From the IMG/VR virus record IMGVR_UViG_3300032330_000236, positions 905 to 64,904 of that record: a stretch of DNA of 64,000 bases; one strand, 5' to 3'. Positions 1 through 64,000 of this stretch are shown in pieces. The notes below the pieces were generated by a model. The model made no database searches, was not told where the DNA came from, and saw only the letters and a list, made by a program, of their open reading frames with translations. Source of the stretch: a virus. The stretch's first letter is position 1. The number at the start of each line of letters is the position of its first letter. A program made the translations under genes and the position numbers.

Positions 1-1680
1 CACATAACGGTCAATAACGTCCGAGGTAGATGAACAATATTGCCACCACACCTCGTTATAACCTTCATTTGTACCGCACATAAACTGAGATGACTGAGTT
101 AAGTTGATATCGGTGTAGACATACTCACGCAAGGTTGACGGAAGCGTATCCACCTTACCGGAATAAACATAGAACTTATCTGTGCCCATCCAGTATGTAA
201 GGTTGTTTGCAGTGGTAACTGCATTTGGGCCTGCAATTGAGATATTAGCGCCCATGATCTGGAAGCCCCACACATAGGGGGGGCCGAGGTACTGCATGGA
301 ATAAACTGCGGTATCAGTCCATACCAAAATCTCTTGTCGGGTTTGCACAGCGGTAATAATTTGAGAGCCATTACTCAAACGATAACTACCAGCTTGGTTG
401 GTAGTCTGTGGGTACCATGTAGCAAAACTTTCTTGGTCAGACCATGCGATAAATAATGGGTCTTGAGTTGTACTACCAGCAACAGCATCATTACAAGCAA
501 ACGCAATAACAAACCGTGAAGCGTCTGAAACCAACACTAAATTAGCTACTGAAGGACAATAGTTGTCTACCGTTATCGTGCCAGCTTTAGTGACAATGGA
601 TTGAGCTGGGCCAAGATATACCCCACGATTAATTGTGTTTGAACTGGCGCTATTTGCCCAATAATACAGCGCACCGCCCCGGGGATTAAAGATCAAATCT
701 TCACCGAAGTTTGCTTCAGACCATAGACGCAATTGTTGACCAACACTCTGGCTCGCTGGGGCGGCTTGCCCCCAACCAGTAAATGTAGTGGATTGCACAA
801 CCGCCGCACCGTTTGCATGGGTGGTAGCTGCGCCTGATCCAGTGCCGTTGACTCCACGAGTACAGCCAGTGAATGTTGTAGCGCCTATACCTGTATAACT
901 AATAGTCTCTTGGTCAATCAAGATATTACCAGTCGTAGAAAATCCTGTTGTAGACGTAACAGTGACTGTAGTATTTGAATTTGATAATGTGCCACCAGCC
1001 ACTGCGGTTGTTACAGCGCCATCAACAATACCACCCCACGTACCAGCGCCCCAGCCTACGTTCTGGGTATAGATTGCATTACCGGAAGTAATTTGATAAG
1101 TGCCAACAACAGACGCACCGCCGTTTCCTGAGTCACCAGCACTTGCTGCAACTGAAGACTGAATAGTGTATTGATTAGAACTGAAATAAGTAATTTGAAA
1201 CTCAGCATTGAGGATCGTAGCTGTGATGTTGCCGCCCAAAGAAACTGCGCCGCTGAAAGTTACAAAGTCACCAGTCTGCGCACCATGCCCCGCATCAGTG
1301 ACAGTAATTGTTTTAGATCCATTAGAAGCCGCAAAGGTAATCTCACCTGCGGTAGTGGTAGCGCGTATCGGTGTTATATCGTAATAGTACCCGTTTGTAC
1401 CAACCTGAAGATAATATTTAAGACTCGTACCCACCGCAAGTAGGTTAGAACCTGACAAATTTATCCAATTCCATAGAGTACGGGCAACACCCCATAGTGT
1501 TCCAGTAGTTGGTTTATACGCCGATGTATATGTACCTGTATCTTTTGTCCATCCGCCTATTTTTTCTGGCTGCCCCGAGCGAAATCGAATCTTGTTAGAA
1601 GCATAATACCCACCCTCGTTGGCATACGAGGTACTTTCTCTATTTGTACCAGCACGAAGGGCAATTTTCTGTAAAGGCAT
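1..1680 (-). CDS. Tail/DNA-stabilisation (nozzle, P22 gp10-like) structural protein, 3'-truncated by the window edge
   Basis: Not in the ORF track. ATG at 1680 gives MPLQKIALRAGTNRESTSYANEGGYY..KIRFRSGQPEKIGGW. The same frame reads EILVWTDTAVYSMQYLGPPYVWGF..NEVWWQYCS near position 1. Lies in the late module. Confidence 0.7.
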   Translation of the reverse strand, partial: MPLQKIALRAGTNRESTSYANEGGYYASNKIRFRSGQPEKIGGWTKDTGTYTSAYKPTTGTLWGVARTLWNWINLSGSNLLAVGTSLKYYLQVGTNGYYYDITPIRATTTAGEITFAASNGSKTITVTDAGHGAQTGDFVTFSGAVSLGGNITATILNAEFQITYFSSNQYTIQSSVAASAGDSGNGGASVVGTYQITSGNAIYTQNVGWGAGTWGGIVDGAVTTAVAGGTLSNSNTTVTVTSTTGFSTTGNILIDQETISYTGIGATTFTGCTRGVNGTGSGAATTHANGAAVVQSTTFTGWGQAAPASQSVGQQLRLWSEANFGEDLIFNPRGGALYYWANSASSNTINRGVYLGPAQSIVTKAGTITVDNYCPSVANLVLVSDASRFVIAFACNDAVAGSTTQDPLFIAWSDQESFATWYPQTTNQAGSYRLSNGSQIITAVQTRQEILVWTDTAVYSMQYLGPPYVWGFQIMGANISIAGPNAVTTANNLTYWMGTDKFYVYSGKVDTLPSTLREYVYTDINLTQSSQFMCGTNEGYNEVWWQYCSSTSDVIDRYV

Positions 1681-1682
1681 TT

Positions 1683-2024
1683 TTAACCCACGTTGCGTTC
1701 AAAGTGAGGGCAGTCTACAAGATTGGAAAAGTTACCACCCCAACGATTCTTTGGATGTAGGGATTCCCAGTATGCACCAAGCGGGGCAATGATTGCCTTA
1801 TCCCAAATGATTTTTCCATCCTTGAAGAAATTCAAATCTATTGCGCATCGCTTTAGATGGATGGAATTCATGGTCTTAGACCGCCCTGTCTTGAAATATA
1901 TTGCTTGCTGTTCTGGCGTACGGGCGAGTTCTCCACCGGTCACCACAAACCCTTGGTCTGTAGCATATTGGATTAGCTTGCACATGTCCAGCAAAAACGC
2001 GGCTTGTTCAGTGTTTAAGCTCAT
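1683..2024 (-). CDS. Endolysin, M15-family (L-Ala-D-Glu) peptidase
   Basis: R-T-x-E-Q-Q, S-x-H-x4-A-I-D, WGG and D-x-P-H-F-E motifs. Confidence 0.85.
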   Translation of the reverse strand: MSLNTEQAAFLLDMCKLIQYATDQGFVVTGGELARTPEQQAIYFKTGRSKTMNSIHLKRCAIDLNFFKDGKIIWDKAIIAPLGAYWESLHPKNRWGGNFSNLVDCPHFERNVG

Positions 2025-2530
2025 TTCTTCCTCATTTCTGCCAGCTTTTCAACCGTGCGTCCACCAAAATAAGCGCCCATGATTAGCATACCCCAGTTAC
2101 CCAGCAGGGTGACATAGGACTCGTTGGCGTTGTAATCAAATGCCGACATCATGGCGAAGAGAAAATAACCCGCAAAGATGGCAATTAGGCTCATAGGGCG
2201 GATGTTCTTGGACAGCCAAGAGTCACTGGACATATCCGCTTCCCAACGGTCTGTGATGTTGTCGGCATCGCTTTGGGCGGCTTTGGCAAATAATTCAAGC
2301 TCAGCCAACTCCATCTTGGCTTTCTCTATGCCCAGCTCAATCAGGCGCTCTTCATGCTCAAACTGAAGCTGGCGCAATTTGCTGACATCTTCTGCGGTTG
2401 GTGTATCAGGGATCTTTACCCCAAGGGTTTTCTCTACCACCTCTTTGCCCTTGGCTTGGATGGCGCTGGACAGCAGACCAAGGCCGTTTTCGGCAAGACT
2501 ACCGAGGAGGGACGCGACTATTGGAATCAT
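2021..2530 (-). CDS. Holin-like protein (3TM, GTA-holin type)
   Basis: DSWLSKNIRP motif followed by hydrophobic segments and AYFGGRT; adjacent to the endolysin; start moved to MIPIVAS. Confidence 0.7.
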   Translation of the reverse strand: MIPIVASLLGSLAENGLGLLSSAIQAKGKEVVEKTLGVKIPDTPTAEDVSKLRQLQFEHEERLIELGIEKAKMELAELELFAKAAQSDADNITDRWEADMSSDSWLSKNIRPMSLIAIFAGYFLFAMMSAFDYNANESYVTLLGNWGMLIMGAYFGGRTVEKLAEMRKK

Positions 2531-2681
2531 CTCTTTCCTTTCGTTCAAGCTCTCGCCTGAGTTTTTCTACCTTTTCTACCTGAGCCTGCGCTTCCTTTTT
2601 GGTTTGAAGCACATCCATGTACAACATCCCAAGAAGCGGAAGCATTAACACTACCAGAATACAAGCTGCTATCCAACCCAT
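2499..2681 (-). CDS. Small N-terminal TM plus coiled-coil protein (possible spanin-like lysis accessory)
   Basis: ATG at 2681 overlaps the upstream TGA (TGATG); MGWIAACILVVLMLPLLGMLY then a charged helix. Confidence 0.5.
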   Translation of the reverse strand: MGWIAACILVVLMLPLLGMLYMDVLQTKKEAQAQVEKVEKLRRELERKERDDSNSRVPPR

Positions 2682-3352
2682 CACTGTTTCCCAATCCTGT
2701 ACAAGAGGCCGAGGAGCAACCACATATATAGGAGGAATAGGAAAGTCGCTAGCAGATACGCCTGCCTTTCCCTTAGAAGCCGCTCTTCCTCCTTGCGTTG
2801 CCATGACTCATCATCCCGTTTTTTCCTTGCTTTATCCTGCTCCGCCTTAATGACATCCCGCATCTCAAACACTCTGGAGTACAGCGCGCCCATTTCAGGC
2901 GGGGCTTGATACACCATTGCTTCTCTTATCTCCGTTTCCAGTAACGCCATCTGGTCTTGTGCCATGATCCGCTTCAGCGCGGCTTCCATTAAGTTGGCAT
3001 CAGGGTCATAGACGTTTTTGCTTTTTTCTTCCTCTTCCCTTATATGCTCTGCAAGCTGTTCTTGCAGTTTGAAAAATTGAGTAAGCTGGGTGACAATGTC
3101 TGCCATGACTTGGGTTTCGTCAACGGCAACATAGGCTTCCTTTTTCGCCACAGGCTTGGGCGCGGCTGGTTTGGCTTCTGTCCCGAAGAGCTTTGCCCAG
3201 AATCCTCTGACTGCTTTAACATCTGTGACAACTTCATCGACAGTCTTCTTGATCTCCATGAAAGACGTTTTGGCGTCTTTGTACAGCTTGCATCCCTGCT
3301 TGATAGCAGCAACACAGGCATTGGCAGCAAAGAGGATAGAGAGAGGATCAAT
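2681..3352 (-). CDS. Coiled-coil protein with C-terminal TM in the lysis cluster; probable ATT start
   Basis: The ORF-track frame extends 31 codons upstream of ATG 3259 to ATT GAT CCT (IDPLSILFAANACVAAIKQG). Confidence 0.55.
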   Translation of the reverse strand: MDPLSILFAANACVAAIKQGCKLYKDAKTSFMEIKKTVDEVVTDVKAVRGFWAKLFGTEAKPAAPKPVAKKEAYVAVDETQVMADIVTQLTQFFKLQEQLAEHIREEEEKSKNVYDPDANLMEAALKRIMAQDQMALLETEIREAMVYQAPPEMGALYSRVFEMRDVIKAEQDKARKKRDDESWQRKEEERLLRERQAYLLATFLFLLYMWLLLGLLYRIGKQ

Positions 3353-3584
3353 TTTCTACACTCGGGTTAATGATTGCAGTTGAAGTTTCTTTGTCTATCA
3401 CCAACACACCTTCGCAGGCGACATTCCAGTCATCTCCTGTTTGTTCGCTACGTGAAGGCACATTGAGTTGAAAGTTTTTAAACAGATACTCTTTCCCATT
3501 TTCAAACACACGCCAAACGTGCTCAAGTGACCCCCTACCGGGAAGACCACGAGTTTTGTTATAGCGTATTAAAAATTTGTTCAT
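3348..3584 (-). CDS. Hypothetical protein
   Basis: 78 aa, overlaps both neighbours, consistent with translational coupling. Confidence 0.65.
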   Translation of the reverse strand: MNKFLIRYNKTRGLPGRGSLEHVWRVFENGKEYLFKNFQLNVPSRSEQTGDDWNVACEGVLVIDKETSTAIINPSVEN

Positions 3585-4195
3585 ATCACTTCTGCGGGTG
3601 GCGGTGTATATGCAAGGGGTTGCGCATACATACTGAAGTGAAGAAATCTAAAAGGGTGTTCTGAACGGTTCCTACTAAAAGAATGTGGAAGCCACGCATT
3701 TGCTAGAATTAAATCCCCAGCTTTACATTCAAAATTTATCATCCCGCTGGCTGCCGTAGCCAAAACCATATCCCTTTCAGGTAAATCTGACATTACTTTT
3801 CCGGGGCGGGGATCATGGAATATCGCACGGGGGCAATTTTCTGGCGTATCAATAAAATAAAACCCCACCATATGCACATTTTTGTGTATATGTTGTTCCA
3901 TTGAAGAATTTTTGCCGTGTTCTTGCATCCACATTTCAGTCACATGGGTTGTAAACCCATCCATTGCATACCCTTGATGATTCAACACATCCCATGTTGC
4001 CTGCGCTATAAAGGAACCAAAGTCCAATAAACGAGCATCTGCAAAAATATTAGCTGACATGAGTAGAGGGTGTATTTCGTCCGTCTCTTTATTTCTGTCA
4101 ATGTACTCCTCTGCAACTTGCCGCGCAATATCAACAAATTCGGGCTTTTCTATTTTATAGATAGGGCTACAAAAATAATTGAATTCGTTCATCAA
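3581..4195 (-). CDS. 2OG-Fe(II) oxygenase-like protein (TIGR02466 type)
   Basis: HxH (QHIH), GFYF, FHDPRP and GDLIL..WLPH motifs. Confidence 0.75.
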   Translation of the reverse strand: MMNEFNYFCSPIYKIEKPEFVDIARQVAEEYIDRNKETDEIHPLLMSANIFADARLLDFGSFIAQATWDVLNHQGYAMDGFTTHVTEMWMQEHGKNSSMEQHIHKNVHMVGFYFIDTPENCPRAIFHDPRPGKVMSDLPERDMVLATAASGMINFECKAGDLILANAWLPHSFSRNRSEHPFRFLHFSMYAQPLAYTPPPAEVI

Positions 4196-4668
4196 ACTAC
4201 CTTTTTTGGCTTAGGTTCTGGAGGAAAATTATCTAAAGCAACTACTGCATCTAATCCTACAAATGCAATTAAATCTTGTTGTTGCGTTGCCAAAAGTTGC
4301 AAGGCGGCTTCTGTGCCTGTAACAGGGATATGCTGGGGATTTACATCACAAAACAAATTGTATATAACATCCGTATTTGCAGGTTCCGTTGTTATGTCAC
4401 AAACTTCCCAAGTTTCATCGCCACTTTCGTCCACAGAAATCAATTTTGTTTGTGAAAAATGCTGTGCCCATAAATCACTGTTCTTATAGTTCTGTAACGT
4501 AATAGCAAGTTGTTGATTGGCGGCATCAATATCCCCAACCAACCAAGTTGCATTTTTAAAATTATAGGTTTCACCTCTTTGTTGAGCGGCACTATCTGGA
4601 GCAAAATAATATGGCCCAATTGTTTCAACGCCTTTGACCAGATAAGTAGTAAAAGTAGTAGTTGTCAC
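4192..4668 (-). CDS. Hypothetical protein, tail-fibre associated
   Basis: 158 aa, coupled to the adhesin gene. Confidence 0.6.
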   Translation of the reverse strand: MTTTTFTTYLVKGVETIGPYYFAPDSAAQQRGETYNFKNATWLVGDIDAANQQLAITLQNYKNSDLWAQHFSQTKLISVDESGDETWEVCDITTEPANTDVIYNLFCDVNPQHIPVTGTEAALQLLATQQQDLIAFVGLDAVVALDNFPPEPKPKKVV

Positions 4669-5693
4669 GATACACTCCCATAAACTCTAGTAGTGCAACC
4701 GCTAGTCCAAGTAATTGTTTTTGCGTTTAGCGCAACTGCTTTACCGCCAGCACCTTGGCCTCCGTTATTAGCCGATCCACCACTTGCGCCCCATCCACCG
4801 CCGCCGCCGCCTCTATAAACATTTCCTCCTGCGCCTGCGTTATTGGATGATCCACCCGCTCCACCACTGCCATTAGCAGTCCAACCACCTCCGCCGCCAG
4901 AACCGCCGCCTTTGCCACCACCTTTCGAGGGATTGCCAGCACAAGGAGTAAGTCCACCAGCACCGCCTGTGCCGGGGAATATTCTTCCGCCACCACCTCC
5001 CGACGTAAATATTGTTGGGCAACAATAAGGATAATATGTACCATTACCACCAGATGCGCCTACACCACCGCCAGAACCTCCCCCTGCTGGGCCATTTGGT
5101 TGAGCAGAGCCGCCCCCTGCCCCTGCACCGCCGCCAGCAAAGTAATTAGTACATGAACAACAAGTATGAAAATTAAAAAATCCTTGTGCTCCGCCACCAC
5201 CTCCGCCGCCAATATAAGCCGCCGCATTGGTATTGTTAACAGTTGTTGGGTATCCCAAACTTAAAGCCGTACCACCGGGAGCGCTTAAACAACTTGTTCC
5301 GCCCATACCCATGATAAATCCGTTATTTACCAACGTGACTACGTCACCAGTAGCGCCGCCAGTTAAGCTTAAACCAGGTGTTGCTGTGCTTGTCGAATAT
5401 AAATAAATGCCTGGATTTACTGTGATAGTGACACAAGTTATTCCTGCTGAATAACCACTTATTGAAGACATAGCCAAAGAAGCATTTGCAGTGTTTGATG
5501 CGAATGTATATGAGGCAGAAACCCTGTTTGATTTTCCATAAAAACTGGAAAGCGAAATTGTTGTCCCGGCAGTGGGAATACCAGCCAATGTTCGATACGA
5601 AGCTTGGTTGATGTTGGCTGCGGTTGCGCCGGGCTGCCCAAGCTCGACATTAATTGCATTAAAGGATATTGCGCCTGATGCTGGTAAGGTCAT
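4665..5693 (-). CDS. Glycine-rich receptor-binding adhesin (T-even gp38-like architecture)
   Basis: MTLPASGAIS N-terminus, NNGFIMGMGG, polyglycine runs separated by variable Cys-containing loops. Confidence 0.7.
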   Translation of the reverse strand: MTLPASGAISFNAINVELGQPGATAANINQASYRTLAGIPTAGTTISLSSFYGKSNRVSASYTFASNTANASLAMSSISGYSAGITCVTITVNPGIYLYSTSTATPGLSLTGGATGDVVTLVNNGFIMGMGGTSCLSAPGGTALSLGYPTTVNNTNAAAYIGGGGGGGAQGFFNFHTCCSCTNYFAGGGAGAGGGSAQPNGPAGGGSGGGVGASGGNGTYYPYCCPTIFTSGGGGGRIFPGTGGAGGLTPCAGNPSKGGGKGGGSGGGGGWTANGSGGAGGSSNNAGAGGNVYRGGGGGGWGASGGSANNGGQGAGGKAVALNAKTITWTSGCTTRVYGSVS

Positions 5694-5703
5694 TGTTTAC
5701 TCC

Positions 5704-6534
5704 TTATGGTGTTCCGTATGCAGTAATGTCCAACAACGCAACAAAATTGCCGGTTGAGTCCAAAGAGGCTACGTCTGTGCCGTTGTAACTAAAAACAAGT
5801 TTTGTACCTGAAGGAGCCACATTCCATCCCGCAGCGTTTGTTATCTTTGTAGCATTAGTAGCATTCGTAACGGCTGTTGTTCCTATTTGCGAAACAATAT
5901 TTGCCGCAGTTGCTACTGCAATTGCGCCAGTACCTGCGCCTTTGAGTAATGATCCAGAAGTAAATGTAGCCGCGCCTGTGCCACCATTTGCAACACCTAA
6001 CGTGCCACCTAAAGTTATCGTACCTGAACTTGTGATTGGGCCACCAGAGGTTGTTAAACCTGTAGCGCCTCCTGATACGTCTACGCTTGTAACAGAACCT
6101 GCATCAGTCTTATAGAAATTCGTACCATCACTAAAAGCAAAATATTTATATCCATTAGGTATTGTTAATCCTGTACCTGCTGCGGTGGTATTACCAATCA
6201 CAGTTGAGTTGTACAAAGTCATTGAATAACCACTGTTGTTATAGATGATGTATGTCTTGGAGACAGGTGGCGCATACACCGAAAAAGCAGCGGTAGTTGT
6301 AGTTGTGAAACGTAAAAATGCGTATATTGATTGATTTAATGACGCTGTTGATGTTGCGCCATTGATGTATGTTAAAGCTTGGTTTGCAGCTGTAACACTG
6401 ACTGTCTGGTAGCCCGCTATTGCAGTATCTAGCAAATATGCAAGATTGTTGTCAGTGGTTGTGCCCCACGTACCTGCTTGGTCGCCAGAACCAATCAGTT
6501 CAATACGTAGGCTGTTTGAGTATGTACTGCTCAT
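5704..6534 (-). CDS. Tail fibre protein
   Basis: MSSTYS..GTWGTTT N-terminus, GGTLGVANGGTG fibre repeat, ITAYGTP end. Confidence 0.65.
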   Translation of the reverse strand: MSSTYSNSLRIELIGSGDQAGTWGTTTDNNLAYLLDTAIAGYQTVSVTAANQALTYINGATSTASLNQSIYAFLRFTTTTTAAFSVYAPPVSKTYIIYNNSGYSMTLYNSTVIGNTTAAGTGLTIPNGYKYFAFSDGTNFYKTDAGSVTSVDVSGGATGLTTSGGPITSSGTITLGGTLGVANGGTGAATFTSGSLLKGAGTGAIAVATAANIVSQIGTTAVTNATNATKITNAAGWNVAPSGTKLVFSYNGTDVASLDSTGNFVALLDITAYGTP

Positions 6535-7481
6535 TTAAGTTCCTTTGCAAGTGCCTCAAGTTTATCGTCAAGTTCTTTGATTGCCGCAAATGCCAAGGCA
6601 CACATCTTTTGATAATCTACCGCCAAAGTACCATCTTCTTTAGTGCGTGTACCCAATGGAAAGTGTTCTTCAACTTTTTGGGCGATATGACCAAAATCCG
6701 ATTTGCGGATGAAATAACCATCTTCACCACCATGGGACTCAATGTATTCTTCTGTCCAGTCAAATAACTGCCCGCCAATTGCTTTGACCTTAATTAAAGC
6801 ATCGGGTATATCACGTATATTTTCTTTGAATTTAATATCTGATGTGTAATAAGCAGTGACGTTATTGGTTGCCCGAATCTCGCCAGCGGTGGTTGAACCA
6901 GCAGTGCCAACACCAATAGAGTTGAACTGTGAGTTTTGTGATGTACTTGTAAATGTAGCCGCAGACCCTGTTGTATTTTGGTTTAATGTGGGTACATCAG
7001 CCGCTTGAATTGTATTCATCACTACGTTAGTGCCATTACCACGTAGATATGAGCCACTTGTAACTGCGCCAGCAAACGCATTCATCGCTAACTGTGCAGT
7101 GGTTGTGCCTGAGCCTCCGTTAGCAATCGGAAGAACTGAACTGTTAGAGGCGGTTAAAGTTGTACCATCTGCATATACTGAACGGCTGGATGGGTAAGTA
7201 CAAAATACATTTTTTGTACCTGCTGACAAACTAACCAATGACCCAGCATTACTTGAGGCAAGGACGGTAGTTCGAGCAAGGGTTGTTCCAGATGAAGTAT
7301 ATGTACCAATACCAACTTCCCATTCGGTTGAGGTTGGGCTAGAAATTGTGTAATAGGTTGTATTTCCGTTACCTATAGCCGCAAATGTTTGATACCCTGT
7401 TACAGCACCAGCAAGCGTAAGCGTACCCGTACCGGTTGTAACGGTGGTTTCCTGTACCCTATCTTTAAGAACGAGCGCCAT
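6531..7481 (-). CDS. Tail fibre with C-terminal intramolecular chaperone (peptidase S74-type autocleavage)
   Basis: YTSD-x2-K-E-N-I, GHIAQ, VDY and terminal coiled coil. Confidence 0.8.
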   Translation of the reverse strand: MALVLKDRVQETTVTTGTGTLTLAGAVTGYQTFAAIGNGNTTYYTISSPTSTEWEVGIGTYTSSGTTLARTTVLASSNAGSLVSLSAGTKNVFCTYPSSRSVYADGTTLTASNSSVLPIANGGSGTTTAQLAMNAFAGAVTSGSYLRGNGTNVVMNTIQAADVPTLNQNTTGSAATFTSTSQNSQFNSIGVGTAGSTTAGEIRATNNVTAYYTSDIKFKENIRDIPDALIKVKAIGGQLFDWTEEYIESHGGEDGYFIRKSDFGHIAQKVEEHFPLGTRTKEDGTLAVDYQKMCALAFAAIKELDDKLEALAKELK

Positions 7482-7492
7482 GTTTTACCTCT

Positions 7493-8368
7493 TTATCCAG
7501 TGTATATATTAGTCCAATTTGGCGTCTGTGTGGTGTCAATTATGGGCCAATAATATACTGCCACATAGCCTACTTCCCCAGTCGCCGATACTCCCGAAAG
7601 CTCAACCCCAGTGCTTGTGCCTACAGTCCCAACATTACCCGTTCCGTAAACCCCAGTCAAAGCTAAAGAAATAGTTTTATTAACACTTCCCACATCTCCA
7701 GTGGAAGACACCCCAGTTAGAGCTTTTGTTGGGGTCAAATACCCAACTTGACCCGTAGCTTGATTACCAGACAAAACCGCAGAACCTGTTTTGGTGAACC
7801 CGAATGATCCGACTGAGCCAGTTGATGAGTTTCCAGTAATCGCAATGGAGCCGTCTTTGGCAAAATTAACTGACCCCACTTGACCTGTAGCAGATACACC
7901 GACCATTGTGGCGGAGCCTTGACTACTGATTCCTATAGTACCAACATCCCCCGTGCTCGAATTACCTGTTATGGCAAGTGATCCACTTTTTGCAAACCCC
8001 ACAGAACCGACCGATCCCGTAGCTTGGTTTCCAGTTATAGCTTGGAAAAATACAGTAGAAGCCGCAACAGAACCAACTGCACCAGTCGCGGCATTCCCAG
8101 TCAACGCACGGGTAACCGTTTGAGAAGTAGTGACTGAACCTACGCTACCTGTAGACTCATTGCCCGTAATACCCGTTGAAAGCCCCGGGCCAACTGACCC
8201 AACTGCACCCGTTGCTTGATTACCTGTCAACGCACGGGTAACGCTAATGGAAATGCCCACCGACCCAACAGAGCCAGTGGCAGCATTCCCCGTCACGCCA
8301 AGCGTGATGTCTGCGATAGGGCCGTTTGCGGCAAAAGGTGCGTCCGCAAAAGGGAATAAACCAAGCAT
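7493..8368 (-). CDS. Repetitive structural protein
   Basis: About 12 degenerate [LI]TGNxATGxVGSV repeats. Confidence 0.7.
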   Translation of the reverse strand: MLGLFPFADAPFAANGPIADITLGVTGNAATGSVGSVGISISVTRALTGNQATGAVGSVGPGLSTGITGNESTGSVGSVTTSQTVTRALTGNAATGAVGSVAASTVFFQAITGNQATGSVGSVGFAKSGSLAITGNSSTGDVGTIGISSQGSATMVGVSATGQVGSVNFAKDGSIAITGNSSTGSVGSFGFTKTGSAVLSGNQATGQVGYLTPTKALTGVSSTGDVGSVNKTISLALTGVYGTGNVGTVGTSTGVELSGVSATGEVGYVAVYYWPIIDTTQTPNWTNIYTG

Positions 8369-8392
8369 GTGCTACCCCCAGTAGCTTGGGGG

Positions 8393-8854
8393 TTAAGCCA
8401 AGCGGATCAGACCAGTAGTGGCATCGTTAGTAGGCATTGTCAAAGTGAACGTACCAGCAGTCACGGTTTGCGCGGTGAAGGTATGGACGCTAACAGCCTT
8501 GTTGCTCTGAGTTGAGTTATAGATCAACACAGCATCAAACGAAACAGACAAAGTCACGTTGGTGTACACAATTGAAGCTGAAGGCGTAATGAACGCTGTT
8601 GTACCTGTGGCTGATGGAGCAGTACCAAAAGTCACGGTCACACCACCAGCGGTGTAGTTTGTACCTGTAACTTCGTTGGTTGAACTGTATGCAGTTGTGG
8701 CAGCATTAACAGTAGCAGAAGCCAAGTACAAAGCAGCTTTAAAAGTGTCTGCGGTTGATGCGGTATGAGCGGGGACGCCTGTACCATTGAATGCGTGGAC
8801 AGCGTTAAGCAAGTCGGTCTTGAACGATGTACACATTGCTTGAGTATTTGCCAT
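8393..8854 (-). CDS. Structural protein (paralogue of 9058-9486)
   Basis: FKAALY..TTAY..TNEV..YTAGG. Confidence 0.7.
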   Translation of the reverse strand: MANTQAMCTSFKTDLLNAVHAFNGTGVPAHTASTADTFKAALYLASATVNAATTAYSSTNEVTGTNYTAGGVTVTFGTAPSATGTTAFITPSASIVYTNVTLSVSFDAVLIYNSTQSNKAVSVHTFTAQTVTAGTFTLTMPTNDATTGLIRLA

Positions 8855-8866
8855 GATATTTCCTTG

Positions 8867-9058
8867 TTAAAAAGTTGCTGCCACAGGGAACCCGGCAACG
8901 GTGGCTTCTTTTAAAACCATATCAACTGAACGGTGAACGCATTTACCATCCAGCCAATACTCTACCCATTTGATGTTCTCGTGTTGATTGTCTTCCTCAC
9001 CTGTTCTTTTTTCAAGCAGTGAGTCATCCATTTCGCCGTGAATAGTATTTACCAACAT
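8867..9058 (-). CDS. Small hypothetical protein
   Basis: 63 aa, WVEYWLDGKCVHRS, coupled to the upstream gene. Confidence 0.65.
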   Translation of the reverse strand: MLVNTIHGEMDDSLLEKRTGEEDNQHENIKWVEYWLDGKCVHRSVDMVLKEATVAGFPVAATF

Positions 9059-9486
9059 TATGAAATCCTTATGATTGCTGAAGTGTTTGAAGGGTCAGGG
9101 AACTGTACCGTAAATGTGGAGCCTGATGTTTTATCAGCCCCAAAATCTAAAACACATACTGCCGGATTACCACTACCACTTTGGTAAATTAAAGCACCAC
9201 GCGCAGTTAAAGCGGAATTCCATACTGCATTATTGAAAGATATATAAGCTGTTGTACCCCCAGTAGATCCTACCGTGGGAGTTTGCGCGATCGTGAGCGC
9301 CAAGCCACCAGCCGTGTACCCAGAAGCCACAACCTCGCCCGTAGTCGTATAAGCCGTGGTAGACGCATTAAGCGTGGCTGCATTGGTGTAGAGCGCAATT
9401 TTGAATGAGCTAGACGTGAAGTTGAACGTGCCGTTCATCAGGCCAGTTTTGAATGTATTGCACGCCCAATTTCCTGTGAAAGCCAT
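9058..9486 (-). CDS. Structural protein (paralogue of 8393-8854)
   Basis: FKIALY..TTAY..GEV..GYTAGG. Confidence 0.7.
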   Translation of the reverse strand: MAFTGNWACNTFKTGLMNGTFNFTSSSFKIALYTNAATLNASTTAYTTTGEVVASGYTAGGLALTIAQTPTVGSTGGTTAYISFNNAVWNSALTARGALIYQSGSGNPAVCVLDFGADKTSGSTFTVQFPDPSNTSAIIRIS

Positions 9487-10178
9487 CAGGTCACCGCCTG
9501 TCTATATTGACCAGAACGATACGCATCCTGACGTTCCATACCATCGCCCAGACGTTTAGCCAGCGCAAGGGCTTCCTTGTACTTCATGTCATAGCCAGAA
9601 ATAATATCAACTTCACCTTTCATAAAGGTGTAGGCTTCAACCAATGAACCATACAACAACACAGTATCAAAGTTGTCCCCAAGCCATGTCTGACCGCCAG
9701 ACACAGTGGTAATTGATTCTGGGTAATAGTAGTAATGCAGCTCCACGTTGTATGACGCATCGGGGGTTGGGCCAAGGATAAAAGTCAACTCTTTAAGGTC
9801 TGTTGACTGAGGGCCAAACAACGCATAGTATTTTGGAATCGCGGTGTCTGTTGGCTGAGGATAAGCTTGACGGATAAAATTTACATCCTTGTTTAACAAA
9901 TACTCATATGACCCATCCGTATCTACAACTGCCATTGAATAGGTAGCCAAGAAATCTGTTGGGCACGCTAAATATTTATTGCTGGTAGTAGTCACACCAG
10001 TCACATTCTTACGAAGTGAGGGGAACTGAACTGAGTTGTATATACGTTGCTCAGCCTGCGTAATGAATGTGTTGATTTGTGTCGTTGCAGACACAGTACT
10101 CCCACTCGCAAGGTATACATCGGGGAACTGATTCTCCGTGTATGACTGAATCGTGTTATACAACTCGGTGTAGTTCAT
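9486..10178 (-). CDS. Head-tail adaptor / tail tubular protein
   Basis: AEQRI, PKYYA, LGPTPD, LLYGSLVEA motifs; position in the late module. Confidence 0.6.
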   Translation of the reverse strand: MNYTELYNTIQSYTENQFPDVYLASGSTVSATTQINTFITQAEQRIYNSVQFPSLRKNVTGVTTTSNKYLACPTDFLATYSMAVVDTDGSYEYLLNKDVNFIRQAYPQPTDTAIPKYYALFGPQSTDLKELTFILGPTPDASYNVELHYYYYPESITTVSGGQTWLGDNFDTVLLYGSLVEAYTFMKGEVDIISGYDMKYKEALALAKRLGDGMERQDAYRSGQYRQAVT

Positions 10179-10459
10179 GCCATCGGGCCTCTGGCTGTTA
10201 CGCCTTTGGTAGCTGCGCCATTGCCACGGGTTTTGATACCAGTTGTCTTAGGCTCACGTACGCGGTCACCAAGTGAAACACGTCGAGCAGGTATGCTGCC
10301 GCCGGGCACGGTTTGATTGGCTGCCAATGTGTTTGGATCAGGGCGGAAGCTACCATCGTTTTGCGACTTCACTTCACCACCACTCATGGTGTGGGGCTTG
10401 GCGTAGATGTCAGCATTGCCGACTTCTTTGCCGCCTTGTTTCATGCTGAATTTAGCCAT
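10175..10459 (-). CDS. Small basic protein with xGG motif and C-terminal RGxGAATKG tag
   Basis: MKQGG; ends RGNGAATKGVTARGPMA. Confidence 0.65.
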   Translation of the reverse strand: MAKFSMKQGGKEVGNADIYAKPHTMSGGEVKSQNDGSFRPDPNTLAANQTVPGGSIPARRVSLGDRVREPKTTGIKTRGNGAATKGVTARGPMA

Positions 10460-10668
10460 TATTTGCCCCTTTGGTTTGCAACACGAGCCATGTTACGTCC
10501 CATAGATTTCATCATGTCAGTGGTCACGCCACCTTTTTTTAGCTTCAAAGTTGTGCCTTTGCCGCCCTTATGTTCTTGCGCGTCATGTTGTTTGAACGCT
10601 TTTTTAATCATGGCCTTGTCTTGAGACTTATCCATTTTCATATCTTCTTTGCTGTCACTTTTAGCCAT
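10459..10668 (-). CDS. Small basic protein with KKGG motif
   Basis: 69 aa, good RBS (AAGGAG). Confidence 0.65.
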   Translation of the reverse strand: MAKSDSKEDMKMDKSQDKAMIKKAFKQHDAQEHKGGKGTTLKLKKGGVTTDMMKSMGRNMARVANQRGK

Positions 10669-10678
10669 GGTTGACTCC

Positions 10679-11068
10679 TTAAGTCGTTGCTACCGTTACT
10701 GTACCAATTTGCACGAACATTGCCAAGACATTTGGCGTTAATCCTGCATCGTTCGCTTGCGCCCCACCAACTGGAGCCCAGCCCCACTGGAATATCCGAC
10801 TACCGCCACCGTTCTCACCGTCTGCAAGTACGCCTGAGACCTCGTAGCTTGTATCTGGCCTTGGTTCCCGCACAGCCTGCGGGTCATTGACTGGATACAT
10901 ACCCAACTGAAGCTGCGGCTGATCTGGATCCCAACAGGACTGACAGACTTTGATCGAGTAAATCTTGGTCTTAAGAACCTGCTTGCGCAACTCCTTCAAC
11001 TTATATCTCTGCCCACACCTATCGCATTCAGCAATCGAATATTTACCAGAGGCAAATCTATTTGGCAT
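10679..11068 (-). CDS. CxxC...CxxC zinc-binding late protein
   Basis: CDRCG, CQSCWD-P-x-QPQL, PRPD. Confidence 0.7.
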   Translation of the reverse strand: MPNRFASGKYSIAECDRCGQRYKLKELRKQVLKTKIYSIKVCQSCWDPDQPQLQLGMYPVNDPQAVREPRPDTSYEVSGVLADGENGGGSRIFQWGWAPVGGAQANDAGLTPNVLAMFVQIGTVTVATT

Positions 11069-11076
11069 AGCTCACC

Positions 11077-12018
11077 TCAGTAGAACAACTGCCTTGGGAC
11101 AAACCGGTCTGGGGCTTTCTCACGATCTTCTTGTGACGCCAGCAACCACTGCTGCTCGTACTCCGACTTCAAAAATGCTACACGGTCAGGGGAAACGTCA
11201 GGTCGCTTAGAACCCACGTAAAACGCCAACCCTGCCACCATGCAAGGAATCAGACGGAAAGGTATATCTTGGACATTCACACCGCCGCCAGCATCTTGGA
11301 GACGGCGCAGCCGCCAGTACACGAACGTATAGTCACCGCCAGAGTTGGGGGCAGGCCAGACATTGATGCAAGGTAGGTTTTGGATATATACCGAATCCCC
11401 TGTGGCATGTGTAGTCGCAGTCGTACCATTTTGTCCACGGGTGCAATTAAGCAACTGGGTGCTTGTCACATTGGTAAACCCAATCGTCTCAGTACCAATC
11501 TTGACAAACCCTGTGGATGGTAAATCGGCAGTGGACGCTACATAAATCGTGGTATCCGTGGCTGACACGCTAGGGGTATTCCCACTCGCAGCTACAGTTG
11601 TAGTAAGCGTTGAGTTTGTTTTAGCAGTCTGACGGTTAACCCAGACTTGGATCGGGCGTCCAGTTGTCAGCTTGTTGGGGATAGTGGAATACGTCGGCTC
11701 AGAGATACGGGAAATGTTGATGTCAGTCTGGGTCGAAGCCGTGCCGTTATTCTGGCGAATGACATGGTCAAGCAAGTCGATCGTATCTGCTGGCAGGGGG
11801 TATACAGGCTGTCCAGTCACAAGGGGTATGACTCCCTCTTCCACCGTCCACAAGTTGATACCACGGTTTGCCCACTCAATGGTGAGCAAGTTCAGTGAAC
11901 GCCGTGCTGTACGAAACTCATAGCCAGTACGAACCTCTAAACCCGCCCGCTCATACGCTTCCTCAATCATCTCATTGAGGTCAAGATCAAAGGTAGCGGT
12001 AGAGGACGTATAGGCCAT
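11077..12018 (-). CDS. Head-tail connector / tail tubular protein with inserted beta module
   Basis: EEAYERAG, ARRSLNLL..EWANRGINLW, WPAP, PFRLIPC. Confidence 0.65.
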   Translation of the reverse strand: MAYTSSTATFDLDLNEMIEEAYERAGLEVRTGYEFRTARRSLNLLTIEWANRGINLWTVEEGVIPLVTGQPVYPLPADTIDLLDHVIRQNNGTASTQTDINISRISEPTYSTIPNKLTTGRPIQVWVNRQTAKTNSTLTTTVAASGNTPSVSATDTTIYVASTADLPSTGFVKIGTETIGFTNVTSTQLLNCTRGQNGTTATTHATGDSVYIQNLPCINVWPAPNSGGDYTFVYWRLRRLQDAGGGVNVQDIPFRLIPCMVAGLAFYVGSKRPDVSPDRVAFLKSEYEQQWLLASQEDREKAPDRFVPRQLFY

Positions 12019-12314
12019 TATTTTTGCTCGTCGTCTTCGTGGGTGAATTGCTCGTGGGGAACGTCATCCAAGAAAGCAGCTTGCGCAGCTTTGTCTTCAG
12101 CTTCCACAGCAGCAAAGTGGGCTTCCACTTCTTCGTCTGTCGGCTCAATAATATCGGCTGGAAGAGGTTGGGGCAGTTGGCCTTCAATCTTGGCGATCAA
12201 AGCCAGCATTGCTGATTCTTCTGAACCGAACATAGCTTGATACTGGGTTGCATGAGCGCGAAGTGCGTCTAGCAACATGTTGTCTTCTTCAGTGGTTAAT
12301 GTAAATTGAGACAT
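12018..12314 (-). CDS. Acidic hypothetical protein
   Basis: 98 aa, RBS AAGGAA, D/E-rich. Confidence 0.6.
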   Translation of the reverse strand: MSQFTLTTEEDNMLLDALRAHATQYQAMFGSEESAMLALIAKIEGQLPQPLPADIIEPTDEEVEAHFAAVEAEDKAAQAAFLDDVPHEQFTHEDDEQK

Positions 12315-12324
12315 AGTGTTTCCT

Positions 12325-12576
12325 TTAACTTTTTGCCATTCGCATGTTGTCGATTAAATTGGGGTATGGACGCCCCGCCGCTTTTGCCGCAGCCTTAGCC
12401 TTGGCTTTCTTCTCAGGTGACAGCTTTGTATGCTTCTTGGCAGGGTTGGGTTTGTCCCAGACTTCTCCGCCCTTCTTGAATACCTCAACCTTGTTCGGAT
12501 CATCCTTGCGGGTGATCGTCTTGGCCTTTGGCATCTTGGATGCGCGGATGTCGCCCATGCCACGGCTCGCCATCAT
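12325..12576 (-). CDS. Small basic protein with FKKGG motif
   Basis: SRGMG, FKKGGEV, AGRPYPNLIDNM. Confidence 0.65.
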   Translation of the reverse strand: MMASRGMGDIRASKMPKAKTITRKDDPNKVEVFKKGGEVWDKPNPAKKHTKLSPEKKAKAKAAAKAAGRPYPNLIDNMRMAKS

Positions 12577-12962
12577 TTTCTACCCCGAGCCATACCGCCG
12601 CCACACATCACAATCGTGCCCTTGGTCTTACCACGCTGAGCAATGCCATCCGCGCGACTAGAAGCGGAAGAGACTGAGCCACCCTTTTTAAATGAGATGT
12701 TAGTCATATTATCTGAAATTTGTCTGTCCATCTTTTTGCGAAGTGACATTGCATCACCAAAAGCCTTTATAGCTTTCGTACCTCGCTCATCATCTTCAAG
12801 TGCTGGTTTAGAAGTTTGTTTAGGTTCTGGCGGCAACTTCTTGCCATCGACACGAATGCCGCTACCAAGTTGTTCAGGTACGTATTTACGCCCTACAGAA
12901 GCATCATCAGGTTCCTTGGGAGGTTGACCCATGTCCTGTGTATAAACTTTGTCTTTAGCCAT
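12573..12962 (-). CDS. Tagged small protein (KKGG plus RADGIAQRGKTKG)
   Basis: Protein sequence. Confidence 0.7.
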   Translation of the reverse strand: MAKDKVYTQDMGQPPKEPDDASVGRKYVPEQLGSGIRVDGKKLPPEPKQTSKPALEDDERGTKAIKAFGDAMSLRKKMDRQISDNMTNISFKKGGSVSSASSRADGIAQRGKTKGTIVMCGGGMARGRK

Positions 12963-12965
12963 GAT

Positions 12966-13580
12966 TTAGCACATCTTTCCGCGAGTCTTACCTCGCTGAG
13001 CAATACCATCAGCACGGCGTGAAGCTGAAACAGCTCCGCCTTTTTTCATGCCAGAACCTTGCTTGGATTCACGCGAACGACGTTCAGCAGGTGTTTCAAA
13101 GTTACGGAAATAATCGCCAACAGCACCTGCCGCAGATTTAACAGTCTCTGCTGCTGCCGCACGATTTGCGGCGGCTTGTTCGCTGGTAGGAACTTTACCG
13201 GGGGTATAGTCAGTGGAGACCTTTGGCGTAGGTTTGGTTCTATTACCTTCGTTACCATAATCAGGCTTAGGAGTTGGAGCAGGTCTACTCGCAAGCGATG
13301 TTGTCTTGAGAGAATCTGAACTCCGCGCACTGTCGGTAGAAGCTCCATTGATCTTCACAGCATTTGCTTTTGTGGGACTCATGTCTTCATCGGAAGAACT
13401 TTTGGAAGACTTCATGGGCGCTGAATCTTCACCTTTACGGCGCAGTCCCTTGTCCGCATTCAACAAGTCACGCAATGTCTTGTCTTCACCATACTGACTT
13501 TTAAAATCAGCAAGCTCTTTGGCAGACACCATGGCCTTGCCGTCTTTGACTTCACGATCTGGATTGGGTGTATATGCCAT
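12966..13580 (-). CDS. Tagged low-complexity protein (KKGG plus RADGIAQRGKTRG)
   Basis: Protein sequence; RBS AAGGAG. Confidence 0.7.
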   Translation of the reverse strand: MAYTPNPDREVKDGKAMVSAKELADFKSQYGEDKTLRDLLNADKGLRRKGEDSAPMKSSKSSSDEDMSPTKANAVKINGASTDSARSSDSLKTTSLASRPAPTPKPDYGNEGNRTKPTPKVSTDYTPGKVPTSEQAAANRAAAAETVKSAAGAVGDYFRNFETPAERRSRESKQGSGMKKGGAVSASRRADGIAQRGKTRGKMC

Positions 13581-13590
13581 GATTTACTCC

Positions 13591-14019
13591 TTAGACCTTT
13601 CCGCCTTTTTTCATGCCTTTGTTACCGGGCATGGAAACTTGCATTGCTTTGGTTTTGCCTTTGGAAGCAACACCGTCAGCCGCTTTGTGAGCCGCAGCTA
13701 AACCACCTGTTGCCATCTTCTTGACGCCGCCGCCTTTTTTCATCATACCCATACCGCCGCCCATACCGCCCATACCACCAGCAGTGGGAGCAGCGGGAGG
13801 AGCCATGCCAGCGCCGCGTTTTTTAGCAGCCATCATCGCCATCATCTTGGGATCCATTTTCTTTGTAGCCATTTCGCCACCTCTTTTAAAAGTTTTGCCT
13901 TTGTCGGCGTTGGAAAAATCTTTGCCCACAGATTGTGGAACTCCTGCTTTCTTGGCGAACGCTGGGTTGTGGGCCACCGCTTCCATGAATCTATGTTGTT
14001 TTGCGCTACTGCTCGGCAT
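13591..14019 (-). CDS. Tagged Met/Gly/Lys-rich protein
   Basis: Start moved to MPSSSAKQHRF; four xGG motifs; ADGVASKGKTK. Confidence 0.7.
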   Translation of the reverse strand: MPSSSAKQHRFMEAVAHNPAFAKKAGVPQSVGKDFSNADKGKTFKRGGEMATKKMDPKMMAMMAAKKRGAGMAPPAAPTAGGMGGMGGGMGMMKKGGGVKKMATGGLAAAHKAADGVASKGKTKAMQVSMPGNKGMKKGGKV

Positions 14020-14209
14020 TGTCGTCTTTCTTTTTACGAAATAGCGTGGAAAACTCTTTACCTGTAGCCATTTCATAAATGCGCATGACACCAACTACCG
14101 CACCGATCAAACCAAATACGGGCGTGAGCAAATCCAAAAATGTACCTAGTGTGGTAAACACCGCCACTACATCCAATACATTTTTTGCGGTATCTGTATG
14201 CTCGGTCAT
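14006..14209 (-). CDS. Small membrane protein
   Basis: Hydrophobic core, RIYE, coupled start. Confidence 0.6.
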   Translation of the reverse strand: MTEHTDTAKNVLDVVAVFTTLGTFLDLLTPVFGLIGAVVGVMRIYEMATGKEFSTLFRKKKDDNAEQ

Positions 14210-14802
14210 ACAAACCTACCCTTTGTTTTGCCTTTAACGGCAATACCATCCCCACGGCTAGAGGCTGATGAGGCTTTGGGTTTATTAGAAACCATACCGC
14301 CTCTTTTCATACCAATGCCACCCATCATTTTTGGAGAGCCAGGGGCTGCATTAGGAGGGCCAAACATAGCCATTGCAGCAGGTGGAATTCGAGGCGGGGG
14401 TGTCATACCTTGTGGCATTTGCTCCAAAGTGCTGCCTGTTCCGGGTTTAGATTGGTTAAACGCATTACCGAATGCACCACCGATATTTTGCGCCATTTGT
14501 GGGTTGGCAAGAACCGCTTTAATAGCCGGCGCATCAGACATAACTGGACGGCCCGGATTAGGCATCGCAGGACGACCCGGATTAGGGGATATACCTCCAC
14601 CACCTTGAGGGGGCATCGCAGGACGACCCGGATTAGGGGATATACCTCCGCCACCTTGAGGGGGCATCGCAGGACGACCCGGATTAGGGGATATACCTCC
14701 GCCACCTTGAGGGGGCGTCGCGGGACGGCCCTGACCGGACATTGCATTACCAAGACCGGTATATCCTCCAAACGCCATTTTCTTTACTTTTGTTTTAGCC
14801 AT
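14206..14802 (-). CDS. Tagged Pro/Gly-rich protein
   Basis: 17-aa tandem repeats; ends RGDGIAVKGKTKGRFV. Confidence 0.7.
   Translation of the reverse strand: MAKTKVKKMAFGGYTGLGNAMSGQGRPATPPQGGGGISPNPGRPAMPPQGGGGISPNPGRPAMPPQGGGGISPNPGRPAMPNPGRPVMSDAPAIKAVLANPQMAQNIGGAFGNAFNQSKPGTGSTLEQMPQGMTPPPRIPPAAMAMFGPPNAAPGSPKMMGGIGMKRGGMVSNKPKASSASSRGDGIAVKGKTKGRFV
14561..14713. repeat. 51-bp tandem repeat x3 plus flanking partial copies
   Basis: Unit ggcatcgcaggacgacccggattaggggatatacctccRccaccttgaggg starts at 14561, 14612 and 14663. Confidence 0.95.
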
Positions 14803-15114
14803 TTAAACAAACCTTCCTTTAGTTTTGCCTTTGGTGGCGCAGCCATCAGCTTGTGTTACGTACCCGCCTTCTGCACAATTCCACGCTCTCAAGGATTTGT
14901 TAATCCTCGAATCCGGATCGCTTGCGGTCTTGGCGCTCGTAAGCTTCGCTTTCATGCCTTTCATACGGGCGCAGAAAGAGTCTCGCCTGCTGCCGCCCTC
15001 GGGTTGAGGAGGTTTCAGATTGTGGCCTTCTTTCTTCGCAGAGGCGCGCCCTTTGGCGTTCAAGCCGCCGTTGGGATTCTTCCCCTCCTTGCGTTGCCAT
15101 GCTGGAGTTGCCAT
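14803..15114 (-). CDS. Conserved small basic phage protein with appended tag
   Basis: PAWQRKEGKNPNGGLNAKGRAS..SFCARM..SLRAWNC followed by AEGG..ADGCATKGKTKGRFV. Confidence 0.75.
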   Translation of the reverse strand: MATPAWQRKEGKNPNGGLNAKGRASAKKEGHNLKPPQPEGGSRRDSFCARMKGMKAKLTSAKTASDPDSRINKSLRAWNCAEGGYVTQADGCATKGKTKGRFV

Positions 15115-15117
15115 ACA

Positions 15118-17967
15118 TCAAGCCTGTGCTTCTTTCCAGCTCAAACGAGCCAAAATAGTTCCGCTTGTTGCGCTCACTGCTTGAGCCACAATGTACAAAA
15201 TATCAGGGCCGTCAGGGTAAAAACCGGCTTGAGTTGTTGGAACAGTATTGCTTGTGCCGCCACCCAAGATTGAGTTACCTAAGTCACGAACCTGCGACAA
15301 GTCCAAGTTAGACACACTGTTTGCTTGGCAATACGCAGCAGCAACTGACTCGCCACCAAAGACAGAAACTGCATTGGTATTGATGGCAATTTGCGCCAAA
15401 GATGAAGTGGTACCGTTGGCCTGCTGAATTGGGGCTGTGAAGCTACCAGACAAAGCGCCGGTAGCGTAGCCATTCAGAATCAAGTTAATCAGATATGTAT
15501 TGCCAGTAGCAACAACACCCAACGATTCCAACTGCAACTGCATACGGTTGATGATCTCTTTCGCACCAAGCAAGCCAACTTGTCCGTTATCCACGCTTGG
15601 GCCAATCCGGATCGCCATCAACACAACAGGAGCTGTACTGGATGTTGACACAGCCGTAACAGTACCGTAGTTGAAAATCAACGATTTATCGTCGTTGAAG
15701 TTGCCGTCCATGATGACAGACGAACCCCAGTGAGACAAAGAGGGGATTGTGTCAGGCGACACAAGTTGTACTGATACTGGAGCAGTAGCGGAGTATGTGA
15801 ATGATTGCGCAGTTGCTGCCCCGCCAGTTTGTGCCCGGGTCAAACCATAGAACAAACTTCCATCATTACCTGTGTAAGCAATGTACTCAATGTTGGCTGT
15901 ACCACCTGAACCTTGAACCATGATAGTTCCCGCTGGAGGAAACTTGCTTGGATCAGCAACGTCAATAGATGAAGGGCTGACAGTAGTAGAACCAGCATAA
16001 CTTGATGCAGTAGTGCCACCAAAACCACGAATACAACCAATCAAGTTATTGCCTGATTTGCTCGCGTAGTAAATCAATTCACTGCTGATTTTTACCACGC
16101 CAGTGTTATTGAATGTGGAGGCATCAGTCAACGAAATAGTGGTATCCGCCACAGCAATAGCCGCAGAGTTTGTGGTTGTGGTGGTCGATACGTTGGAAGT
16201 GATAAAAGTCATTGGCGGTATACCATTTGACTCATATCTAGCCGCCATGTTTCCAGAACGCATATAGGCTTCAAACTGCCTGTTATTGTTCTGAATCTGG
16301 GTCATGTAAGTCACAACACCATTTGTTCCACGCAAACCATAACGAATTACGCCAGCGCCGTACCAAGAATAGTCGATGTACCACATCTGCATTCTGGTGA
16401 GGTCAAGGTTATATCCGGATGGGCCAGTACCATCGCATTTGTCAGCCCATTGAGACTGAGGAATCCTCACTTCAATTGTCTTAGAGACGATCGCGCCAGA
16501 AATTGATGTACCGCGATACTCGGGAGAAACCCGAATATCTGTATCACTTGCAACGGTCACGACACGATATGAACCACCACGAATGACAAGAAAATCACCG
16601 GGGTTAACTTGGGTGCTAAAGCGAGTGCCCGTACCAGTAACAGTAGCTGATCCATTGGTTACTGCAACAGTGCCATCCAACTGATTAACAGAGTTTCTCA
16701 ACACTGCATATAACTGCTGCCCATCATATTCAAAGAACATGCCGTTTTGGTTGTCATACATGCCAACACGGTTTGCAGCGCCGTACCAACTTACGGGATT
16801 CACACGAATACCAAAGCCTGTGGCTACAGTACCGGGAGGAGGGGTCTGTGAAGTGTAGGTAAATGTGGTCGCAGATGGAACTGTGACAACTGTAAAGTTG
16901 CCGTTGTATGCACCTTCATTGCAACCAACTACTTGGATTTTTGCGCCAACAGCTAAGTTGTGCTGGTAGCGTGTTGTGACAGTGATGTTGGTTGACGACA
17001 AAGAGTTTGTGATTGAAGTCACAAACAAAGCAGGTTTCAAAGAAGAGCCAGTTGAAAACTGAATGCCTTTACCAGACTGGTAGCGGAAGTAACGACGAGT
17101 CTGACGAATCAACTGAGCATTCGGGATCGCTGCGCCAGCAGAGAAGGACACACCACCGTCAAATGGACGAGGCTCAACATAACCAGATGGACGAGCATAT
17201 AAGGTGACAGTATCTGCCACGTTGGTCAATGTGCCTGTTGGAGCTGTGGGGACAAGATATGTGAATGTGTTGGCTGTAGGAACAGTCGCAACAACCCAAG
17301 CACCGTTAACACCACCGCCAGCACTGGAGGTCACGTTACGAACATAGATATATGAGCCAGAAGTCAAACCATGAGCATTTGCTGTGGTGACTGTAATGGT
17401 TGTCGTCGAATTCGTAAACGCAGAAGTCGAAGACAATTGAATACCAGCGTTGGAATAAAAATATCCCAAGTACACAGAGGTCAGTGTGGGGCTCCATTGA
17501 TTGGAAGCTGGAACTGATGTACCTGTAGCAATTTGGTAAGTGAAGCTAACACCGTTTGTAACAGCAGTGACATACCACCAACCGTTAGCTGCGGGACTAT
17601 TTGAATTTTGAACATAGATTGGGCTACCAACAGCAATACTTGTGGTGTTAGAAGTAAGAACTGTTACGGTCGGTGTTGATCCATCGCCAGCAATACTTGT
17701 AACATTGTTGTTGGGTTGTTGTGGGATGTAATACAAGCTCTGACGGTTATTTTGCAGAGCAATGGATTCCCACTTGGTTGGTTGTGTGCCATATTCAAAG
17801 TCGGTATCAATCAACGCTTGTGGTTGAGATACACGGAATTTACCCACCGGATCAAGATTGCTTGGAGCGGGGGTTGAATAAGGTGCGACGCCGGACGCGA
17901 CGTTCAGACCTTGAATCGGAATTGATTTGTTTGACGCTGAGTCAACTACTGTCCATCCACCTGACAT
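15118..17967 (-). CDS. Large beta-rich fibre/spike structural protein
   Basis: Start moved to MSGGW (AAGGAG RBS); RQTRRYFRYQSGKG, YSWYGAG, repeated TVTT..HGL modules. Confidence 0.7.
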   Translation of the reverse strand: MSGGWTVVDSASNKSIPIQGLNVASGVAPYSTPAPSNLDPVGKFRVSQPQALIDTDFEYGTQPTKWESIALQNNRQSLYYIPQQPNNNVTSIAGDGSTPTVTVLTSNTTSIAVGSPIYVQNSNSPAANGWWYVTAVTNGVSFTYQIATGTSVPASNQWSPTLTSVYLGYFYSNAGIQLSSTSAFTNSTTTITVTTANAHGLTSGSYIYVRNVTSSAGGGVNGAWVVATVPTANTFTYLVPTAPTGTLTNVADTVTLYARPSGYVEPRPFDGGVSFSAGAAIPNAQLIRQTRRYFRYQSGKGIQFSTGSSLKPALFVTSITNSLSSTNITVTTRYQHNLAVGAKIQVVGCNEGAYNGNFTVVTVPSATTFTYTSQTPPPGTVATGFGIRVNPVSWYGAANRVGMYDNQNGMFFEYDGQQLYAVLRNSVNQLDGTVAVTNGSATVTGTGTRFSTQVNPGDFLVIRGGSYRVVTVASDTDIRVSPEYRGTSISGAIVSKTIEVRIPQSQWADKCDGTGPSGYNLDLTRMQMWYIDYSWYGAGVIRYGLRGTNGVVTYMTQIQNNNRQFEAYMRSGNMAARYESNGIPPMTFITSNVSTTTTTNSAAIAVADTTISLTDASTFNNTGVVKISSELIYYASKSGNNLIGCIRGFGGTTASSYAGSTTVSPSSIDVADPSKFPPAGTIMVQGSGGTANIEYIAYTGNDGSLFYGLTRAQTGGAATAQSFTYSATAPVSVQLVSPDTIPSLSHWGSSVIMDGNFNDDKSLIFNYGTVTAVSTSSTAPVVLMAIRIGPSVDNGQVGLLGAKEIINRMQLQLESLGVVATGNTYLINLILNGYATGALSGSFTAPIQQANGTTSSLAQIAINTNAVSVFGGESVAAAYCQANSVSNLDLSQVRDLGNSILGGGTSNTVPTTQAGFYPDGPDILYIVAQAVSATSGTILARLSWKEAQA

Positions 17968-17987
17968 ACGATACTCCTTTAAATCCA

Positions 17988-18008
17988 AAGAAGGGGGCCG
18001 AAGCCCCC
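17988..18008 (-). terminator. Intrinsic terminator
   Basis: GGGGGC-TTCG-GCCCCC then TTCTTT on the minus strand. Confidence 0.65.
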
Positions 18009-18017
18009 GTTACTCAA

Positions 18018-18767
18018 TTAGTCGAAGTTACCGTATGGGTAAGCTGTTGTGCTACCAATATTTGGATCAGGTTGTGTGTAGCGAACAATGATGTTGTACT
18101 TACCAGCAGTAAATGGAGCCGCCGCATCCGCGCCAGACACAGTAGTAGCAACAGTCACAACTACTTGAGACAGTTGATTACCGTTGGGGTCAGTGTTTAC
18201 ACCTGTTGGGTTTGCAATATCGCCAGTAGTGCCAGCCAATAAGTTAGCCAACTGAGTTGCAGAGTACAAATCTTGTTTGCTAGATGTCAAAGCAATTTGA
18301 CGGCCTGCTGTGTATGTTGCGCTGGTAGAGCCAGAAGAAGCATACTTTGCTGTACCGTTGTAAGCAGTAAAACCGTTACTTACCAACACTTGCATACCAG
18401 TAACAGTACCGGTGGTTAGTGTTTGCACTGCAACAACATCAATAATTACATCACGGATAATTGATCCATAAGGTACGTAAATAACGCCACCACGGTAGAT
18501 GTATGTACCGCCATCAGCAGTTGGAGTTACCGCTACTGGAGGATATGTTGTACCCGCGCCTGCGGTATAGATTGTTGCGTTGGTGTTGGGAATACCATTT
18601 GAACAAACAAACTGCGTAGAGCCACCAGAATAACCAGCGGTTGCAACAGTTGTATTTGTTAAGTCTAAATAAAGAGATTGAACGCTCTCCACGTAACCGA
18701 CGTTACGCAAAGGGCCAAAACGGTTGTTGCCCTGAAGAATTGGGCCTTCAAATGTGGAACGTGCCAT
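18018..18767 (-). CDS. Structural (head-associated) protein
   Basis: MARSTFEGP N-terminus; directly downstream of the capsid gene. Confidence 0.65.
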   Translation of the reverse strand: MARSTFEGPILQGNNRFGPLRNVGYVESVQSLYLDLTNTTVATAGYSGGSTQFVCSNGIPNTNATIYTAGAGTTYPPVAVTPTADGGTYIYRGGVIYVPYGSIIRDVIIDVVAVQTLTTGTVTGMQVLVSNGFTAYNGTAKYASSGSTSATYTAGRQIALTSSKQDLYSATQLANLLAGTTGDIANPTGVNTDPNGNQLSQVVVTVATTVSGADAAAPFTAGKYNIIVRYTQPDPNIGSTTAYPYGNFD

Positions 18768-18852
18768 GACAAAAGTCCTTATGCAAAAGTGCTTTTACCA
18801 ATCGTTGCATCGTCTGCTGGGGCAGTGGCGGTAAAAGCGGGTCACCCAGATG
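18768..18852 (-). ncRNA. Structured RNA downstream of the capsid gene (candidate Mu-gpT-DE motif), double pseudoknot
   Basis: Three crossing helices: CUGGG/CCCAG, GCUUUUACC/GGUAAAAGC, AUGCAA/UUGCAU; lies after a gpT-like capsid gene. Confidence 0.6.
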
Positions 18853-18857
18853 TGAGC

Positions 18858-18886
18858 AATATACACCAAAAGAAAAGGGGGCACAA
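18858..18886 (-). promoter_or_regulatory. Putative sigma70 promoter overlapping the capsid terminator
   Basis: TTGTGC-17 nt-TATATT on the minus strand. Confidence 0.4.
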
Positions 18887-18896
18887 GGCCCCCTTT
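18868..18896 (-). terminator. Intrinsic terminator after the major capsid gene
   Basis: AAAGGGGGC-CTTGT-GCCCCCTTT followed by TCTTTT. Confidence 0.75.
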
Positions 18897-18897
18897 A

Positions 18898-19809
18898 TCA
18901 GAATGAACCGGACGAGCCGTACATTCCCAGTGGATCAGACCAGCCGAACGAATAACGCTCGCGGGACTTGTAACGCACGTTGCCGGTGTCGAAGTCGCCG
19001 TCCATGCTGTTAGCCAGCGGAGTACGAACGAACATCTTCATACCGTTAGGTACGTCTGTGGTGAGGAACCAAGCATTGGTGTCGGTCAGATAGTGGTTTT
19101 GGGTATAACCTTCTGGGATCGAACCGTTATTCTTGATCGCGTTGATATCGTTGTTGTTAGTACCAACACGGAGGCTGGTTTCCAACAGGCGGGTAGCCAC
19201 GAATTGCAATGCGGGAGGAATAACCAATTTCTTGGGTTTTGCTGCGATCAACAAACCACGCTCATCAGTCCAAGCAGCGATAGCAATCACGGCGGCTTCC
19301 AAGGAAGTCTCGTTCAAGTCGGCTTGAGTAGAAGGAGTGTTGGCGTTGGTGCCGCCGCTGACCAAGGGGTGAGCAGTGCTGAACAGAGCAACGCCGTCGC
19401 CGCCGGTATAAGCAGCAGAGAAACCGTTGTTCAGAACAGCAGCGCCTTTGACCTGCTTGGTGTATGCCATAGCACGAGCCAGACCTTTGGTGTAGCGAGC
19501 AGACAAGCTGTCGTACAAGTTGTCCTCAATGGCCTCTTCGGTCAATGAGAAACCCAAAGCAATGGTTTCGTGGTTGTAGCGGGCAGTCCATGCTTCTTGT
19601 GCATTGTCATAAGCGATGGCAGAACCTTCGTTTTTAACAGGAGCAGCAGAGAAACCTGACAGCTTTGTTTCTTCTTCAAAAGAACGCTCAGAGGTTTCGA
19701 TTTCATAAATTTCTTTATGCTCTTCACCGTAGCGAGCGTATTCCAAACCAAACAAAGCATTCAAGCCGGGCAGGAGTTCTTTTAATAGTTGTGCGCGTGA
19801 AATAGCCAT
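18898..19809 (-). CDS. Major capsid protein (Mu gpT-like, HK97 fold)
   Basis: MAISRAQLLKELLPGLNALFGLEY, EEAIEDNLY, RYKSRERYSFGWSDP. Confidence 0.9.
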   Translation of the reverse strand: MAISRAQLLKELLPGLNALFGLEYARYGEEHKEIYEIETSERSFEEETKLSGFSAAPVKNEGSAIAYDNAQEAWTARYNHETIALGFSLTEEAIEDNLYDSLSARYTKGLARAMAYTKQVKGAAVLNNGFSAAYTGGDGVALFSTAHPLVSGGTNANTPSTQADLNETSLEAAVIAIAAWTDERGLLIAAKPKKLVIPPALQFVATRLLETSLRVGTNNNDINAIKNNGSIPEGYTQNHYLTDTNAWFLTTDVPNGMKMFVRTPLANSMDGDFDTGNVRYKSRERYSFGWSDPLGMYGSSGSF

Positions 19810-19821
19810 TTAAGTTACTCC

Positions 19822-20709
19822 TTAAGCTGTAGAAGTACCGGTGGCGTTGTAATACTCATGGAAACCGAAGTTGATTTTCACCAAAACTTCAGGGAACTGA
19901 GTAAACACCAAGGTTGAACCTGCGGGAATTGCGGTTGCAGTAGCAGCAGCGCCGCCAGCGTTAACCACACCATATTGTGCGTTGACCACGACAGAGGTTG
20001 CGCCAGCAGTAGCTGCTGTAGAAACCCAGTTCGCAGTACCAACGTACTGACCGTTTGCAGCCAAGAAACCAACTTCAGTACCGACTGGCAACGCGCTAGG
20101 CAGAGCAGAGGTAGTCAAAGTAGTTGTGCCGCTTGACCATGTTGCAGTACCCAGAGAAACGGCGGTGTCAGGGACAACGTCGATCACACGAACGGGTAAA
20201 GCAGGGGTAGTAGCAGCAGAGCTGGACAACACGGCGTTAGACGAGTTACCAGTAGCTGTAGAACCAGCCAAGTTGGAGATGGTCATGTTCAGGCCAATCA
20301 TGGCGCGTGAAGCAGAACCGATAGTAGTGCCACCTTGAGATGTCACGACAGCCACGCGGAAGATGGTGTCAGGATCATCAACAACGATCGCAACGGCATC
20401 GCCAGCCAAAGTCGAAGCGGGCCAGTATTGGCTGAACTGCTTCTGTTTGGTCAAGGGGTTCGTATACGAACAGCCCAAGAAGATACCGGTTTGACCGTAG
20501 TTAACAGCACCAGTAGCAGCAGTGCCGCCATCAGTGACTGCCAATCGGGTAACAAAACCACGAGTGATAGAGACGAAATCGCCGTAGAAAATGTTGGTAG
20601 CGTATCCGTATTGGATAGGCAAATTGCGAGTTGAACCCGCAAAAACCTGACCACCAATCAAGTTCACAGGCTTTAGACCGTAAGGGGCCGAGACTGTGGG
20701 GTAAGCCAT
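19822..20709 (-). CDS. Capsid decoration/cement protein
   Basis: APYGLKPV, IFYGD, GIFLGCSY, DDPD; between scaffold and capsid genes. Confidence 0.6.
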   Translation of the reverse strand: MAYPTVSAPYGLKPVNLIGGQVFAGSTRNLPIQYGYATNIFYGDFVSITRGFVTRLAVTDGGTAATGAVNYGQTGIFLGCSYTNPLTKQKQFSQYWPASTLAGDAVAIVVDDPDTIFRVAVVTSQGGTTIGSASRAMIGLNMTISNLAGSTATGNSSNAVLSSSAATTPALPVRVIDVVPDTAVSLGTATWSSGTTTLTTSALPSALPVGTEVGFLAANGQYVGTANWVSTAATAGATSVVVNAQYGVVNAGGAAATATAIPAGSTLVFTQFPEVLVKINFGFHEYYNATGTSTA

Positions 20710-20725
20710 TTAAGGACTCCTTGAA

Positions 20726-21193
20726 TTATGAACCTTTGCCAAAGCTCGTCGAAGATTTGCTTTCTCTAAAGATAGGCATCCTCGGGTCACTCTGACGCAT
20801 CAGGCTATTGTCTACAGCTTCCGTTTGCGCCCGGGTAACTTCCGCAAAATGTGCGGCACGTTGTTCCTGAAGCTCAATCGGTGTCTTGCAAAGCAACAGC
20901 CCACCAATTTCGATATTATTTTTAAATCGACTATCGGGGTCGATCATCATGCGAAACTTAGGTTGCTCTTCGACTGCCACTGGCTCCCAACCTTCCCGGA
21001 ACTTGCCGGTAATGTTGCGTTGGTCAGCTTCGTTCAAAGTAGAAACCCGAATCCATCTGTACGCATATCCCGGTTCCTTATCAGGTTCGGGAAGAGTTTC
21101 CGCAGCTTGCCACACACGGGGGCGTACTTGCGTTTCTCTGTTCTGCATTTCTCGCGCCAATCTGCTGTCCGTTGCTTTAATCTCTGTTGCCAT
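20726..21193 (-). CDS. Conserved head-module protein
   Basis: GYAYRWIR, EGWEPV, GGLLLCK. Confidence 0.7.
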   Translation of the reverse strand: MATEIKATDSRLAREMQNRETQVRPRVWQAAETLPEPDKEPGYAYRWIRVSTLNEADQRNITGKFREGWEPVAVEEQPKFRMMIDPDSRFKNNIEIGGLLLCKTPIELQEQRAAHFAEVTRAQTEAVDNSLMRQSDPRMPIFRESKSSTSFGKGS

Positions 21194-21194
21194 A

Positions 21195-22169
21195 TTAGAC
21201 CTCCAATTTCATCATTTCACGAGCGTACTGCTCATTGGTTAATTTCAATTTTTTAGCCAAGGCAACTTGAGTCTTCGACAGTACAACCTGTTTAGGGGCA
21301 GTACTACGTTTAGCAGGTGCAACAACTGTGCTTGGTTTTGTACGCTGAGGTTTTTCTTCCTCTTCGTTGTTTGTAGTAGCCGTGAATTCCTCTGGAAATC
21401 TACGTCTAACTTCTTTGTCGATACTGCCGTAATATTCGTCAGTACCTATGTATCCACGTCCGTACCGGTCTGCTAGTTCTTCGTGGACTCCCTCAGCGAA
21501 CTTGCGCATCGCTAACTTGTTTCGGTCTACGAACCACGGGTTTTTCGAGACCCAGTTAGCGACCTTGGGATCCATCTGCTGACTTGCAGGTTGGTTCTGT
21601 GGAGTAGTTTGTACATCATTTTCTTGGATTTGTACAGTGGGTTTGAAATGTTTTGCTTTATCAAGCTTCATTTCTGCCCGAACTAGCTCTTTCTGGGCTG
21701 CCAAAAGCTTATCAGAATCGCCAGAGTCATAAGCCTCTTTGTAATTCCGTTCCGCTTTGTCAAGTTCCATCTCCGCAGAAGTCTGGTACGTGGAAATTAA
21801 TTCTTTCTCACCAGTCTGAATCATAGATTTGAGCTTTCTGTTCTCTTCTAAGATTCGTTCAGCGACTGTTAGAGCTTCTTGCTGCTCACGAAAAGCAGCT
21901 TCTTTTGCCCGACGTTCGTCATGCCAAGCCTTCTTATATTGCTTGAACTTGACTTTTACGTTCTTGGTGTACTCCTCAGACTCATCAGCAGCTTCTAATT
22001 CTTGCTGTGTGTTTTCGTCCAAAGGGGGTGTGGCAAATTGATCTTCTTGGGGAGTGTCATCGACGATTTTTACCTCGACTTCATCATCCTCAATAGTGAT
22101 GTCTACCTCTTGGGCCTTTTCATTCTCAAGTTCATCAGGGAACTTATATTCACCACCAAATCTAGACAT
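21195..22169 (-). CDS. Scaffolding protein
   Basis: Acidic coiled coil, W..KNPWF, C-terminal EQYAREM; upstream of the capsid gene. Confidence 0.65.
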   Translation of the reverse strand: MSRFGGEYKFPDELENEKAQEVDITIEDDEVEVKIVDDTPQEDQFATPPLDENTQQELEAADESEEYTKNVKVKFKQYKKAWHDERRAKEAAFREQQEALTVAERILEENRKLKSMIQTGEKELISTYQTSAEMELDKAERNYKEAYDSGDSDKLLAAQKELVRAEMKLDKAKHFKPTVQIQENDVQTTPQNQPASQQMDPKVANWVSKNPWFVDRNKLAMRKFAEGVHEELADRYGRGYIGTDEYYGSIDKEVRRRFPEEFTATTNNEEEEKPQRTKPSTVVAPAKRSTAPKQVVLSKTQVALAKKLKLTNEQYAREMMKLEV

Positions 22170-22178
22170 GTACGCTCC

Positions 22179-22592
22179 TTATTTGCGTTTGACGCCACGA
22201 GGGTCTTCTACAACACCTTCGACTGAGTCGTCGTTGATGATGCGGAATTCACGTCCGTGGATGAGTAAACGTGAGCCTGCGTTGGGTCGAGTCAACACAA
22301 AATCACCTTTTTGACACCAAGGCCCAGTCGGAAACTTTGCCTTATCCATGTAGCAGTCAGGCCCGAGTTCAACAACAAACAAAACTGTTGTGAGCAGTTC
22401 GTCGTATCGAATGGTTTCTGCCGCTTTTACTAGCCCAATTTCGCTACCTTCAATTTCTTCATCTTGTTCTGGGACTGCGCACAAGATTTTGTAGCCCGAA
22501 GGCTTCGGTAACTGCTTTGCTTTTTCCTCCGCATTCTTGTGCATGATTGCCGCGAGATCGACAGCCAGTCCAAGATCTAAGGTTTCACTCAT
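22179..22592 (-). CDS. groES: Co-chaperonin GroES-like
   Basis: P-x-G-Y-K-I-L, GPDCY, KGDFV, EFRIINDDSVEGVV. Confidence 0.8.
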   Translation of the reverse strand: MSETLDLGLAVDLAAIMHKNAEEKAKQLPKPSGYKILCAVPEQDEEIEGSEIGLVKAAETIRYDELLTTVLFVVELGPDCYMDKAKFPTGPWCQKGDFVLTRPNAGSRLLIHGREFRIINDDSVEGVVEDPRGVKRK

Positions 22593-22791
22593 CCGAGTTC
22601 TCCAAGTTTTTCGTCAGGTCTGTGATGTATCTACGAGCGGTGAGCAGACCTGTAATTTCCCCACACATCCCGCAGTACTCGTCGTATGACCTAGCAGCTT
22701 TTGCTCCCAAGGCATCTTCGAGTTGTTTGACTTTTTCGTCAATTCTTTGAACCACTAAGTTCAATGTTTGTTGTACTTCGTAAGACATCAT
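22585..22791 (-). CDS. Small hypothetical protein
   Basis: Y..xCGEITGL; between portal and GroES. Confidence 0.7.
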   Translation of the reverse strand: MMSYEVQQTLNLVVQRIDEKVKQLEDALGAKAARSYDEYCGMCGEITGLLTARRYITDLTKNLENSDE

Positions 22792-25313
22792 TCACCTTTC
22801 TTTGGTGTTTGTTGAACTTGATTACGTAGTTGTCGGTCTTGTTGTTTGCCCTGATGAGCCAACTGTTCTCTGTGTTTCATCACATCTACACCTGTACGGA
22901 AGCCTTCAGACTCATGTTGCGCACGACGTTTAGCTTCATCGTTTTGATGTTGTAGAGCAAGCTTGGCTCCTTCAGTTTCTTGATTGGCCTCAATACGCTT
23001 CATTTCAACTTGGATCTGAGCCATCTTCGCTTGCATATCCTGCATGTCTTTCTGAGACTTGCGTTGCAAATCTTGTTGCTTAATCTGCAACTCTTGTTGC
23101 TGCAACTGTATAAGCGGATCTTGAGCTTGTTGTTGAGCTTTCTGCTGTTGAGATTCTTGCTGGTGCTGCTGTAACAACTGCTGTGCTGCTTGCGCTGCCA
23201 ATTGAGATACTTGAACTTCGATCTCAGGAGCCATCTCAACTTCATCCTTATCCTCTTTATATGGAGGTAAGGGGATACCCATTCGTTGCTCAATCTCTTT
23301 GCGGTACTCCATACCCAGATGCTCACCAATGTGTGCCGACATAGCTGCCTGCAACATCTGCGCTGCTTGAGGATTCTGGCCTACCAACTCTTGTACATGA
23401 GGATCTTGCATACCCGCCATGTGAACAGCAATATGAGCACGGTGGTCTTGATACAAGAACGCTTTGACAGGCTTGTTAGAAAGTATGTTCATGTTCTCTG
23501 TGACTGGGTCACGAGGCTTCATATCCTCTGCCATTGGGACAAGTTTCTGGTAATTCTTGATACCAATAACTTCCAACATCTGTCTATGTAACTGAGGTAA
23601 GTCATACAGTTGTGGCGCGGTTTGCGCCAACTGTAATGCTGCTTGGTATTGGATGACCTTTTGAGCCATCGTCGCTGCATTAGGATCGCTGACAGGAATC
23701 ACTTCCACAAAGTCATAATCGCTTTGCTTAGCGTGACGTCCACCTTCTTCTGGCTCGTAGCTGTAGTCGGCTGGAGTGTAGTCGCGGATGATATCCTTGA
23801 GTAACTTGAACTCTTGCTTCATCGAATAATGGACACGAGCCTGAATTGCACTCATGGTCTTGAGTTGACGCTCCAAAATTGCCAGCGTTGTACCGACGGG
23901 GGACTGGGCCGACATGTCAGACACTTGCAAGTCAACAGTGCCCGCGAACTTGCGACCTTCATCAACGATTGTTTGGAGGAGAGCAGCCAGAACCTGACTT
24001 GGTTCTTTGTATGGCAGCGGCATGATGTTGTCGCGGATGGAGCCACTTGGGACGTCCATATCACGGAACTCTCCGGGACTTATCGGTGTGTCATCACCTT
24101 TGGAACGAAGTCCTCGTGTTTTAAAACCACCCGGTAAGTTCGATAAAGTACCAGCATCAACGAGCTGACGAAGAATAGAAGTACCAGACTTGGCAAAAGC
24201 ACCAATAAGATGAATAAGACCGAAACAATAGAATCCAAAACCCGGGATATAGCCGTAATGCACGAAGTGAGTACGTTTGTGACACTGTTCATCTTCTGGT
24301 CTCCAGTTTCTACGAATCGCTAATATCTCACCTGAACTCTTCTCGATCGTCACGATGTAAGGAAGAGCAATACCTGTCTCTTCACCTTCTTCATCTGTAT
24401 GCTCATAGCCAGCTAAGTCCAACTCAACTTGCATCTCCAAGAGCTTGAAGCGATCATCTTCGGATGCTCTAAAGCCCAACTTCTCAGCAATCCTCTTCTC
24501 AATTTCATCCATCACATTGACAGGATCGCCTAAGTCAATATCTCGATAGAATCCTTCATGCTGGAGACGTCTTAACTCGTTAGCTGTCTTGCGCATCACA
24601 TGGGTCACACGTTCTGCTGATTCCAAACTTGAAGCGCCATAAGGCACAACCACGTCCTCCGCTGGCACATACATGGACACCTGACGATTCAAGCTGGGAT
24701 CAAAGTACACCTTCTTGAATGCGTTACCTGCCAGACCCAAGCCCCACAACATACGCTCATGCTCAGGGCGATACTCTTTCATCACATCCGTGAGTTGATA
24801 GTTCATATCTGCTTGCACGCGATCAGCAGCTTTCTTCTTCTCAGGAGTTTCTTTGCCAATGATCTGAGTCTTAACTGGGCCTGCTGCTGGGAATGTGGAC
24901 ATCATGGTCTCAGCTTGAAACTTAACCACGGACTCACTCAAGATTGGGTGATAGACACCGCACGCGCCGGGCCAAGGCTCCATACGTTCTTCGATCTTCA
25001 TACCCAATAATTCCAGACCATCAACGTAGGTCTGCACCCAGTCTTTACGACTGGAGACGTCTCCCTCATATTCACCAATGAGATCTCCGGCGAGACGTAC
25101 TAGCTCGTCCTCACTCATCTCTTCAGCCAAGTTCTTATTAAACTCGTCTTCGTCCTCAGACTTCTCCATCTCAATCTCAAAGCCCGGGCCGCTGATACTT
25201 ACAGCCTCTGGATCTTCAATCTGGATCTCAATTGGCTCTTCCTCAACACCGAGTTGTTCCAAGCCTTGGGGTGCGTCTGTATAGACAGCTTTGTCCATGT
25301 TTGTTGCCATCAT
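22788..25313 (-). CDS. Portal protein
   Basis: 841 aa after terL; EPWPGACGVYHP, FKKVY, LVDAGTLSNLPGG, Gln-rich C-terminal barrel (P22-like). Confidence 0.85.
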   Translation of the reverse strand: MMATNMDKAVYTDAPQGLEQLGVEEEPIEIQIEDPEAVSISGPGFEIEMEKSEDEDEFNKNLAEEMSEDELVRLAGDLIGEYEGDVSSRKDWVQTYVDGLELLGMKIEERMEPWPGACGVYHPILSESVVKFQAETMMSTFPAAGPVKTQIIGKETPEKKKAADRVQADMNYQLTDVMKEYRPEHERMLWGLGLAGNAFKKVYFDPSLNRQVSMYVPAEDVVVPYGASSLESAERVTHVMRKTANELRRLQHEGFYRDIDLGDPVNVMDEIEKRIAEKLGFRASEDDRFKLLEMQVELDLAGYEHTDEEGEETGIALPYIVTIEKSSGEILAIRRNWRPEDEQCHKRTHFVHYGYIPGFGFYCFGLIHLIGAFAKSGTSILRQLVDAGTLSNLPGGFKTRGLRSKGDDTPISPGEFRDMDVPSGSIRDNIMPLPYKEPSQVLAALLQTIVDEGRKFAGTVDLQVSDMSAQSPVGTTLAILERQLKTMSAIQARVHYSMKQEFKLLKDIIRDYTPADYSYEPEEGGRHAKQSDYDFVEVIPVSDPNAATMAQKVIQYQAALQLAQTAPQLYDLPQLHRQMLEVIGIKNYQKLVPMAEDMKPRDPVTENMNILSNKPVKAFLYQDHRAHIAVHMAGMQDPHVQELVGQNPQAAQMLQAAMSAHIGEHLGMEYRKEIEQRMGIPLPPYKEDKDEVEMAPEIEVQVSQLAAQAAQQLLQQHQQESQQQKAQQQAQDPLIQLQQQELQIKQQDLQRKSQKDMQDMQAKMAQIQVEMKRIEANQETEGAKLALQHQNDEAKRRAQHESEGFRTGVDVMKHREQLAHQGKQQDRQLRNQVQQTPKKGE

Positions 25314-25573
25314 CTGCCCTTTAAAGTTGCTCGGTTTGTACGAGCTGAATATGTGAAATCTTTCACGGGATGACCTGTGCTTTTTGCCGCACGATCCTTT
25401 GCCCGTTCCTCAGCAGTCATCATGTTGCGCTTTTGTCCTGCTGCTGTCAGTGTCCCATCTTCTTTCATCTGACCACGTTTCTTAAGTATGGCGATCGCCG
25501 TGTCCTTGTTGCCAACCTGCGCTGCAAGCCGGTCAACCAACTGATTCCTACCCATGAATTTTTGCGTAGTCAT
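25310..25573 (-). CDS. Small basic hypothetical protein
   Basis: 87 aa, coupled to both neighbours. Confidence 0.65.
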   Translation of the reverse strand: MTTQKFMGRNQLVDRLAAQVGNKDTAIAILKKRGQMKEDGTLTAAGQKRNMMTAEERAKDRAAKSTGHPVKDFTYSARTNRATLKGR

Positions 25574-26397
25574 ATTGTTTTGTACCCACCTGCTATGGGC
25601 TTATCTATCATGCCACCTTTTTTGTAAGGGACTTGTCTGATATGAGATATTGTGTCTTCGTTTACGTTTGCCTTAGAAGGGAAACCATGTTTACGTCCAT
25701 CTTCATAAGCACGATTAATGAAGTTCATAAACTCTTTATTTTTAGGATGTCCTGCGGCTGCTTTATGTGCTTCCCAGTTTTTAGCGTAATCTTTTCCAGA
25801 TTGACCAAATACATTTGTTCCTGTCCCATTCCAAGCCTCTGCAAATGAGATGCCTTTTCTATCCGCTAGATTCTTTTTTGCCTGTACTGTTGTCAAAAAA
25901 TTTCGTTCTTGTTCAGGCAGGTTATGTGCTTCAGCTAGCTGTTTATCAAAATCTTTTTCTTTTTTACTGCGAAGTACTATGCCATTGTGTCCAAGATCAG
26001 CGCGGCCTTCCTTCAAAGCAAATGTTGCGACCTCTTCTGGTGCCATAGTGGGATAGCCATACTTACTTGCAGCGCCAGCTAATCGCGCATATTTATATAG
26101 TACGTCGGGGTCTCTATAAACGTCAACGTAATTTTTATTATCATCATTAATAAACTTTACTGGCAGTGTTTCTAAACCATCTTTGCCACCGCCTTTACCT
26201 GTTGGATCTGCTCTATAAAACTTCAATTCTTTAGGCAAATCAGTTGGGCGAGTTGACCGTGGGAACAAATCTAATTTCTCCGACCCCGGATGCACAGGCA
26301 GCTCTGCTGGATCCACAACGGTTTTTTTCATCCCAATCGCATTTGCTACAGGAGCAAGACTTGGGTAAGCTTCGATCAAATCATCTAATCCAGCCAT
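25570..26397 (-). CDS. Hypothetical protein, possible lysozyme/SLT-like fold, with KKGG tag
   Basis: AASKYG..A..ALKEG and AEAWNGTG...DYAK; ends YKKGGMIDKP. Confidence 0.5.
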   Translation of the reverse strand: MAGLDDLIEAYPSLAPVANAIGMKKTVVDPAELPVHPGSEKLDLFPRSTRPTDLPKELKFYRADPTGKGGGKDGLETLPVKFINDDNKNYVDVYRDPDVLYKYARLAGAASKYGYPTMAPEEVATFALKEGRADLGHNGIVLRSKKEKDFDKQLAEAHNLPEQERNFLTTVQAKKNLADRKGISFAEAWNGTGTNVFGQSGKDYAKNWEAHKAAAGHPKNKEFMNFINRAYEDGRKHGFPSKANVNEDTISHIRQVPYKKGGMIDKPIAGGYKTI

Positions 26398-26406
26398 GAT
26401 GTGTCC

Positions 26407-27927
26407 TTAATAGTACGCCGCTTTTTTGCGGAACATTTTCTTGACGAAAGTGTCTTCTGGCTCATCGGTATCCAGACGAATAAATCCACCCTGCCGGAAT
26501 CTCAACAGAGCCAGTGTTGTGGAGTCTACCAAGTCATCGTTCGCTCCGCTAGGGAAGTCGTTGCATTCTTCTATGACATCCTTTGCCCATCGTCTGTCCG
26601 GCGCATAGACCACGCCCCCTTGGAACAGACTGGAAACTGCATTGACACGAGCAATCTTGTCTTGCCCTTTGCCCGGGGTAAACTCCCCGATCGGGATTCC
26701 CATCCTGCGCATCTCCTGATAGAGCACGGATCCGTTAGATTTCTTCTCAACCATGAACGCGTCTGGCTGCCATTCCCTATATTCTTCCAGAACCAGCGCT
26801 TTAAGCTCTGGGTACTCCATCCGTTTCTTGATCGCATTTAATAATATGATCGCGTAATTGTTCGTCTCCTCATTGAAGAAGACGCCCCATGTTGTAAGCG
26901 CGTTGTAATCTGACCGGTTCGATGCTTCTTGTGCCGCGTCCAGACTCATAATAGTGAACTCACACGGGGGCGGGGCTTCCTTGTCCCAGATCTTCCACCA
27001 CTCCCTCTTTATTAGAGCGCCCTCTTCAGACACGGGATTTTGCATGTACTGGGCATTCCAATACCGCACATCCAACGCAGCTTTCTTGGCGTAGAGTTCC
27101 TCCACAGGCCAAAACTCAGGCCACAAAGCCTCGCCATCTTCTTTAATTGCAGGAAACTCGACCACTTCCCACTGGTCAACACCCTCTTCCCGGTTCATCT
27201 GTGTAACTATCTGCCCAGTCAGGTCAAGCTTTGACCACCGAGTCATCACAACAATAATTGCGCCACCCGGCATGAGTCGCTGCAAAGGGCCAGACTGAAA
27301 CCATTCCCAAGCAGGTAAGAAAACATCAGGCCGTCCAGTTTTGGCTTCCTGTTCAGAATGAGGATCATCAATAATAAATAGATCAGCACCGCGACCAGCA
27401 AGTGCGCCGCCAACGCCGATAGCAAAGTACTCTCCATTGAAGTTTGTCCCCCATCTTGATGCCGACTTTGAGTCAGCTTGCAGTTCAACTTGAGGGAAAA
27501 CGTCCTTGTAGGCATCCATCCCCACCAGATTTCGCACCCGACGACCAAAATTCACCGCTAAATCTGCGGTGTGTGAGGCCATGATGACCTTTTTATGGGG
27601 GTGTTTGCCCAAAAACCACGCCGGAGCAAGGTAAGAAATGAGTTCAGACTTACCGTGACGGGGTGCGATGTTCACAATCACCCTTTTCTTCTTACCGTTG
27701 GCAATATCCTCAAAGATCTGGGCCAATTTCAGGTGGTGGGGGCCAACTTTGTAGCCCGGATAGACGTGTTTTACGAAGTCAAGGAAGCTTTCCTTGCTCA
27801 AATTCTGCGTCATTTGAGCATCATATGTCTTCAGAAGCTCAAGAGTACGCCTTTTCTGCTTGTCAGGCATAGCTGGCAACGCTTGTCGCAGCTTAAATAG
27901 CTGTTCAGGCGTTAGATTTTGATTCAT
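26407..27927 (-). CDS. terL: Terminase large subunit
   Basis: Walker A APRHGKS, Walker B IIDDP, MTRW, YMQNP, nuclease SLDAA..SDY, VEKK, DDLVDS. Confidence 0.95.
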   Translation of the reverse strand: MNQNLTPEQLFKLRQALPAMPDKQKRRTLELLKTYDAQMTQNLSKESFLDFVKHVYPGYKVGPHHLKLAQIFEDIANGKKKRVIVNIAPRHGKSELISYLAPAWFLGKHPHKKVIMASHTADLAVNFGRRVRNLVGMDAYKDVFPQVELQADSKSASRWGTNFNGEYFAIGVGGALAGRGADLFIIDDPHSEQEAKTGRPDVFLPAWEWFQSGPLQRLMPGGAIIVVMTRWSKLDLTGQIVTQMNREEGVDQWEVVEFPAIKEDGEALWPEFWPVEELYAKKAALDVRYWNAQYMQNPVSEEGALIKREWWKIWDKEAPPPCEFTIMSLDAAQEASNRSDYNALTTWGVFFNEETNNYAIILLNAIKKRMEYPELKALVLEEYREWQPDAFMVEKKSNGSVLYQEMRRMGIPIGEFTPGKGQDKIARVNAVSSLFQGGVVYAPDRRWAKDVIEECNDFPSGANDDLVDSTTLALLRFRQGGFIRLDTDEPEDTFVKKMFRKKAAYY

Positions 27928-28480
27928 TTTTCACTATTTCTCGGGCTTCAACGTCGATTACTTTGTTCTCTAAGCTACCAAGGGTGTCTAATAGTTCTTT
28001 CTCGACTTCCTCAATAGACAATATCTTATGTGTGACTTCACTACGCTTCTTGAAAGCATCAACGCCATCAATCTCACCTAATTTAGATAGGGCTGCTACC
28101 CGAGTCTTGGCATCCTTGGCGTTCTCGATCTCCAACACCAGCTTGTTTACTACATATAGCTTGAGGTCAGACAACTCATCAACGATAGATACGTTCATCT
28201 GAGCCACCATACCCGCAAGCATGGCGAGTGTCTCATTAGGATATTGAGCGAAGTCAGGCCTGTGCGCAGGATTCGTGACCATCTCTTTGGCTATTGCCTT
28301 GGCTTGGTCAGCATTCTCTTGTGTGGGTACGAGTGGTTTGCCTGTTAAGTCAGACATTAACTTCACCACGTTTGCTCTCATGGTGAGTTCTTCAGACGGA
28401 GACAGATCAGGGAACGCGTCTGCGGCGTTCTTGGGCAGAGGCACGTTCTCCTCTACGTAGGGCATTATCGGTTCTGACAT
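27905..28480 (-). CDS. Probable terminase small subunit
   Basis: First gene of the late operon, overlaps terL; RVAALSKLG, IDVEAREI. Confidence 0.55.
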   Translation of the reverse strand: MSEPIMPYVEENVPLPKNAADAFPDLSPSEELTMRANVVKLMSDLTGKPLVPTQENADQAKAIAKEMVTNPAHRPDFAQYPNETLAMLAGMVAQMNVSIVDELSDLKLYVVNKLVLEIENAKDAKTRVAALSKLGEIDGVDAFKKRSEVTHKILSIEEVEKELLDTLGSLENKVIDVEAREIVKNESKSNA

Positions 28481-28507
28481 GTAAGCGGAATCTCCGGCAG
28501 TTAGCCG

Positions 28508-28535
28508 AATGTAACATAAAAATATATTTATGCAA
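28508..28535 (-). promoter_or_regulatory. Putative promoter of the packaging/late operon
   Basis: TTGCAT-16 nt-TACATT with TGn extension. Confidence 0.45.
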
Positions 28536-28900
28536 GCGGGGGAGGTAAGGAATCCTACCCGGGGGGGTCATTTCGTTTTTCCAAATCGCGTGCGCTGTGT
28601 AATTCGATAGGGGGTGGGGGTAGCTTGCCATGTTTGCCATGTGTTTCAGATAAAGGGGTATGTGTAATTCGATCGGACAGGGTATTGGACAGGGTATTTT
28701 AGGCTGATAGCCGGGTGTAATTGGGCCAATTACACACTCCAGAGGCGTGGCTACATGGAAGCCAATAATTATTACTTGGTAACTTGACATATTACTTGGG
28801 GAAAATTTTGGAAAATTGTGTAGTTGTTTGTTTATATTCGAGGGGGGAGGGTCGGGCGGAGAGGCTCATTTGGGTTTAGGGGGGTGGGGGTGTGGGGCGT
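28536..28900. repeat. G-tract and short-repeat region (candidate pac site/terminus)
   Basis: GTGTAATT x4, perfect IR GTGTAATTGG-G-CCAATTACAC at 28715-28735, tandem GGACAGGGTATT x2, TTGCCATGT x2, many G4-G8 runs. Confidence 0.6.
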
Positions 28901-28915
28901 AGGCTTATTTAGTGC

Positions 28916-28931
28916 TCTGTCACCTGACAGA
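28916..28931. promoter_or_regulatory. Palindromic site copy 1
   Basis: TCTGTCACCTGACAGA. Confidence 0.85.
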
Positions 28932-28935
28932 TTCG

Positions 28936-28964
28936 TTGACATTCCACACCGCATCAGTTAATAT
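28936..28964 (+). promoter_or_regulatory. Early sigma70 promoter P1
   Basis: TTGACA-17 nt-TAATAT. Confidence 0.75.
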
Positions 28965-29023
28965 TCTTTTACTGGATGCAATTCAGCGCCAGTAATTCAA
29001 ATCAAACCTTAAAGGAAATCAAA

Positions 29024-29671
29024 ATGACTAAATCAAAACAATCTCTCGTTTCAATCTCCGACATTGCACTCAATCATGGTAGGGCAGATAACCAAATTGA
29101 CCATTGTGCAAAAACGGCATTGGAAAAAATCAAGGGTTTTCCTGTACTTGCTGATGTAAGTGAAGAGAATATTCAATCTTTGCGCGATGGATATGCTATT
29201 GCATACAAAGAGGTTTTCAAACCTGTCACTTATGCCGTTATTAATGGTCACTATGTTCAGGCATCGCAAGAACATATCTCTAATGATAAGGTTGAAAAAA
29301 TCGAGTTAACCCTTGATTACTGCCTGTCATTTACCACACATGAGATAGGCACAATGTTCAAAGAAAACCCTGCTTTGAAGGCTTTGATTCGCAAAGAACG
29401 CGACGATCAATCAACCTACATTTCAACGAAAATCAAACGCTTAGTAGCTAAGGCAAACGAGATTCTTAAGAAAATGGCGGGAGAGACAACGAAAAGAGAG
29501 AAAGTGCTTTTCAATGTGACAGTAGCTAAATTCTTTGATGCACAAGAAAAGTCTGTCAAGGTTAAAGAAAAAGGTGGAGACCCTAGTGCGAACCCTGCTA
29601 AGTTTTTAACCGCAATGGATGCCTTTTGGAAAGTGTACGGCACAAAACCTGTGATCGTTAAGAAGTCTTAA
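29024..29671 (+). CDS. First early gene, hypothetical protein (monocistronic)
   Basis: AAGGAA RBS before ATG 29024; own promoter and terminator. Confidence 0.8.
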   Translation: MTKSKQSLVSISDIALNHGRADNQIDHCAKTALEKIKGFPVLADVSEENIQSLRDGYAIAYKEVFKPVTYAVINGHYVQASQEHISNDKVEKIELTLDYCLSFTTHEIGTMFKENPALKALIRKERDDQSTYISTKIKRLVAKANEILKKMAGETTKREKVLFNVTVAKFFDAQEKSVKVKEKGGDPSANPAKFLTAMDAFWKVYGTKPVIVKKS

Positions 29672-29683
29672 TAGACTGACCTG

Positions 29684-29714
29684 ACCCCAGACCGCAAGGT
29701 CTGGGGTTTTTTTT
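29684..29714 (+). terminator. Intrinsic terminator
   Basis: ACCCCAGACC-GCAA-GGTCTGGGGT followed by a T run. Confidence 0.9.
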
Positions 29715-29796
29715 CGCCCCGAACTTTTGATACCAGTTATTAAGGGCGCGCGCGTGATGAGTGAGTGGGTCGCGTGAGCCAAGATCTTAATTAGTG

Positions 29797-29814
29797 ATCT
29801 GTCACATGACAGAT
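29797..29814. promoter_or_regulatory. Palindromic site copy 2
   Basis: ATCTGTCACATGACAGAT. Confidence 0.85.
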
Positions 29815-29930
29815 TGGATTCATAGCTGAGACTAGTCCACACCACGCCGCATCGCCACGCATCGCTAAACGAAACTCAGAACTGACGCATTCGATCGCGC
29901 AAAGCACCGCAACACGCTGTTAACTTTACT

Positions 29931-30302
29931 TGTTCTAAAAAACGAGTAGAACAAAGCACACCTCGTAGAACAGAAAATCGCTTGTAAGTCCTTGTCAACA
30001 TTGAAGAAAAAGTTTTTGTTCTAATGTTCTACGATTTTGAGCATAGGGGTCGGAAATTTGAGAAAAACTCTGTGAGCAAGACTTGTCTGCCAAGTGCAAA
30101 GCCGTGTCCCGAAAATCAAAAATAAAACCGTATCCTACCTAAAAACCGTAGAACATTAGAACAAGTTTCATTTCTTTCTTTCTTTTTTATAAAATAATAA
30201 TACTTCTCCTTACAGAAACACATACTTCAACCAAAAAAGTAATACTCATTTTTGTTCTAACTTTACATAGGAAAATAGAACATCCGTAGAACACATAGAA
30301 CA
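29931..30302. repeat. Iteron-like cluster, candidate replication origin
   Basis: 11 TAGAACA copies in both orientations, 18-bp IR at 30016-30033/30147-30164, AT-rich tract. Confidence 0.7.
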
Positions 30303-30323
30303 AACTTCAAGCACCCGCCTGAT

Positions 30324-30465
30324 TAACTATCTTACGCAAAGCCCTTGACTAATATGTATAGTTGTGTTATACTTATAACTGAGTCGGGGATGAAATTCAT
30401 ATTCGACTCTAATTAACGATCTGTCACCTGACAGATTCAATCAACACACAAGGGAGTAAGTCATG
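30324..30465 (+). promoter_or_regulatory. Promoter/leader cassette A (P2, hairpin, palindrome copy 3, RBS)
   Basis: TTGACT-17-TATACT at 30345-30373; palindrome at 30419-30436. Confidence 0.85.
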
Positions 30466-30828
30466 GGTAAATTCAAAGCAATCGCCATCGACATGATGGA
30501 AAACCACGAGCAAGTGCAAGGCGACTTGTTCATCGAAGAAGAACTGCGCACACTGTTGCAGAACTTCAAGCCAACACCTGAGGAACTTCAAGCTGAACTC
30601 GATGAACTGCAAGCTCATCAGATGAGCCAGCCAAGCGTCAATGTGGTTCCTGAGATAAAAGTTTATTTGCTGATGAAGAACGGCTTTCCTCAGCGAAGCT
30701 ACACCGATCGGGCGTTGGCGTTCTATGAGTGCTGGATTTGCACAGCAGGTGATCTGCACACCGAGGAACCCGACGACTACTATGTGGTCGAGATCATGCA
30801 CGATGCGTCAACCTACACAGGGGAATGA
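30463..30828 (+). CDS. Hypothetical early protein
   Basis: 121 aa, AGGGAG RBS. Confidence 0.7.
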   Translation: MGKFKAIAIDMMENHEQVQGDLFIEEELRTLLQNFKPTPEELQAELDELQAHQMSQPSVNVVPEIKVYLLMKNGFPQRSYTDRALAFYECWICTAGDLHTEEPDDYYVVEIMHDASTYTGE

Positions 30829-30831
30829 GAC

Positions 30832-31005
30832 ATGAATCCAATCTATTACATAGGCACTGCCACGATCGCTTGCGGGTTTATCTTTATCGGGTGGGGTGGC
30901 GAGGGCTATCTGTCGCAAGTCTGCCTGATCTTGGGTGGCTTGGGCTTTGGCGCAGTTGTCACCGATGCGCTGAACTATGTTGAAGGAGGTGAGAGCAATG
31001 AGTAA
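30832..31005 (+). CDS. 57-aa two-TM microprotein (below the ORF-track cutoff)
   Basis: MNPIYYIGTATIACGFIFIGWGGEGYLSQVCLILGGLGFGAVVTDALNYVEGGESNE fills the gap exactly. Confidence 0.6.
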   Translation: MNPIYYIGTATIACGFIFIGWGGEGYLSQVCLILGGLGFGAVVTDALNYVEGGESNE

Positions 31006-31216
31006 ATCTACCCACACACCCGAGTGCCGCGACTGCGGCGAAGAGTACTCTGTCAAGCGGTGGAGTCTCGGCTATAAGTTTTGCCTGCCATGCGGTGAGC
31101 AAATCGCCAAGCGTGTCGTGCGAACAGTCGTGCCGATGCACAAGTCCAACTACATGATGGTCACGGACATGGCTGACTTGAAAGGCATCAACAACAAGGG
31201 AGGGTTTCACAGATGA
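30998..31216 (+). CDS. C4 zinc-finger protein (DksA/TraR-finger-like)
   Basis: CRDCGEE-x4-R-x7-CLPC; GGAGGT RBS before ATG 30998. Confidence 0.65.
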   Translation: MSKSTHTPECRDCGEEYSVKRWSLGYKFCLPCGEQIAKRVVRTVVPMHKSNYMMVTDMADLKGINNKGGFHR

Positions 31217-31506
31217 TGTACGAACCACAACCATCGAAAATGGAACAGATAAGACAGTCGTTTGTGAAGATCATTCGTCACAAACAGGACTTGGAGTTAG
31301 AGGTGATTAAGTTACTCAAGAACCCAGCCGCTACTGAGGCGCAAATCATGGAGGTAAGGGAGATGTTGCTTGCCGTAGAAGAACTACTGGGCAGTGCAGT
31401 GCGCAAGGCGAGGGGGAAGTATCCGTATCAGGGTATCAGCTATGCACCAAGACCTTGGCACAAACCCGAGTTCGATAAATACATGGAGGTGAAAGATGGG
31501 GTATAG
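31213..31506 (+). CDS. Hypothetical protein
   Basis: 97 aa, coupled. Confidence 0.65.
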   Translation: MMYEPQPSKMEQIRQSFVKIIRHKQDLELEVIKLLKNPAATEAQIMEVREMLLAVEELLGSAVRKARGKYPYQGISYAPRPWHKPEFDKYMEVKDGV

Positions 31507-31900
31507 ATCAGATGTCGCATACACGATTCGATTCGTGCATGAGGACGACACCAACAACAAGCAATCGTTCTATGTATTCTTAGCTGAGGCTAAGGCTAAT
31601 GCAGCCACGGCTGCTTGCTTCCTTGAGCATGAATGGGCTGAGTTTGAAATAGACGAAGCACGATACCGCATCAACTTTGCCGCTGACGATGTGAAGTGGT
31701 ACGAGAGCTATGCGGATGTGCAATGCCATGAGGCATTACTTAATCTAGCGAACGAGTGGGACAACGATGAGGATAACCACGCCAACATCGCTTTTCAGTT
31801 CGTGCGTATAGGCGAGGAGACTGATGACATCGAGGACAGACGAAGCGAATCTGCTGATGACTGGATTTATGTTGAACGCACGATCAGCAGGGATTGGTAA
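31496..31900 (+). CDS. Acidic hypothetical protein
   Basis: MGYRSDVA, VKWY, FVRIGEE.DD; GGAGGT RBS. Confidence 0.7.
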   Translation: MGYRSDVAYTIRFVHEDDTNNKQSFYVFLAEAKANAATAACFLEHEWAEFEIDEARYRINFAADDVKWYESYADVQCHEALLNLANEWDNDEDNHANIAFQFVRIGEETDDIEDRRSESADDWIYVERTISRDW

Positions 31901-31920
31901 ATAACTGGTCTCTTCCTGTG

Positions 31921-32062
31921 TAACTATCTTGCGTAAAAGGGTTGACCAATATGTCAAGTTGTGTTATACTTATAACTGAGTCGGGAATGGAAATCGTGAA
32001 CGACTTTAATCAACGATCTGTCACCTGACAGATTGAATCATCAATCAAAGGGAGTTCTTATG
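31921..32062 (+). promoter_or_regulatory. Promoter/leader cassette B (P3, hairpin, palindrome copy 4, RBS)
   Basis: TTGACC-17-TATACT at 31942-31970; palindrome at 32016-32033; colinear with cassette A. Confidence 0.85.
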
Positions 32063-32989
32063 AACATGGAGTTATCAAAGCCCAAGCATCTCATCAGCTT
32101 GGCATCGTCAGCAGTCCTCGTTAGCGTGGATGTCAATGTGTGGTCAGCAACGAAGCAAGATCGTGGCATCAGCAATGAGATCACTACCGCAAAGAACGCT
32201 TCAAGCAATGCGGGTCGGTATGTCAAGCACTTGTTGGCAGATCATCCCAAGCACAAGGCGTTGGTCAACTATCGTCAGACGATATACAACTGGGTCAAGC
32301 GCCGCACCTATCGTTGGAATAACTCTCAGGACTTGTTACCGAGTATTGATGTGCCACGCTTCAAGCAGGAGTTCGCAGAGCATCAAGCATCATTCAATAA
32401 GCTCTTAGCTGACTTCATTGTTTCCTACGACGGCATCGTGAGTGACATGGCGTTCAATGCCGCAGGCATGGGCGATATGTTTGATCGGTTGGACTACCCG
32501 CCCAAGGAAGCGTTGGTCGCCAAGTTCGGTGTGCAGTTATTCGTGAGCGAGGTTCCGATGAATGACTTTCGTTGTGGCATTGCGAACGACATCGCTGATG
32601 ATTTGTTTGCGACATACAGCAAGCAAGCCGAGGACATAGTGGTCTCCATCGTGACAGAGCAGAAAGCAAGGTTCGTCGAGGTGATGGAGTCGATCAGTCA
32701 TTGCTGTGGTGTGGATGAGATCGGTGTGGATGACAACACAGGCGAGACCAAGACCCGCAAGCGCAAGATCTACGACACCACAATTCAGAAAGCGTTGGAG
32801 ATGTGCGAGACCTTCAAGGGTTTCAACCTAAGCGCCGATCCCGAGTTGGAGGTAGCCCGAGCATCGCTTGAGAGAGCGTTGGCTGATGTGTCGGCAAAGG
32901 ACATTCGTGAGAGTGACGCAGTGCGTTCGAGTGTGAAAGAAGATGTTGACAGCATCTTGAGTAAGTTCAGTTCTTTTCAGTGTGTTTAA
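32060..32989 (+). CDS. DUF3150-like protein
   Basis: LVSVDVNVWSATKQD, KHLL, DYP; precedes the AAA and vWA genes. Confidence 0.55.
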   Translation: MNMELSKPKHLISLASSAVLVSVDVNVWSATKQDRGISNEITTAKNASSNAGRYVKHLLADHPKHKALVNYRQTIYNWVKRRTYRWNNSQDLLPSIDVPRFKQEFAEHQASFNKLLADFIVSYDGIVSDMAFNAAGMGDMFDRLDYPPKEALVAKFGVQLFVSEVPMNDFRCGIANDIADDLFATYSKQAEDIVVSIVTEQKARFVEVMESISHCCGVDEIGVDDNTGETKTRKRKIYDTTIQKALEMCETFKGFNLSADPELEVARASLERALADVSAKDIRESDAVRSSVKEDVDSILSKFSSFQCV

Positions 32990-33004
32990 TCAAGGAGTAA
33001 TCAA

Positions 33005-34081
33005 ATGAGCAAAATGAATTTCACCCCAATGGTATCCATCAACGAGTTGCGGAAAATGATTCCGCTAATAGGTTCAGATCTGACATTGGTCATACAGAGC
33101 GAGCCAGGTTGTGGCAAGACCTCCCTCTTATCTATGATGGAACAAGATCATGGCGACAAGTATGACTACATCTATGTGGACTGTCCTGTCAAAGACATGA
33201 GCGACATCGGTATGACTATTCCCAATCACGCAAGCAAGTCTCTTGAGTACTATGTTGCTGAGTTGTTCAACATGGACAGCGACAAACCTAAGATGATCTT
33301 ACTTGACGAGTTGATGAAGTCACCCAAGCTCATGCAAGTGATCTATACCCGACTCATGCTTGAGCGTATGGTGGGTGATCGGGCGTTGCCCAAGGGGTCG
33401 GTCATCATTGCAACATCTAACAACGCAAGCGATGGCGTGGGTGACTCAATGCTTGCCCACGCAGGCAATCGTGTGTGTATCGTGCGCATGGCAAAGCCCA
33501 CAGCTGATGAATGGTTGACATGGGCAACAGCTAATGGAATCTCTCGTGTTGTTCGTGCGTTCGTGTCTATGTTCCCTCGGGTCATGGCTTCCTACTTGGA
33601 AGGCGATAACCAAAAAGACAATCCATACATCTTCAAGCCAAGCTCGGGTGTGTTGTCGTTCTGTTCACCTCGTTCATTGGCGAAGTGCGATGTGATCGTG
33701 AAGCATCGTGATGTGTTGGGTGAGAACGCAACTATGGTTGCATTGGCAGGCACGATCGGTGCGTCAGCGGCGGGTGACATGGCGGCTTTCATGTCATTGG
33801 AGAAATCATTGACAGATGTCAAGGACATCGTGAAGAACCCGTTGGGTGTAGTCATGCCAAGAGACATCAGCGCACAGTTGATGATTATGTTTCAAGCAGT
33901 AGATACATTGGCGACACAGGACGAGTTGACAGCGTTCATGGAGTTCGTTGGTCGTATCGACTCAAGCGAGGTGCAAGCGGTGTTCTTCACCATGATGATG
34001 CGTAGTCCCAAGGCAGTGCGTCTTGCAAGAAACAATGCAAAGATCGCTGAGTGGGCTAAGAATAACCATGAACTGTTCTAA
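33005..34081 (+). CDS. AAA+ ATPase (MoxR/dynein-related)
   Basis: EPGCGKTS, ILLDE, IATSN, NR, SPRS. Confidence 0.85.
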   Translation: MSKMNFTPMVSINELRKMIPLIGSDLTLVIQSEPGCGKTSLLSMMEQDHGDKYDYIYVDCPVKDMSDIGMTIPNHASKSLEYYVAELFNMDSDKPKMILLDELMKSPKLMQVIYTRLMLERMVGDRALPKGSVIIATSNNASDGVGDSMLAHAGNRVCIVRMAKPTADEWLTWATANGISRVVRAFVSMFPRVMASYLEGDNQKDNPYIFKPSSGVLSFCSPRSLAKCDVIVKHRDVLGENATMVALAGTIGASAAGDMAAFMSLEKSLTDVKDIVKNPLGVVMPRDISAQLMIMFQAVDTLATQDELTAFMEFVGRIDSSEVQAVFFTMMMRSPKAVRLARNNAKIAEWAKNNHELF

Positions 34082-34091
34082 GGAGTGAGTG

Positions 34092-34286
34092 ATGATAAGT
34101 ATTACTGAGTTGGAGTTGGTGTTGTTCATTGGCTTTGTCGTGATGACAGGGATGTACTTCAAGCTGAGAGGCGAGTTGTATATGCACAGGCGTGTAACGG
34201 CTGAGATCTTCATGCGTATTGCCAAGGGCAATATGAAAGTGACAGAGACCGAAGATGGTTACGAGTTGGAGGTTACATCCAAATGA
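34092..34286 (+). CDS. Small single-TM protein
   Basis: LELVLFIGFVVMTGMYF; AAGGAG RBS. Confidence 0.6.
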   Translation: MISITELELVLFIGFVVMTGMYFKLRGELYMHRRVTAEIFMRIAKGNMKVTETEDGYELEVTSK

Positions 34287-34369
34287 GCGAAACAAAGTGG
34301 TTGACTCTCGCCTATGTGTTGGCGATGGTCGTTCTTGTGTTAGATGTTTTTTACTGGAGAGTGGGATGA
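34283..34369 (+). CDS. 28-aa single-TM microprotein (below the ORF-track cutoff)
   Basis: MSETKWLTLAYVLAMVVLVLDVFYWRVG with ATGA overlaps at both ends. Confidence 0.6.
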   Translation: MSETKWLTLAYVLAMVVLVLDVFYWRVG

Positions 34370-35646
34370 GCAAACAAGAGACGCGTGTTAAGAAGGCGCA
34401 CATCGCCTTGATGAAACACCCTGAGACAGCACTGTATAGCGGTGTGATGTTGATGGGTAAGAGTGAGGTCGTCGATAGTGGATGTCCTACGGCATACACC
34501 GATGGTGTCAACAAGGTCTATGGTCGCAAGTTCTTAGAGACTGTCGATACCGAGCCAAAGGTTCGTGGTTTGATACTGCATGAGAATCTTCATGTAGCGT
34601 TGAAGCAGTTGCCAAGAGGTAAGGATATGTTTGATGAGAATCGCAAGCTCGCAAACATCGCCGCCGACATGGTAGTCAACAACATCATCGAAGATATTAA
34701 AGGCACAGTCAATGGTTCGTCCGAGCGAATCGTTGCGTTGCCTGATGGTGCGGTGTATGACCCCATGTTCCAAAACTGGTCGATGCGTGAGGTATACAAC
34801 TATCTCAAGAAGAACTGCAAAGGCAAGGGCAAAGGTAAGGGTGAGGGCAAGGGCGGTGGAAATAGTGATCTGTCAGGTGACAGACCCGAAGATGGTGATG
34901 GAGATGGCGACACTATCACTATCAACGGCAAGACCTATGATCTTTCTGACGCAGACGAACATGATCTCGATAACCTGAAAGACCTGACGCATGAGCAGAT
35001 CAAAGAGATCAACGATGCAATCGACAAGGCATTGCGTGAGGGCGGTATGTTGGCGGGTCGCATGGGTGCAAAGATACCTAGATCAATCTCCGACTTACTT
35101 GAACCAAAGGTAGATTGGCGTGATGCGTTGAGAGACTTTGTAGCGAGTGCTATCAAAGGCAAAGATGAATTCACATGGCGTCGAATGAACAAGCGTCAGC
35201 TCGTCAATGATATTTATCTGCCAAGCATGGAGAACGAGACAATCGGTGAGGTGGTCGTTGCCATTGACACATCGGGTTCGATCGGCAGTGCGCAGATCAC
35301 TGAGTTTGCAACAGAACTGGTCTCTATTTGTGATCTGTGTTCGCCCGACAAAGTGCGTGTTTTGTGGTGGGATACCGATGTACATGGTGAGCAAGCCTTT
35401 GCAGGCAACTACCAAGACATCGCTACTCTACTCAAGCCAATGGGCGGAGGCGGTACTCATGTGTCATGCGTCAATGAATACATCAACAAGGAACGCATCA
35501 ATGCGGAGTGCGTCATCGTGTTCACTGATGGCTATGTTGAGAGCGACATCACATGGACTATTCCTAGCCCAACCCTGTGGATGGTCACCGAGTGCAAATC
35601 GTTCGAGCCTCCTGTCGGTAAGAAGGTGAAGTTCGGTGACGACTGA
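34366..35646 (+). CDS. HExxH metallopeptidase-like plus vWA protein (DUF2201 type)
   Basis: TAYTDG, LHENLH, MIDAS DTSGS, GGGGT, FTDGY; start moved to MSKQE. Confidence 0.85.
   Translation: MSKQETRVKKAHIALMKHPETALYSGVMLMGKSEVVDSGCPTAYTDGVNKVYGRKFLETVDTEPKVRGLILHENLHVALKQLPRGKDMFDENRKLANIAADMVVNNIIEDIKGTVNGSSERIVALPDGAVYDPMFQNWSMREVYNYLKKNCKGKGKGKGEGKGGGNSDLSGDRPEDGDGDGDTITINGKTYDLSDADEHDLDNLKDLTHEQIKEINDAIDKALREGGMLAGRMGAKIPRSISDLLEPKVDWRDALRDFVASAIKGKDEFTWRRMNKRQLVNDIYLPSMENETIGEVVVAIDTSGSIGSAQITEFATELVSICDLCSPDKVRVLWWDTDVHGEQAFAGNYQDIATLLKPMGGGGTHVSCVNEYINKERINAECVIVFTDGYVESDITWTIPSPTLWMVTECKSFEPPVGKKVKFGDD
34868..34885. promoter_or_regulatory. Palindromic site copy 5 (intragenic, inverted spacer)
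   Basis: ATCTGTCAGGTGACAGAC. Confidence 0.75.
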
Positions 35647-35878
35647 TTCATTTGCAATGCTGTTCGCTGACATTACTTATAGGACAAAAGGCGTGACAAA
35701 AGAAAGCAAACACCGAATGTCAAAAGAGTTAGCGCAGGAACTCAGAGATCAAATGGGGGACAACGCTTATCTCTTTTGCGTAGAGAAACTATCAAACGGC
35801 ACAGAACAACCACAACTGTGGCGTGATGTGTTGACTTGGCTTACTGAAACTGAAACAACAAAAGGGGAAACGAAATGA
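35636..35878 (+). CDS. Hypothetical protein
   Basis: Fills the gap; start uncertain. Confidence 0.5.
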   Translation: MTTDSFAMLFADITYRTKGVTKESKHRMSKELAQELRDQMGDNAYLFCVEKLSNGTEQPQLWRDVLTWLTETETTKGETK

Positions 35879-36852
35879 AGGGTCTTAGTTACGAGCGCCT
35901 TGAGCGCATTACACACAAAGAAAACCCATACCGAGGCACAACCAATCGGTATCCTGTGGGCAACCGCAGACACAACCTCAAGAACTTCTATGTCAGAGAA
36001 GAGAATGGCGTAAAAGTATTTGATGTGACATACGGCACACGACACAAGTCACACGCTTGTACGAAAGAACAATTCGATGCAATGGAAGCAACAGGCGCAA
36101 GTCATATTTATAAGTATGAATATACTGACCGCATTGAATACCTACGATACGAGGTAGTGCCATTCAGAATCGGCACAGTGTATCCCGAAGAATACTTTCA
36201 ATTCAACGGCGATTCCTACTATGGGCAGGGCGATCGTGCGTTCTTGAGTGATTGTTCTCATGGATGGTTCTGCAATGATTCACGCAGGGGCGGCATGGTG
36301 TGGACATTCGGTCGCGGCGTTGATTACCGATGTATTCCGATCTTCAAGGGTATGCGTGTCTCTACTGCGGATAACTTTGAAGTGCTTGATGACTATGTGG
36401 TGGTCGGCAAGAAAGTCAATCGTAAGGTGGGTAAAGATCTTCTTGCGGGATATGAAACTTTCTACAAGACTGCTGAGACTATGTGCAAAGCAATGTCTAG
36501 AGAAATCTTTCTTGCAACTGCTAAGGAAATCATTGAGGAGGAACAACGAGACCACAAAAAATTCTTTGATGAAGCCGAAGCACGACGAGATCAAGCACCG
36601 CTTGATGCAATGATTCTCTACGCGTTGGCGTTGGATGTGGGCAAGATCGGTCAACAGATCAACCATCCGAATTGGTATCAAGCCGAGCCACACGAAGTAT
36701 TTTGCAATCTCAAGCGAAAGATGAACAACGGACTCTATCGGGAACATCCCGAGGTGTTTACCCCTGTGCGTTATGGCAAGGGTGAGGCGTACCCACCAAG
36801 CATTTGGGGATACGAGATCGAGGTCAATGGCGAGATCAAGCAACAGTATTAA
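35875..36852 (+). CDS. Hypothetical protein
   Basis: 325 aa with RBS. Confidence 0.8.
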   Translation: MKGLSYERLERITHKENPYRGTTNRYPVGNRRHNLKNFYVREENGVKVFDVTYGTRHKSHACTKEQFDAMEATGASHIYKYEYTDRIEYLRYEVVPFRIGTVYPEEYFQFNGDSYYGQGDRAFLSDCSHGWFCNDSRRGGMVWTFGRGVDYRCIPIFKGMRVSTADNFEVLDDYVVVGKKVNRKVGKDLLAGYETFYKTAETMCKAMSREIFLATAKEIIEEEQRDHKKFFDEAEARRDQAPLDAMILYALALDVGKIGQQINHPNWYQAEPHEVFCNLKRKMNNGLYREHPEVFTPVRYGKGEAYPPSIWGYEIEVNGEIKQQY

Positions 36853-36858
36853 TCAGTA

Positions 36859-36876
36859 GTCTGTCATCCGACAGAT
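36859..36876. promoter_or_regulatory. Palindromic site copy 6 (degenerate, intergenic)
   Basis: GTCTGTCATCCGACAGAT. Confidence 0.65.
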
Positions 36877-36898
36877 TCATTTTCAAAAGGGGAAAGTA

Positions 36899-37822
36899 AT
36901 GAGTAGATATATTCTTGAGGGATTCAACGAGGAAGGCTTTGAAGAGAGCCTCAAAGCAAGCCGAGTGTTTCCATTGGTGCGTGACTTGTGCCACAAGTTC
37001 AATCTGAAAGTCTTAGCCGAGACAGAACTCAGTGGTAAGCAGGCGTTCCAGTTGTGCCATCCCAATGGCATGACAGTAGGTAAGGCGTTCGTCAGAGACA
37101 TCGACGACAACGGCAGTCTTGCAACAGAGTATTGCTATCGCACACCTTACTACACAAAAGAGCGTGGTAGGAGTCACGACGACAAGACAACATTGCGTAG
37201 CACCAAAGTCTCTTCACTGATAGCAACCATTGGCAGAGTCAAAGCTATTCCCAGTATCGACAAGTTGGTCGAGAAGAAGATGAACAAACTAGGCGATGCG
37301 AGAGAGATCATGGAGAAAGCGATGGGGAGTACACACAAGTCAACTAGTGAACTCTATGCTGACGAGATACAAGCATTGCTTTGTGCGGTACTAGGGGAAA
37401 CTCCTAATGGAAATCACATCACAATCGACACAGTTAAATGTAAAAAGGTACTTGACAAATACAATGAAGCTGATAGGATTCGGGTCAAGAAGTTAGAAGA
37501 AGTCGGTAGGTTTTTTCACAATCCTTTCTACATGATTGGTGCAGATCAATTCAACCACTTCATAGTCGGCAAAGTTAAAGTCATAGGGGAGAAACAGTAT
37601 GAAATCGTTGAGCCATTCAAACGCTACAAAAACATCACCGAGCGTGATGATCTTATCCCTGTGATGACTATGACTAAGTTAGCCTACGAGGGTAAGGGGC
37701 ATCGTATGCAGGCAGGTTACATACCCGCAACCGATATGTACGACGAGAGCCTTGATGCGGTGTTCTTCTACGAACAGCAAGCCACACACTACGACTACAT
37801 TTGGATGGCTACTCCATGCTGA
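36899..37822 (+). CDS. Hypothetical protein
   Basis: 307 aa with RBS. Confidence 0.8.
   Translation: MSRYILEGFNEEGFEESLKASRVFPLVRDLCHKFNLKVLAETELSGKQAFQLCHPNGMTVGKAFVRDIDDNGSLATEYCYRTPYYTKERGRSHDDKTTLRSTKVSSLIATIGRVKAIPSIDKLVEKKMNKLGDAREIMEKAMGSTHKSTSELYADEIQALLCAVLGETPNGNHITIDTVKCKKVLDKYNEADRIRVKKLEEVGRFFHNPFYMIGADQFNHFIVGKVKVIGEKQYEIVEPFKRYKNITERDDLIPVMTMTKLAYEGKGHRMQAGYIPATDMYDESLDAVFFYEQQATHYDYIWMATPC
37452..37479 (+). promoter_or_regulatory. Possible intragenic sigma70 promoter
   Basis: A-tract, then TTGACA-16-TAGGAT with TGn extension. Confidence 0.35.
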
Positions 37823-38169
37823 GTGAGAACCTTGCACCGATTGTTCATCAATGGAACTGGGACTTAGTGCGAGTCCCTGTTCGTAAGATTGAAGATCACT
37901 ACATCGTCTTTGTGGCTGACGCATATCACAGACGATACGACGAGGATACATTGCCTGATGAGTTGAAAACCAAGATGGCAATGATTCTCGCAAGCCCACA
38001 TCACAAGGTGTTACCTGACCACAAGTTGCAGAAGCTCACACTCTACACAAACAATGAGTCAGAAGAACTTGATGAGATAGGGTGGCAAGCATCGGACACT
38101 TTCTTTTGTGTGGCGTTGACACGCCCGACCTTGGCACTGATGAGAGGGGAAAAAGATGGGGAAACTTAA
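37816..38169 (+). CDS. Hypothetical protein
   Basis: Start moved to MLSENL; overlaps the upstream stop. Confidence 0.7.
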   Translation: MLSENLAPIVHQWNWDLVRVPVRKIEDHYIVFVADAYHRRYDEDTLPDELKTKMAMILASPHHKVLPDHKLQKLTLYTNNESEELDEIGWQASDTFFCVALTRPTLALMRGEKDGET

Positions 38170-38425
38170 AGCTGCTTGGTCAGAGGAACTTCTTGAACAG
38201 AGCATAAGGGAAATCATGTTCCCCAAAGACTATTGGATTACCAAAGATGGGCGGTTCATTCCTATTGATGACATGGACTTTCAACACCTTGAGAACATCG
38301 TCAATTTCTTTTCTCAGGAAGGCACAACAGTTGACCCGATGAGGCAAGGTGCGTTTGAAAAGGTGATGTTGCGGTATCTGCGTATGCAAGCCGAGATCAA
38401 TGATGTCCACAAAGATATTCTGTAA
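38156..38425 (+). CDS. Hypothetical protein
   Basis: WITKDGR.IPIDDM..HLENI. Confidence 0.7.
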   Translation: MGKLKAAWSEELLEQSIREIMFPKDYWITKDGRFIPIDDMDFQHLENIVNFFSQEGTTVDPMRQGAFEKVMLRYLRMQAEINDVHKDIL

Positions 38426-38436
38426 GGAGAGCAAGC

Positions 38437-38736
38437 ATGGCTAGTACACCCGAGGGCAGGGTCAAGGACAAGATCAAGAAGATTCTTAAGGCACACGATA
38501 TCTACTATGCGATGCCACATGGCGCGGGGTTTGGTAATGCGGGTGTGCCTGACTTCCTGTGTTGTGTTGAAGGAGAGTTTGTAGCAGTCGAAGCCAAAGC
38601 AAATGGTGGCAAGGTTACCGCGCTTCAACAAAAAAACTTATCTGACATCGAAGCCTCGGGAGGTTCGGCATGGGTTGTTGATGAAACCAATATCCACGTG
38701 TTTGAGATTTGGATAAAAGAAGGAGTGTTCCTATGA
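38437..38736 (+). CDS. VRR-NUC (PD-(D/E)xK) nuclease
   Basis: TPEGRVK, GVPD, AVEAK, TALQ. Confidence 0.85.
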   Translation: MASTPEGRVKDKIKKILKAHDIYYAMPHGAGFGNAGVPDFLCCVEGEFVAVEAKANGGKVTALQQKNLSDIEASGGSAWVVDETNIHVFEIWIKEGVFL

Positions 38737-38843
38737 AAGTATTTTGGTGGACAGTCCTTGCTGTGAATATGTTAGCGGTTGTGTGTACTGGTCTAGTCAC
38801 GCTTGGCTGGTGGTTAGCGTCAGCGTTACCAAGGAGTTTTTAA
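38733..38843 (+). CDS. 36-aa single-TM microprotein (below the ORF-track cutoff)
   Basis: MKVFWWTVLAVNMLAVVCTGLVTLGWWLASALPRSF; AAGGAG RBS and ATGA overlap. Confidence 0.6.
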   Translation: MKVFWWTVLAVNMLAVVCTGLVTLGWWLASALPRSF

Positions 38844-39047
38844 ATGGATGAACAAGACAGAAGTAATTTGCGTGATCTACACGCAGGGTTTGCAATGATA
38901 GGTTTAATTATGAAAGGAGATGCACCGCACACTATCCCAACCAAGGCATATCTGTATGCCGACGAGATGCAAGAAGCCCGAGACCAGCATGTCGCTGGAA
39001 TCGTATCAGTGAAACGCCGTACCAAAAAGGAGAAGGCAGATGAGTAA
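38844..39047 (+). CDS. Hypothetical protein
   Basis: LRDLHAGFAM..AYLYADEM phage small-protein pattern. Confidence 0.7.
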   Translation: MDEQDRSNLRDLHAGFAMIGLIMKGDAPHTIPTKAYLYADEMQEARDQHVAGIVSVKRRTKKEKADE

Positions 39048-39495
39048 AGTAATTGAGGTCGCCAACATGATGGCGAATGAACCAAACACTAAGGTGGATG
39101 ATGTCATTAAGAAATTGAAAATATCAAGGACTTATGCGTACAACCTGATGACGCAGGCGAGAAAGAAATACATCAACCGCCGTAACGAAGCGTTGAAGAA
39201 CAAACCCAAGTATCGAATGGAATCCTCAGCTACAAATCTGTCAGGTGACAGATCACTAAATATCGTGGAGACACACTTCCCGATCACAATGGAGTCTGAC
39301 CCAGTGAATCATCCCGAGCATTACAAGACAGGTGGTATCGAGACGATCGACTTCATCGAGGCAAAGAGTCTTGGCTATAACCTTGGCAACGTGGTGAAGT
39401 ACATCACACGATCAGACCACAAGGGCAACAAGCTACAAGACTTACAGAAAGCTCAGTGGTATCTCAACAGAGAGATTGCTAAGTCACAGGCTTGA
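39040..39495 (+). CDS. DUF3310 protein with possible N-terminal HTH
   Basis: DPVNHPEHY, GNVVKY, DLQKAQWYL. Confidence 0.85.
   Translation: MSKVIEVANMMANEPNTKVDDVIKKLKISRTYAYNLMTQARKKYINRRNEALKNKPKYRMESSATNLSGDRSLNIVETHFPITMESDPVNHPEHYKTGGIETIDFIEAKSLGYNLGNVVKYITRSDHKGNKLQDLQKAQWYLNREIAKSQA
39236..39253. promoter_or_regulatory. Palindromic site copy 7 (intragenic, inverted spacer)
   Basis: ATCTGTCAGGTGACAGAT. Confidence 0.8.
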
Positions 39496-39500
39496 TTCGT

Positions 39501-39526
39501 AGGCATGGTTCGCCATGCCTTTTTTT
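39501..39526 (+). terminator. Intrinsic terminator
   Basis: AGGCATGG-TTCG-CCATGCCT then T6. Confidence 0.85.
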
Positions 39527-39560
39527 GACACTTTTGAAAATCTTATTTAAGGGGAACAAC

Positions 39561-39797
39561 ATGATACAAGGACTTCAAAGCCCATCTATTAATTTCACAA
39601 TTGACAATAACAGCATACAGCTTCGTATGCCGTATCAGAACACGCCACAAGATGTCTACAAGTATCTCAGAGAGATGGACTTTGTTCACACCGCCAATTC
39701 AAGTGGCGATATATGGATGCGAAAAGGCACGAGCGAATACTTCACATGGGAACAAGCCGTGGCGTATTGCCTCATCAAACCATTCCTCAACCCCTGA
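39561..39797 (+). CDS. Hypothetical protein
   Basis: Start moved to MIQGLQ after the AAGGGG RBS. Confidence 0.65.
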   Translation: MIQGLQSPSINFTIDNNSIQLRMPYQNTPQDVYKYLREMDFVHTANSSGDIWMRKGTSEYFTWEQAVAYCLIKPFLNP

Positions 39798-39827
39798 CTT
39801 GAAACCAGTTATTTAAGGAGAGCGACC

Positions 39828-40346
39828 ATGCTGACTGGATTAGATATTTTGATTGCACGAATGAAAACCAACCCCGAGGAGTTTCTTAAAGAAGATGGGC
39901 AAGTGCCTTATCAGGGGGAAATGTTTGGTGGGAAGTGGTCAGACTTACTTGACTACGCTTGGCGTGTTGCGAACGAAGAAGAACGAGCCGCCCTTGAAGT
40001 GGCGCAAAAAGAGTTTTATCGTGATGACTTTAACGAGCGAGTCTTCAAGCGTCTTGCAGGCGAGGAGAATATCCAACTGCCTGAGACCATGAGATACAAA
40101 GCGCAAGGGCGTTACGCAACAGGATGGATTGACCCAAGAGCGCAACAGGCGGCGCAAATGCACCCACTGCAAAATTCAGCACAAAATGCGGTGTTACAGG
40201 GCGGTATGTATGACCCGAATACGCATGGGTACTTGACCACCACAAGCGGTTTCCAAGCGGCAGAAATCAAAGGTGAGGGACAGCCCATTGGTTATAGCGG
40301 CGGTCAACCGCCTTTTTGGAGTGGTTTATTTGGGGGTAAGAAATGA
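39828..40346 (+). CDS. Hypothetical protein
   Basis: ILIARMKTNPEEF; AAGGAG RBS. Confidence 0.75.
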   Translation: MLTGLDILIARMKTNPEEFLKEDGQVPYQGEMFGGKWSDLLDYAWRVANEEERAALEVAQKEFYRDDFNERVFKRLAGEENIQLPETMRYKAQGRYATGWIDPRAQQAAQMHPLQNSAQNAVLQGGMYDPNTHGYLTTTSGFQAAEIKGEGQPIGYSGGQPPFWSGLFGGKK

Positions 40347-40555
40347 TTGAACCGATACAAACATTTTTTGGCAAGATACGTGGACTGCGTGGTGATCGTC
40401 AAGCGATCATCAACCAAACGATGATGTGGAGATGCACTGTGTGCGGAAATATTTTTAGAACAAAGGAAGAGGGAGATTTGCATGGAGTGTCCTCACTGCG
40501 GTGCGTGGAGTCTGGTCAAGGAGACAAGATCGTCCCCCACAAGGTACAGGCGTAG
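40343..40555 (+). CDS. Small zinc-finger-like protein
   Basis: WRCTVCGNIF..H. Confidence 0.55.
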   Translation: MIEPIQTFFGKIRGLRGDRQAIINQTMMWRCTVCGNIFRTKEEGDLHGVSSLRCVESGQGDKIVPHKVQA

Positions 40556-40703
40556 GCGGGAGTGCGCAAATGAGCATAGCTTCACAACCGAAGAAGTCGT
40601 CGTCCCACAAGAGCAGATCAAAGCGGAGAACGCAGAACGTGTCCAGTCTCATAGAAAAAAATATGTGGAATCCATTCGAGCGCGTAGACCCAAAAGTGCT
40701 TGA
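40482..40703 (+). CDS. NrdR-N-like zinc ribbon protein
   Basis: MECPHCG..VKETR..RRRREC...FTTEE. Confidence 0.7.
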   Translation: MECPHCGAWSLVKETRSSPTRYRRRRECANEHSFTTEEVVVPQEQIKAENAERVQSHRKKYVESIRARRPKSA

Positions 40704-40776
40704 GAGGTTACATAAAAAACATGAACAGAACGCACGCAAGTATTTGCTGGTTAACTTTGATGAAGCACCGATATGA
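40663..40776 (+). CDS. Small hypothetical protein
   Basis: MWNPFERVDPKVLE..; ATGA overlap with the polymerase gene. Confidence 0.45.
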   Translation: MWNPFERVDPKVLERLHKKHEQNARKYLLVNFDEAPI

Positions 40777-42665
40777 ATTTAATTACTCTTGACTTTGAAA
40801 CCTACTACGCCAAGGGCTTGGGCTTTAGAACTCAAACGACTGAGGAGTATGTGCGTGATCGACGCTTTGAGATCATTGGCGTTGGCGTGAAGATTGACGA
40901 CCAACCCTCCACATGGTTCTCGGGAACACACGCTGAGATAAAAGAACACTTACTGAAGCTTGACTGGAGTAAGGCGGCCCTGCTGTGTCACAACACCTTA
41001 TTCGATGGGTGCGTCTTGGCGTGGCATCTCGGTATCAACCCTGCGTTTATGTACGACACCCTTTGCATGGCGCGGGCAATCCACGGCGTAGAGGCGGGCG
41101 GCTCACTCAAGGCGTTGGCTCTGCGCTATGGGATTGGCGTGAAAGGCGACGAGGTAATCCACGCGGAAGGTAAGAAACGCCTTGACTTCAGTGAAGAAGA
41201 ACTTCACCGATACGGTGAGTACTGCATAAACGACGTGAATCTTACGTTTGACCTTTTCCACATTCTTGCGAGCGCGTTTCCACAGAAAGAAATGAATCTG
41301 ATTGACATGACGTTGCGGATGTTTACTCAGCCTGCGTTCCATGTTGACGATGCGTTGCTACAAGACCGCCTCATTGAGCTACAAGAAGAGAAGATGGCGC
41401 TACTCCAAACATTGATGGAGAAACTCAAATGCAAGGACGAGGAAGAGGTACGCAAAAAGCTGGCAAGTGGCAAGCAGTTCGCCGCTGTGTTGCAAGAGTT
41501 CAATGTTAAGCCACCTATAAAAGTAAGTCCACGAACAGGGAAGGATACGTATGCACTGGCTAAAAATGACGAGGGGTTCTTGGCGCTCACTGAACATGAA
41601 GATGAGTTCGTGCAACACCTCTGCGCGGTACGCCTTGGGACGATGTCCACCTTGGAAGAAAGTCGTATACAGCGATTCATTGACGTCGGGAAGCGTAACA
41701 AGGGACGACTCCCAATACCTCTCAAGTATTACGGCGCACACACGGGTAGATGGGCTGGCTCTGATAAGGTCAATTTCCAGAATTTGCCCAGTCGAGATAA
41801 GAAGAAAAAGACCCTCAAAAATGCAGTTATCCCGCCCGATGACTTTGTTGTTATCAACTGTGACTCCTCGCAGATCGAGGCGCGTATCTTGGTATGGCTT
41901 GCTGGACAGGAGGACGTCACTCAACAATTTGCGAATGGAGAAGATGTTTACTCTGTGTTCGCAACCAAGATATACGAACGACCAATTAGCAAAGAAAATC
42001 CTGTGGAACGCTTCGTTGGAAAGACCTGTATTCTGGGTCTAGGTTACGGCACTGGCGCGTTAAAACTTCAGCACACGCTCAAGACAAGCCCCCCGGGAGC
42101 TGTCGTTACTGAAGACGAGGCTAAAGAGTTTGTTAAGACATACCGTGACTCAAATGCTCAAGTCATTCAGCTATGGAAAGAAGGCGACAAAGTTATTGAG
42201 CATTTAATTGACTGGCCTACGGAGAAAGATAAGGTAACTCCAATAAAGCCTTATTACTATGGTGTCAAAGGCTCCAACTGTTTGAAGGTAACCAAGGAAG
42301 GGATAACCCTGCCTAACGGACTGATGATTCGTTATCCCGAACTCAAGAAGGATACTGAAGAATCTAAAACCCGATACACCTACAAGTCACGTAAAGGGCC
42401 TGTCTCCATATGGGGCGGATCGCTAGTTGAAAACGTAGTTCAAGCGTTGGCGAGGATTGTCGTTGGCGAGCAGATGCTCAAGATACAGGAGCGATACCGT
42501 GTTGCTCTAACAGTTCACGATGCGGCGGTCATCTTAGTTCCTGAGTCAGAGAAGGACGAGGCGATGGCGTATGTGGTTGAGTGCATGTCTGTGCCACCCG
42601 ACTGGGCTAAGGGATTACCCGTGGCTTGCGAGGCGAAGTACGGTTACAGCTATGGTGAATGTTAA
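40773..42665 (+). CDS. DNA polymerase family A with 3'-5' exonuclease
   Basis: DFET, HNTLFD, YCIND, TGRW, NFQN, DSSQIEAR, RFVGKTCILGLGYG, VHD. Confidence 0.95.
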   Translation: MNLITLDFETYYAKGLGFRTQTTEEYVRDRRFEIIGVGVKIDDQPSTWFSGTHAEIKEHLLKLDWSKAALLCHNTLFDGCVLAWHLGINPAFMYDTLCMARAIHGVEAGGSLKALALRYGIGVKGDEVIHAEGKKRLDFSEEELHRYGEYCINDVNLTFDLFHILASAFPQKEMNLIDMTLRMFTQPAFHVDDALLQDRLIELQEEKMALLQTLMEKLKCKDEEEVRKKLASGKQFAAVLQEFNVKPPIKVSPRTGKDTYALAKNDEGFLALTEHEDEFVQHLCAVRLGTMSTLEESRIQRFIDVGKRNKGRLPIPLKYYGAHTGRWAGSDKVNFQNLPSRDKKKKTLKNAVIPPDDFVVINCDSSQIEARILVWLAGQEDVTQQFANGEDVYSVFATKIYERPISKENPVERFVGKTCILGLGYGTGALKLQHTLKTSPPGAVVTEDEAKEFVKTYRDSNAQVIQLWKEGDKVIEHLIDWPTEKDKVTPIKPYYYGVKGSNCLKVTKEGITLPNGLMIRYPELKKDTEESKTRYTYKSRKGPVSIWGGSLVENVVQALARIVVGEQMLKIQERYRVALTVHDAAVILVPESEKDEAMAYVVECMSVPPDWAKGLPVACEAKYGYSYGEC

Positions 42666-42689
42666 GATAAGTAAAGAAGGAGTTAACAT

Positions 42690-42923
42690 ATGGAATCCCG
42701 ATACCTTGACCCCGAAGACGAAGAGCACGGACTATTCAACGAGTTTGAAATACAAGCAAGACAGCGCAGGGAAGCGGTAAGAGCCAACTTGCAGAGCCTA
42801 GTACACAACCCATTCAGAAATGATGTCATCGAGGAAGTGGCGCAAGCCGTAGAAAAGATGCACGGTTTTGGTCAGGACACCATCAGTTCATTGGCAATCT
42901 ATATCAGGGGGATGAAGAAATGA
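42690..42923 (+). CDS. Hypothetical protein
   Basis: RNDVIEEVA..FGQDTISS; RBS. Confidence 0.7.
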   Translation: MESRYLDPEDEEHGLFNEFEIQARQRREAVRANLQSLVHNPFRNDVIEEVAQAVEKMHGFGQDTISSLAIYIRGMKK

Positions 42924-43087
42924 ACTTTGGTGACCAAGGAAAACTGGCAAACGGATTGGTTGATGAACTGCTCACGCTCATTCACAAGTATGACGAGTCG
43001 CTGTATATGTGTAGCGTCATTGGCGTGTTGGAGTTGGTCAAGCAACAACTGATAACTGAGAGTATGGACAGGGAGGATGATGAATGA
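42920..43087 (+). CDS. 55-aa hypothetical protein (below the ORF-track cutoff)
   Basis: MNFGDQG..VIGVLELVKQQL; ATGA overlaps at both ends. Confidence 0.6.
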   Translation: MNFGDQGKLANGLVDELLTLIHKYDESLYMCSVIGVLELVKQQLITESMDREDDE

Positions 43088-43308
43088 CACTACAAGAACA
43101 GTTTGAGCAAGCCAAAGCGCAACTTAAAGAAATCAACGCTGGCAGACCAAAAGTTTATCGTGCATGGGAAGACACATGGGCTACGTTTCACGAAGACCCC
43201 GCCGCTTTTCACAAGGCATACAACAGCTTGTACAGCTATGACATTGAGAAGAACAAAGTTTTGGATGAAGTGATTCGATTGAGAGACTTAGTTGAGGAGA
43301 AGCTATGA
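43084..43308 (+). CDS. Hypothetical protein
   Basis: 74 aa, coupled. Confidence 0.65.
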   Translation: MTLQEQFEQAKAQLKEINAGRPKVYRAWEDTWATFHEDPAAFHKAYNSLYSYDIEKNKVLDEVIRLRDLVEEKL

Positions 43309-43859
43309 GTAATGTTTGGGAATGGAAAAATTGTTTACCTGCGGAAGTTTGTGAAACACTTATTGAAAAATTTTATGTGCCTGAAGCTGAAGCAATTGCA
43401 GGCATTGGGAATGGGGCTGTAGATGTGTCAATTGATTTACCGCATCGCAAGACAAATGTTTGTTGGATTCCAAAAGAAGAGTACATCTCTACCTTTTTGT
43501 TTTCAAGAGCATTGATTGCCAATCAAAAAGCGGGATGGGGATTTGACATTGAAGATTGTGAGATGACTCAAATCGGTAAGTACGAAGATGGGGGTCATTA
43601 CGAATGGCACAAAGATGAGAATTTTTTTGTTCGCCGAAAAAACTATCACAGAAAAGTATCGGTAGTTGCATTTTTATCTGACCCCAAAACTTATACAGGT
43701 GGAGATTTTTTAATGCTTATGAAGGGCGAGCAAAAAATTGAAGCCTCACTTGGTTCAATAATTTGTTTCCCTTCCGAAATAGTTCATAAGGTTACGCCTG
43801 TGACTGAGGGTGTTAGATATTCATTAGTGTTATGGGCAAACGGCCCACAGATGAGGTGA
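43305..43859 (+). CDS. 2OG-Fe(II) oxygenase (prolyl-4-hydroxylase-like)
   Basis: WHKD (HxD), RKVS, FPS..HKVTPVTEGVRYSLVLW. Confidence 0.9.
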   Translation: MSNVWEWKNCLPAEVCETLIEKFYVPEAEAIAGIGNGAVDVSIDLPHRKTNVCWIPKEEYISTFLFSRALIANQKAGWGFDIEDCEMTQIGKYEDGGHYEWHKDENFFVRRKNYHRKVSVVAFLSDPKTYTGGDFLMLMKGEQKIEASLGSIICFPSEIVHKVTPVTEGVRYSLVLWANGPQMR

Positions 43860-43861
43860 GC

Positions 43862-44083
43862 ATGACGTTCAGAGAAACAACAGTCAAGTACATCAAAGAT
43901 GTAATCAGGGCGAAGACCATCCATGAAATCATCGCCCATGAACTGCATGAAGCCCACCTACGTAAACTGGAAGCTGAGACTGCGGCTGAGTATGCAAGGG
44001 CAAATATCCAATACAACGAGTTACGTATTGCGCGGTTACAAAAGAGATTAATGGAACATACACAGGAAGGCGACTACACATGA
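43862..44083 (+). CDS. Hypothetical coiled-coil protein
   Basis: Start moved to MTFRE after GAGGTG. Confidence 0.65.
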   Translation: MTFRETTVKYIKDVIRAKTIHEIIAHELHEAHLRKLEAETAAEYARANIQYNELRIARLQKRLMEHTQEGDYT

Positions 44084-44739
44084 GCTACACATGGTCATTC
44101 TCATCGTTTAAGCAGTACGTTAACTGCCCCAAGCAGTACCAAGAAATCAAGGTACTGAAGCGTTTCTTTGTCAAGCCAACGCAGGAGATGACCTACGGCA
44201 ACGAGGTACACAAGGCGCTGGAGAACTACGCCAAGGATGGCACTCCCCTTGCCAAAAACTATGAGCGATTTAAACCGCTGATGGATACCTTGATGGAGAT
44301 TGAGGGAGAGAAGCATCCCGAACTTAAAATGGCCCTCGATAGGGATGGCAACGCCTGTGAATATGGTAAGGGATACTGGGTGCGGGGTATTGTGGACTTG
44401 CTCATTTTGGATGGCGACCTTGCCCACATCCTTGACTACAAGACTGGCAGTAGCAAGTACCCCGACACAAAACAGTTAAAGCTGATGGCATTGATGACCT
44501 TTGCCAAGTTCCCTCAGATCATGCGGGTCAAGGCTGGTCTGCTGTTTGTGATGCACGATGGGTTCACGACTGAGGAATACACCCGCGATCAGATTCCAAC
44601 ACTGTGGGATGCGTTCAAACCTGACTTAATACGGATGGATTTCTCGTATGAAACCGATGTGTGGAACCCCAACCCGACACCGCTATGCGGCTGGTGTCCT
44701 GTAACAACCTGTGACTTTTATAAGGAAAGACGGAGATGA
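44080..44739 (+). CDS. PD-(D/E)xK exonuclease (RecB/Cas4-like)
   Basis: WSFSS..CP, G..VH, RGIVD, DYKTG, QL, CGWCP...C. Confidence 0.9.
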   Translation: MSYTWSFSSFKQYVNCPKQYQEIKVLKRFFVKPTQEMTYGNEVHKALENYAKDGTPLAKNYERFKPLMDTLMEIEGEKHPELKMALDRDGNACEYGKGYWVRGIVDLLILDGDLAHILDYKTGSSKYPDTKQLKLMALMTFAKFPQIMRVKAGLLFVMHDGFTTEEYTRDQIPTLWDAFKPDLIRMDFSYETDVWNPNPTPLCGWCPVTTCDFYKERRR

Positions 44740-44945
44740 TTGAACAAGTAATTGATTACGCCCACCCCATGATGATGGTCGAAAAAGCCATGAAAAAAGC
44801 CCATGACTATCTGCTGGAGGAGGATTACATTTTGGCACTAGATCAAATAAACTTAGCCATTGTGGAGGCGAGAAACACTCGGATCTCCATCATTCACATC
44901 ATGGAGAAACAAGATGCCTTACGTGACCAAACCGCGCCCATATAA
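44736..44945 (+). CDS. Hypothetical protein
   Basis: 69 aa, coupled. Confidence 0.65.
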   Translation: MIEQVIDYAHPMMMVEKAMKKAHDYLLEEDYILALDQINLAIVEARNTRISIIHIMEKQDALRDQTAPI

Positions 44946-45168
44946 AAAAGAATATGAACAGCAAAAAGAACGTGGAGAACACGACAACAGGATGGAGCGC
45001 CAACGCGCCCGAAGAAAACTCGACGCCAAAGGTGTTGACCGCAGTGGAAAAGATGTTGCTCACGTCAAGGCTCTATCTAAAGGTGGGTCAAATAAAGACG
45101 GCATCCGACTTGAAGCGCCCAGCAAAAACAGATCGTTCGCAAGAAAGCCCAGTGGTGCAATGAAGTAA
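44914..45168 (+). CDS. HNH-like small basic protein
   Basis: RPYKKEY, GKDVAH..LSKGGSN...NRS. Confidence 0.65.
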   Translation: MPYVTKPRPYKKEYEQQKERGEHDNRMERQRARRKLDAKGVDRSGKDVAHVKALSKGGSNKDGIRLEAPSKNRSFARKPSGAMK

Positions 45169-45170
45169 TT

Positions 45171-45309
45171 GTCGTTGCTGTAAGGCGTGGGTGAGCAACG
45201 GCGGGGGATTAGTTGACCCCCTCAATAACTATGTCAATCAAGCGGTGTTTTGAGTCTCCCCTCTCCTTTCACACGACAGGCTTGATCGACTAGCCCCCGT
45301 AAGGGGCTA
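45171..45309 (+). ncRNA. Candidate four-hairpin structured RNA
   Basis: Four back-to-back stems filling the intergenic gap; CU-rich loop. Confidence 0.5.
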
Positions 45310-45333
45310 CGTTAAAACTCAGTAAAGGTCAGT

Positions 45334-46890
45334 ATGGAAGTCATTGAAAACACGGCGGTGCGCATGGTCATACCGTCAGGCGAGTTGCGTTACTTGGTCG
45401 GGCACATTGAGAAGTGCGAGGTACTAAGTGATGATGGCAAGTTCGCCGAGGTACTTGTGTACTGGGGCATCGAGGAGATGCAACGCCTCGTCAGGGTGTA
45501 CGGAGATGCTCCTTCACCAATAAACACACAGTACGACTGGCCCGGTATGTATACGCCATTCGTCCACCAGAAAACTACTGCCTCATACCTTGCGTTGCGT
45601 GACCGGTGCTTCTGTTTCAACGAGGCTGGCACAGGCAAGACCTCATCCGTGATTTGGGCGGCAGACTACTTGATGGCTCAGAAGCAGATCAAACGGGTGC
45701 TGGTCATCTGTCCGTTGTCCATCATGTACTCGGCATGGCAGGCCGATATCTTCAAGACAGCTATGCACAGAACCGTTGCGGTAGCGTATGGAGACGCCAA
45801 CAAACGCAAGAAGATTATTAACGGAGAGTACGAGTTCGTCATCATTAATTTCGATGGAGTCGGGATTGTTTCTGAAGAAATAAGTAAAGTAGGGTTTGAC
45901 CTAATTGTTATTGACGAAGCGAACGCATATAAAACAGTATCTACAAAACGCTGGAAGACCTTGGCTAAGCTCATCACCCCATCAACCAAACTTTGGATGC
46001 TCACAGGCACACCCGCCTCGCAGTCTCCGATGGATGCGTTTGGCTTGGCAAAGCTGGTCAATCCAAATGGTGTTCCTAAATATGTGACGGCGTGGCGCGA
46101 TAAGGTGATGCAGTCTGTATCCAAGTTCAAATGGATTCCAAAGAAGACTGCACAGGCTGACGTGTTCAACGCTTTGCAACCCGCTATTCGATTTGAAAAA
46201 GCCCAGTGTCTTGACTTACCCGAGGTGATGTATCAGACAAGGGAGATCCCTCTGACCCCGCAGGTCAGCAAATACTACAAGTGGTTGAAAGACCAATTAC
46301 TGATTGAAGCCGCAGGGGAAACAGTCAGCGCAGTAAACGCCGCAGCGAAGCTCAGCAAGCTGCTGCAAATATCGGGTGGAGCAGTCTATACCGATACCAA
46401 AGAGGTCGTGGAGTTTGATGTTTCACCACGCCTCAACGCCTTGATGGAGGTACTGGAGGAAACTGCGCACAAGGTAATTGTGTTCGTGCCCTACACCCAC
46501 ACTATCGAGTTAGTTTCAAAGCATCTCAGTTCACAAGGAGTAATCAATGAAGTAATCAATGGAGCAGTATCAGCATCAGCGCGTTCGGACATCATCAATA
46601 GATTCCAGACGCAAGAGAATCCACGAGTATTAGTTATTCAACCTCAAGCCGCATCGCATGGCGTGACATTGACTGCCGCCGACACAGTTGTGTTTTGGTC
46701 TCCAGTCATGTCCGTGGAAACGTACTTGCAGTGCATTGCGCGTATTGATCGTGTGGGTCAGAAGAACAGCATGACAGTTGTCCATCTGCAAAGCACCGAG
46801 GCAGAGCGCAGGGTATATCAAATGCTTCAAGGCAAAGTCGATATGCACGAAAGCTTGGTTGAGTTGTACAAACAGGAGTTGGGACTATGA
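45334..46890 (+). CDS. SNF2-like superfamily 2 helicase
   Basis: EAGTGKT, IDEA, LTGTP, HGVTLT, Q..ARIDRVGQ. Confidence 0.9.
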   Translation: MEVIENTAVRMVIPSGELRYLVGHIEKCEVLSDDGKFAEVLVYWGIEEMQRLVRVYGDAPSPINTQYDWPGMYTPFVHQKTTASYLALRDRCFCFNEAGTGKTSSVIWAADYLMAQKQIKRVLVICPLSIMYSAWQADIFKTAMHRTVAVAYGDANKRKKIINGEYEFVIINFDGVGIVSEEISKVGFDLIVIDEANAYKTVSTKRWKTLAKLITPSTKLWMLTGTPASQSPMDAFGLAKLVNPNGVPKYVTAWRDKVMQSVSKFKWIPKKTAQADVFNALQPAIRFEKAQCLDLPEVMYQTREIPLTPQVSKYYKWLKDQLLIEAAGETVSAVNAAAKLSKLLQISGGAVYTDTKEVVEFDVSPRLNALMEVLEETAHKVIVFVPYTHTIELVSKHLSSQGVINEVINGAVSASARSDIINRFQTQENPRVLVIQPQAASHGVTLTAADTVVFWSPVMSVETYLQCIARIDRVGQKNSMTVVHLQSTEAERRVYQMLQGKVDMHESLVELYKQELGL

Positions 46891-47306
46891 CAGAAGTCGA
46901 TGAAATCGAGGAAACAAAACTCGATGAATTAGTCAAGGTATACTTGACAATTCGTTCAGCCCGTGAAAGAATGATGGCTGAGTGGAAGTCACAAGATAAG
47001 GCGCTTGAGGATGAGATGAAAGTCCTTGAACAGAATTTCATGGTGACATGCAATGAGAGCAATGCCAAGAGCATCCGCACAAACAACGGCACAGTGATTC
47101 GCAAATTGAACGAACGCTATACCGTAGCTGATGGCGAAAGCTTCAGGAAGTTTGTGTTGGAGAACGATGCGGTTGATTTGATGGAGGCACGTATCCATCA
47201 GGGCAACTTCAAAGAATTCATTAAGGAACGCAAGGACGATGGCCTGCCGCCCGGAGTGAATGTGATGAGGGAATTTACGATAGTTGTTCGTAAGCCTTCA
47301 GAGTAA
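46887..47306 (+). CDS. Conserved replication-module protein
   Basis: LVKVYLTIR, SIRT..GT, PPGVN. Confidence 0.7.
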   Translation: MTEVDEIEETKLDELVKVYLTIRSARERMMAEWKSQDKALEDEMKVLEQNFMVTCNESNAKSIRTNNGTVIRKLNERYTVADGESFRKFVLENDAVDLMEARIHQGNFKEFIKERKDDGLPPGVNVMREFTIVVRKPSE

Positions 47307-47335
47307 TCAGTTAATTCAGTAAACAAGGAAATCAA

Positions 47336-48190
47336 ATGAGTACAGATCTCGCAACAATGTTCAGCGGTGCAATGGTTCCCGTTGAAGGCTTAGATGACGA
47401 CACACTTGCCGTAGCGGGCGGTGCGCGACAAAACAAACGCATCTCTATCAAGGGCGGCGTGTTCCGCAAATATGCTGGTGGTAAGGAAATCGGTGCGATC
47501 GAAGACCGCCACATGAACGTCATCTTTGTCAAGATGGCACACAAAGCTTCTCGTATGTACTACGAGGGTTCATATCAGGAAGGTCAAAAGATCAGCCCTA
47601 ACTGCTGGTCAACAGACTCAGAAACTCCTGACGCCGATGTCAAGAATCCCGTAGCAAGCAAATGCGCAGACTGCGACAAGTCTGTCAAGGGTTCCGGTCA
47701 AGGTGGTACAGGTACAGCTTGCCGCCTGTCTTGGCGCACTGCCGTGGTGTTGCCCAACGACCCCGCTGGTGACGTGATGCAGTTAGTTCTACCTGCTACG
47801 TCTGCCTTTGGTAAAGAAGATAATGGTCGATTCCCATTCCGTCCTTACATCCAGCACCTTGCGTCTCACAACGTCAGTGCGGGCCGTGTGATTACAAAGA
47901 TGGCCTTCGATACAAAATCTCCTACACCAAAGGTTTTGTTTAGTCCCGCCGGTAAGGTTGAGGATGCTGATTTGCAGACGATCGCACGTCAAGCCAAGAG
48001 TCCAGCCGCCGAAGCCGCTGTGAAGATGAATGTCTTCCAGTCAGACAGCGAAGAAGCTCCCGCACCCGCCAGTCACCGCAATGAAGTGCCTGACGCTGAA
48101 ACGCCTGAGCCTACCAAGCGCGAGTCAACCAAGCCAGCCGCCGCTGAAAAAGACATCAATGATGTCGTGAAAAAGTGGTCTAAGAAATAA
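47336..48190 (+). CDS. Probable ssDNA-binding/annealing protein
   Basis: RISIKGGVFR, PNCWS, CADC, GSG...ACR, acidic Pro-rich tail; position. Confidence 0.55.
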   Translation: MSTDLATMFSGAMVPVEGLDDDTLAVAGGARQNKRISIKGGVFRKYAGGKEIGAIEDRHMNVIFVKMAHKASRMYYEGSYQEGQKISPNCWSTDSETPDADVKNPVASKCADCDKSVKGSGQGGTGTACRLSWRTAVVLPNDPAGDVMQLVLPATSAFGKEDNGRFPFRPYIQHLASHNVSAGRVITKMAFDTKSPTPKVLFSPAGKVEDADLQTIARQAKSPAAEAAVKMNVFQSDSEEAPAPASHRNEVPDAETPEPTKRESTKPAAAEKDINDVVKKWSKK

Positions 48191-48199
48191 GGAGTAAGG

Positions 48200-48520
48200 A
48201 TGCCACGGACATACAGTAAACAGTTTATTGCAGAGTTGGAGACGGCGAATCCCAACAGGGCAGGGATTGCCCTAGCTAATGCTTGCGTGAAAGGAAACTT
48301 GCCTGCAAAGTATGTAGCATATGCGCTGGACGTAACTCGGATGACGGTTTTCAGTTGGTTCCGTGGCGGTCACATCCGGCACAAAAACTTGTTGAAGATC
48401 GAAGCTATAACAGACCTCATTGAGAGTGATACTGCTAAAGGCATTCTTCCAGCAACAAACAATGCACAGGCGAAAGCCTACCTCGAAGAAATGGTCGGGA
48501 GGTCATTCGACGAGAAATAA
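48200..48520 (+). CDS. HTH DNA-binding protein
   Basis: AKYVAYALDVTRMTVFSWFRG. Confidence 0.7.
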   Translation: MPRTYSKQFIAELETANPNRAGIALANACVKGNLPAKYVAYALDVTRMTVFSWFRGGHIRHKNLLKIEAITDLIESDTAKGILPATNNAQAKAYLEEMVGRSFDEK

Positions 48521-48591
48521 AAACGGGGGGCAACCCCCGACTTCATTCACCAGAGCGAGCATAGCCTCGCTCTTTTCAACTCTGGCGAGAC

Positions 48592-51432
48592 ATGTTAAAA
48601 CAATTCTACGAGAAAGCATTGCCAAGTCAGGGTGTCTACTGTGTCAGTGGTTTGACCAACGGGAGAATGGCGAACCGATTTGCAGAGACACTCGACGGCG
48701 TATTGGAAGATATTCAGAAGCTCAAAGACAAGAAAGCAGATGTATTTGTAGCACTGGGAACATTTGAAGGGTACAGCAGAAAAGCAGATGACTGCTTGTA
48801 TGTCAGATCATTCTTCATTGATTTGGATGTAGGCGAAGGCAAAGAGTATGCAAGTAAGGCTGATGCCCACACTGCGCTATACAAACTGCAAGGGGCGGCA
48901 GGGTTACCAGACCCAGTAGTGATTGACTCAGGTGGCGGGATACACGCTTACTGGATCATGGACACAGACATTCCCAAGGATGAATGGAAGCCCGCAGCAG
49001 AAGTGTTCAAGACGCTCTGCCTCCAGCACATTACCATTGATCCCGTAGTCACAGCAGATGCCGCACGGATCATGCGGTGTCCTGAGACATTCAATTACAA
49101 GACGGGTATCCCCCGCCCCACGTCAGTCATCAGCGACGAGATTCACGTGTATAGCTGGGACGAGTTCAGAGCGTTCTTAATGGGCGAAGAAGGTGAGGTT
49201 GTAGCGCAGGTAGAAGCTAGGTCACCTGAGATGGAGGAGATTCTTGCAAGCGTGACCAAGGGCTTGGATGAAGACACCAAAGCGTTGTTGAAGTTGGATA
49301 ACTTCCCAAGGACGTATGAAGCTCTTATAAATAAATCAAAAGATGGTGGGGGGTGTAATCAAGTTAAGTATGCCTACGATCATGCTCACGCATTAGAAGA
49401 ACCAATGTGGCACGCGATCATATCAATCGCAAAATTCTGTGATGACGGCGCAGAAGCCATACATGGATTATCTCAACCTGACCCAAGATACACACATGCA
49501 GAAACCGAAAAAGTCGCAGGTCGCGCGCCTGCTCCACGCACCTGTGAGTGGTTCATCAAACATTTCCCCGAGCGATGCGATGGATGTCAGCACAGAGGCA
49601 AGATCGTCAGCCCCATATCTCTTGCCAGAGAGTTCACCCCTGCCCCAAAAACAAATAAGGAGGAACCAGTATGGGAAGTATCGAATACCCAAGCGCTTCC
49701 TGATTTCCCAGAATTTTTAATGCCTTACGTGCGGGGACAGCACGGCGGCATCTACTTTGTTCCACCACCTAAGGTTGACAAAAAAGGCGTCAAGCACCAA
49801 GATGACCCAATACTAATCCTTGCAAACAATCTCTATCCAGTCGTTCGTATGGTCAGCCCACACGAAGGCGAATGCTTACAGATGCGTCTTGAACTACCTA
49901 AAGACGGACACCGTGAGTTTCTACTTCCAATGAAGCATGTTTATGCCAAGGAAGCTTTCAAAGCCATCATGTCGAGTAATGGCGTTTTCTTTAACTCAGC
50001 ACATGACCAACATCTTATGAACTACATTGTTAAATGGGGACAGTTTATGCAAACAACCGATAAAGCACTTTTGATGCGTATGCAGATGGGGTGGACACAG
50101 GAGCGCACAGACCCTGATTGGGACAAGCGTAGCTTCGTTATTGGCAAGAAAGAAATCACGCACACAGGTGAGATTGTTGATGCCCCGTCATCACCATTCG
50201 TCAAAGGACTCTCCAAACACCTTACACAACACGGTACGTTAGAGCGTTGGCGTGAGTCGATAGATTTCTTGAACAACCCAGAGTTTGAGCTTCATGCGTT
50301 CGCTGCCATGAGTGGGTTTGGTTCACCGCTGATGCCATATACGTCAACTTCGGGCGTGGTTATGAGTCTTACTGGCAAGTCTGGTAACGCCAAGACCGGC
50401 GCAATGTACGGTGGCCTGAGCGTGTTTGGACACCCCAAAGATCTGAGCGTGGTCAAAGCAACTGACAACGGATTGACGGGGCGTTATCTTGGCTTGCACA
50501 ACCTGATGTTTGGACTAGACGAGGTGGGTGATAAGAAGGCCGACGAGTTGGGTAACCTGATTCACGGTATCTCACACGGCAAAGCCAAGATCAGGATGCA
50601 GAGTTCAGTCAACGCTGAACGGGAGTATGAAATGTCTGCCTCACTGATTGCCGTGCTCACATCGAATCATGGGCTTTATGGCATATTGGAATCCAAGAAG
50701 ATGAGCCTTGACGGGGAAGCTGCTCGACTGATTGAGCTTTCAATTAAAAAACCAAATATGCTTGTATTGGATGGCACTCTTGGGCCAAAGATTTTTGACG
50801 CATTCAAGTACAACTACGGACATGCAGGCCCGATATTTATGCGCCACGTTATTATGGAAGGCGATCAATACATACTTGACCAGATCAAATACTGGGAAGA
50901 AAGATTCTTGAAAGACTTTGGCAACTACAGTGAATATCGTTTTTATCAGAACCTTGTGGCGGCGAATTTCACAGCAGCGTCAACTGCTAACGAGATCAAG
51001 TTGACAGCCTACGACATTGAACGTATCTATCCAAGAGTCATCCAAGAGATGATTAACATCAGAGAAACAGTAGTACGGGTCAACTTCACAGACTATCAAT
51101 CACTACTTGGTGACTTCATCAACAAGAACATGGCAAACATTCTTGTGCTCAAAGATAACAAGGTCACAATGGAGCCACGGGGCCAGATTGTTGGGCGTAT
51201 TGTCAGTGATGAGAATCTTTTACAAGTCTCTAAGTCTGAGTTCAAGAAGTATCTTTCAGAGCGCATGATCGGTGCACGGGAATTTGAAGCAGACATGCGA
51301 GAGCGCAAGGTGCTGTTTGATGATAAGAAGGGGCGCTTGACTACAGGTTGGAAGAACGCCATCAGCACTGATCCAGCGTATTTGTATTGGTTCAGAACAG
51401 AAATCCCAAGCGACCTGTTCAATGGTTCCTGA
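48592..51432 (+). CDS. Primase-helicase (RepB-like primase N-terminus, DUF927 and P-loop)
   Basis: FFIDLD, SGGGIHAYW, RIMRCPET.N, Cys cluster, GKSGNAKT, LDE, NYGHAG. Confidence 0.85.
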   Translation: MLKQFYEKALPSQGVYCVSGLTNGRMANRFAETLDGVLEDIQKLKDKKADVFVALGTFEGYSRKADDCLYVRSFFIDLDVGEGKEYASKADAHTALYKLQGAAGLPDPVVIDSGGGIHAYWIMDTDIPKDEWKPAAEVFKTLCLQHITIDPVVTADAARIMRCPETFNYKTGIPRPTSVISDEIHVYSWDEFRAFLMGEEGEVVAQVEARSPEMEEILASVTKGLDEDTKALLKLDNFPRTYEALINKSKDGGGCNQVKYAYDHAHALEEPMWHAIISIAKFCDDGAEAIHGLSQPDPRYTHAETEKVAGRAPAPRTCEWFIKHFPERCDGCQHRGKIVSPISLAREFTPAPKTNKEEPVWEVSNTQALPDFPEFLMPYVRGQHGGIYFVPPPKVDKKGVKHQDDPILILANNLYPVVRMVSPHEGECLQMRLELPKDGHREFLLPMKHVYAKEAFKAIMSSNGVFFNSAHDQHLMNYIVKWGQFMQTTDKALLMRMQMGWTQERTDPDWDKRSFVIGKKEITHTGEIVDAPSSPFVKGLSKHLTQHGTLERWRESIDFLNNPEFELHAFAAMSGFGSPLMPYTSTSGVVMSLTGKSGNAKTGAMYGGLSVFGHPKDLSVVKATDNGLTGRYLGLHNLMFGLDEVGDKKADELGNLIHGISHGKAKIRMQSSVNAEREYEMSASLIAVLTSNHGLYGILESKKMSLDGEAARLIELSIKKPNMLVLDGTLGPKIFDAFKYNYGHAGPIFMRHVIMEGDQYILDQIKYWEERFLKDFGNYSEYRFYQNLVAANFTAASTANEIKLTAYDIERIYPRVIQEMINIRETVVRVNFTDYQSLLGDFINKNMANILVLKDNKVTMEPRGQIVGRIVSDENLLQVSKSEFKKYLSERMIGAREFEADMRERKVLFDDKKGRLTTGWKNAISTDPAYLYWFRTEIPSDLFNGS

Positions 51433-51616
51433 GCCAGATTGGATATTTCCGTTTGAAGTTATGGAGGTAGGGGACAGTTTTTTTGTCCCCACCCTTCGCT
51501 TTGCTGAGATGATCTACATACTCGACAGCGGTGCAAAACGTGCCGGTATCAAGGTCAAATCCTATATCGTCGTTAAAGACGATCACATTGGAGTACGCAC
51601 ATGGCGCGTTCGTTAA
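51422..51616 (+). CDS. Small putative DNA-binding protein
   Basis: FPFEVMEVGDSFFVP..GVRTWRV. Confidence 0.7.
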   Translation: MVPEPDWIFPFEVMEVGDSFFVPTLRFAEMIYILDSGAKRAGIKVKSYIVVKDDHIGVRTWRVR

Positions 51617-54600
51617 GGTTTGACTCCGAATGCTTTGAACATGGTAATCATTTGATGTTTAATCATGTTCTCTTCAAATATATACACCTTCAATAGCTGG
51701 TCGCGCGCCTTGGGGGTCAGACCTTGGTTCAAGCGTACTAGCTCAGCCTCATGTCTGATTGAGTTAAGTTCTACAAGCTGTTCTTTATAGATGTCAACCA
51801 CTGCCCTGTGCATTGGGTTTTGTGCATCATACTTAGCTCCCTCTACTGGCGCTACGGTATCAAATGTGTTTATCTTCCTTTGGATCTCTTTAATTTGTTT
51901 TTCAACTGAACTGAACTCACGGGAATCTACGTTTGATTTAGAACCAAAGAAAGATCCAAACAAAGGTACATCAGTTTTGGGATTGAACTCTTTCGCACCT
52001 TTACCTAGATCAAACATGCCATAGCTAAGCTCAGCCAATTTACCAAGACCATCAAGATAGCTATTCGTAAAGAAGTACAACGTGTTAGGACTTACTTGAA
52101 CGCCGCCCACACCAAAGCCGGGCACGTCAGACTTAAACAATGACTGCGCAACTTTCTTATAGATCTCAGGAATCTTATCTCCACCTGTGTATGCGTCACC
52201 CATACGACGAGCCGTTGCGCTGTTAATGTCTTGCCCAATACCATTCTTGTTCATCAAGTACTCAGTCAATGGACGAACCACTGTGGGCATCATGGAGTCG
52301 ATCGTAAAAGCCAGCGGTGCTTCAGATGGAGGAATCTTGGAAATGGGGATAGGCACAAACGAGTCTGCCATGATCGACAACACGATATTGCTCATGCCGT
52401 CTTTAAGAGAGGTATTGCCTTGCGTCATACCCGCAACCTGTGCGCCAGCCGCTGCAAACGCGCCCAGTCCAAAACCCCAAGGTACTTGGAACACTACATC
52501 TTTACCCAGACCTAAACTCTCTGAAACGCTGTTGGGTATATGGAATCTTGCATTGCGAGTCCACTGTTGCATGTTGTCGTTCTTGACATTGTTACGCCCA
52601 AACTCATCATCGGGAGCCATCATTGCCGCCATCATATACATCAGATAGCCCATGCCAGACAGAGCAGTAATCATAATCCGTGCGTTGCGCTGCTTCTCAG
52701 CATACTCGGTGCGAAACTTAGCTTCGGCAACTGGGTCATTTCGAATGTTTGCAGGCAAGCCAGCAATTACATCATCTATGTTGCGGAACGCAGGAGCCAC
52801 CGCTTCGATGGCACGCTTGGCGCTGATTGCTGAAGGACGGATGAACATATACAAAGCACCCAACCCACGGCTGTAAGTACCCTTCTGTTCAAAGTTGGTC
52901 ATCTCCTTGGCATACACCGCTGCTTGGAACGCCGCTGCTTTTTCAGCCGCAGACATCTCACCGTTAGGGCCGGGTGTTGTTGAGAGGCCGTTCGCTATTT
53001 GTTCTTTTAAGGCACGCTCTTTCTCTTGGGCATACACCGCCGCACGGCTGGTGAATTCAAACATGTTGTTCCATGTATCCATGAGATTGTTGAACTGCTC
53101 AAGATTTGTAATTCGCCCTGACTTGCCAACAGACTCACTTAATTTCTCAAGATTAGATTTCAATGAAAAGCTTTGTGTATAGGACGACTTACCACCATGC
53201 TCAAGATATTCGACCATGTTCTTAACAAAGCCATCTTCATTTGCCATCTTTGCCAGCAACGCTTTACTTGCAGGATCGCCCTTATCGTGGAGCATGGCAA
53301 CTTTCCATGCTTTGGGGAAACCGTTGTTAGCAACAATATTTCCAGCGATAGATGCCGCGTATTTAACCGCTTCGATTGGGCCTCGATCTGCACCAATGTT
53401 GAAGGTATTAAACAACGTATCGCGCACAAAGTTCATTGGTGCAAAGTTGTAGTTGTACCGTGTGTGCAATGAGCCAAAGAATCCTGTGACACGGTTTGCC
53501 ACGTCCAGCAAAGTGTTGGCATCTTGGTAGGTATACCGTAATGAGTTGAGCACCTTTTGGTCGGTGACTTTCAGAATGTCAAGAGAACCATCTTGGTTGT
53601 AATGGAAGATGTAATCTTCGCCCTTGTATTTCTTCATGTCGATGTCGTTGCGCTCCCAGAACTTGTAGCTCTTCGCTACTTCACCGGGGATGATGCCTGC
53701 TTCAATCGCATTCTTAATTGACTGGGTATAGTAGCGGCGACCAGCACGGCCTGCTGCACGAATAGCATCTGAAAGGCTTTGCAGGATTGGATTATCAGAG
53801 ACGCTAAAACGTCCTTCCATTGATGCTTGGAACTCTTGCAGCTCACGTCCATTGCGGCGGCTATCAAAGTCAAAGATATCGTCAGCATGACGCTTGTTGC
53901 GTTCTTTACCCTTGAATGGCATGTAGTTCTGGAAGTTGTACAGTCCCACAAGGTTTGCCACAGGCGTAGACCAATAGTTACCGATCTCATTCAACTCAGA
54001 AGTGACCTTGTGCAGTTCCTTCATCGTGTTGAATATATCCATAGTGGCTTTGTACTCAGCAGGGTTGTTCCGTTGCATATCTGCCAACTGCTGTTGACGT
54101 AAGGCAATCTCAGACTGCTCAAGGCCAAGCACGTTATACATGCCGTCTTTAATATCTGTAGGGATGCCTTGCTTAGCTTTACCGGGAGGTGGCGGTCTAT
54201 TCAGTCGTTCACGAATCTTGTCAGAGATGCGGGGGCTATCGCCAAACGAATCAAAATATGAATTAGCTAATTGCTCTAACTCAGCGCGTAGCTGCGCCAA
54301 CTGCTGTTCGCTTAACTGCGCTTGATGAATCAGGCCCGGTTTGTTAGCACGCTCATCACCAACAATCTGTATACGACGCTCAGCAGGGCTGATATGTACG
54401 CCATTCTGTACAAGAATCTTTTGAGTGCTCAATGGCACTGTCAACAACCACTTCACAAACCGACGCTCTGGCTCATGTAGCGCCTCGGAAATCCGGTGCA
54501 GCTTGTTCAACGCAAACTTGAGATTTCCACCAAGCATTTCAGAGTAAGCCTTGACTTGGTTATGCGCTCTTTCCTCAATGTCTTGCACTTGATTGATGTA

Positions 54601-57600
54601 GTAGTTTTCGCCCATCGCTGCGCTGTTGACTGCCCACTCATAGAAGTTGGTGAACTTGCCATTCACATCACGCTTAATTTTTCCTGCGAGGTTGTAGATG
54701 TCGTGCAAGTATTTGGCATGGGTGCGTCTATCCACAAGCCAAGTAGCAATCCGTCTCCAACCTTCGCCGGTTGTAAACAACTTCTTTACAAACACTTTGC
54801 CATCAGGCGCTTCGTGACGGTCTGGGTTGTAAGCGGAGTTATCACCCTCAATACCATTAGCTGGCCCGTTAGCAGGTAACGGCTTCATGCTAATCGTGCC
54901 CTTCTCAGGCACAGCCATGATGTCATCAAACGCAGCAGCAATCTCCATCTGGTAGTTGACAGGCGCGTTCATGTTGAGGTTGCCACGCTTGAACAATTCT
55001 TTTGTGATACCAAGTAGTTCAGCTACTTTCAACTTGAAGTCAGACCACATGGACTTCTTCTCAGGCAAAATTGTTTCTGCTCTTTCCGCGCCCTGCCGCA
55101 ACGTGGCAAGTTCTATTTGGAAAGATTTGTTGGTCATGGAGTAGCTGACAAACTCATATAAGTTTTTGTATGCCTCGGGGAATCTCTTAGCAAACAACTT
55201 GCGAGTGTCATCCATGATGTCTTGCAGATGCTCCGCCGCTTCAATCTGTGCCCGTGTCAAACCTACACCATTCTTGGTCAGGAAAATATTCAGTACCTTG
55301 ACAGTAGCAGCGTGTACCAACTCGTGCATCAACACGGTTTCAGTTGCGCCAAACGGAGTCACATAGATCGTGTCTGAAGCTGGGTCGTAGATGGCTACGT
55401 CTTTGCCGGGCAACTTTTCAACCATGTGAATCTGGGTATTCAGCTTCATGCTGAATATTGCTTGGGCTATGTTGCGGAAAAACTTATTGTTTGCCGCAGT
55501 GCGCAAGAACTGCAACACGCCTTGAATGTTGTTGCCTTTGATGTGGGCAAGTACGTTATCAGGCACAAGGCTTTGGACAGAAGTTCGTAAATTAGCTTCA
55601 TTGAGCTTGTCGTATTTCTCCTTGTTTTGTTTGTGCTCTTCTTCAATTTTGTTTTGCACTTCGACCATACGCAGCGCAGCGGCGTGCTTTTGATCGTTCG
55701 TCATTCGACGTTCGCGTTGGAGTAAATGCACACCAAGATGAGCGAAGCCCATGTCTTGTTGCAAGCCAGCATTGTTGATGATCTGGCCCAGATAGACCTG
55801 CTTGTCCTCAGCACTTAATTCATTCCATGCAGGAAATTCAACACCAAACAACTTGCTACTGATAGCGCGGTTTTGTTCATAAGCATTTACAAGACGCTGT
55901 TGTTGTGGGCTGAGGTTTTCTTTAGCCTTACCTTTTTGTTGGCGATACTCTGCTAACTTATCTGCTGCATTGTTGTGTTCTTCAATTGTGTTTTGTCTGA
56001 TGTTGTCAAAGTACGTATCTTTCTCATCGACAGTCAGATCATTCCATTCAGGGATCAATACCCCTTCTTCACGTTTGGCTTCACGGGTGAGGTCATACTC
56101 TTCCCGCATTTCTTGCGTAACAGTAAATTTAGGCGTAGTCTTACCACGAGATTCTTCTAGGTTGACTTTACGATTTTCGTCTTCTTGTTTCTCGTACTCA
56201 GACGCCAACTCCATCGCGGCTCTAAGATTCTCTTCGTCGCTTTGTTCAGTGCGTACATAGCCCGGCGTTGTGTCAACGCGCTGAGCTTTTATTGTTTGGC
56301 TTACTGGAGCCGACTGTAGCTGCGTTCTTCCATCAGACTCGACAATAGTTGGCCCAGTATCAGCCACTCGGCTTGGTTGAGTTGTGACAGCGGTTCCGGT
56401 GGTGACTCCTGTATCGGTTTGGTTAACCACAGCAGCGCTTGTTCCACCTGTGTCTCCGACAGTTTTTCCAGCATTTTGCTCTCCTTGTGCGGCAATGTGT
56501 GAACGGATTGCTTCGATCGAACGCTTGACCGAACCCGCACCGCTCTCAGGTTGTGGAATACCTAGTTCAGTAATTACAGCCCGTAGTTCATTGATATGTG
56601 GTTTCTTACCCTTATCAATTTCTTGTACCAATGCAGTAGCACGCTGGACAGGATCAGGTGTTGTTTCTGTTGGAGCAGTTTCGTTTGTTGCAACAGCGGC
56701 AGGGGTTGAAGTAATTGTGGGAGCTGGAGCGATTGCAGGGGTAGCTTCAGTAGCTTTGGTTTCTTGCCCAACTGGTACGGCAGGAGCAAGCATTGCAGCA
56801 AGCTCAGGCTTAGTTTCCAAAGTATCCAAGGGCTTGACTGAAGTATCTTTAGATGCTTCTTCTTGTTGTGTCTTGCTCTTTAATTCTCTGAGCGCAGTCA
56901 TTTTGGCATTTGCCATGTGCGAACGCGCACCACCAACACCACCGGGCACAACAGACATACCAACAGATGCGGCTGCGGTATTGATGTATTCGTCCAAGGC
57001 TTCTTTATCAGTCAGAGATAGACCAGCACCATAGCGTTCTGCAAGAGTTTGGAGTTCCTCAGCAGGGATTTCTTTTGCGCCTGTTACCGCTATGCGTTTA
57101 GCAATATCCAAAGCCAAAGACTTAGTAGCATCCGACCCAATCTTCATGGCGTTAAGGCCAATCTTGTTGAAGAAGTAATCCGCTACACCATGCACCAGAA
57201 CAGCGGGAGCAACTCTTGCTGCGTCAATATCTTCTGGCTTAAACTCGCGGCCTTCAGCCATTGCCCGTTGTTTCTCTTCATCAAAGACACGGCTACCTAC
57301 CTCACCCATACCATGCAAACCAGCTTGACCAATCAAACCAGCAGTTGAGCCAAGTGACTTAGCGCCTGCTTTGGAATATGTTTCAAGCACGCCTTTCTCA
57401 AGCTGACGTTCAAGCAGCTTTTTGGTTTCTGCTTCAACAAATGCTTTGGCGGCTTCTTTACCTTCTCTTTGAAGTACGGCTTCAGCAGCCTCCTTGATGC
57501 CACTTTTAATTAACGTCTTGGACACCGCGCCGCCAAACGCGCCAACAGCCGTACCGACGCCGGGTTCAACAGCCGTACCAGCCAACGCGCCAAGGGCAGA

Positions 57601-58119
57601 GAAGCCAAGGGTCTCAGCTACGTTAGCAACACCCGCACCCATCTGATAGGGTAGCCAGTCAGTAATTACAGTACCAATACCCTTGCCCCATGCTTTGAGG
57701 AACTCGTCTGACTCTTTAGATACTTGCTTGGCTTTCCCAGACTCCATTGTCTTAAGACCGCCCTCAATTAAAGATTTGCCAGTATCAGTTGCGCCTAGCT
57801 TACTTAAACCAACGCCAGCCAAAGCCTCAGTTGCACCACCAAGTTCTTGCAGTTGGGGGAAGTAATTACCCAGCCCGCGAACAAAGTCGCTGGATGTATC
57901 AGTATCAGGAAGAACCTTTGGCCCTTCTTGTACGGGAGCAGGTTTGGGAGGCGGCTCTTCTTTTGGTTTTACAGTCAGCGGCATCCACTCGTTTTTTATC
58001 AGTCCAAACTTTTCCCCAGTATCAGGATTACTAGCAGTCTTAGAAAAAGGAACCCACTCGTTGTTAACCAACGCAAAGCGTTCCCCAGTATCAGGATTGG
58101 TAGCAGTTTGGAGCGCCAT
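51613..58119 (-). CDS. Giant internal virion/ejection protein with zincin motif and LPD38-like C-terminus
   Basis: 2168 aa; MHELVHAAT; C-terminal FQVPWGFG..P..EY.MNKN..G..I; last late gene. Confidence 0.7.
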   Translation of the reverse strand: MALQTATNPDTGERFALVNNEWVPFSKTASNPDTGEKFGLIKNEWMPLTVKPKEEPPPKPAPVQEGPKVLPDTDTSSDFVRGLGNYFPQLQELGGATEALAGVGLSKLGATDTGKSLIEGGLKTMESGKAKQVSKESDEFLKAWGKGIGTVITDWLPYQMGAGVANVAETLGFSALGALAGTAVEPGVGTAVGAFGGAVSKTLIKSGIKEAAEAVLQREGKEAAKAFVEAETKKLLERQLEKGVLETYSKAGAKSLGSTAGLIGQAGLHGMGEVGSRVFDEEKQRAMAEGREFKPEDIDAARVAPAVLVHGVADYFFNKIGLNAMKIGSDATKSLALDIAKRIAVTGAKEIPAEELQTLAERYGAGLSLTDKEALDEYINTAAASVGMSVVPGGVGGARSHMANAKMTALRELKSKTQQEEASKDTSVKPLDTLETKPELAAMLAPAVPVGQETKATEATPAIAPAPTITSTPAAVATNETAPTETTPDPVQRATALVQEIDKGKKPHINELRAVITELGIPQPESGAGSVKRSIEAIRSHIAAQGEQNAGKTVGDTGGTSAAVVNQTDTGVTTGTAVTTQPSRVADTGPTIVESDGRTQLQSAPVSQTIKAQRVDTTPGYVRTEQSDEENLRAAMELASEYEKQEDENRKVNLEESRGKTTPKFTVTQEMREEYDLTREAKREEGVLIPEWNDLTVDEKDTYFDNIRQNTIEEHNNAADKLAEYRQQKGKAKENLSPQQQRLVNAYEQNRAISSKLFGVEFPAWNELSAEDKQVYLGQIINNAGLQQDMGFAHLGVHLLQRERRMTNDQKHAAALRMVEVQNKIEEEHKQNKEKYDKLNEANLRTSVQSLVPDNVLAHIKGNNIQGVLQFLRTAANNKFFRNIAQAIFSMKLNTQIHMVEKLPGKDVAIYDPASDTIYVTPFGATETVLMHELVHAATVKVLNIFLTKNGVGLTRAQIEAAEHLQDIMDDTRKLFAKRFPEAYKNLYEFVSYSMTNKSFQIELATLRQGAERAETILPEKKSMWSDFKLKVAELLGITKELFKRGNLNMNAPVNYQMEIAAAFDDIMAVPEKGTISMKPLPANGPANGIEGDNSAYNPDRHEAPDGKVFVKKLFTTGEGWRRIATWLVDRRTHAKYLHDIYNLAGKIKRDVNGKFTNFYEWAVNSAAMGENYYINQVQDIEERAHNQVKAYSEMLGGNLKFALNKLHRISEALHEPERRFVKWLLTVPLSTQKILVQNGVHISPAERRIQIVGDERANKPGLIHQAQLSEQQLAQLRAELEQLANSYFDSFGDSPRISDKIRERLNRPPPPGKAKQGIPTDIKDGMYNVLGLEQSEIALRQQQLADMQRNNPAEYKATMDIFNTMKELHKVTSELNEIGNYWSTPVANLVGLYNFQNYMPFKGKERNKRHADDIFDFDSRRNGRELQEFQASMEGRFSVSDNPILQSLSDAIRAAGRAGRRYYTQSIKNAIEAGIIPGEVAKSYKFWERNDIDMKKYKGEDYIFHYNQDGSLDILKVTDQKVLNSLRYTYQDANTLLDVANRVTGFFGSLHTRYNYNFAPMNFVRDTLFNTFNIGADRGPIEAVKYAASIAGNIVANNGFPKAWKVAMLHDKGDPASKALLAKMANEDGFVKNMVEYLEHGGKSSYTQSFSLKSNLEKLSESVGKSGRITNLEQFNNLMDTWNNMFEFTSRAAVYAQEKERALKEQIANGLSTTPGPNGEMSAAEKAAAFQAAVYAKEMTNFEQKGTYSRGLGALYMFIRPSAISAKRAIEAVAPAFRNIDDVIAGLPANIRNDPVAEAKFRTEYAEKQRNARIMITALSGMGYLMYMMAAMMAPDDEFGRNNVKNDNMQQWTRNARFHIPNSVSESLGLGKDVVFQVPWGFGLGAFAAAGAQVAGMTQGNTSLKDGMSNIVLSIMADSFVPIPISKIPPSEAPLAFTIDSMMPTVVRPLTEYLMNKNGIGQDINSATARRMGDAYTGGDKIPEIYKKVAQSLFKSDVPGFGVGGVQVSPNTLYFFTNSYLDGLGKLAELSYGMFDLGKGAKEFNPKTDVPLFGSFFGSKSNVDSREFSSVEKQIKEIQRKINTFDTVAPVEGAKYDAQNPMHRAVVDIYKEQLVELNSIRHEAELVRLNQGLTPKARDQLLKVYIFEENMIKHQMITMFKAFGVKP

Positions 58120-58121
58120 GT

Positions 58122-60740
58122 TTAATCCAATCTAGCGCCGGTTGGGGGAGGTGGAGGATTGCCAGAAGATGAAGATGTTTGTTTACCCAAAGCACGTTCT
58201 TCAAAAGGTTTTACGCGCTCTTTGATAACTCTTTCACGTTCTCTAAGGTTTTTCTCCATTTCAGCAATCTTAGCCTGAGCTGCTAGATAAGGGCCTTTGA
58301 ACACTGGATCCATTTTCTCTACGTTATATGTTCCAGTAGCTGGGTCAAACGCATTGGGAGAACCCATTTCTGCCCTTTCAATTACAACTTGTGCACGTTG
58401 ATAAGAACCACCTTTAATATCTCGTTCTCTAGCAAGCTCTGCCAACTCTGCCGCAGATTTTGCATACATGACGTTAAGTTGGTTAAATACCGCCGCATCT
58501 TTTTTGTTTGCGGCTTCTGCTGCCATACGTGCTTGTTCTGATTTTTGGCGAAGCTTTTCAGCTTGAAGATGTAAATCAGCCGTATATTTATGGCCTTCCA
58601 ACATTTTGTTAGCAGTGTATTCAGTTGCTTGCAGGTGAGCTTTATTAGTGCTTTCAGTACGAGCAGCTTCTGCATCCAGACGTGCTTTGTCTTCTTGGGC
58701 TTTAGCCAACTGATCTTGAACATGCTGCATACGATCAGCATTTTTTTCCTTAATAGCCCGAGCGTCTTTGTCAAACCCTCTTTCTTCTAATCGCGTTGCT
58801 TGATCCAATTCACCGATTGAATTGTCAATCTTCATACGAATTTCTTTTGCCTGCTTTTCATCAGTAATAAGCCCGGGCACAGATTCTTTGACCGCATTCA
58901 AGCCAGCAACAAGAGTGGGGCCGGGCGTAGAACCCCAACGCGCAAAGAACTCAGCTACTCGTAAAGCTCTATTGCGCTCTGCTTCATCTTGCGCATTTGC
59001 ACGTTCTTTCATTAAACCAGCGCGTTGTTCTATTGCGCCTTCATTTGGGCCAGCTTGTTTTCTCAACCTTGCCGCAATGTCTGCCTCTGATTCTTTATTG
59101 GCTTCTTGGGCTTTAGCATACTCAGCCGCATAGTACGGAGATATATTGCCAAGCGTATTTTCAATTTGAGGAGCCGCAGGCGGAGCAGGTTTTACTAAAG
59201 GTTGTTGCGCAATAACAGGAGACGGTACTTTCGTTATATCCCCAGTTGGCTTACCTTGCATTACGCGTTGCTGTAATATTTCTGAAGAACTTGGCTCTTC
59301 AACCTTCTCCCCTTCAGCAAACGCAATGATGCCGCCACCAGCCATGCCGGGTTGATTTTCCATTTGTTTCATCTTCAACAAGCGCTGAGCGATGCGTTTA
59401 ACGGTTGGGCTAGATGATTCTTTAAGTTCTCTTTGAAGACCCTCTTCATCCATGCTGTAGAGATCATGCTCTACTTCGCCGCCCACATCGTAAGATGCAA
59501 TACCGCCTTTTGCCATCCCCTTGATAACACCGCCTTTGGCTTTTAACGCGCTTGCCAACGATGCAGCCGCACCCGCCGCACCAATACCTTGAGTCAGGTA
59601 GTTTGGTTGAGCTTGATACTGTTGAGTAGTAGAAGCCTGCATAGGCAAACCACGGATCATGTTGGACATAGTGCCCAACTGCATGAGGGGGTACTGCTGC
59701 GCATTTGCAAAATCTTGCTGTGCTTGGTTAAGCTTTTGTTGCTCCAAAGCTTGTTGTTGTGCGCCATACTGATTTTGTAATCCGTAAATGCCTTGTTGTG
59801 CAGCAAGTTGTTGTTGACCAAGGTTAGCAAGATTTTGAGCGCCAGACATTGCTTGGTTATAAGCAGCCTGTTGTGCGCCAATTCCAGCACCAACACCTTG
59901 TATACCAGCTTGCATACCTTGAAGCCCAAGATTAGCCCCATACTGCTGGGCTTGCTGGGCATTTTGAAAAGCTGACTGAAGCCCTGTAGCTTGTATATCG
60001 CTTTGCTGCAACGCTAAGTTACGATTAGCTTCTGCATCGGTAAGAGCTTGACGTGAACCACCAAATGCACCTGCTTGGACAGCTTGCGCATTACGTCCTG
60101 TCGTTGCAATATCAGCTTTGCGTTGAGCTTCTCTTTGTTGAGCATCCACCACATTCTGCATGTAGGGGGACATATAAGCTTGCATGGCATATGGATTTGT
60201 TGCCTGCATTGCATACTGATTACCAGCATCGGCAGCTTGATACCCCATGCCAGATAAGCCAAGACCTTGTCCAGCAGTACCTAAAGCCCCACCAATACCA
60301 GCACCTGTGATATCCATGGCTTGGTTGTATTGGCCCGGCACTCTCATATTAGCAACGCCTTGCTGCGCCTGTTGCTGCATGGGTTGGAAACCCGCAATCC
60401 CCTTAGAAGGGTCATAGGATATTTGATTTCCGTTTGCATCGTACGTACCGCCGTATGCTTTATATGGTTGGAAGCCAGTTATGTCTGTTCCTCCAGCGGC
60501 ATTAGGCGTAGTTTGAAATAATTGCTTTTGGGTTGCGCCAAGCATTGTCTCGACATACGGTTTCGCGTACTCGGGGATGTTTGTGCTGTAACTTGTATTT
60601 TGAGTTGGAGCAGGTTGACCCCCACCTCCGTCTCCACCGCCACCACCATAAACAATACGCCCGCCTTCTTTACGGGTGATGCTTTCACCAAGAGGTTCGC
60701 CTAAAGCGTACAGCTCTCGTCGAGAATAATTTGTTTTCAT
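58122..60740 (-). CDS. Ejection/DNA-transfer protein, Gln/Ala/Gly-rich
   Basis: IPEYAKPY, YMSPYMQNV, AGAFGGSR, multiple [AK]xGG motifs. Confidence 0.7.
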   Translation of the reverse strand: MKTNYSRRELYALGEPLGESITRKEGGRIVYGGGGGDGGGGQPAPTQNTSYSTNIPEYAKPYVETMLGATQKQLFQTTPNAAGGTDITGFQPYKAYGGTYDANGNQISYDPSKGIAGFQPMQQQAQQGVANMRVPGQYNQAMDITGAGIGGALGTAGQGLGLSGMGYQAADAGNQYAMQATNPYAMQAYMSPYMQNVVDAQQREAQRKADIATTGRNAQAVQAGAFGGSRQALTDAEANRNLALQQSDIQATGLQSAFQNAQQAQQYGANLGLQGMQAGIQGVGAGIGAQQAAYNQAMSGAQNLANLGQQQLAAQQGIYGLQNQYGAQQQALEQQKLNQAQQDFANAQQYPLMQLGTMSNMIRGLPMQASTTQQYQAQPNYLTQGIGAAGAAASLASALKAKGGVIKGMAKGGIASYDVGGEVEHDLYSMDEEGLQRELKESSSPTVKRIAQRLLKMKQMENQPGMAGGGIIAFAEGEKVEEPSSSEILQQRVMQGKPTGDITKVPSPVIAQQPLVKPAPPAAPQIENTLGNISPYYAAEYAKAQEANKESEADIAARLRKQAGPNEGAIEQRAGLMKERANAQDEAERNRALRVAEFFARWGSTPGPTLVAGLNAVKESVPGLITDEKQAKEIRMKIDNSIGELDQATRLEERGFDKDARAIKEKNADRMQHVQDQLAKAQEDKARLDAEAARTESTNKAHLQATEYTANKMLEGHKYTADLHLQAEKLRQKSEQARMAAEAANKKDAAVFNQLNVMYAKSAAELAELARERDIKGGSYQRAQVVIERAEMGSPNAFDPATGTYNVEKMDPVFKGPYLAAQAKIAEMEKNLRERERVIKERVKPFEERALGKQTSSSSGNPPPPPTGARLD

Positions 60741-61144
60741 AATTTAATCCTCATCACTTGATGGGTAACTTTTAACCCAAGCTTCTCATACATATTCACC
60801 AAAGTGCCTTTGGCCCAGAGTTGTGCAGTTGTTGCGCCATGTAGCCGCATCCATTTATAGAGTTCTTCAATTACATGCGGACGAACAATAGCTTTACCGC
60901 CCATCAAGTTACCATGCGCCACGCGCTCTAATGGGTAATCAATAATATCCACCACTGCCGCACCAGTAATTCCTTCATCCGGTTCCTCCCAAACAAGTAG
61001 AAACGTGCGTCCTGTTCTTATTGCGTGTTCAACCAACTCAATCTTATTTAGATCAGGATCAAGGTCAATCGCCCTTTGAATTAAAGGCGCAGCAATAGGC
61101 CACACCTGTGGCAGTTCATTTGGACTGATTTGGTAGAGTGGCAT
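60737..61144 (-). CDS. Putative GNAT-like acyltransferase-fold protein
   Basis: 135 aa between ejection genes; MGG, MYEKLGLK. Confidence 0.45.
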   Translation of the reverse strand: MPLYQISPNELPQVWPIAAPLIQRAIDLDPDLNKIELVEHAIRTGRTFLLVWEEPDEGITGAAVVDIIDYPLERVAHGNLMGGKAIVRPHVIEELYKWMRLHGATTAQLWAKGTLVNMYEKLGLKVTHQVMRIKL

Positions 61145-62964
61145 TACTTGGGCACAAACTTGTTAGGGTTGATTTGCTTACCTTGCTTGGGGTTCCCTGT
61201 GCGGGCTTTACGAACTTTGTTCATCATCTCATGCAAAATCTTTGCGCCTGCATCAGTTGAGCCATTTCCAAGATGAGACACCACATCAGCGGGAATTACG
61301 AATTCACCATCAGCAAGACGGGCGGGTTGTTTTCCGGCAATAGTAGCGGGGATGTTATCTGACATGCCATCACCCGGGCCTTTGAGTAACCTAGGGTTTC
61401 CACCATCAGCATAACTACCTAAACTACCGTGCATAATTCCACCGCCAGCGAATCCTAGAGCTAATGGCCCAGTAGATCCTTGCTGATCTTGAGTTGTCTG
61501 TGTTTGCTGATATTGGGCTGCCTGTGCCTGCCCCAAATTTGCCTGCTGATCGGGTGGAGTCGCCTGAAACATATTGTTATACCCTGTAAACCCGCTACTA
61601 TTTTGGAATGGATATCCACCGCCAGCTCCGTATCCACCACCGCCACCACCTAAGTCAAGGGGGATATGTAAGTCTAAATTGCCGCTACCTGTAACACCAC
61701 CATCTGCATACCTATGTGCTCGCATGATACCGCCGTGCGCTGCCATCTCAGGATCAAGAGAAGAACCAGATTCAGACGCTTTAATTCCGGGTGGTGCAAG
61801 ATTTAATTGACCCATGGGAGTGGGACGTTTCATGCCGGGTAGTTGCATGTTGGCGCGTTTGTTGACTTTAGCCATGCGTATTTGTGCAGCGGTCAAAGCA
61901 TCCTGATAGCGAGTATCTGGGTCTTGGTCGTAATAAATACCAACATCGCCATGACTAAGAGGAGTCGTAGGTTTGGTCATGCGTTCGTAGTAGTCCATAG
62001 ACGACTTACCAACAAGGTCTCCTTCTTTATACGACGCAATACCGCCTTCTGCCATGTTATATACAGTAGGTGTATATTGATAATCCGCTGGATTAGCCTG
62101 TCGCCCTTGAAAGTCAGAAGACATTTTGTACTTACTCAAAGGGCCGTTGTATTCAGCAGTTGGCCCAAGACCTTTCTTCTCTTTTCTATTTGCATATTGA
62201 AGCGCATTCAAGCCCATCGAACCAGCCGAGAATGGATTTTCTTTGACATAGTTAAGCGCTTTGTTAAAGCCAGCTTCTAAACCAGAAGGCTCAGAAAGTG
62301 GCGCAGATGCGCCTGTCATACTGGGGGGCAATCTACCACCGGGCACTTGGGCGAGTTGTTCTTCCACTGGGTTATAAGACTGGTATGGCGCATTCATTGC
62401 CGCGCCGGGCTGCGCAGCAGGATTATTCATTGCAGACTGAACTGGATCTGCACTTGTTTGGGGGAAGCTCGCGTTGGTTGTGTTAGCAAAGCGTTCTACT
62501 TGTTCTAAGCCTTGTGGTTGATTCTGAATCAATTCTTTTGTTGTGTCCAATCCCGTTTCAGCCACTTGCCCTAAATCTTTATAATTTGATAGATTAGAAG
62601 TTAATTGTTGGATCTGTGAGGGATCTAACGTGTCAAGAGGAACATTTGATAAATTTTGGAAAAGCCCAGAATTAGCGGCCTGCACAGCATTGGCTTGTTG
62701 TTGAGCAACTAAAGCTTCGTTAATACCCGCTTGACCAGCGCCGCCAAGTCCTTGAGCAACCCCCGAGCTAAGAGTTTCTGCTAAAGGCGCTCCGCCCAAA
62801 GCTTGTCCAGCCAGTGAACCACCAAACTCACCAAAGAGTCCCGCCCCCGCGCCAAACAACTCACCCGCACCAAGCGCATCAAACGCCGCAGCAGTACCAA
62901 ACTCTGCGCCTAACGCAGTACCAAATATCTCCGGTGCGGCTACTTCAAATGCAGTTATGAACAT
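61144..62964 (-). CDS. Internal virion/ejection protein
   Basis: Hydrophobic Gly/Ala N-terminus; GPGDGMSDNIPA..LADGEFVIPADVVS; five AxGG motifs. Confidence 0.7.
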   Translation of the reverse strand: MFITAFEVAAPEIFGTALGAEFGTAAAFDALGAGELFGAGAGLFGEFGGSLAGQALGGAPLAETLSSGVAQGLGGAGQAGINEALVAQQQANAVQAANSGLFQNLSNVPLDTLDPSQIQQLTSNLSNYKDLGQVAETGLDTTKELIQNQPQGLEQVERFANTTNASFPQTSADPVQSAMNNPAAQPGAAMNAPYQSYNPVEEQLAQVPGGRLPPSMTGASAPLSEPSGLEAGFNKALNYVKENPFSAGSMGLNALQYANRKEKKGLGPTAEYNGPLSKYKMSSDFQGRQANPADYQYTPTVYNMAEGGIASYKEGDLVGKSSMDYYERMTKPTTPLSHGDVGIYYDQDPDTRYQDALTAAQIRMAKVNKRANMQLPGMKRPTPMGQLNLAPPGIKASESGSSLDPEMAAHGGIMRAHRYADGGVTGSGNLDLHIPLDLGGGGGGYGAGGGYPFQNSSGFTGYNNMFQATPPDQQANLGQAQAAQYQQTQTTQDQQGSTGPLALGFAGGGIMHGSLGSYADGGNPRLLKGPGDGMSDNIPATIAGKQPARLADGEFVIPADVVSHLGNGSTDAGAKILHEMMNKVRKARTGNPKQGKQINPNKFVPK

Positions 62965-62968
62965 ACTA

Positions 62969-63310
62969 TTACTCCTTGATTTCGGGAGACTCTAATCCAG
63001 TCCCACGTAAATTATGTAAACAACAGAGCACAACATCATCCGTCAAGGTCTTGAAGTAGTGCAGTTTTTCAGCCGAAACCGTGATTACAGCAGGTGCGGT
63101 GTATTGTCCAATAAATTCATCGTTGTGCCAAACTTCTACTGTTCCACGTGAAACAATCGTCGCATGGTCATGCGCATGGGAATGTTGCGGCATGATGGTC
63201 TGAGCCTTTTTCACCAAGTATGAACGAATCCAAATATCGTCCACCTCATCGAACTGGATATATTCGGGGTCTATCTGTCTGTAATTAGGGTTTGTACTTA
63301 GATTATTCAT
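62969..63310 (-). CDS. Cupin-fold protein
   Basis: QHSHAHDH..RG, APAVI, H.F..L. Confidence 0.75.
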   Translation of the reverse strand: MNNLSTNPNYRQIDPEYIQFDEVDDIWIRSYLVKKAQTIMPQHSHAHDHATIVSRGTVEVWHNDEFIGQYTAPAVITVSAEKLHYFKTLTDDVVLCCLHNLRGTGLESPEIKE

Positions 63311-64000
63311 GGGAAGAGCGCCGACACAAATGTTGCGCTAATAATAACGGCGGGGGATACTGGATGCACGGGCGCTGTTCCGGGCGGGTAAGTACCAGCT
63401 ACTGTGTCTCCGGAATCTGAAGCCATCATTAACTGAATATAATCACCAGCGTTTACAGGCGTAACTAAGTTCCAAGCTGCGATAGTAGCGCCTAAAGTGG
63501 TGCCGGGGCCAATAGGAACAGTTACAACCCCAGCCGTATTTGGGATGTCAACATTGTTTTGTTTAAACCAAAGGGTTACGTTATCTATTGAACTTTTACC
63601 GTTTAAAAGCTGAATACTAAACTGGATGTTATAAAACCCAGAAACAGCAAAAACAATCTTGCTGCTATCTGCGGGGTCTAAAGATATTTGATTGCTGGAA
63701 TCTGTTGTATCGTATGGAATAGCTAAAGCTGTAGTTGCGGAAGGTACTGCCTGAGCTTCTGTTACATAAAGACCTGCGGCGTGTGAAGCACCTGATGAAC
63801 CATACTGCGATCTGGTAATACCCGTAAATGTAGTGGCAGTTTTGCCTGTGTAGCTAATTAATTCTTTTGCAATAATAATAGTTCCCGCAGATGCAAACCC
63901 GGCAGTTGAACCAACAACAATAGCCGCAGTTGAACCTGAAGTTGGTATAGCGTTGGTTAAAGTTGTATACCCATCTTGATGAAACGCCCCATAGGGGAAC
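63307..64000 (-). CDS. Tail structural protein, 5'-truncated by the window edge
   Basis: Open frame FPYGAFHQDG...GFYNIQFSIQL..WFKQN..AAWN..PAVIISATFVSALFP-stop. Confidence 0.7.
   Translation of the reverse strand, partial: FPYGAFHQDGYTTLTNAIPTSGSTAAIVVGSTAGFASAGTIIIAKELISYTGKTATTFTGITRSQYGSSGASHAAGLYVTEAQAVPSATTALAIPYDTTDSSNQISLDPADSSKIVFAVSGFYNIQFSIQLLNGKSSIDNVTLWFKQNNVDIPNTAGVVTVPIGPGTTLGATIAAWNLVTPVNAGDYIQLMMASDSGDTVAGTYPPGTAPVHPVSPAVIISATFVSALFP

Follow-up and report, generated by a model that had tools for sequence, protein, structure and literature searches.

Short palindromes are depleted from the early arm of an uncultured freshwater podovirus-like phage

Introduction

Why would a phage genome that holds 100 GGCC and 106 CCGG sites carry neither word across 12.2 kb? 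The question is raised by an uncultured, freshwater, podovirus-like phage (IMGVR_UViG_3300032330_000236), analysed here in a window of 64,000 nucleotides that represents nearly all of its 64.9-kb genome and shows an N4-like gene layout. Genome-wide avoidance of restriction sites in phages is a classical finding, cited in PMC12455610, and the discussion there adds that published avoidance surveys ignored site location. In T5 and BF23, a site is open to Type I and Type II systems only if it lies in the first-step-transfer DNA, and the protector encoded in this leading DNA is still unidentified (PMC10644984). In Murciavirus, a genus of the Autographiviridae (the T7 family), escape mutants showed one Type I motif to be of consequence only where it lies in the DNA injected first (PMC12455610). 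N4 DNA goes in left end first, and its entry is not complete until middle proteins have been made (PMC4496689). The original prediction for this window had invoked T5 and T7 as precedents for site loss limited to first-entering DNA; the precedent holds for T5/BF23 (PMC10644984) and for the T7-family genus (PMC12455610).

Results

A complete listing of sites placed the gap at exactly the coordinates first proposed, with no missed sites. The gap is flanked by GGCC at 28724 and 40976 and by CCGG at 28711 and 42093; the interval 28728-40975 (12,248 bp; GC 46.5%, close to that elsewhere) contains neither word. The trinucleotides GGC (174), GCC (102), CCG (94) and CGG (93) are plentiful in it, as had been noticed, and are never extended to the palindromes: the base following GGC is G 71 times, A 71 times, T 31 times and C never. 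A second-order Markov model gives expectations of 26.0 GGCC and 14.4 CCGG sites for the interval, and scaling from the remaining window gives 23.7 and 25.1 (Poisson probability of zero, 5e-11 and 1e-11). Codon usage, named beforehand as an alternative, fails to account for the loss. In 300 synonymous-codon shuffles, the 22 plus-strand ORFs of the early arm yielded 19.5+/-3.5 GGCC and 15.2+/-3.4 CCGG sites; the observed zero was reached in 0/300, and in 0/200 of a repeat.

The early arm is also poor in ACGT (4 vs 33 expected), CGCG (9 vs 34-35) and GCWGC (3 vs 15), and for all five words none of the 200-300 shuffles came down to the observed counts. Among the degenerate forms, GGNCC is wholly missing between 28723 and 40976, and CCNGG has a single site (33104) between 28711 and 42092. 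The segment at 41-51 kb is intermediate (GGCC 15 vs 35 expected, CCGG 8 vs 20). These additional words, the degenerate pattern and the intermediate segment had been overlooked in the original prediction, whose statement that both words are common elsewhere is borne out by the late genes and only in part by 41-51 kb.

The phage has two opposed gene blocks, within which we distinguish an early arm (E), a replication arm (M) and the late genes (L). E (28791..40772, plus strand; 22 ORFs, the non-coding part amounting to about 1.4 kb) runs from a divergent junction adjoining the terminase genes up to the DNA polymerase gene and is free of GGCC and CCGG; ACGT is missing over 28456-38695, GCWGC occurs only three times and CGCG is sparse. 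M (40773..51432, plus strand) encodes DNA polymerase, a 2OG-Fe oxygenase, exonuclease, helicase and primase. L lies on the minus strand in two parts, both with near-normal site density. The first (1..28790) retains this density up to the junction and holds structural genes, the portal (22788-25313), the large terminase (26407-27927), a likely small terminase (27905-28480) and, at the junction side, a 127-aa ORF (28407-28790), all on the minus strand. The second (51613..64000) encodes a 2168-aa giant protein (51613-58119, minus strand), an 872-aa ejection-protein-like ORF and others. The large terminase has its closest counterparts in HTVC023P-type pelagiphages and cyanopodoviruses (43-51% identity). 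The giant protein gave no PHROG match, no PDB sequence match and no DxDxD motif, and Pfam returned only the LPD38 'polyvalent protein' domain; no RNA polymerase family appeared among 40 ORFs scanned with PHROGs and 40 with Pfam.

The depletion is graded: complete in E, about half in M and slight in L. The ratio of observed count to shuffle mean in E/M/L is 0.00/0.42/0.72 for GGCC, 0.00/0.40/0.85 for CCGG, 0.12/0.81/0.93 for ACGT, 0.25/0.50/0.75 for CGCG and 0.20/0.39/0.90 for GCWGC, with the control words GCGC and GATC near 1. GGCC and CCGG number 0 in E vs 74-83 in L genes. At the junction, some 300 bp suffice for four-word density to fall from ~15 per kb to zero, and by arm it is ~0.5 (E), 6 (M) and 10.5 per kb (L). 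Since M is only half depleted, the pattern is not cleanly two-state. When all 136 canonical 4-mers were compared in 11 genomes, log2((E o/e)/(L o/e)) fell below -1.5 for 17 palindromes and 1 non-palindrome, and no 4-mer was enriched in E vs L except one zero-count artefact. Palindromes of 6 bp are depleted about two-fold in every arm (E 72/135, M 52/122, L 310/585), which indicates that late DNA also meets some restriction. The general oligonucleotide signature differs somewhat between E and L (non-palindrome TUD r 0.31, other pairs 0.55-0.57; delta* 0.102, other pairs 0.044-0.059), and part of this difference could reflect a separate history of E.

Site density steps at the junction (28791..28975), where the late minus-strand and early plus-strand blocks diverge. 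Within it lie a sigma-70-like promoter (TTGACA-17-TAATAT, 28936-28964) and an operator-like palindrome (28917-28930); the latter has 7 copies, confined to 28917-39251, and three strong sigma-70-like promoters stand at the start of E. The first early gene, g231 (28976..29671, plus strand; 231 aa, pI 9.3, no known family), has its own promoter and a terminator at 29683-29708. Each of the 10 full relatives has it (27-55% identity); it occurs as a tandem duplicate in some and is fast-evolving. The largest non-coding gap follows (29672..30462), with a 26-nt inverted repeat (30016-30041 and 30139-30164) and short repeats; several relatives have contig breaks at the equivalent place. A 137-nt promoter cassette (30318..30454, plus strand) carries TTGACT-17-TATACT with TG at 30345-30373 and the palindrome at 30421-30434, and a second copy at 31915-32051 is 82% identical.

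Two small early proteins are acidic, p121 (30463..30828, plus strand; pI 4.4; D+E 23, K+R 8; no family) and p134 (31496..31900, plus strand; pI 4.3; D+E 32, K+R 12). By its charge alone p121 is a candidate DNA mimic. Among the relatives' loci examined p134 has 42 orthologues, and its confident ferredoxin-like predicted model found no informative match among solved structures. A conserved core trio (32033..35646, plus strand) consists of p318, which belongs to no known family, a MoxR-like AAA ATPase (33005-34081, plus strand; phrog_1297) and a DUF2201 metallopeptidase-like/VWA protein (34255-35646, plus strand). Two further conserved early proteins of no known family, p325 and p307, are encoded at 35875..37822 (plus strand). 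The predicted model of p325 (pLDDT 92) had no match among solved structures, and when the p325 and p307 profiles were aligned to N4 gp15/gp16 (RNAPII) with hhalign, the probability was 0.1-0.3%.

The regional pattern persists in relatives. All 10 full relatives are syntenic with the window phage, and 36 of 47 distinct ATPase lineages lack at least one palindromic word in the same early arm, the other 11 showing no such depletion; the late flank has o/e near 1 in the 24 loci covering it, with one word flagged in one locus. The lost palindromes are lineage-specific and comprise GGCC, CCGG, CGCG, GATC, GTAC, AGCT and ACGT. By lineage count (n=47), GGCC is missing from 32, GATC from 9, GTAC from 7, ACGT from 4 and AGCT from 2, and the lineages missing a given word are scattered over the tree. 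For GTAC in genome G001 the values are 5/45 in E vs 184/199 in L, for GATC in G008 they are 4/52 in E, 10/47 in M and 52/122 in L, and the reverse, L depleted and E not, was never seen among 11 genomes. Sites turn over by point changes: the core early genes of G009 have 20 ACGT sites, of which 19 are missing at the same place in the window phage, 11 of them via synonymous changes; ACGT is lost in the window phage, L007 and L009, and kept in L006, L010 and L017. The core early genes are common to the family at 61-89% identity. The early genes form the most variable part of the genome, many early ORFs of G000 being without counterpart in relatives.

The original prediction had recognised no anti-restriction gene or methyltransferase, and a profile search agreed with it: Ocr, ArdA and C5, N6/N4 and D12-class (Dam) methyltransferases (PF08684, PF07275, PF00145, PF01555, PF02086) gave 0 matches at E <= 0.1 in six frames over the whole genome, and control genomes did match.

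From N4 synteny and the asymmetric site profile, we place the physical genome ends, provisionally, at the 28791..28975 junction. The record's 123-bp 'terminal repeat' matches the 123/127-bp overlaps of other assemblies and is therefore probably an assembler overlap. Contig depth, a poor measure here, was 12.5-21.8 across 23-43 kb in run X1, with no two-fold step over 12 kb, and 2.5-3.6x higher for a contig over 28767-29885 in X2 and X3. The sharp junction step, the graded rise to the right and the N4-like layout fit a directional, staged entry with the early arm first. With the late genes reading leftward, the final 42 kb cannot be drawn in by rightward transcription alone.

Discussion

These observations support real selection against restriction-type words, which is palindrome-specific, largely synonymous, lineage-variable and confined to the early arm. 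On balance we think it probable that the phage keeps E free of these palindromes under restriction selection, as fixed-end virion DNA would bring E into the cell first. The virion DNA would have its fixed ends at the junction, and E (28.8-40.8 kb), entering first, would be transcribed rightward from the host-type promoters at the terminase-side junction. During expression of its genes this DNA would lie naked in the cytoplasm, and selection would clear it of the 4-5-bp palindromes cut by the hosts' Type II restriction enzymes. M would come next, and L would enter last or be exposed for the shortest time, once early products blunt restriction. Such an order of entry and exposure would make a site costly in E, less so in M and of little cost in L.

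For this pattern we favour restriction avoidance limited to the DNA that enters first, as known from T5 and Murciavirus. In T5/BF23 (Tequintavirus), a leading stretch of ~10 kb must be site-free and sites elsewhere are tolerated in vivo; the window phage likewise lacks sites in one region and has them elsewhere, and in both a repeat-rich non-coding region follows the first gene or genes. T5 differs in being a 122-kb siphovirus with its leading DNA within a 10-kb terminal repeat, and homology to T5 pre-early genes was not seen in PHROG and Pfam scans of the window phage. Our evidence is a statistical footprint covering many 4-5-bp words rather than plating data, and the depletion is graded over E, M and L rather than two-state.

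With Murciavirus and T7, the window phage shares sub-genomic restriction selection on a highly variable early region, injected first there and probably so here, as well as host-type promoters for early genes at the leading end; one Type I motif is involved there, in contrast to Type II-like palindromes here. Its opposed gene blocks set it apart from T7-like phages (Autographiviridae), whose genes all lie on one strand with a single-subunit RNA polymerase gene in the early region; neither such a polymerase, among the ORFs scanned, nor Ocr, over the six frames, was found. In layout it resembles N4 (Schitoviridae), with a rightward early and replication arm, a giant virion-protein gene where the two blocks converge, the terminase genes at the distal end of the leftward block of late genes, and an ATPase and VWA pair as counterparts of gp24/gp25. 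Its 2168-aa protein gave no virion RNA polymerase signature in PHROG, PDB sequence, motif and Pfam searches, and p325 and p307 match N4 RNAPII with a probability <1%. Unlike those of N4, its promoters look sigma-70-like and not like hairpins; N4 itself is without GATC genome-wide and has no regional pattern. Classical genome-wide avoidance is matched by the 6-bp palindromes, whose genome-wide count is about half of that expected, but not by the 4-5-bp words, which are purged from one arm only.

The original reading thus stands as to restriction-type selection confined to E and as to precedent, and requires qualification where it has an early product protect the rest of the genome. With M half depleted and 6-bp palindromes down about two-fold everywhere, any protection would be partial, delayed or specific to some enzymes. 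An early protective function may reside among the early proteins. Tentatively, and with more doubt than conviction, we suggest that one or more of them could act as a broad shield, independent of sequence, against many Type II enzymes, equivalent to the protector that T5 encodes in its leading DNA, and that the graded site density could record the order and timing of entry. Candidates for the shield are about a dozen conserved early proteins of no known family, among them g231, p121, p134, p318 with the MoxR ATPase and VWA protein, p325 and p307.

Staged entry might also be dispensed with. If the genome entered at once, the early units would need to survive only until expressed, and their products (nuclease inhibitors, repair and recombination functions, rapid replication) could rescue or outrun cuts elsewhere; selection would then act on early operons and not on first-entering DNA. 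The site-free zone does span the early operons from promoter to terminator together with the operator palindromes, M, needed next, is half depleted, the genome-wide avoidance of 6-bp palindromes shows late DNA to be exposed, and in phiKMV-like phages the ligase-dependent mending of nuclease cuts is the subject of a 2026 preprint. Enzymes with 4-bp sites, however, would cut the late block at ~75-110 places per word, which would be hard to repair; the sharp left step and graded right rise are more easily explained by directional entry than by a set of operons; and the experimental precedents, T5, Murciavirus and N4, all have staged entry. We regard this explanation as improbable.

Progeny methylated in one host could also be cut by Type IV enzymes in the next, so that first-exposed DNA would shed methylatable sites. 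The lost words are short palindromes such as common Type II methyltransferases would typically modify, and the regional logic is that of the main reading. Type IV enzymes do lie in the same defence island in the system covered by PMC12455610. As early exposure is still required, this is a variant of the main reading rather than an alternative; none of our results separates it from classical restriction, and we rate it as quite improbable.

An imported E, acquired from phages that avoid these words genome-wide, would have inherited the pattern and not maintained it. The divergent signature of E and the variability of its genes, with g231 fast-evolving and duplicated, would suit such an origin. 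Against it, the depleted word set shifts between close lineages although their core early genes are 61-89% identical, synonymous point changes remove sites in orthologous genes, a depleted L beside an intact E is absent from the 11 genomes, and at the divergence observed sites would have come back had selection been absent; we consider a mosaic origin highly improbable. Chance, codon usage, amino-acid composition and mutational bias are refuted by the shuffles of five words and opposed by Poisson P of ~1e-11 per word, by palindrome specificity and by CCAG and CTGG, the expected products of 5mC deamination, which are low and not in excess, and their probability is negligible.

The footprint in E is what one would look for in a genome whose early end meets host defences ahead of the rest. 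If the tentative suggestion of a shield and of a density that records entry holds, sequence alone could reveal where the genome of an uncultured phage ends, the polarity of its injection and the restriction repertoires of its hosts.

Codon usage and chance do not explain the site-free early arm

Direct scanning of the window found 100 GGCC and 106 CCGG sites, with no GGCC between 28724 and 40976 and no CCGG between 28711 and 42093, reproducing the gap coordinates of the original prediction. The left edge of the gap falls inside the 185-bp divergent interval that separates the final late ORF (28407-28790) from the first early gene (from 28976), and its right edge lies about 200 bp into the DNA polymerase gene. 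The early arm (28976-40776, plus strand) carries mainly small genes without a family, a MoxR-like ATPase, a DUF2201/VWA protein and a DUF3310 protein. It is followed by a replication arm (40773-51432, plus strand) encoding DNA polymerase, a 2OG-Fe oxygenase, an exonuclease, a helicase and a primase. The late block (1-28790 and 51613-64000, minus strand) encodes the portal, the large terminase, virion proteins, an 872-aa ejection-like protein and a 2168-aa LPD38 protein.

The site-free interval spans 12,248 bp with a GC content of 46.5% and contains 174 GGC, 102 GCC, 94 CCG and 93 CGG trinucleotides; GGC is followed by C zero times. A second-order Markov model predicted 26.0 GGCC and 14.4 CCGG for this interval, in which neither was observed, and extrapolation from the remainder of the window predicted 23.7 and 25.1 (Poisson P(0) of 5e-11 and 1e-11, respectively). 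Codon usage, named as an alternative cause in the original prediction, was checked by permuting synonymous codons among the 22 early ORFs, which preserves the proteins and the codon usage. The shuffled ORFs contained 19.5 ± 3.5 GGCC and 15.2 ± 3.4 CCGG, and 0 of 300 shuffles reached zero; codon usage and chance are thus excluded as the cause of the gap. The early arm was also short of ACGT (4 versus 33 expected from the shuffles), CGCG (9 versus 34-35) and GCWGC (3 versus 15). Deamination of 5-methylcytosine was ruled out as a cause, CCAG and CTGG being low rather than high.

The loss is graded along the genome and specific to palindromes

The same shuffle test was applied to 22 early, 12 replication and 35 late ORFs. 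GGCC and CCGG, at 0.00 of the shuffle expectation in the early arm, reached only 0.42 and 0.40 in the replication arm, where the original claim that both words are common outside the gap needs qualifying, and 0.72 and 0.85 in the late block, where it stands apart from a slight loss. Ratios for the early arm, replication arm and late block were 0.12, 0.81 and 0.93 for ACGT, 0.25, 0.50 and 0.75 for CGCG, and 0.20, 0.39 and 0.90 for GCWGC; those of the controls GCGC and GATC were near 1. Palindromes of 6 bp were at about half of expectation in every compartment (72/135, 52/122 and 310/585, in the same order). The half-depleted replication arm and the uniform 6-bp palindrome loss show that later DNA is incompletely shielded. 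Six hexamers (TGATCA, ATCGAT, TCATGA, ATGCAT, GCATGC and GTCGAC) were absent genome-wide, with 10-24 expected in sum.

Taken together, GGCC, CCGG, ACGT and GCWGC occur about 15 times per kb over the final 1.5 kb of the late block. Their density drops to 0 inside about 300 bp at the junction, beyond which it averages about 0.5 per kb in the early arm, 6 in the replication arm and 10.5 in the late block. Similarly shaped profiles were seen in relatives. On the circular map, the DNA richest in sites adjoins the site-free DNA, as expected if the virion DNA ends sit there and one end enters first. A race-or-repair model, which does without staged entry, appears unlikely to us.

In 11 genomes, strand-symmetrised observed/expected ratios of the early arm and the late block were compared across all 136 canonical 4-mers. 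A log2 ratio below -1.5 was found for 17 palindromes and one non-palindrome, palindromes making up 16 of the 136 words; the sole 'enriched' word was a zero-count artefact. Such specificity points to dimeric readers of double-stranded DNA, which would be Type II-like restriction enzymes. That methylation is what is avoided, in the face of Type IV enzymes, seems quite improbable. The general oligonucleotide signature of the early arm is somewhat unlike that of the late block, so some mosaic history is possible; mosaic import of the early arm as the account of the depletion seems quite improbable.

Related phages have lost different palindromes from the same arm

A query with the ATPase retrieved 77 related IMG/VR loci with 65-94% identity, and the full comparison covered 10 complete or nearly complete relatives of 60.7-66.7 kb. 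The gene order was the same in all 10, with the small and large terminase genes on the minus strand, the first early gene (g231, named by its length in amino acids), ATPase, VWA, DUF3310, polymerase, helicase and primase genes on the plus strand, and the giant gene on the minus strand. The set of palindromes lost from the early arm differs lineage by lineage. Relative G001 has 0 of 21 expected CGCG, 0 of 14 GGCC, 5 of 45 GTAC and 11 of 38 AGCT in the early arm, with 184 of 199 GTAC and 253 of 283 AGCT in the late block. G008 is short of GATC (4/52 in the early arm, 10/47 in the replication arm and 52/122 in the late block), and G009 of GGCC (0/30 in the early arm and 74/126 in the late block). 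In the 63.7-kb genome G005 (L099-L102), CCGG is absent from all three compartments, where 12, 18 and 63 were expected, and GATC is lost regionally; GGCC and CGCG are also strongly short genome-wide in this phage, which combines whole-genome with regional avoidance. Strong regional loss was absent from G006, G007 and G010.

In an ATPase tree of 47 distinct lineages, at least one palindrome was missing from the early arm in 36 and none in 11. The flagged words were GGCC (32 lineages), GATC (9), GTAC (7), ACGT (4) and AGCT (2), spread across clades. Late flanks gave ratios near 1 in the 24 loci that include them, with one word flagged in one locus; the regional loss recurs across the family. Losses also differ among near relatives: the window phage has lost ACGT, as have L007 and L009 (ATPase identity 90-94%), and L006, L010 and L017 have kept it. 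Core early genes of G009 contain 20 ACGT sites, of which 19 are missing at the same place in the window phage, 11 of them by synonymous changes. Comparison of the relatives for presence or absence of early genes and of depletion gave no clean correlate. Megablast of 28-42 kb against phage records gave no match, and DSL-LC04, the isolate with the nearest large terminase among those inspected, was not syntenic, HTVC023P, HTVC027P and Pag-Yong1 lying outside this comparison.

Genome layout and contig ends

The layout of the window matches that of the N4 record. In N4, the early and replication genes, including those for the gp24 ATPase and gp25, run rightward from the left end, a giant virion-protein gene marks the point of convergence, and the leftward late block has the terminase genes at its right end. 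GATC is absent from N4 genome-wide, with no regional pattern, whereas the window phage shows regional loss. The giant gene here (51613-58119) encodes 2168 aa with an LPD38 'large polyvalent protein' domain at residues 1848-2045 (E 5e-17) and no other recognisable feature; its product probably belongs to the virion and is delivered along with the DNA. A virion RNA polymerase within it was not supported, no RNA polymerase signature being found by family, PDB-sequence and motif scans. Between the portal and large terminase genes lies a 275-aa ORF (25570-26397) without a family match. Contigs of related strains skip it, joining 25573 to 26409 (sequencing runs X2 and X3) or 25315 to 26407 (X7); it is an optional inserted gene.

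The source record of 64,904 bp, of which the window covers 905-64904, has a 123-bp overlap between its two ends. Overlaps of 123 or 127 bp recur among assemblies of relatives, so that of the record looks like a product of the assembler rather than a genuine terminal repeat. Contig ends of relatives concentrate between g231 and the ATPase gene, at a duplicated cassette, and in 13 of the 77 loci an end lies 0.7-1.2 kb upstream of the ATPase gene at the cassette repeat; we take them for breaks caused by the repeat rather than for ends of the genome. All 18 sequencing runs that contained the phage consisted of assembled contigs, and those of X1, X2, X3 and X7 over 23001-43000 gave no positions at which molecules start or stop. 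Contig depth, a poor measure, was 250 (X2) and 204 (X3) over the junction and g231 (28767-29885) versus 60-100 for neighbours, and 21.8 over 28841-32301 in run X1 versus 12.5-18.4. This rise may reflect a short terminal repeat holding g231 or a pile-up of strains.

Early-arm regulation and early proteins

Three strong sigma-70-like promoters are located at 28936, 30345 and 31942. The palindrome CTGTCACNTGACAG (0-2 mismatches) occurs in seven copies, at 28917, 29799, 30421, 32018, 34870, 36861 and 39238, all within 28917-39251, with about 2 matches expected by chance per strand scan. Judged from sequence, it resembles an operator at which a regulator of the early genes would bind; together, the promoters and operator-like palindromes mark the early arm as a host-transcribed early regulon. 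A 137-nt cassette of promoter, leader and palindrome is present at 30318-30454 and again, 1.6 kb apart and 82% identical, at 31915-32051. The largest non-coding gap (29672-30462), just 3' of the first gene, contains short direct repeats and a 26-nt inverted repeat (30016-30041 and 30139-30164). It is reminiscent of the repeat-rich non-coding border that follows the first-step-transfer genes of T5/BF23 and may be an origin, an entry pause site or a genome end.

Six-frame profile searches of the whole genome for C5, N6/N4 and D12 methyltransferases, ArdA and Ocr, which matched in control genomes, gave no match; the original reading that no known anti-restriction gene or methyltransferase is recognisable was borne out. 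Protector candidates were chosen by position and properties only. The basic g231 is a solitary first gene. It occurs in 10 of 10 relatives, with 27-55% identity, and loci L011, L074, L056, L058, L014/L015, L078 and L020 carry two diverged copies of it in tandem, a duplication typical of a fast-evolving gene family. Two early proteins likewise named by length, p121 and p134, are small and very acidic (pI 4.4 and 4.3), while p318, the ATPase, the VWA protein, p325 and p307 are kept across the phage family.

PHROGs and Pfam gave no match for g231, p121, p134, p318, p325, p307 and most small ORFs; the family scan gave a weak VRR-NUC hint at 38437-38736 (E 0.0017, short of the cut-off), and an Atlas search returned viral hypothetical clusters only. 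The models of p134 (31496-31900, pLDDT 90) and p325 (35875-36852, pLDDT 92) had no informative match among solved structures: the best hits of p134 (Foldseek PDB E 0.011, VIA Z 5.9) were generic ferredoxin-like designs, and those of p325 reached an E-value of 0.22 and a Z of 5.1. Profile searches against PDB sequences returned no match for p325 and a single chance match for p307 (E 0.42), and profile alignment showed both to be unlike N4 RNAPII, a candidate identity that was not supported. No likeness to Ocr or ArdA was seen among the early proteins in these searches, with which a DNA mimic stays compatible.

Discussion

Our analysis shows that the depletion is a restriction-avoidance footprint confined to the early arm. 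We infer directional staged entry with early, partial protection as the best-fitting mechanism. The virion DNA ends would lie at the junction beside the terminase genes, the early arm would enter first, and an early function would give partial protection to DNA entering later. Because the late block runs leftward, its entry cannot be driven by rightward transcription alone.

In T5/BF23, sites are open to Type I and II systems only when they lie in first-step-transfer DNA, and the protector is described as unidentified (PMC10644984). For Murciavirus (Autographiviridae), a Type I motif counts only in the first-injected region; according to its authors, bioinformatic avoidance surveys ignored site position, and headful phages should show no such positional effect (PMC12455610). 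The leftmost part of N4 DNA is injected first, and injection completes only after the middle machinery is made, according to a review (PMC4496689).

The literature searched contained no positional survey of site avoidance and no description of 4-5-bp palindromes being purged regionally in this uncultured family or one resembling it, most subscription journals lying outside the search. To our knowledge, experimental proof of sub-genomic selection by restriction enzymes is limited to T5-like phages and a single genus of the T7 family. The footprint described here is a very clean trace, read from sequence alone, of such selection below genome scale, in a widespread, uncultured freshwater phage family known from 77 related IMG/VR loci. 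It predicts the location of the virion DNA ends, the first-entering end and the enzymes of each lineage's hosts, which would be GGCC, CCGG, ACGT, GCWGC and CGCG enzymes for the window phage, GATC enzymes for the L037/L047/L049 lineage and GTAC and AGCT enzymes for the L034/L052 lineage. It also narrows the hunt for a broad anti-restriction function to a few conserved early genes of unknown fold.

Follow-up and report, generated by a model that had tools for sequence, protein, structure and literature searches.

The studied phage is an uncultured freshwater virus whose record comprises 64,904 bases with direct terminal repeats. The window analysed here is a stretch of 64,000 nucleotides, bases 905-64904 of that record. 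Seven short inverted repeats, which we call dyads and treat as strandless, lie 0.6-2.9 kb apart and occupy about 10 kb of the presumed leading end of the genome. A perfect TCTGTC-N4-GACAGA core is common to all seven (7/7), spanning positions 28915-39253, and the spacer in this frame is ACCT in three copies, AGGT in two, and ACAT and ATCC in one each. The exact pattern ATCTGTCA-NN-TGACAGAT has four matches, at 29797, 30419, 32016 and 39236 (mean of 0.00 in 100 shuffles). Allowing up to 3 mismatches recovers the seven dyads, with starts at 28915, 29797, 30419, 32016, 34868, 36859 and 39236. The chance expectation is 0.22 (sd 0.50, largest 2), and none of 100 shuffles reached seven. A scan of the whole 64,904-base record found the same seven dyads and no further copy, and the reversed-pattern control gave 0 matches. 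The original prediction of seven non-random palindromes confined to the early region holds, as do six of its start positions; the remaining one, 28916, marks where the 16-bp core begins, and the 18-bp frame puts the first dyad start at 28915.

The first early gene, gp1 (29024-29671, + strand), encodes a basic, helical protein of 215 aa with a pI of 9.27 and is bracketed by dyads. Dyad 1 (28915-28932, CTCTGTC ACCT GACAGAT) has a TATTTA box just upstream and is separated by 3 nt from the downstream -35 hexamer of the sigma-70-like promoter of gp1 (28936-28964, + strand, TTGACA-17-TAATAT). An intrinsic-terminator-like hairpin with 11 pairs and a T run (29683-29708, + strand) closes the gp1 unit. 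Dyad 2 (29797-29814, spacer ACAT, TAATTA box upstream) lies between this terminator and an iteron-rich, AT-rich non-coding region (29.8-30.3 kb) that is bracketed by two dyads. Dyad 3 (30419-30436, spacer ACCT) is in a leader, with 26 nt between it and the ATG at 30463, and dyad 4 (32016-32033, spacer ACCT) is in the leader of the operon that contains 32060, a MoxR ATPase and a VWA protein. Each of these two dyads starts 45 nt downstream of the -10 hexamer of a sigma-70-like early promoter on the + strand, at 30345-30373 for dyad 3 (TTGACT-17-TATACT, with TG before the -10) and at 31942-31970 for dyad 4 (TTGACC-17-TATACT). The earlier statement that three copies adjoin promoters agrees with the context of dyads 1, 3 and 4. 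Dyad 6 (36859-36876, GTCTGTC ATCC GACAGAT) lies between a stop codon (36850-36852) and the ATG at 36899. The other two copies are intragenic and both translate as LSGDR: dyad 5 (34868-34885, within GGGNSDLSGDRPEDGD) in a Gly/Lys/Asp-rich linker of the VWA (DUF2201) gene, and dyad 7 (39236-39253, within SSATNLSGDRSLN) in the DUF3310 gene. Dyad 7 has its TAATTA-like box on the other side and is thus in reverse orientation.

In related phages, the dyads keep their places and exchange their sequence. The exact TCTGTC-type core of the studied phage is present in 0 of 70 related loci, whereas 49 of the 70 have their own dyad, in at least three copies and with the same geometry, and the related loci include at least 14 arm classes. 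The scan of genome and relatives put forward in the original prediction thus upholds the confinement of the motif within the genome but not the conservation of its sequence. Even relatives with 82-93% identity in the VWA protein have other arms in place of the dyad sequence of the studied phage. All copies in one genome change in concert, and orthologous positions retain a dyad with that genome's own arms. For example, an own-class dyad is present in relatives at the position orthologous to dyad 4, in the leader of the VWA operon, where the -10 and leader of the promoter at 31942-31970 are also recognisable. Of 49 relatives, 42 have the class dyad at the equivalent place within the VWA gene, and 20 of 30 have it within the DUF3310 ortholog. 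Because the intragenic dyads occur at the same place in relatives, each with its own arms, this comparison indicates that they are selected at the level of DNA, as had been proposed from the shared LSGDR reading.

Genomes have 5-10 dyads each, and in near-complete relatives these are again clustered: 10 own dyads all within 10 kb (G001, 60.7 kb), 7 inside 7.8 kb (G003, 63.3 kb), 5 inside 13 kb (G005, 62.9 kb), and 9 in G002, of which 7 fall inside 6.3 kb and the other 2 are outliers with one mismatch each. The reversed pattern, as a control, had 0 matches in these genomes. In one relative (runs X2, X3 and X5), the spacer of dyad 2 is changed from CA to GG, and parts of gp1 are more than 15% different, yet the arms of dyad 2 are unchanged among the best-supported changes listed.

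The dyad is the center of a larger site. A TAATTA box is mirrored on both flanks across the family (213 sites), and the full site of ~36 bp consists of TAATTA, 3 bp, an arm of 5-7 bp, 4-6 variable bp, the mirrored arm, 3 bp and TAATTA. The arm sequence is genome-specific, and the conserved half-sites are 4-6 variable bp apart. The four elements are spaced ~10 bp apart and would therefore lie on one face of the helix. Complementarity of mirrored pairs outside arm positions 2-6 was not above that in within-class shuffles (largest z = 2.0; 207 sites). Perfect sites number 218 and single-mismatch sites 185. Because compensatory covariation is absent and half-site mismatches are common, the dyads fit a reading as double-stranded DNA sites bound by a dimer.

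The product of gp1 is the best candidate for the protein that binds the dyads. Among 24 + strand early gene families within +/-10 kb (genes beyond this range were covered in part), only gp1 co-varies with dyad class and is thus the kind of gene that the original prediction had suggested looking for. With backbone divergence controlled, membership in the same class has an effect of +0.157 on gp1 identity, compared with -0.092 to +0.087 for the other families. In 19 non-redundant genomes, the effect amounts to 0.149, a value reached by 0 of 2000 label shuffles, although this significance is overstated because genome pairs are not independent. In the clade of the studied phage, gp1 is 26-57% identical and the VWA protein 79-89%. 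The first genes of phages often evolve fast for other reasons, including anti-defence. A box and dyad 0-3 nt from a -35-like hexamer were found in 36 of 55 non-redundant gp1-family upstream regions; the other 19 fall outside our definition of this layout, and 2 of the 36 seem to be false positives. Pfam and fold searches with gp1 gave no known family, recognisable DNA-binding domain or fold match, a result that is inconclusive for distant folds. Two other phage products had been named as possible binders. The product of 48200-48520, which has a weak HTH_3 match, is an unlikely binder because it is 84-91% identical across relatives with different dyads, and 39040-39495 (DUF3310) has no dyad-class effect, leaving 29024-29671 (gp1) as the best supported of the three.

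On a helix predicted to span 36 residues, the gp1 segment after an invariant Y-x-S tracks the arms and is possibly the DNA-recognition segment. The segment SNR is paired with CAC arms, SGC with CAG (in distant genomes too), STK with TGT, SDK with CGT, and SDT, SDC or SEC with CGG/CCG. Position S+1 is Asp or Glu in 5 of the 6 segment-arm combinations whose arm position 5 is a base other than A, and in none of the 17 that have A there. A gp1 variant that is 92% identical has ITKKIS in the segment where the studied phage has ISTKIK. The correspondence between residues and bases is not a one-to-one code. SQK and SNV also pair with CAC, and CAC/CAT hybrid sites are common, even with SNR in both gp1 paralogs. 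The assignment of the binder is less clear-cut in the many relatives that carry gp1 as two tandem paralogs, and in the TCCAC class, distant backbones share 25-47% gp1 identity (e.g., L009, L017 and L063 compared with other TCCAC genomes).

The evidence favors operators for early-gene control, one of the options raised in the original prediction. We propose, with a probability of roughly one half, that gp1 is an autoregulated early regulator that has both operators and roadblock sites, with a logic nearest to that of mycobacteriophage stoperators and KorB operators. Host sigma-70 RNA polymerase would transcribe gp1 at once from its own promoter, and the gp1 terminator would end the unit. A dimer or higher oligomer of gp1 would then bind the seven dyads as double-stranded DNA operators. 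We infer this binding, and repression as its effect, from the comparisons above. At its own promoter, bound gp1 would abut the -35 hexamer and could thereby regulate its own synthesis; an operator directly upstream of a -35 can repress, as described for KorB at PkorA (PMC11790492). At the two strong early promoters, gp1 would sit in the leader, at about +47, and on dyads between and inside early genes it might act as a roadblock, in the way that a repressor bound to a stoperator stops elongation, such that the early units would be shut down as gp1 accumulates. Simple repression from +47 or from within a gene would be unusual, and the bound protein may instead activate or have another role. We suspect that gp1 and the dyads diversify together, and that related phages therefore form specificity classes, similar to immunity groups.

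It is possible, though we think unlikely, that gp1 or another phage protein binds the dyads for a process at the level of DNA, with a ParB/KorB-like or T5-like logic without ParB. Such a process could be partition or positioning of a centromere-like kind, a bridged or compacted state of the early region, control over a stepwise entry of the DNA, or a coupling with the iteron origin next to the dyads. The spacing of the dyads along the presumed leading end and the two dyads flanking the iteron-rich region would suit such a role, and the position-conserved intragenic dyads are hard to square with promoter control. KorB operators, too, are described at both proximal and distal positions (PMC11790492). 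However, the genome has 0 matches to ParB_N (PF02195) at E <= 0.1 over its 64.9 kb, in a search whose control was positive in 11 of 14 known genomes. In addition, no integrase was found in the genome, and the larger ORFs yielded no ParA in scans against PHROGs and Pfam. The phage looks like a lytic podophage, without an obvious need for partition, and it is the promoters that have the tightest conserved layout, with the -35 abutted in the gp1 promoters noted above and with conserved sigma-70 leaders.

We are more doubtful that the inverted repeats function as hairpins in single-stranded DNA or RNA, for example as N4-type vRNAP promoters, as nut-like boxA-plus-boxB antitermination sites, or in leader processing or translational control. 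The studied phage is distantly N4-like in its MoxR ATPase and gene layout, and the early promoters of N4 are described as inverted repeats at the injected end (PMC4496689). Dyads lie 10-20 nt upstream of ribosome-binding sites, two are in leaders about 45 nt after the -10, and a family-wide box precedes a phage-specific repeat. Sigma-70-like promoters are also rarer than expected in 39.4-52 kb (6 vs 15.3 +/- 4.4). Against hairpins, covariation does not preserve pairing beyond the positions that are conserved in sequence, and a + strand RNA stem would be broken in 118 of the 185 single-mismatch sites, where the mismatch is not G-U-compatible. The TAATTA box is mirrored downstream, dyad 7 is reversed, and the loops vary within one genome, unlike the conserved heptamer and loop bases of N4 promoters. 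No Rfam family matched at the dyads, and no RNA polymerase was found in our searches. The 2168-aa virion protein, which carries LPD38 (its sole Pfam match) and HExxH, has no similarity to N4 vRNAP or RNAP in PHROGs, Pfam, tblastn, or PDB sequence and profile searches, and profile searches with 35875-36852 and 36899-37822 likewise yielded no RNAP. A search with PF00940 had no match in the genome, and its control likewise matched nowhere. A lambdoid nut site consists of boxA and boxB RNA downstream of early promoters, the latter a phage-specific hairpin in which loop and pairing are required. Two dyads do lie in leaders, but the varying loops, the lack of covariation in pairing and the frequent mismatches argue against their identity as nut sites.

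Recognition of the dyads by a host protein (ParB, a nucleoid protein or a regulator), with a sequence that tracks the host, appears very improbable. Chromosomal parS is a 16-bp palindrome with abutting half-sites. The dyad is a palindrome of similar length, and its TCTGTC-type core, counted by hand, agrees with the chromosomal parS consensus at 11 of 16 positions, as in the earlier count. Differences between the dyads of relatives could in principle reflect different hosts. However, several of the arm classes occur among phages with VWA proteins that are 79-89% identical, and dyad class co-varies with a phage gene. The half-sites of the studied phage are separated rather than abutting, other arms take their place in close relatives, and the phage has no ParB_N, and we abandon the parS label. 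Finally, it is hardly credible that the dyads are selfish or neutral palindromes that gene conversion homogenises and no protein binds. This would account for the concerted change of all copies in a genome but not for positions kept across classes (the in-frame copies within two genes among them), a fixed register with -35 hexamers, or confinement to one region.

Phages and plasmids provide three systems with which the dyads can be compared. In N4, as described in PMC4496689, the early promoters number only three and have a GC-rich heptamer centered at -11, conserved loop bases and a stem in which pairing is kept. The studied phage, which is related to N4, likewise has inverted repeats at its leading end. 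It differs from N4, as described there, in its variable spacers and often mismatched arms, in the lack of excess complementarity or covariation, and in that neither vRNAP nor RNAPII was found in our searches, and we consider an identity with N4-type hairpin promoters unlikely. The middle promoters of N4 offer another likeness. The ORF1 product of N4 is reported to be required for them, an AT-rich element is part of the promoter, and an unidentified double-strand-binding factor, 'X', acts with N4 gp1 (PMC4496689). Here, an AT-rich box adjoins the dyad, and the candidate binder is likewise the product of the first gene. A tblastn search of the phage collection with gp1 of the studied phage gave no match.

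The KorB operator OB of the IncP-1 plasmid RK2 is also a palindrome that is repeated on its replicon, either just upstream of a -35 or distant from it (PMC11790492). According to that report, KorB represses from the -35-abutting site and is a ParB-family, CTP-dependent sliding clamp that acts with KorA. In contrast, the studied phage has no ParB_N, and gp1 has no clear fold match in searches that are inconclusive for distant folds.

The stoperators of cluster A mycobacteriophages such as L5 and Bxb1 are described as asymmetric, oriented with transcription, and spread genome-wide in 20-30 copies, in temperate phages that have an integrase or parABS (PMC6550527). In contrast to that description, the sites of the studied phage are dyad-symmetric with mirrored TAATTA flanks, and one copy is reversed. 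There are 5-10 per genome within about 10 kb of early genes, some at conserved intragenic places. In contrast to the helix-turn-helix immunity repressor of that system, the candidate binder is a protein outside any known family, and searches of the genome gave no integrase or ParB_N match. The likenesses concern how the sites are used. Some stoperators are in promoters, including the regulator's own, and most are in short intergenic spaces away from promoters; their motifs differ between related phages in correlation with repressor distances (PMC6550527). The studied phage similarly has many copies of one site, including intergenic ones away from promoters and one at the promoter of the candidate regulator itself, and the motif co-varies with gp1, a statistical relationship among genome pairs that are not independent.

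The pattern ATCTGTCA-NN-TGACAGAT has four exact matches in the window, versus 0.00 in shuffled sequences, and with up to three mismatches it has seven, versus 0.22 (none of 100 shuffles reached seven). These 18-bp palindromes start at 28915, 29797, 30419, 32016, 34868, 36859 and 39236 (dyads 1-7), and a TCTGTC-N4-GACAGA core is perfect in all of them. The virus record from which the window is taken (its bases 905-64904) is 64,904 bases long and has direct terminal repeats; in full length it contains the same seven dyads and no more, bearing out the original prediction of seven copies restricted to the early region. The contexts it described (three copies at promoters, two intergenic, two intragenic) are correct as well. 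Dyad 1 lies upstream of the -35 hexamer of TTGACA-17-TAATAT, with 3 nt between them, dyads 3 and 4 begin 45 nt past the -10 hexamers of a pair of strong, nearly identical promoters, dyads 2 and 6 lie between genes, and dyads 5 and 7 lie within genes, where both encode LSGDR.

In the largest non-coding gap in the window (29820-30340), which has dyads 2 and 3 on its two sides, TAGAAC/GTTCTA is repeated roughly twelve times, in either orientation, and a stretch at about 30165-30260 is AT-rich. Judged by its sequence, this gap resembles a replication origin of the iteron type. A duplicated cassette is found at 30324-30465 and 31921-32062, with its parts at identical offsets in the order sigma-70-like promoter, leader stem (GAGTCG...CGACTC), TAATTA box, dyad, RBS and ATG. 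The -10 and leader of the cassette are recognizable 5' of the ortholog of the gene at 32060 in many relatives. A G-rich tract (runs of 5-7 G) at 28840-28905, between the divergent late and early blocks and just upstream of dyad 1, may lie near a physical genome end or packaging site.

Every gene from 29.0 to 51.4 kb is on the + strand, and the virion genes are on the - strand. The + strand block encodes small proteins without known function, a MoxR-type AAA ATPase, a DUF2201/VWA protein, a DUF3310 protein, DNA polymerase, helicase and primase. It includes a conserved operon (32060-35646) for a 309-aa protein of no known function, the ATPase and the DUF2201 metallopeptidase-like/VWA protein. 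Relatives of the ATPase found by tblastn are mostly from N4-like phages (23-26% identity among the matches listed). Comparison of terminases puts pelagiphages HTVC027P/023P, phage 023Pt_psg01 and phage DSL-LC04 closest among cultured phages (47-51% identity). The phage collection gave no nucleotide match to the window, and the first 50 kb of DSL-LC04 contain neither a gp1 homolog (gp1 being the product of the first early gene) nor repeated dyads. Sigma-70-like promoter matches are scarce among the replication genes at 39400-52000 (6 versus 15.3 +/- 4.4 in shuffles), and terminator-like hairpins are found at 39501-39520 and 40299-40312.

The placement of the dyads is conserved in relatives and their sequence is not. 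A scan of IMG/VR with the VWA protein yielded 70 related loci (45-92% identity in the best tblastn segment). The exact core of the window phage occurs in none of the 70, but in 49 another dyad, particular to the genome and identical in geometry (5-7-bp arms, outer ends 18 bp apart), is present at least three times. The motif as first described is not conserved, whereas its architecture is. There are at least 14 classes of arm, including that of the window phage, a two-copy TCCAT class and a TTCAA class; the arms seen are TCTGT, TCCGT, TCCAC, CTCAC, CCCAG, CCCAC, TCCAT, TTCAC, TTCAG, TTCAA, AACGG, ATCGG, TTCGG, TTCCG and CGTTA. In near-complete relatives, each genome's own dyad is restricted to 6-13 kb of the early region, and reversed-pattern controls gave no matches. 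For example, 10 of 10 dyads lie in 10 kb of the 60.7 kb of G001, 7 of 7 in 7.8 kb of G003, 5 of 5 in 13 kb of G005, and 7 of 9 in 6.3 kb of G002, where the other two are one-mismatch outliers. Upstream of the ortholog of the gene at 32060, the leader is recognizably the same and the dyad arms are each genome's own. The class dyad is at the equivalent place in the VWA gene in 42 of 49 relatives and in the DUF3310 gene in 20 of 30, with each genome's own arms, upholding the suggestion that there is selection on the DNA at the intragenic copies. Because these places are kept while the arms are exchanged, comparison of the sequences indicates that the intragenic dyads are old and functional, and that the coding sequence adapts to them.

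When 213 unique sites were aligned on the dyad, TAATTA was found family-wide at -8 to -3, with a weaker mirror image at +22 to +27. With boxes on both sides, the dyad is thus extended to a full site of about 36 bp, in which the elements recur at intervals of about 10 bp. An N4-like variant, in which a double-strand-binding factor would open an AT-rich promoter at the dyads, is worth keeping in mind, and the AT-rich box beside each dyad fits such a scheme. In N4 (PMC4496689), the ORF1 product is reported to be required for use of middle promoters, and a double-strand-binding factor, termed 'X', is proposed to open the AT-rich promoter. However, we found no recognizable phage-encoded RNA polymerase in the genome; a 2168-aa virion protein gave no RNA polymerase signal in PHROGs, Pfam, tblastn or PDB sequence and profile searches, no relevant PDB sequence was retrieved with profiles of 35875-36852 and 36899-37822, and a search for PF00940 gave no matches, although the control for that search was uninformative. 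Hairpin elements formed by the dyad arms are a less probable alternative. A one-arm search found 218 perfect sites and 185 with a single mismatch (about 35 of the latter estimated as chance), and the mismatches comprise 67 that are G-U on the + strand, 43 that are G-U on the - strand and 75 that are neither. At mirrored positions outside arm positions 2-6, complementarity does not exceed that of within-class shuffles (largest z 2.0, 207 sites). Spacers vary inside a single genome, and no Rfam family matches at the dyads. The mismatches, the lack of excess complementarity and the variable spacers would not be tolerated by a 5-7-bp stem, and a symmetric protein reading two half-sites would tolerate them.

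The best candidate for such a protein is gp1, encoded at 29024-29671 on the + strand. For 24 gene families on the + strand, at loci with a defined class, pairwise identity was regressed on VWA identity and a same-class term. gp1 alone stands out (+0.157; other families, -0.092 to +0.087), and it is thus a gene co-varying with the motif, such as the original prediction had proposed to look for. After near-identical genomes were collapsed, leaving 19, the effect was 0.149, a value reached by none of 2000 label shuffles, which did not preserve phylogeny. In the clade of the window phage, VWA proteins are 79-89% identical and gp1 proteins 26-57%. Identity of gp1 peaks between genomes with the least different arms: it is 53-57% between the window phage and TCCGT genomes, and 57% between the TCCAC genome L009 and CTCAC genomes. 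The gp1 gene is flanked by dyads on both sides in most genomes. Among 55 non-redundant regions upstream of gp1, a box and dyad adjoin a -35-like hexamer (at 0-3 nt) in 36, two of which look spurious, the other 19 being negative under the criteria used. Another DNA-level role for the dyads, host factors and selfish repeats are further rivals, each less probable than operators for gp1.

Two other products had been proposed as binders, those of 39040-39495 (DUF3310) and 48200-48520, and neither follows the dyads. No class effect was seen for DUF3310 or for 22 further families, and the ORF at 48200-48520 is 84-91% identical across dyad classes. This 106-aa ORF, which 29 of 30 relatives retain (42-91% identity), matches HTH_3 weakly (13 bits, under the cut-off). 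The 2168-aa virion protein (51613-58119, - strand) was also rejected as a class-following factor: it is mosaic, the same-class pair G019-G007 is only 52% identical overall, and the window phage is 68-76% identical to G001 and G002, which are of another class. It has an HExxH motif at about residues 932-936 and an LPD38 domain at 1848-2045. Homologs of 1923-2550 aa are present in 28 of 30 relatives, with conservation confined to the C-terminal half and the N-terminal sixth swapped mosaically among genomes.

gp1 has 215 aa and a pI of 9.27, and its predicted structure (mean pLDDT 86.7) is helical with a small sheet and a 36-residue helix. The family comprises 348 clusters at 50% identity (E <= 0.001) among 1.84 billion representatives from public metagenomes. 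Close variants (92%, 87% and 71-75% identical) are known, and scans with gp1 or its alignments returned distant relatives only, or none. Pfam has no family for gp1, including 20 members searched. There was no clear match in Foldseek searches of PDB and BFVD, in a PDB profile search or in a wide VIA search (best Z 5.9, to short helical pieces). PADLOC gave a single weak row at chance level, and tblastn against the phage collection gave nothing. In the protein atlas, matches were confined to unnamed viral clusters of the family itself; leads to DUF3102 and to a repressor domain of a Streptomyces phage were weak (<0.8).

Residues that follow an invariant Y-x-S on the long helix of gp1 vary with the dyad arms. 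SNR is paired with arm bases CAC in four arm classes, SNK with CAT, SGC with CAG (in CCCAG genomes and a distant TTCAG genome), STK with TGT (the window phage), SDK or SDT with CGT, SDT, SDC or SEC with CGG or CCG, and TTT with CAA. Where arm position 5 is not A, Asp or Glu comes after Ser in 5 of 6 segment-arm combinations; where it is A, this is so in none of 17. The combinations do not represent independent lineages, and two mis-classed L019 rows were left out. The 92%-identical variant has ITKKIS where the window phage has ISTKIK. In a relative from three other runs, the arms of dyad 2 are unchanged among the best-supported differences listed, its spacer is changed from CA to GG, and parts of gp1 are replaced. 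Several findings, this relative included, argue against a simple code: SQK and SNV are likewise paired with CAC, many genomes have two tandem paralogs, and hybrids of CAC and CAT are frequent among the sites, also in genomes whose paralogs both have SNR. Each tandem paralog has its own dyad and promoter (e.g., L011:2320-3880, L020:4240-5758, L026:1770-3215 and L062:2621-4188). L015 and L020, whose paralogs have SNR and SNK, contain CAC/CAC, CAT/CAT and mixed CAC/CAT dyads, and L011 contains mixed TCCGTC/TCCGCC dyads. Mixed dyads beside tandem paralogs hint at heterodimers, yet such sites also occur where both paralogs have SNR.

The dyads, their symmetry, their conserved places and their co-variation with gp1 are observed, and we infer that gp1 binds them, as well as its oligomeric state and the sign of regulation. 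We postulate that gp1 would be made first, from its own sigma-70 promoter, and would act as a dimer or tetramer on the extended dyads. It would limit its own promoter from the dyad abutting the -35, a position from which KorB represses PkorA (PMC11790492). gp1 would then shut early units from dyads at about +47, between genes and within genes, a shut-off like that exerted by mycobacteriophage repressors at stoperators (PMC6550527). A more far-reaching reading, to which we assign a probability of about 0.3, is that gp1 proteins are a dimeric, sequence-specific DNA-binding family with a new fold, in which two or three residues of a single long helix determine specificity. In one clade of freshwater podophages, apparently lytic, the proteins and their operators (5-10 in each genome) would have diversified jointly into at least 14 specificity classes. 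The driver would be competition among co-infecting relatives, because a foreign gp1 that still recognized the resident operators would shut the resident's early genes. The outcome would be classes akin to immunity groups without lysogeny, and natural orthogonal repressor-operator pairs.

If this is true, uncultured and apparently widespread freshwater phages rely on a single small regulator, together with the host RNA polymerase, to time their early genes. After mycobacteriophage stoperators, the system would be the second independent case in which a regulator and multi-site operators co-evolve into specificity classes; its phages show no sign of lysogeny, and its sites are retained even within coding sequence. 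The gp1 family has no known fold or domain but offers many natural specificity variants and a short candidate recognition segment, and its DNA-recognition rule is therefore directly testable. The family could supply orthogonal repressor-operator pairs, and in annotation a dyad with a TAATTA box serves as a marker of early transcription units in the clade.

The dyads resemble several known systems without belonging to them. The parS label of the original prediction did not survive: the genome has no ParB_N domain, no related locus has the exact core, and the geometry of the dyads differs. The absence of ParB and of an integrase, which it had also noted, was confirmed by genome searches for a ParB_N domain and an integrase. 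Mycobacteriophage stoperators are asymmetric sites read by an HTH repressor in temperate phages, and the dyad system does not fit that family; nor does it fit KorB or the N4 hairpin promoters. Since it falls outside all four systems, we regard it as a variant of repressor and multi-operator logic, built on a protein family without a known fold. By analogy, it appears to work as would a repressor whose several operators and roadblock sites co-evolve with it.
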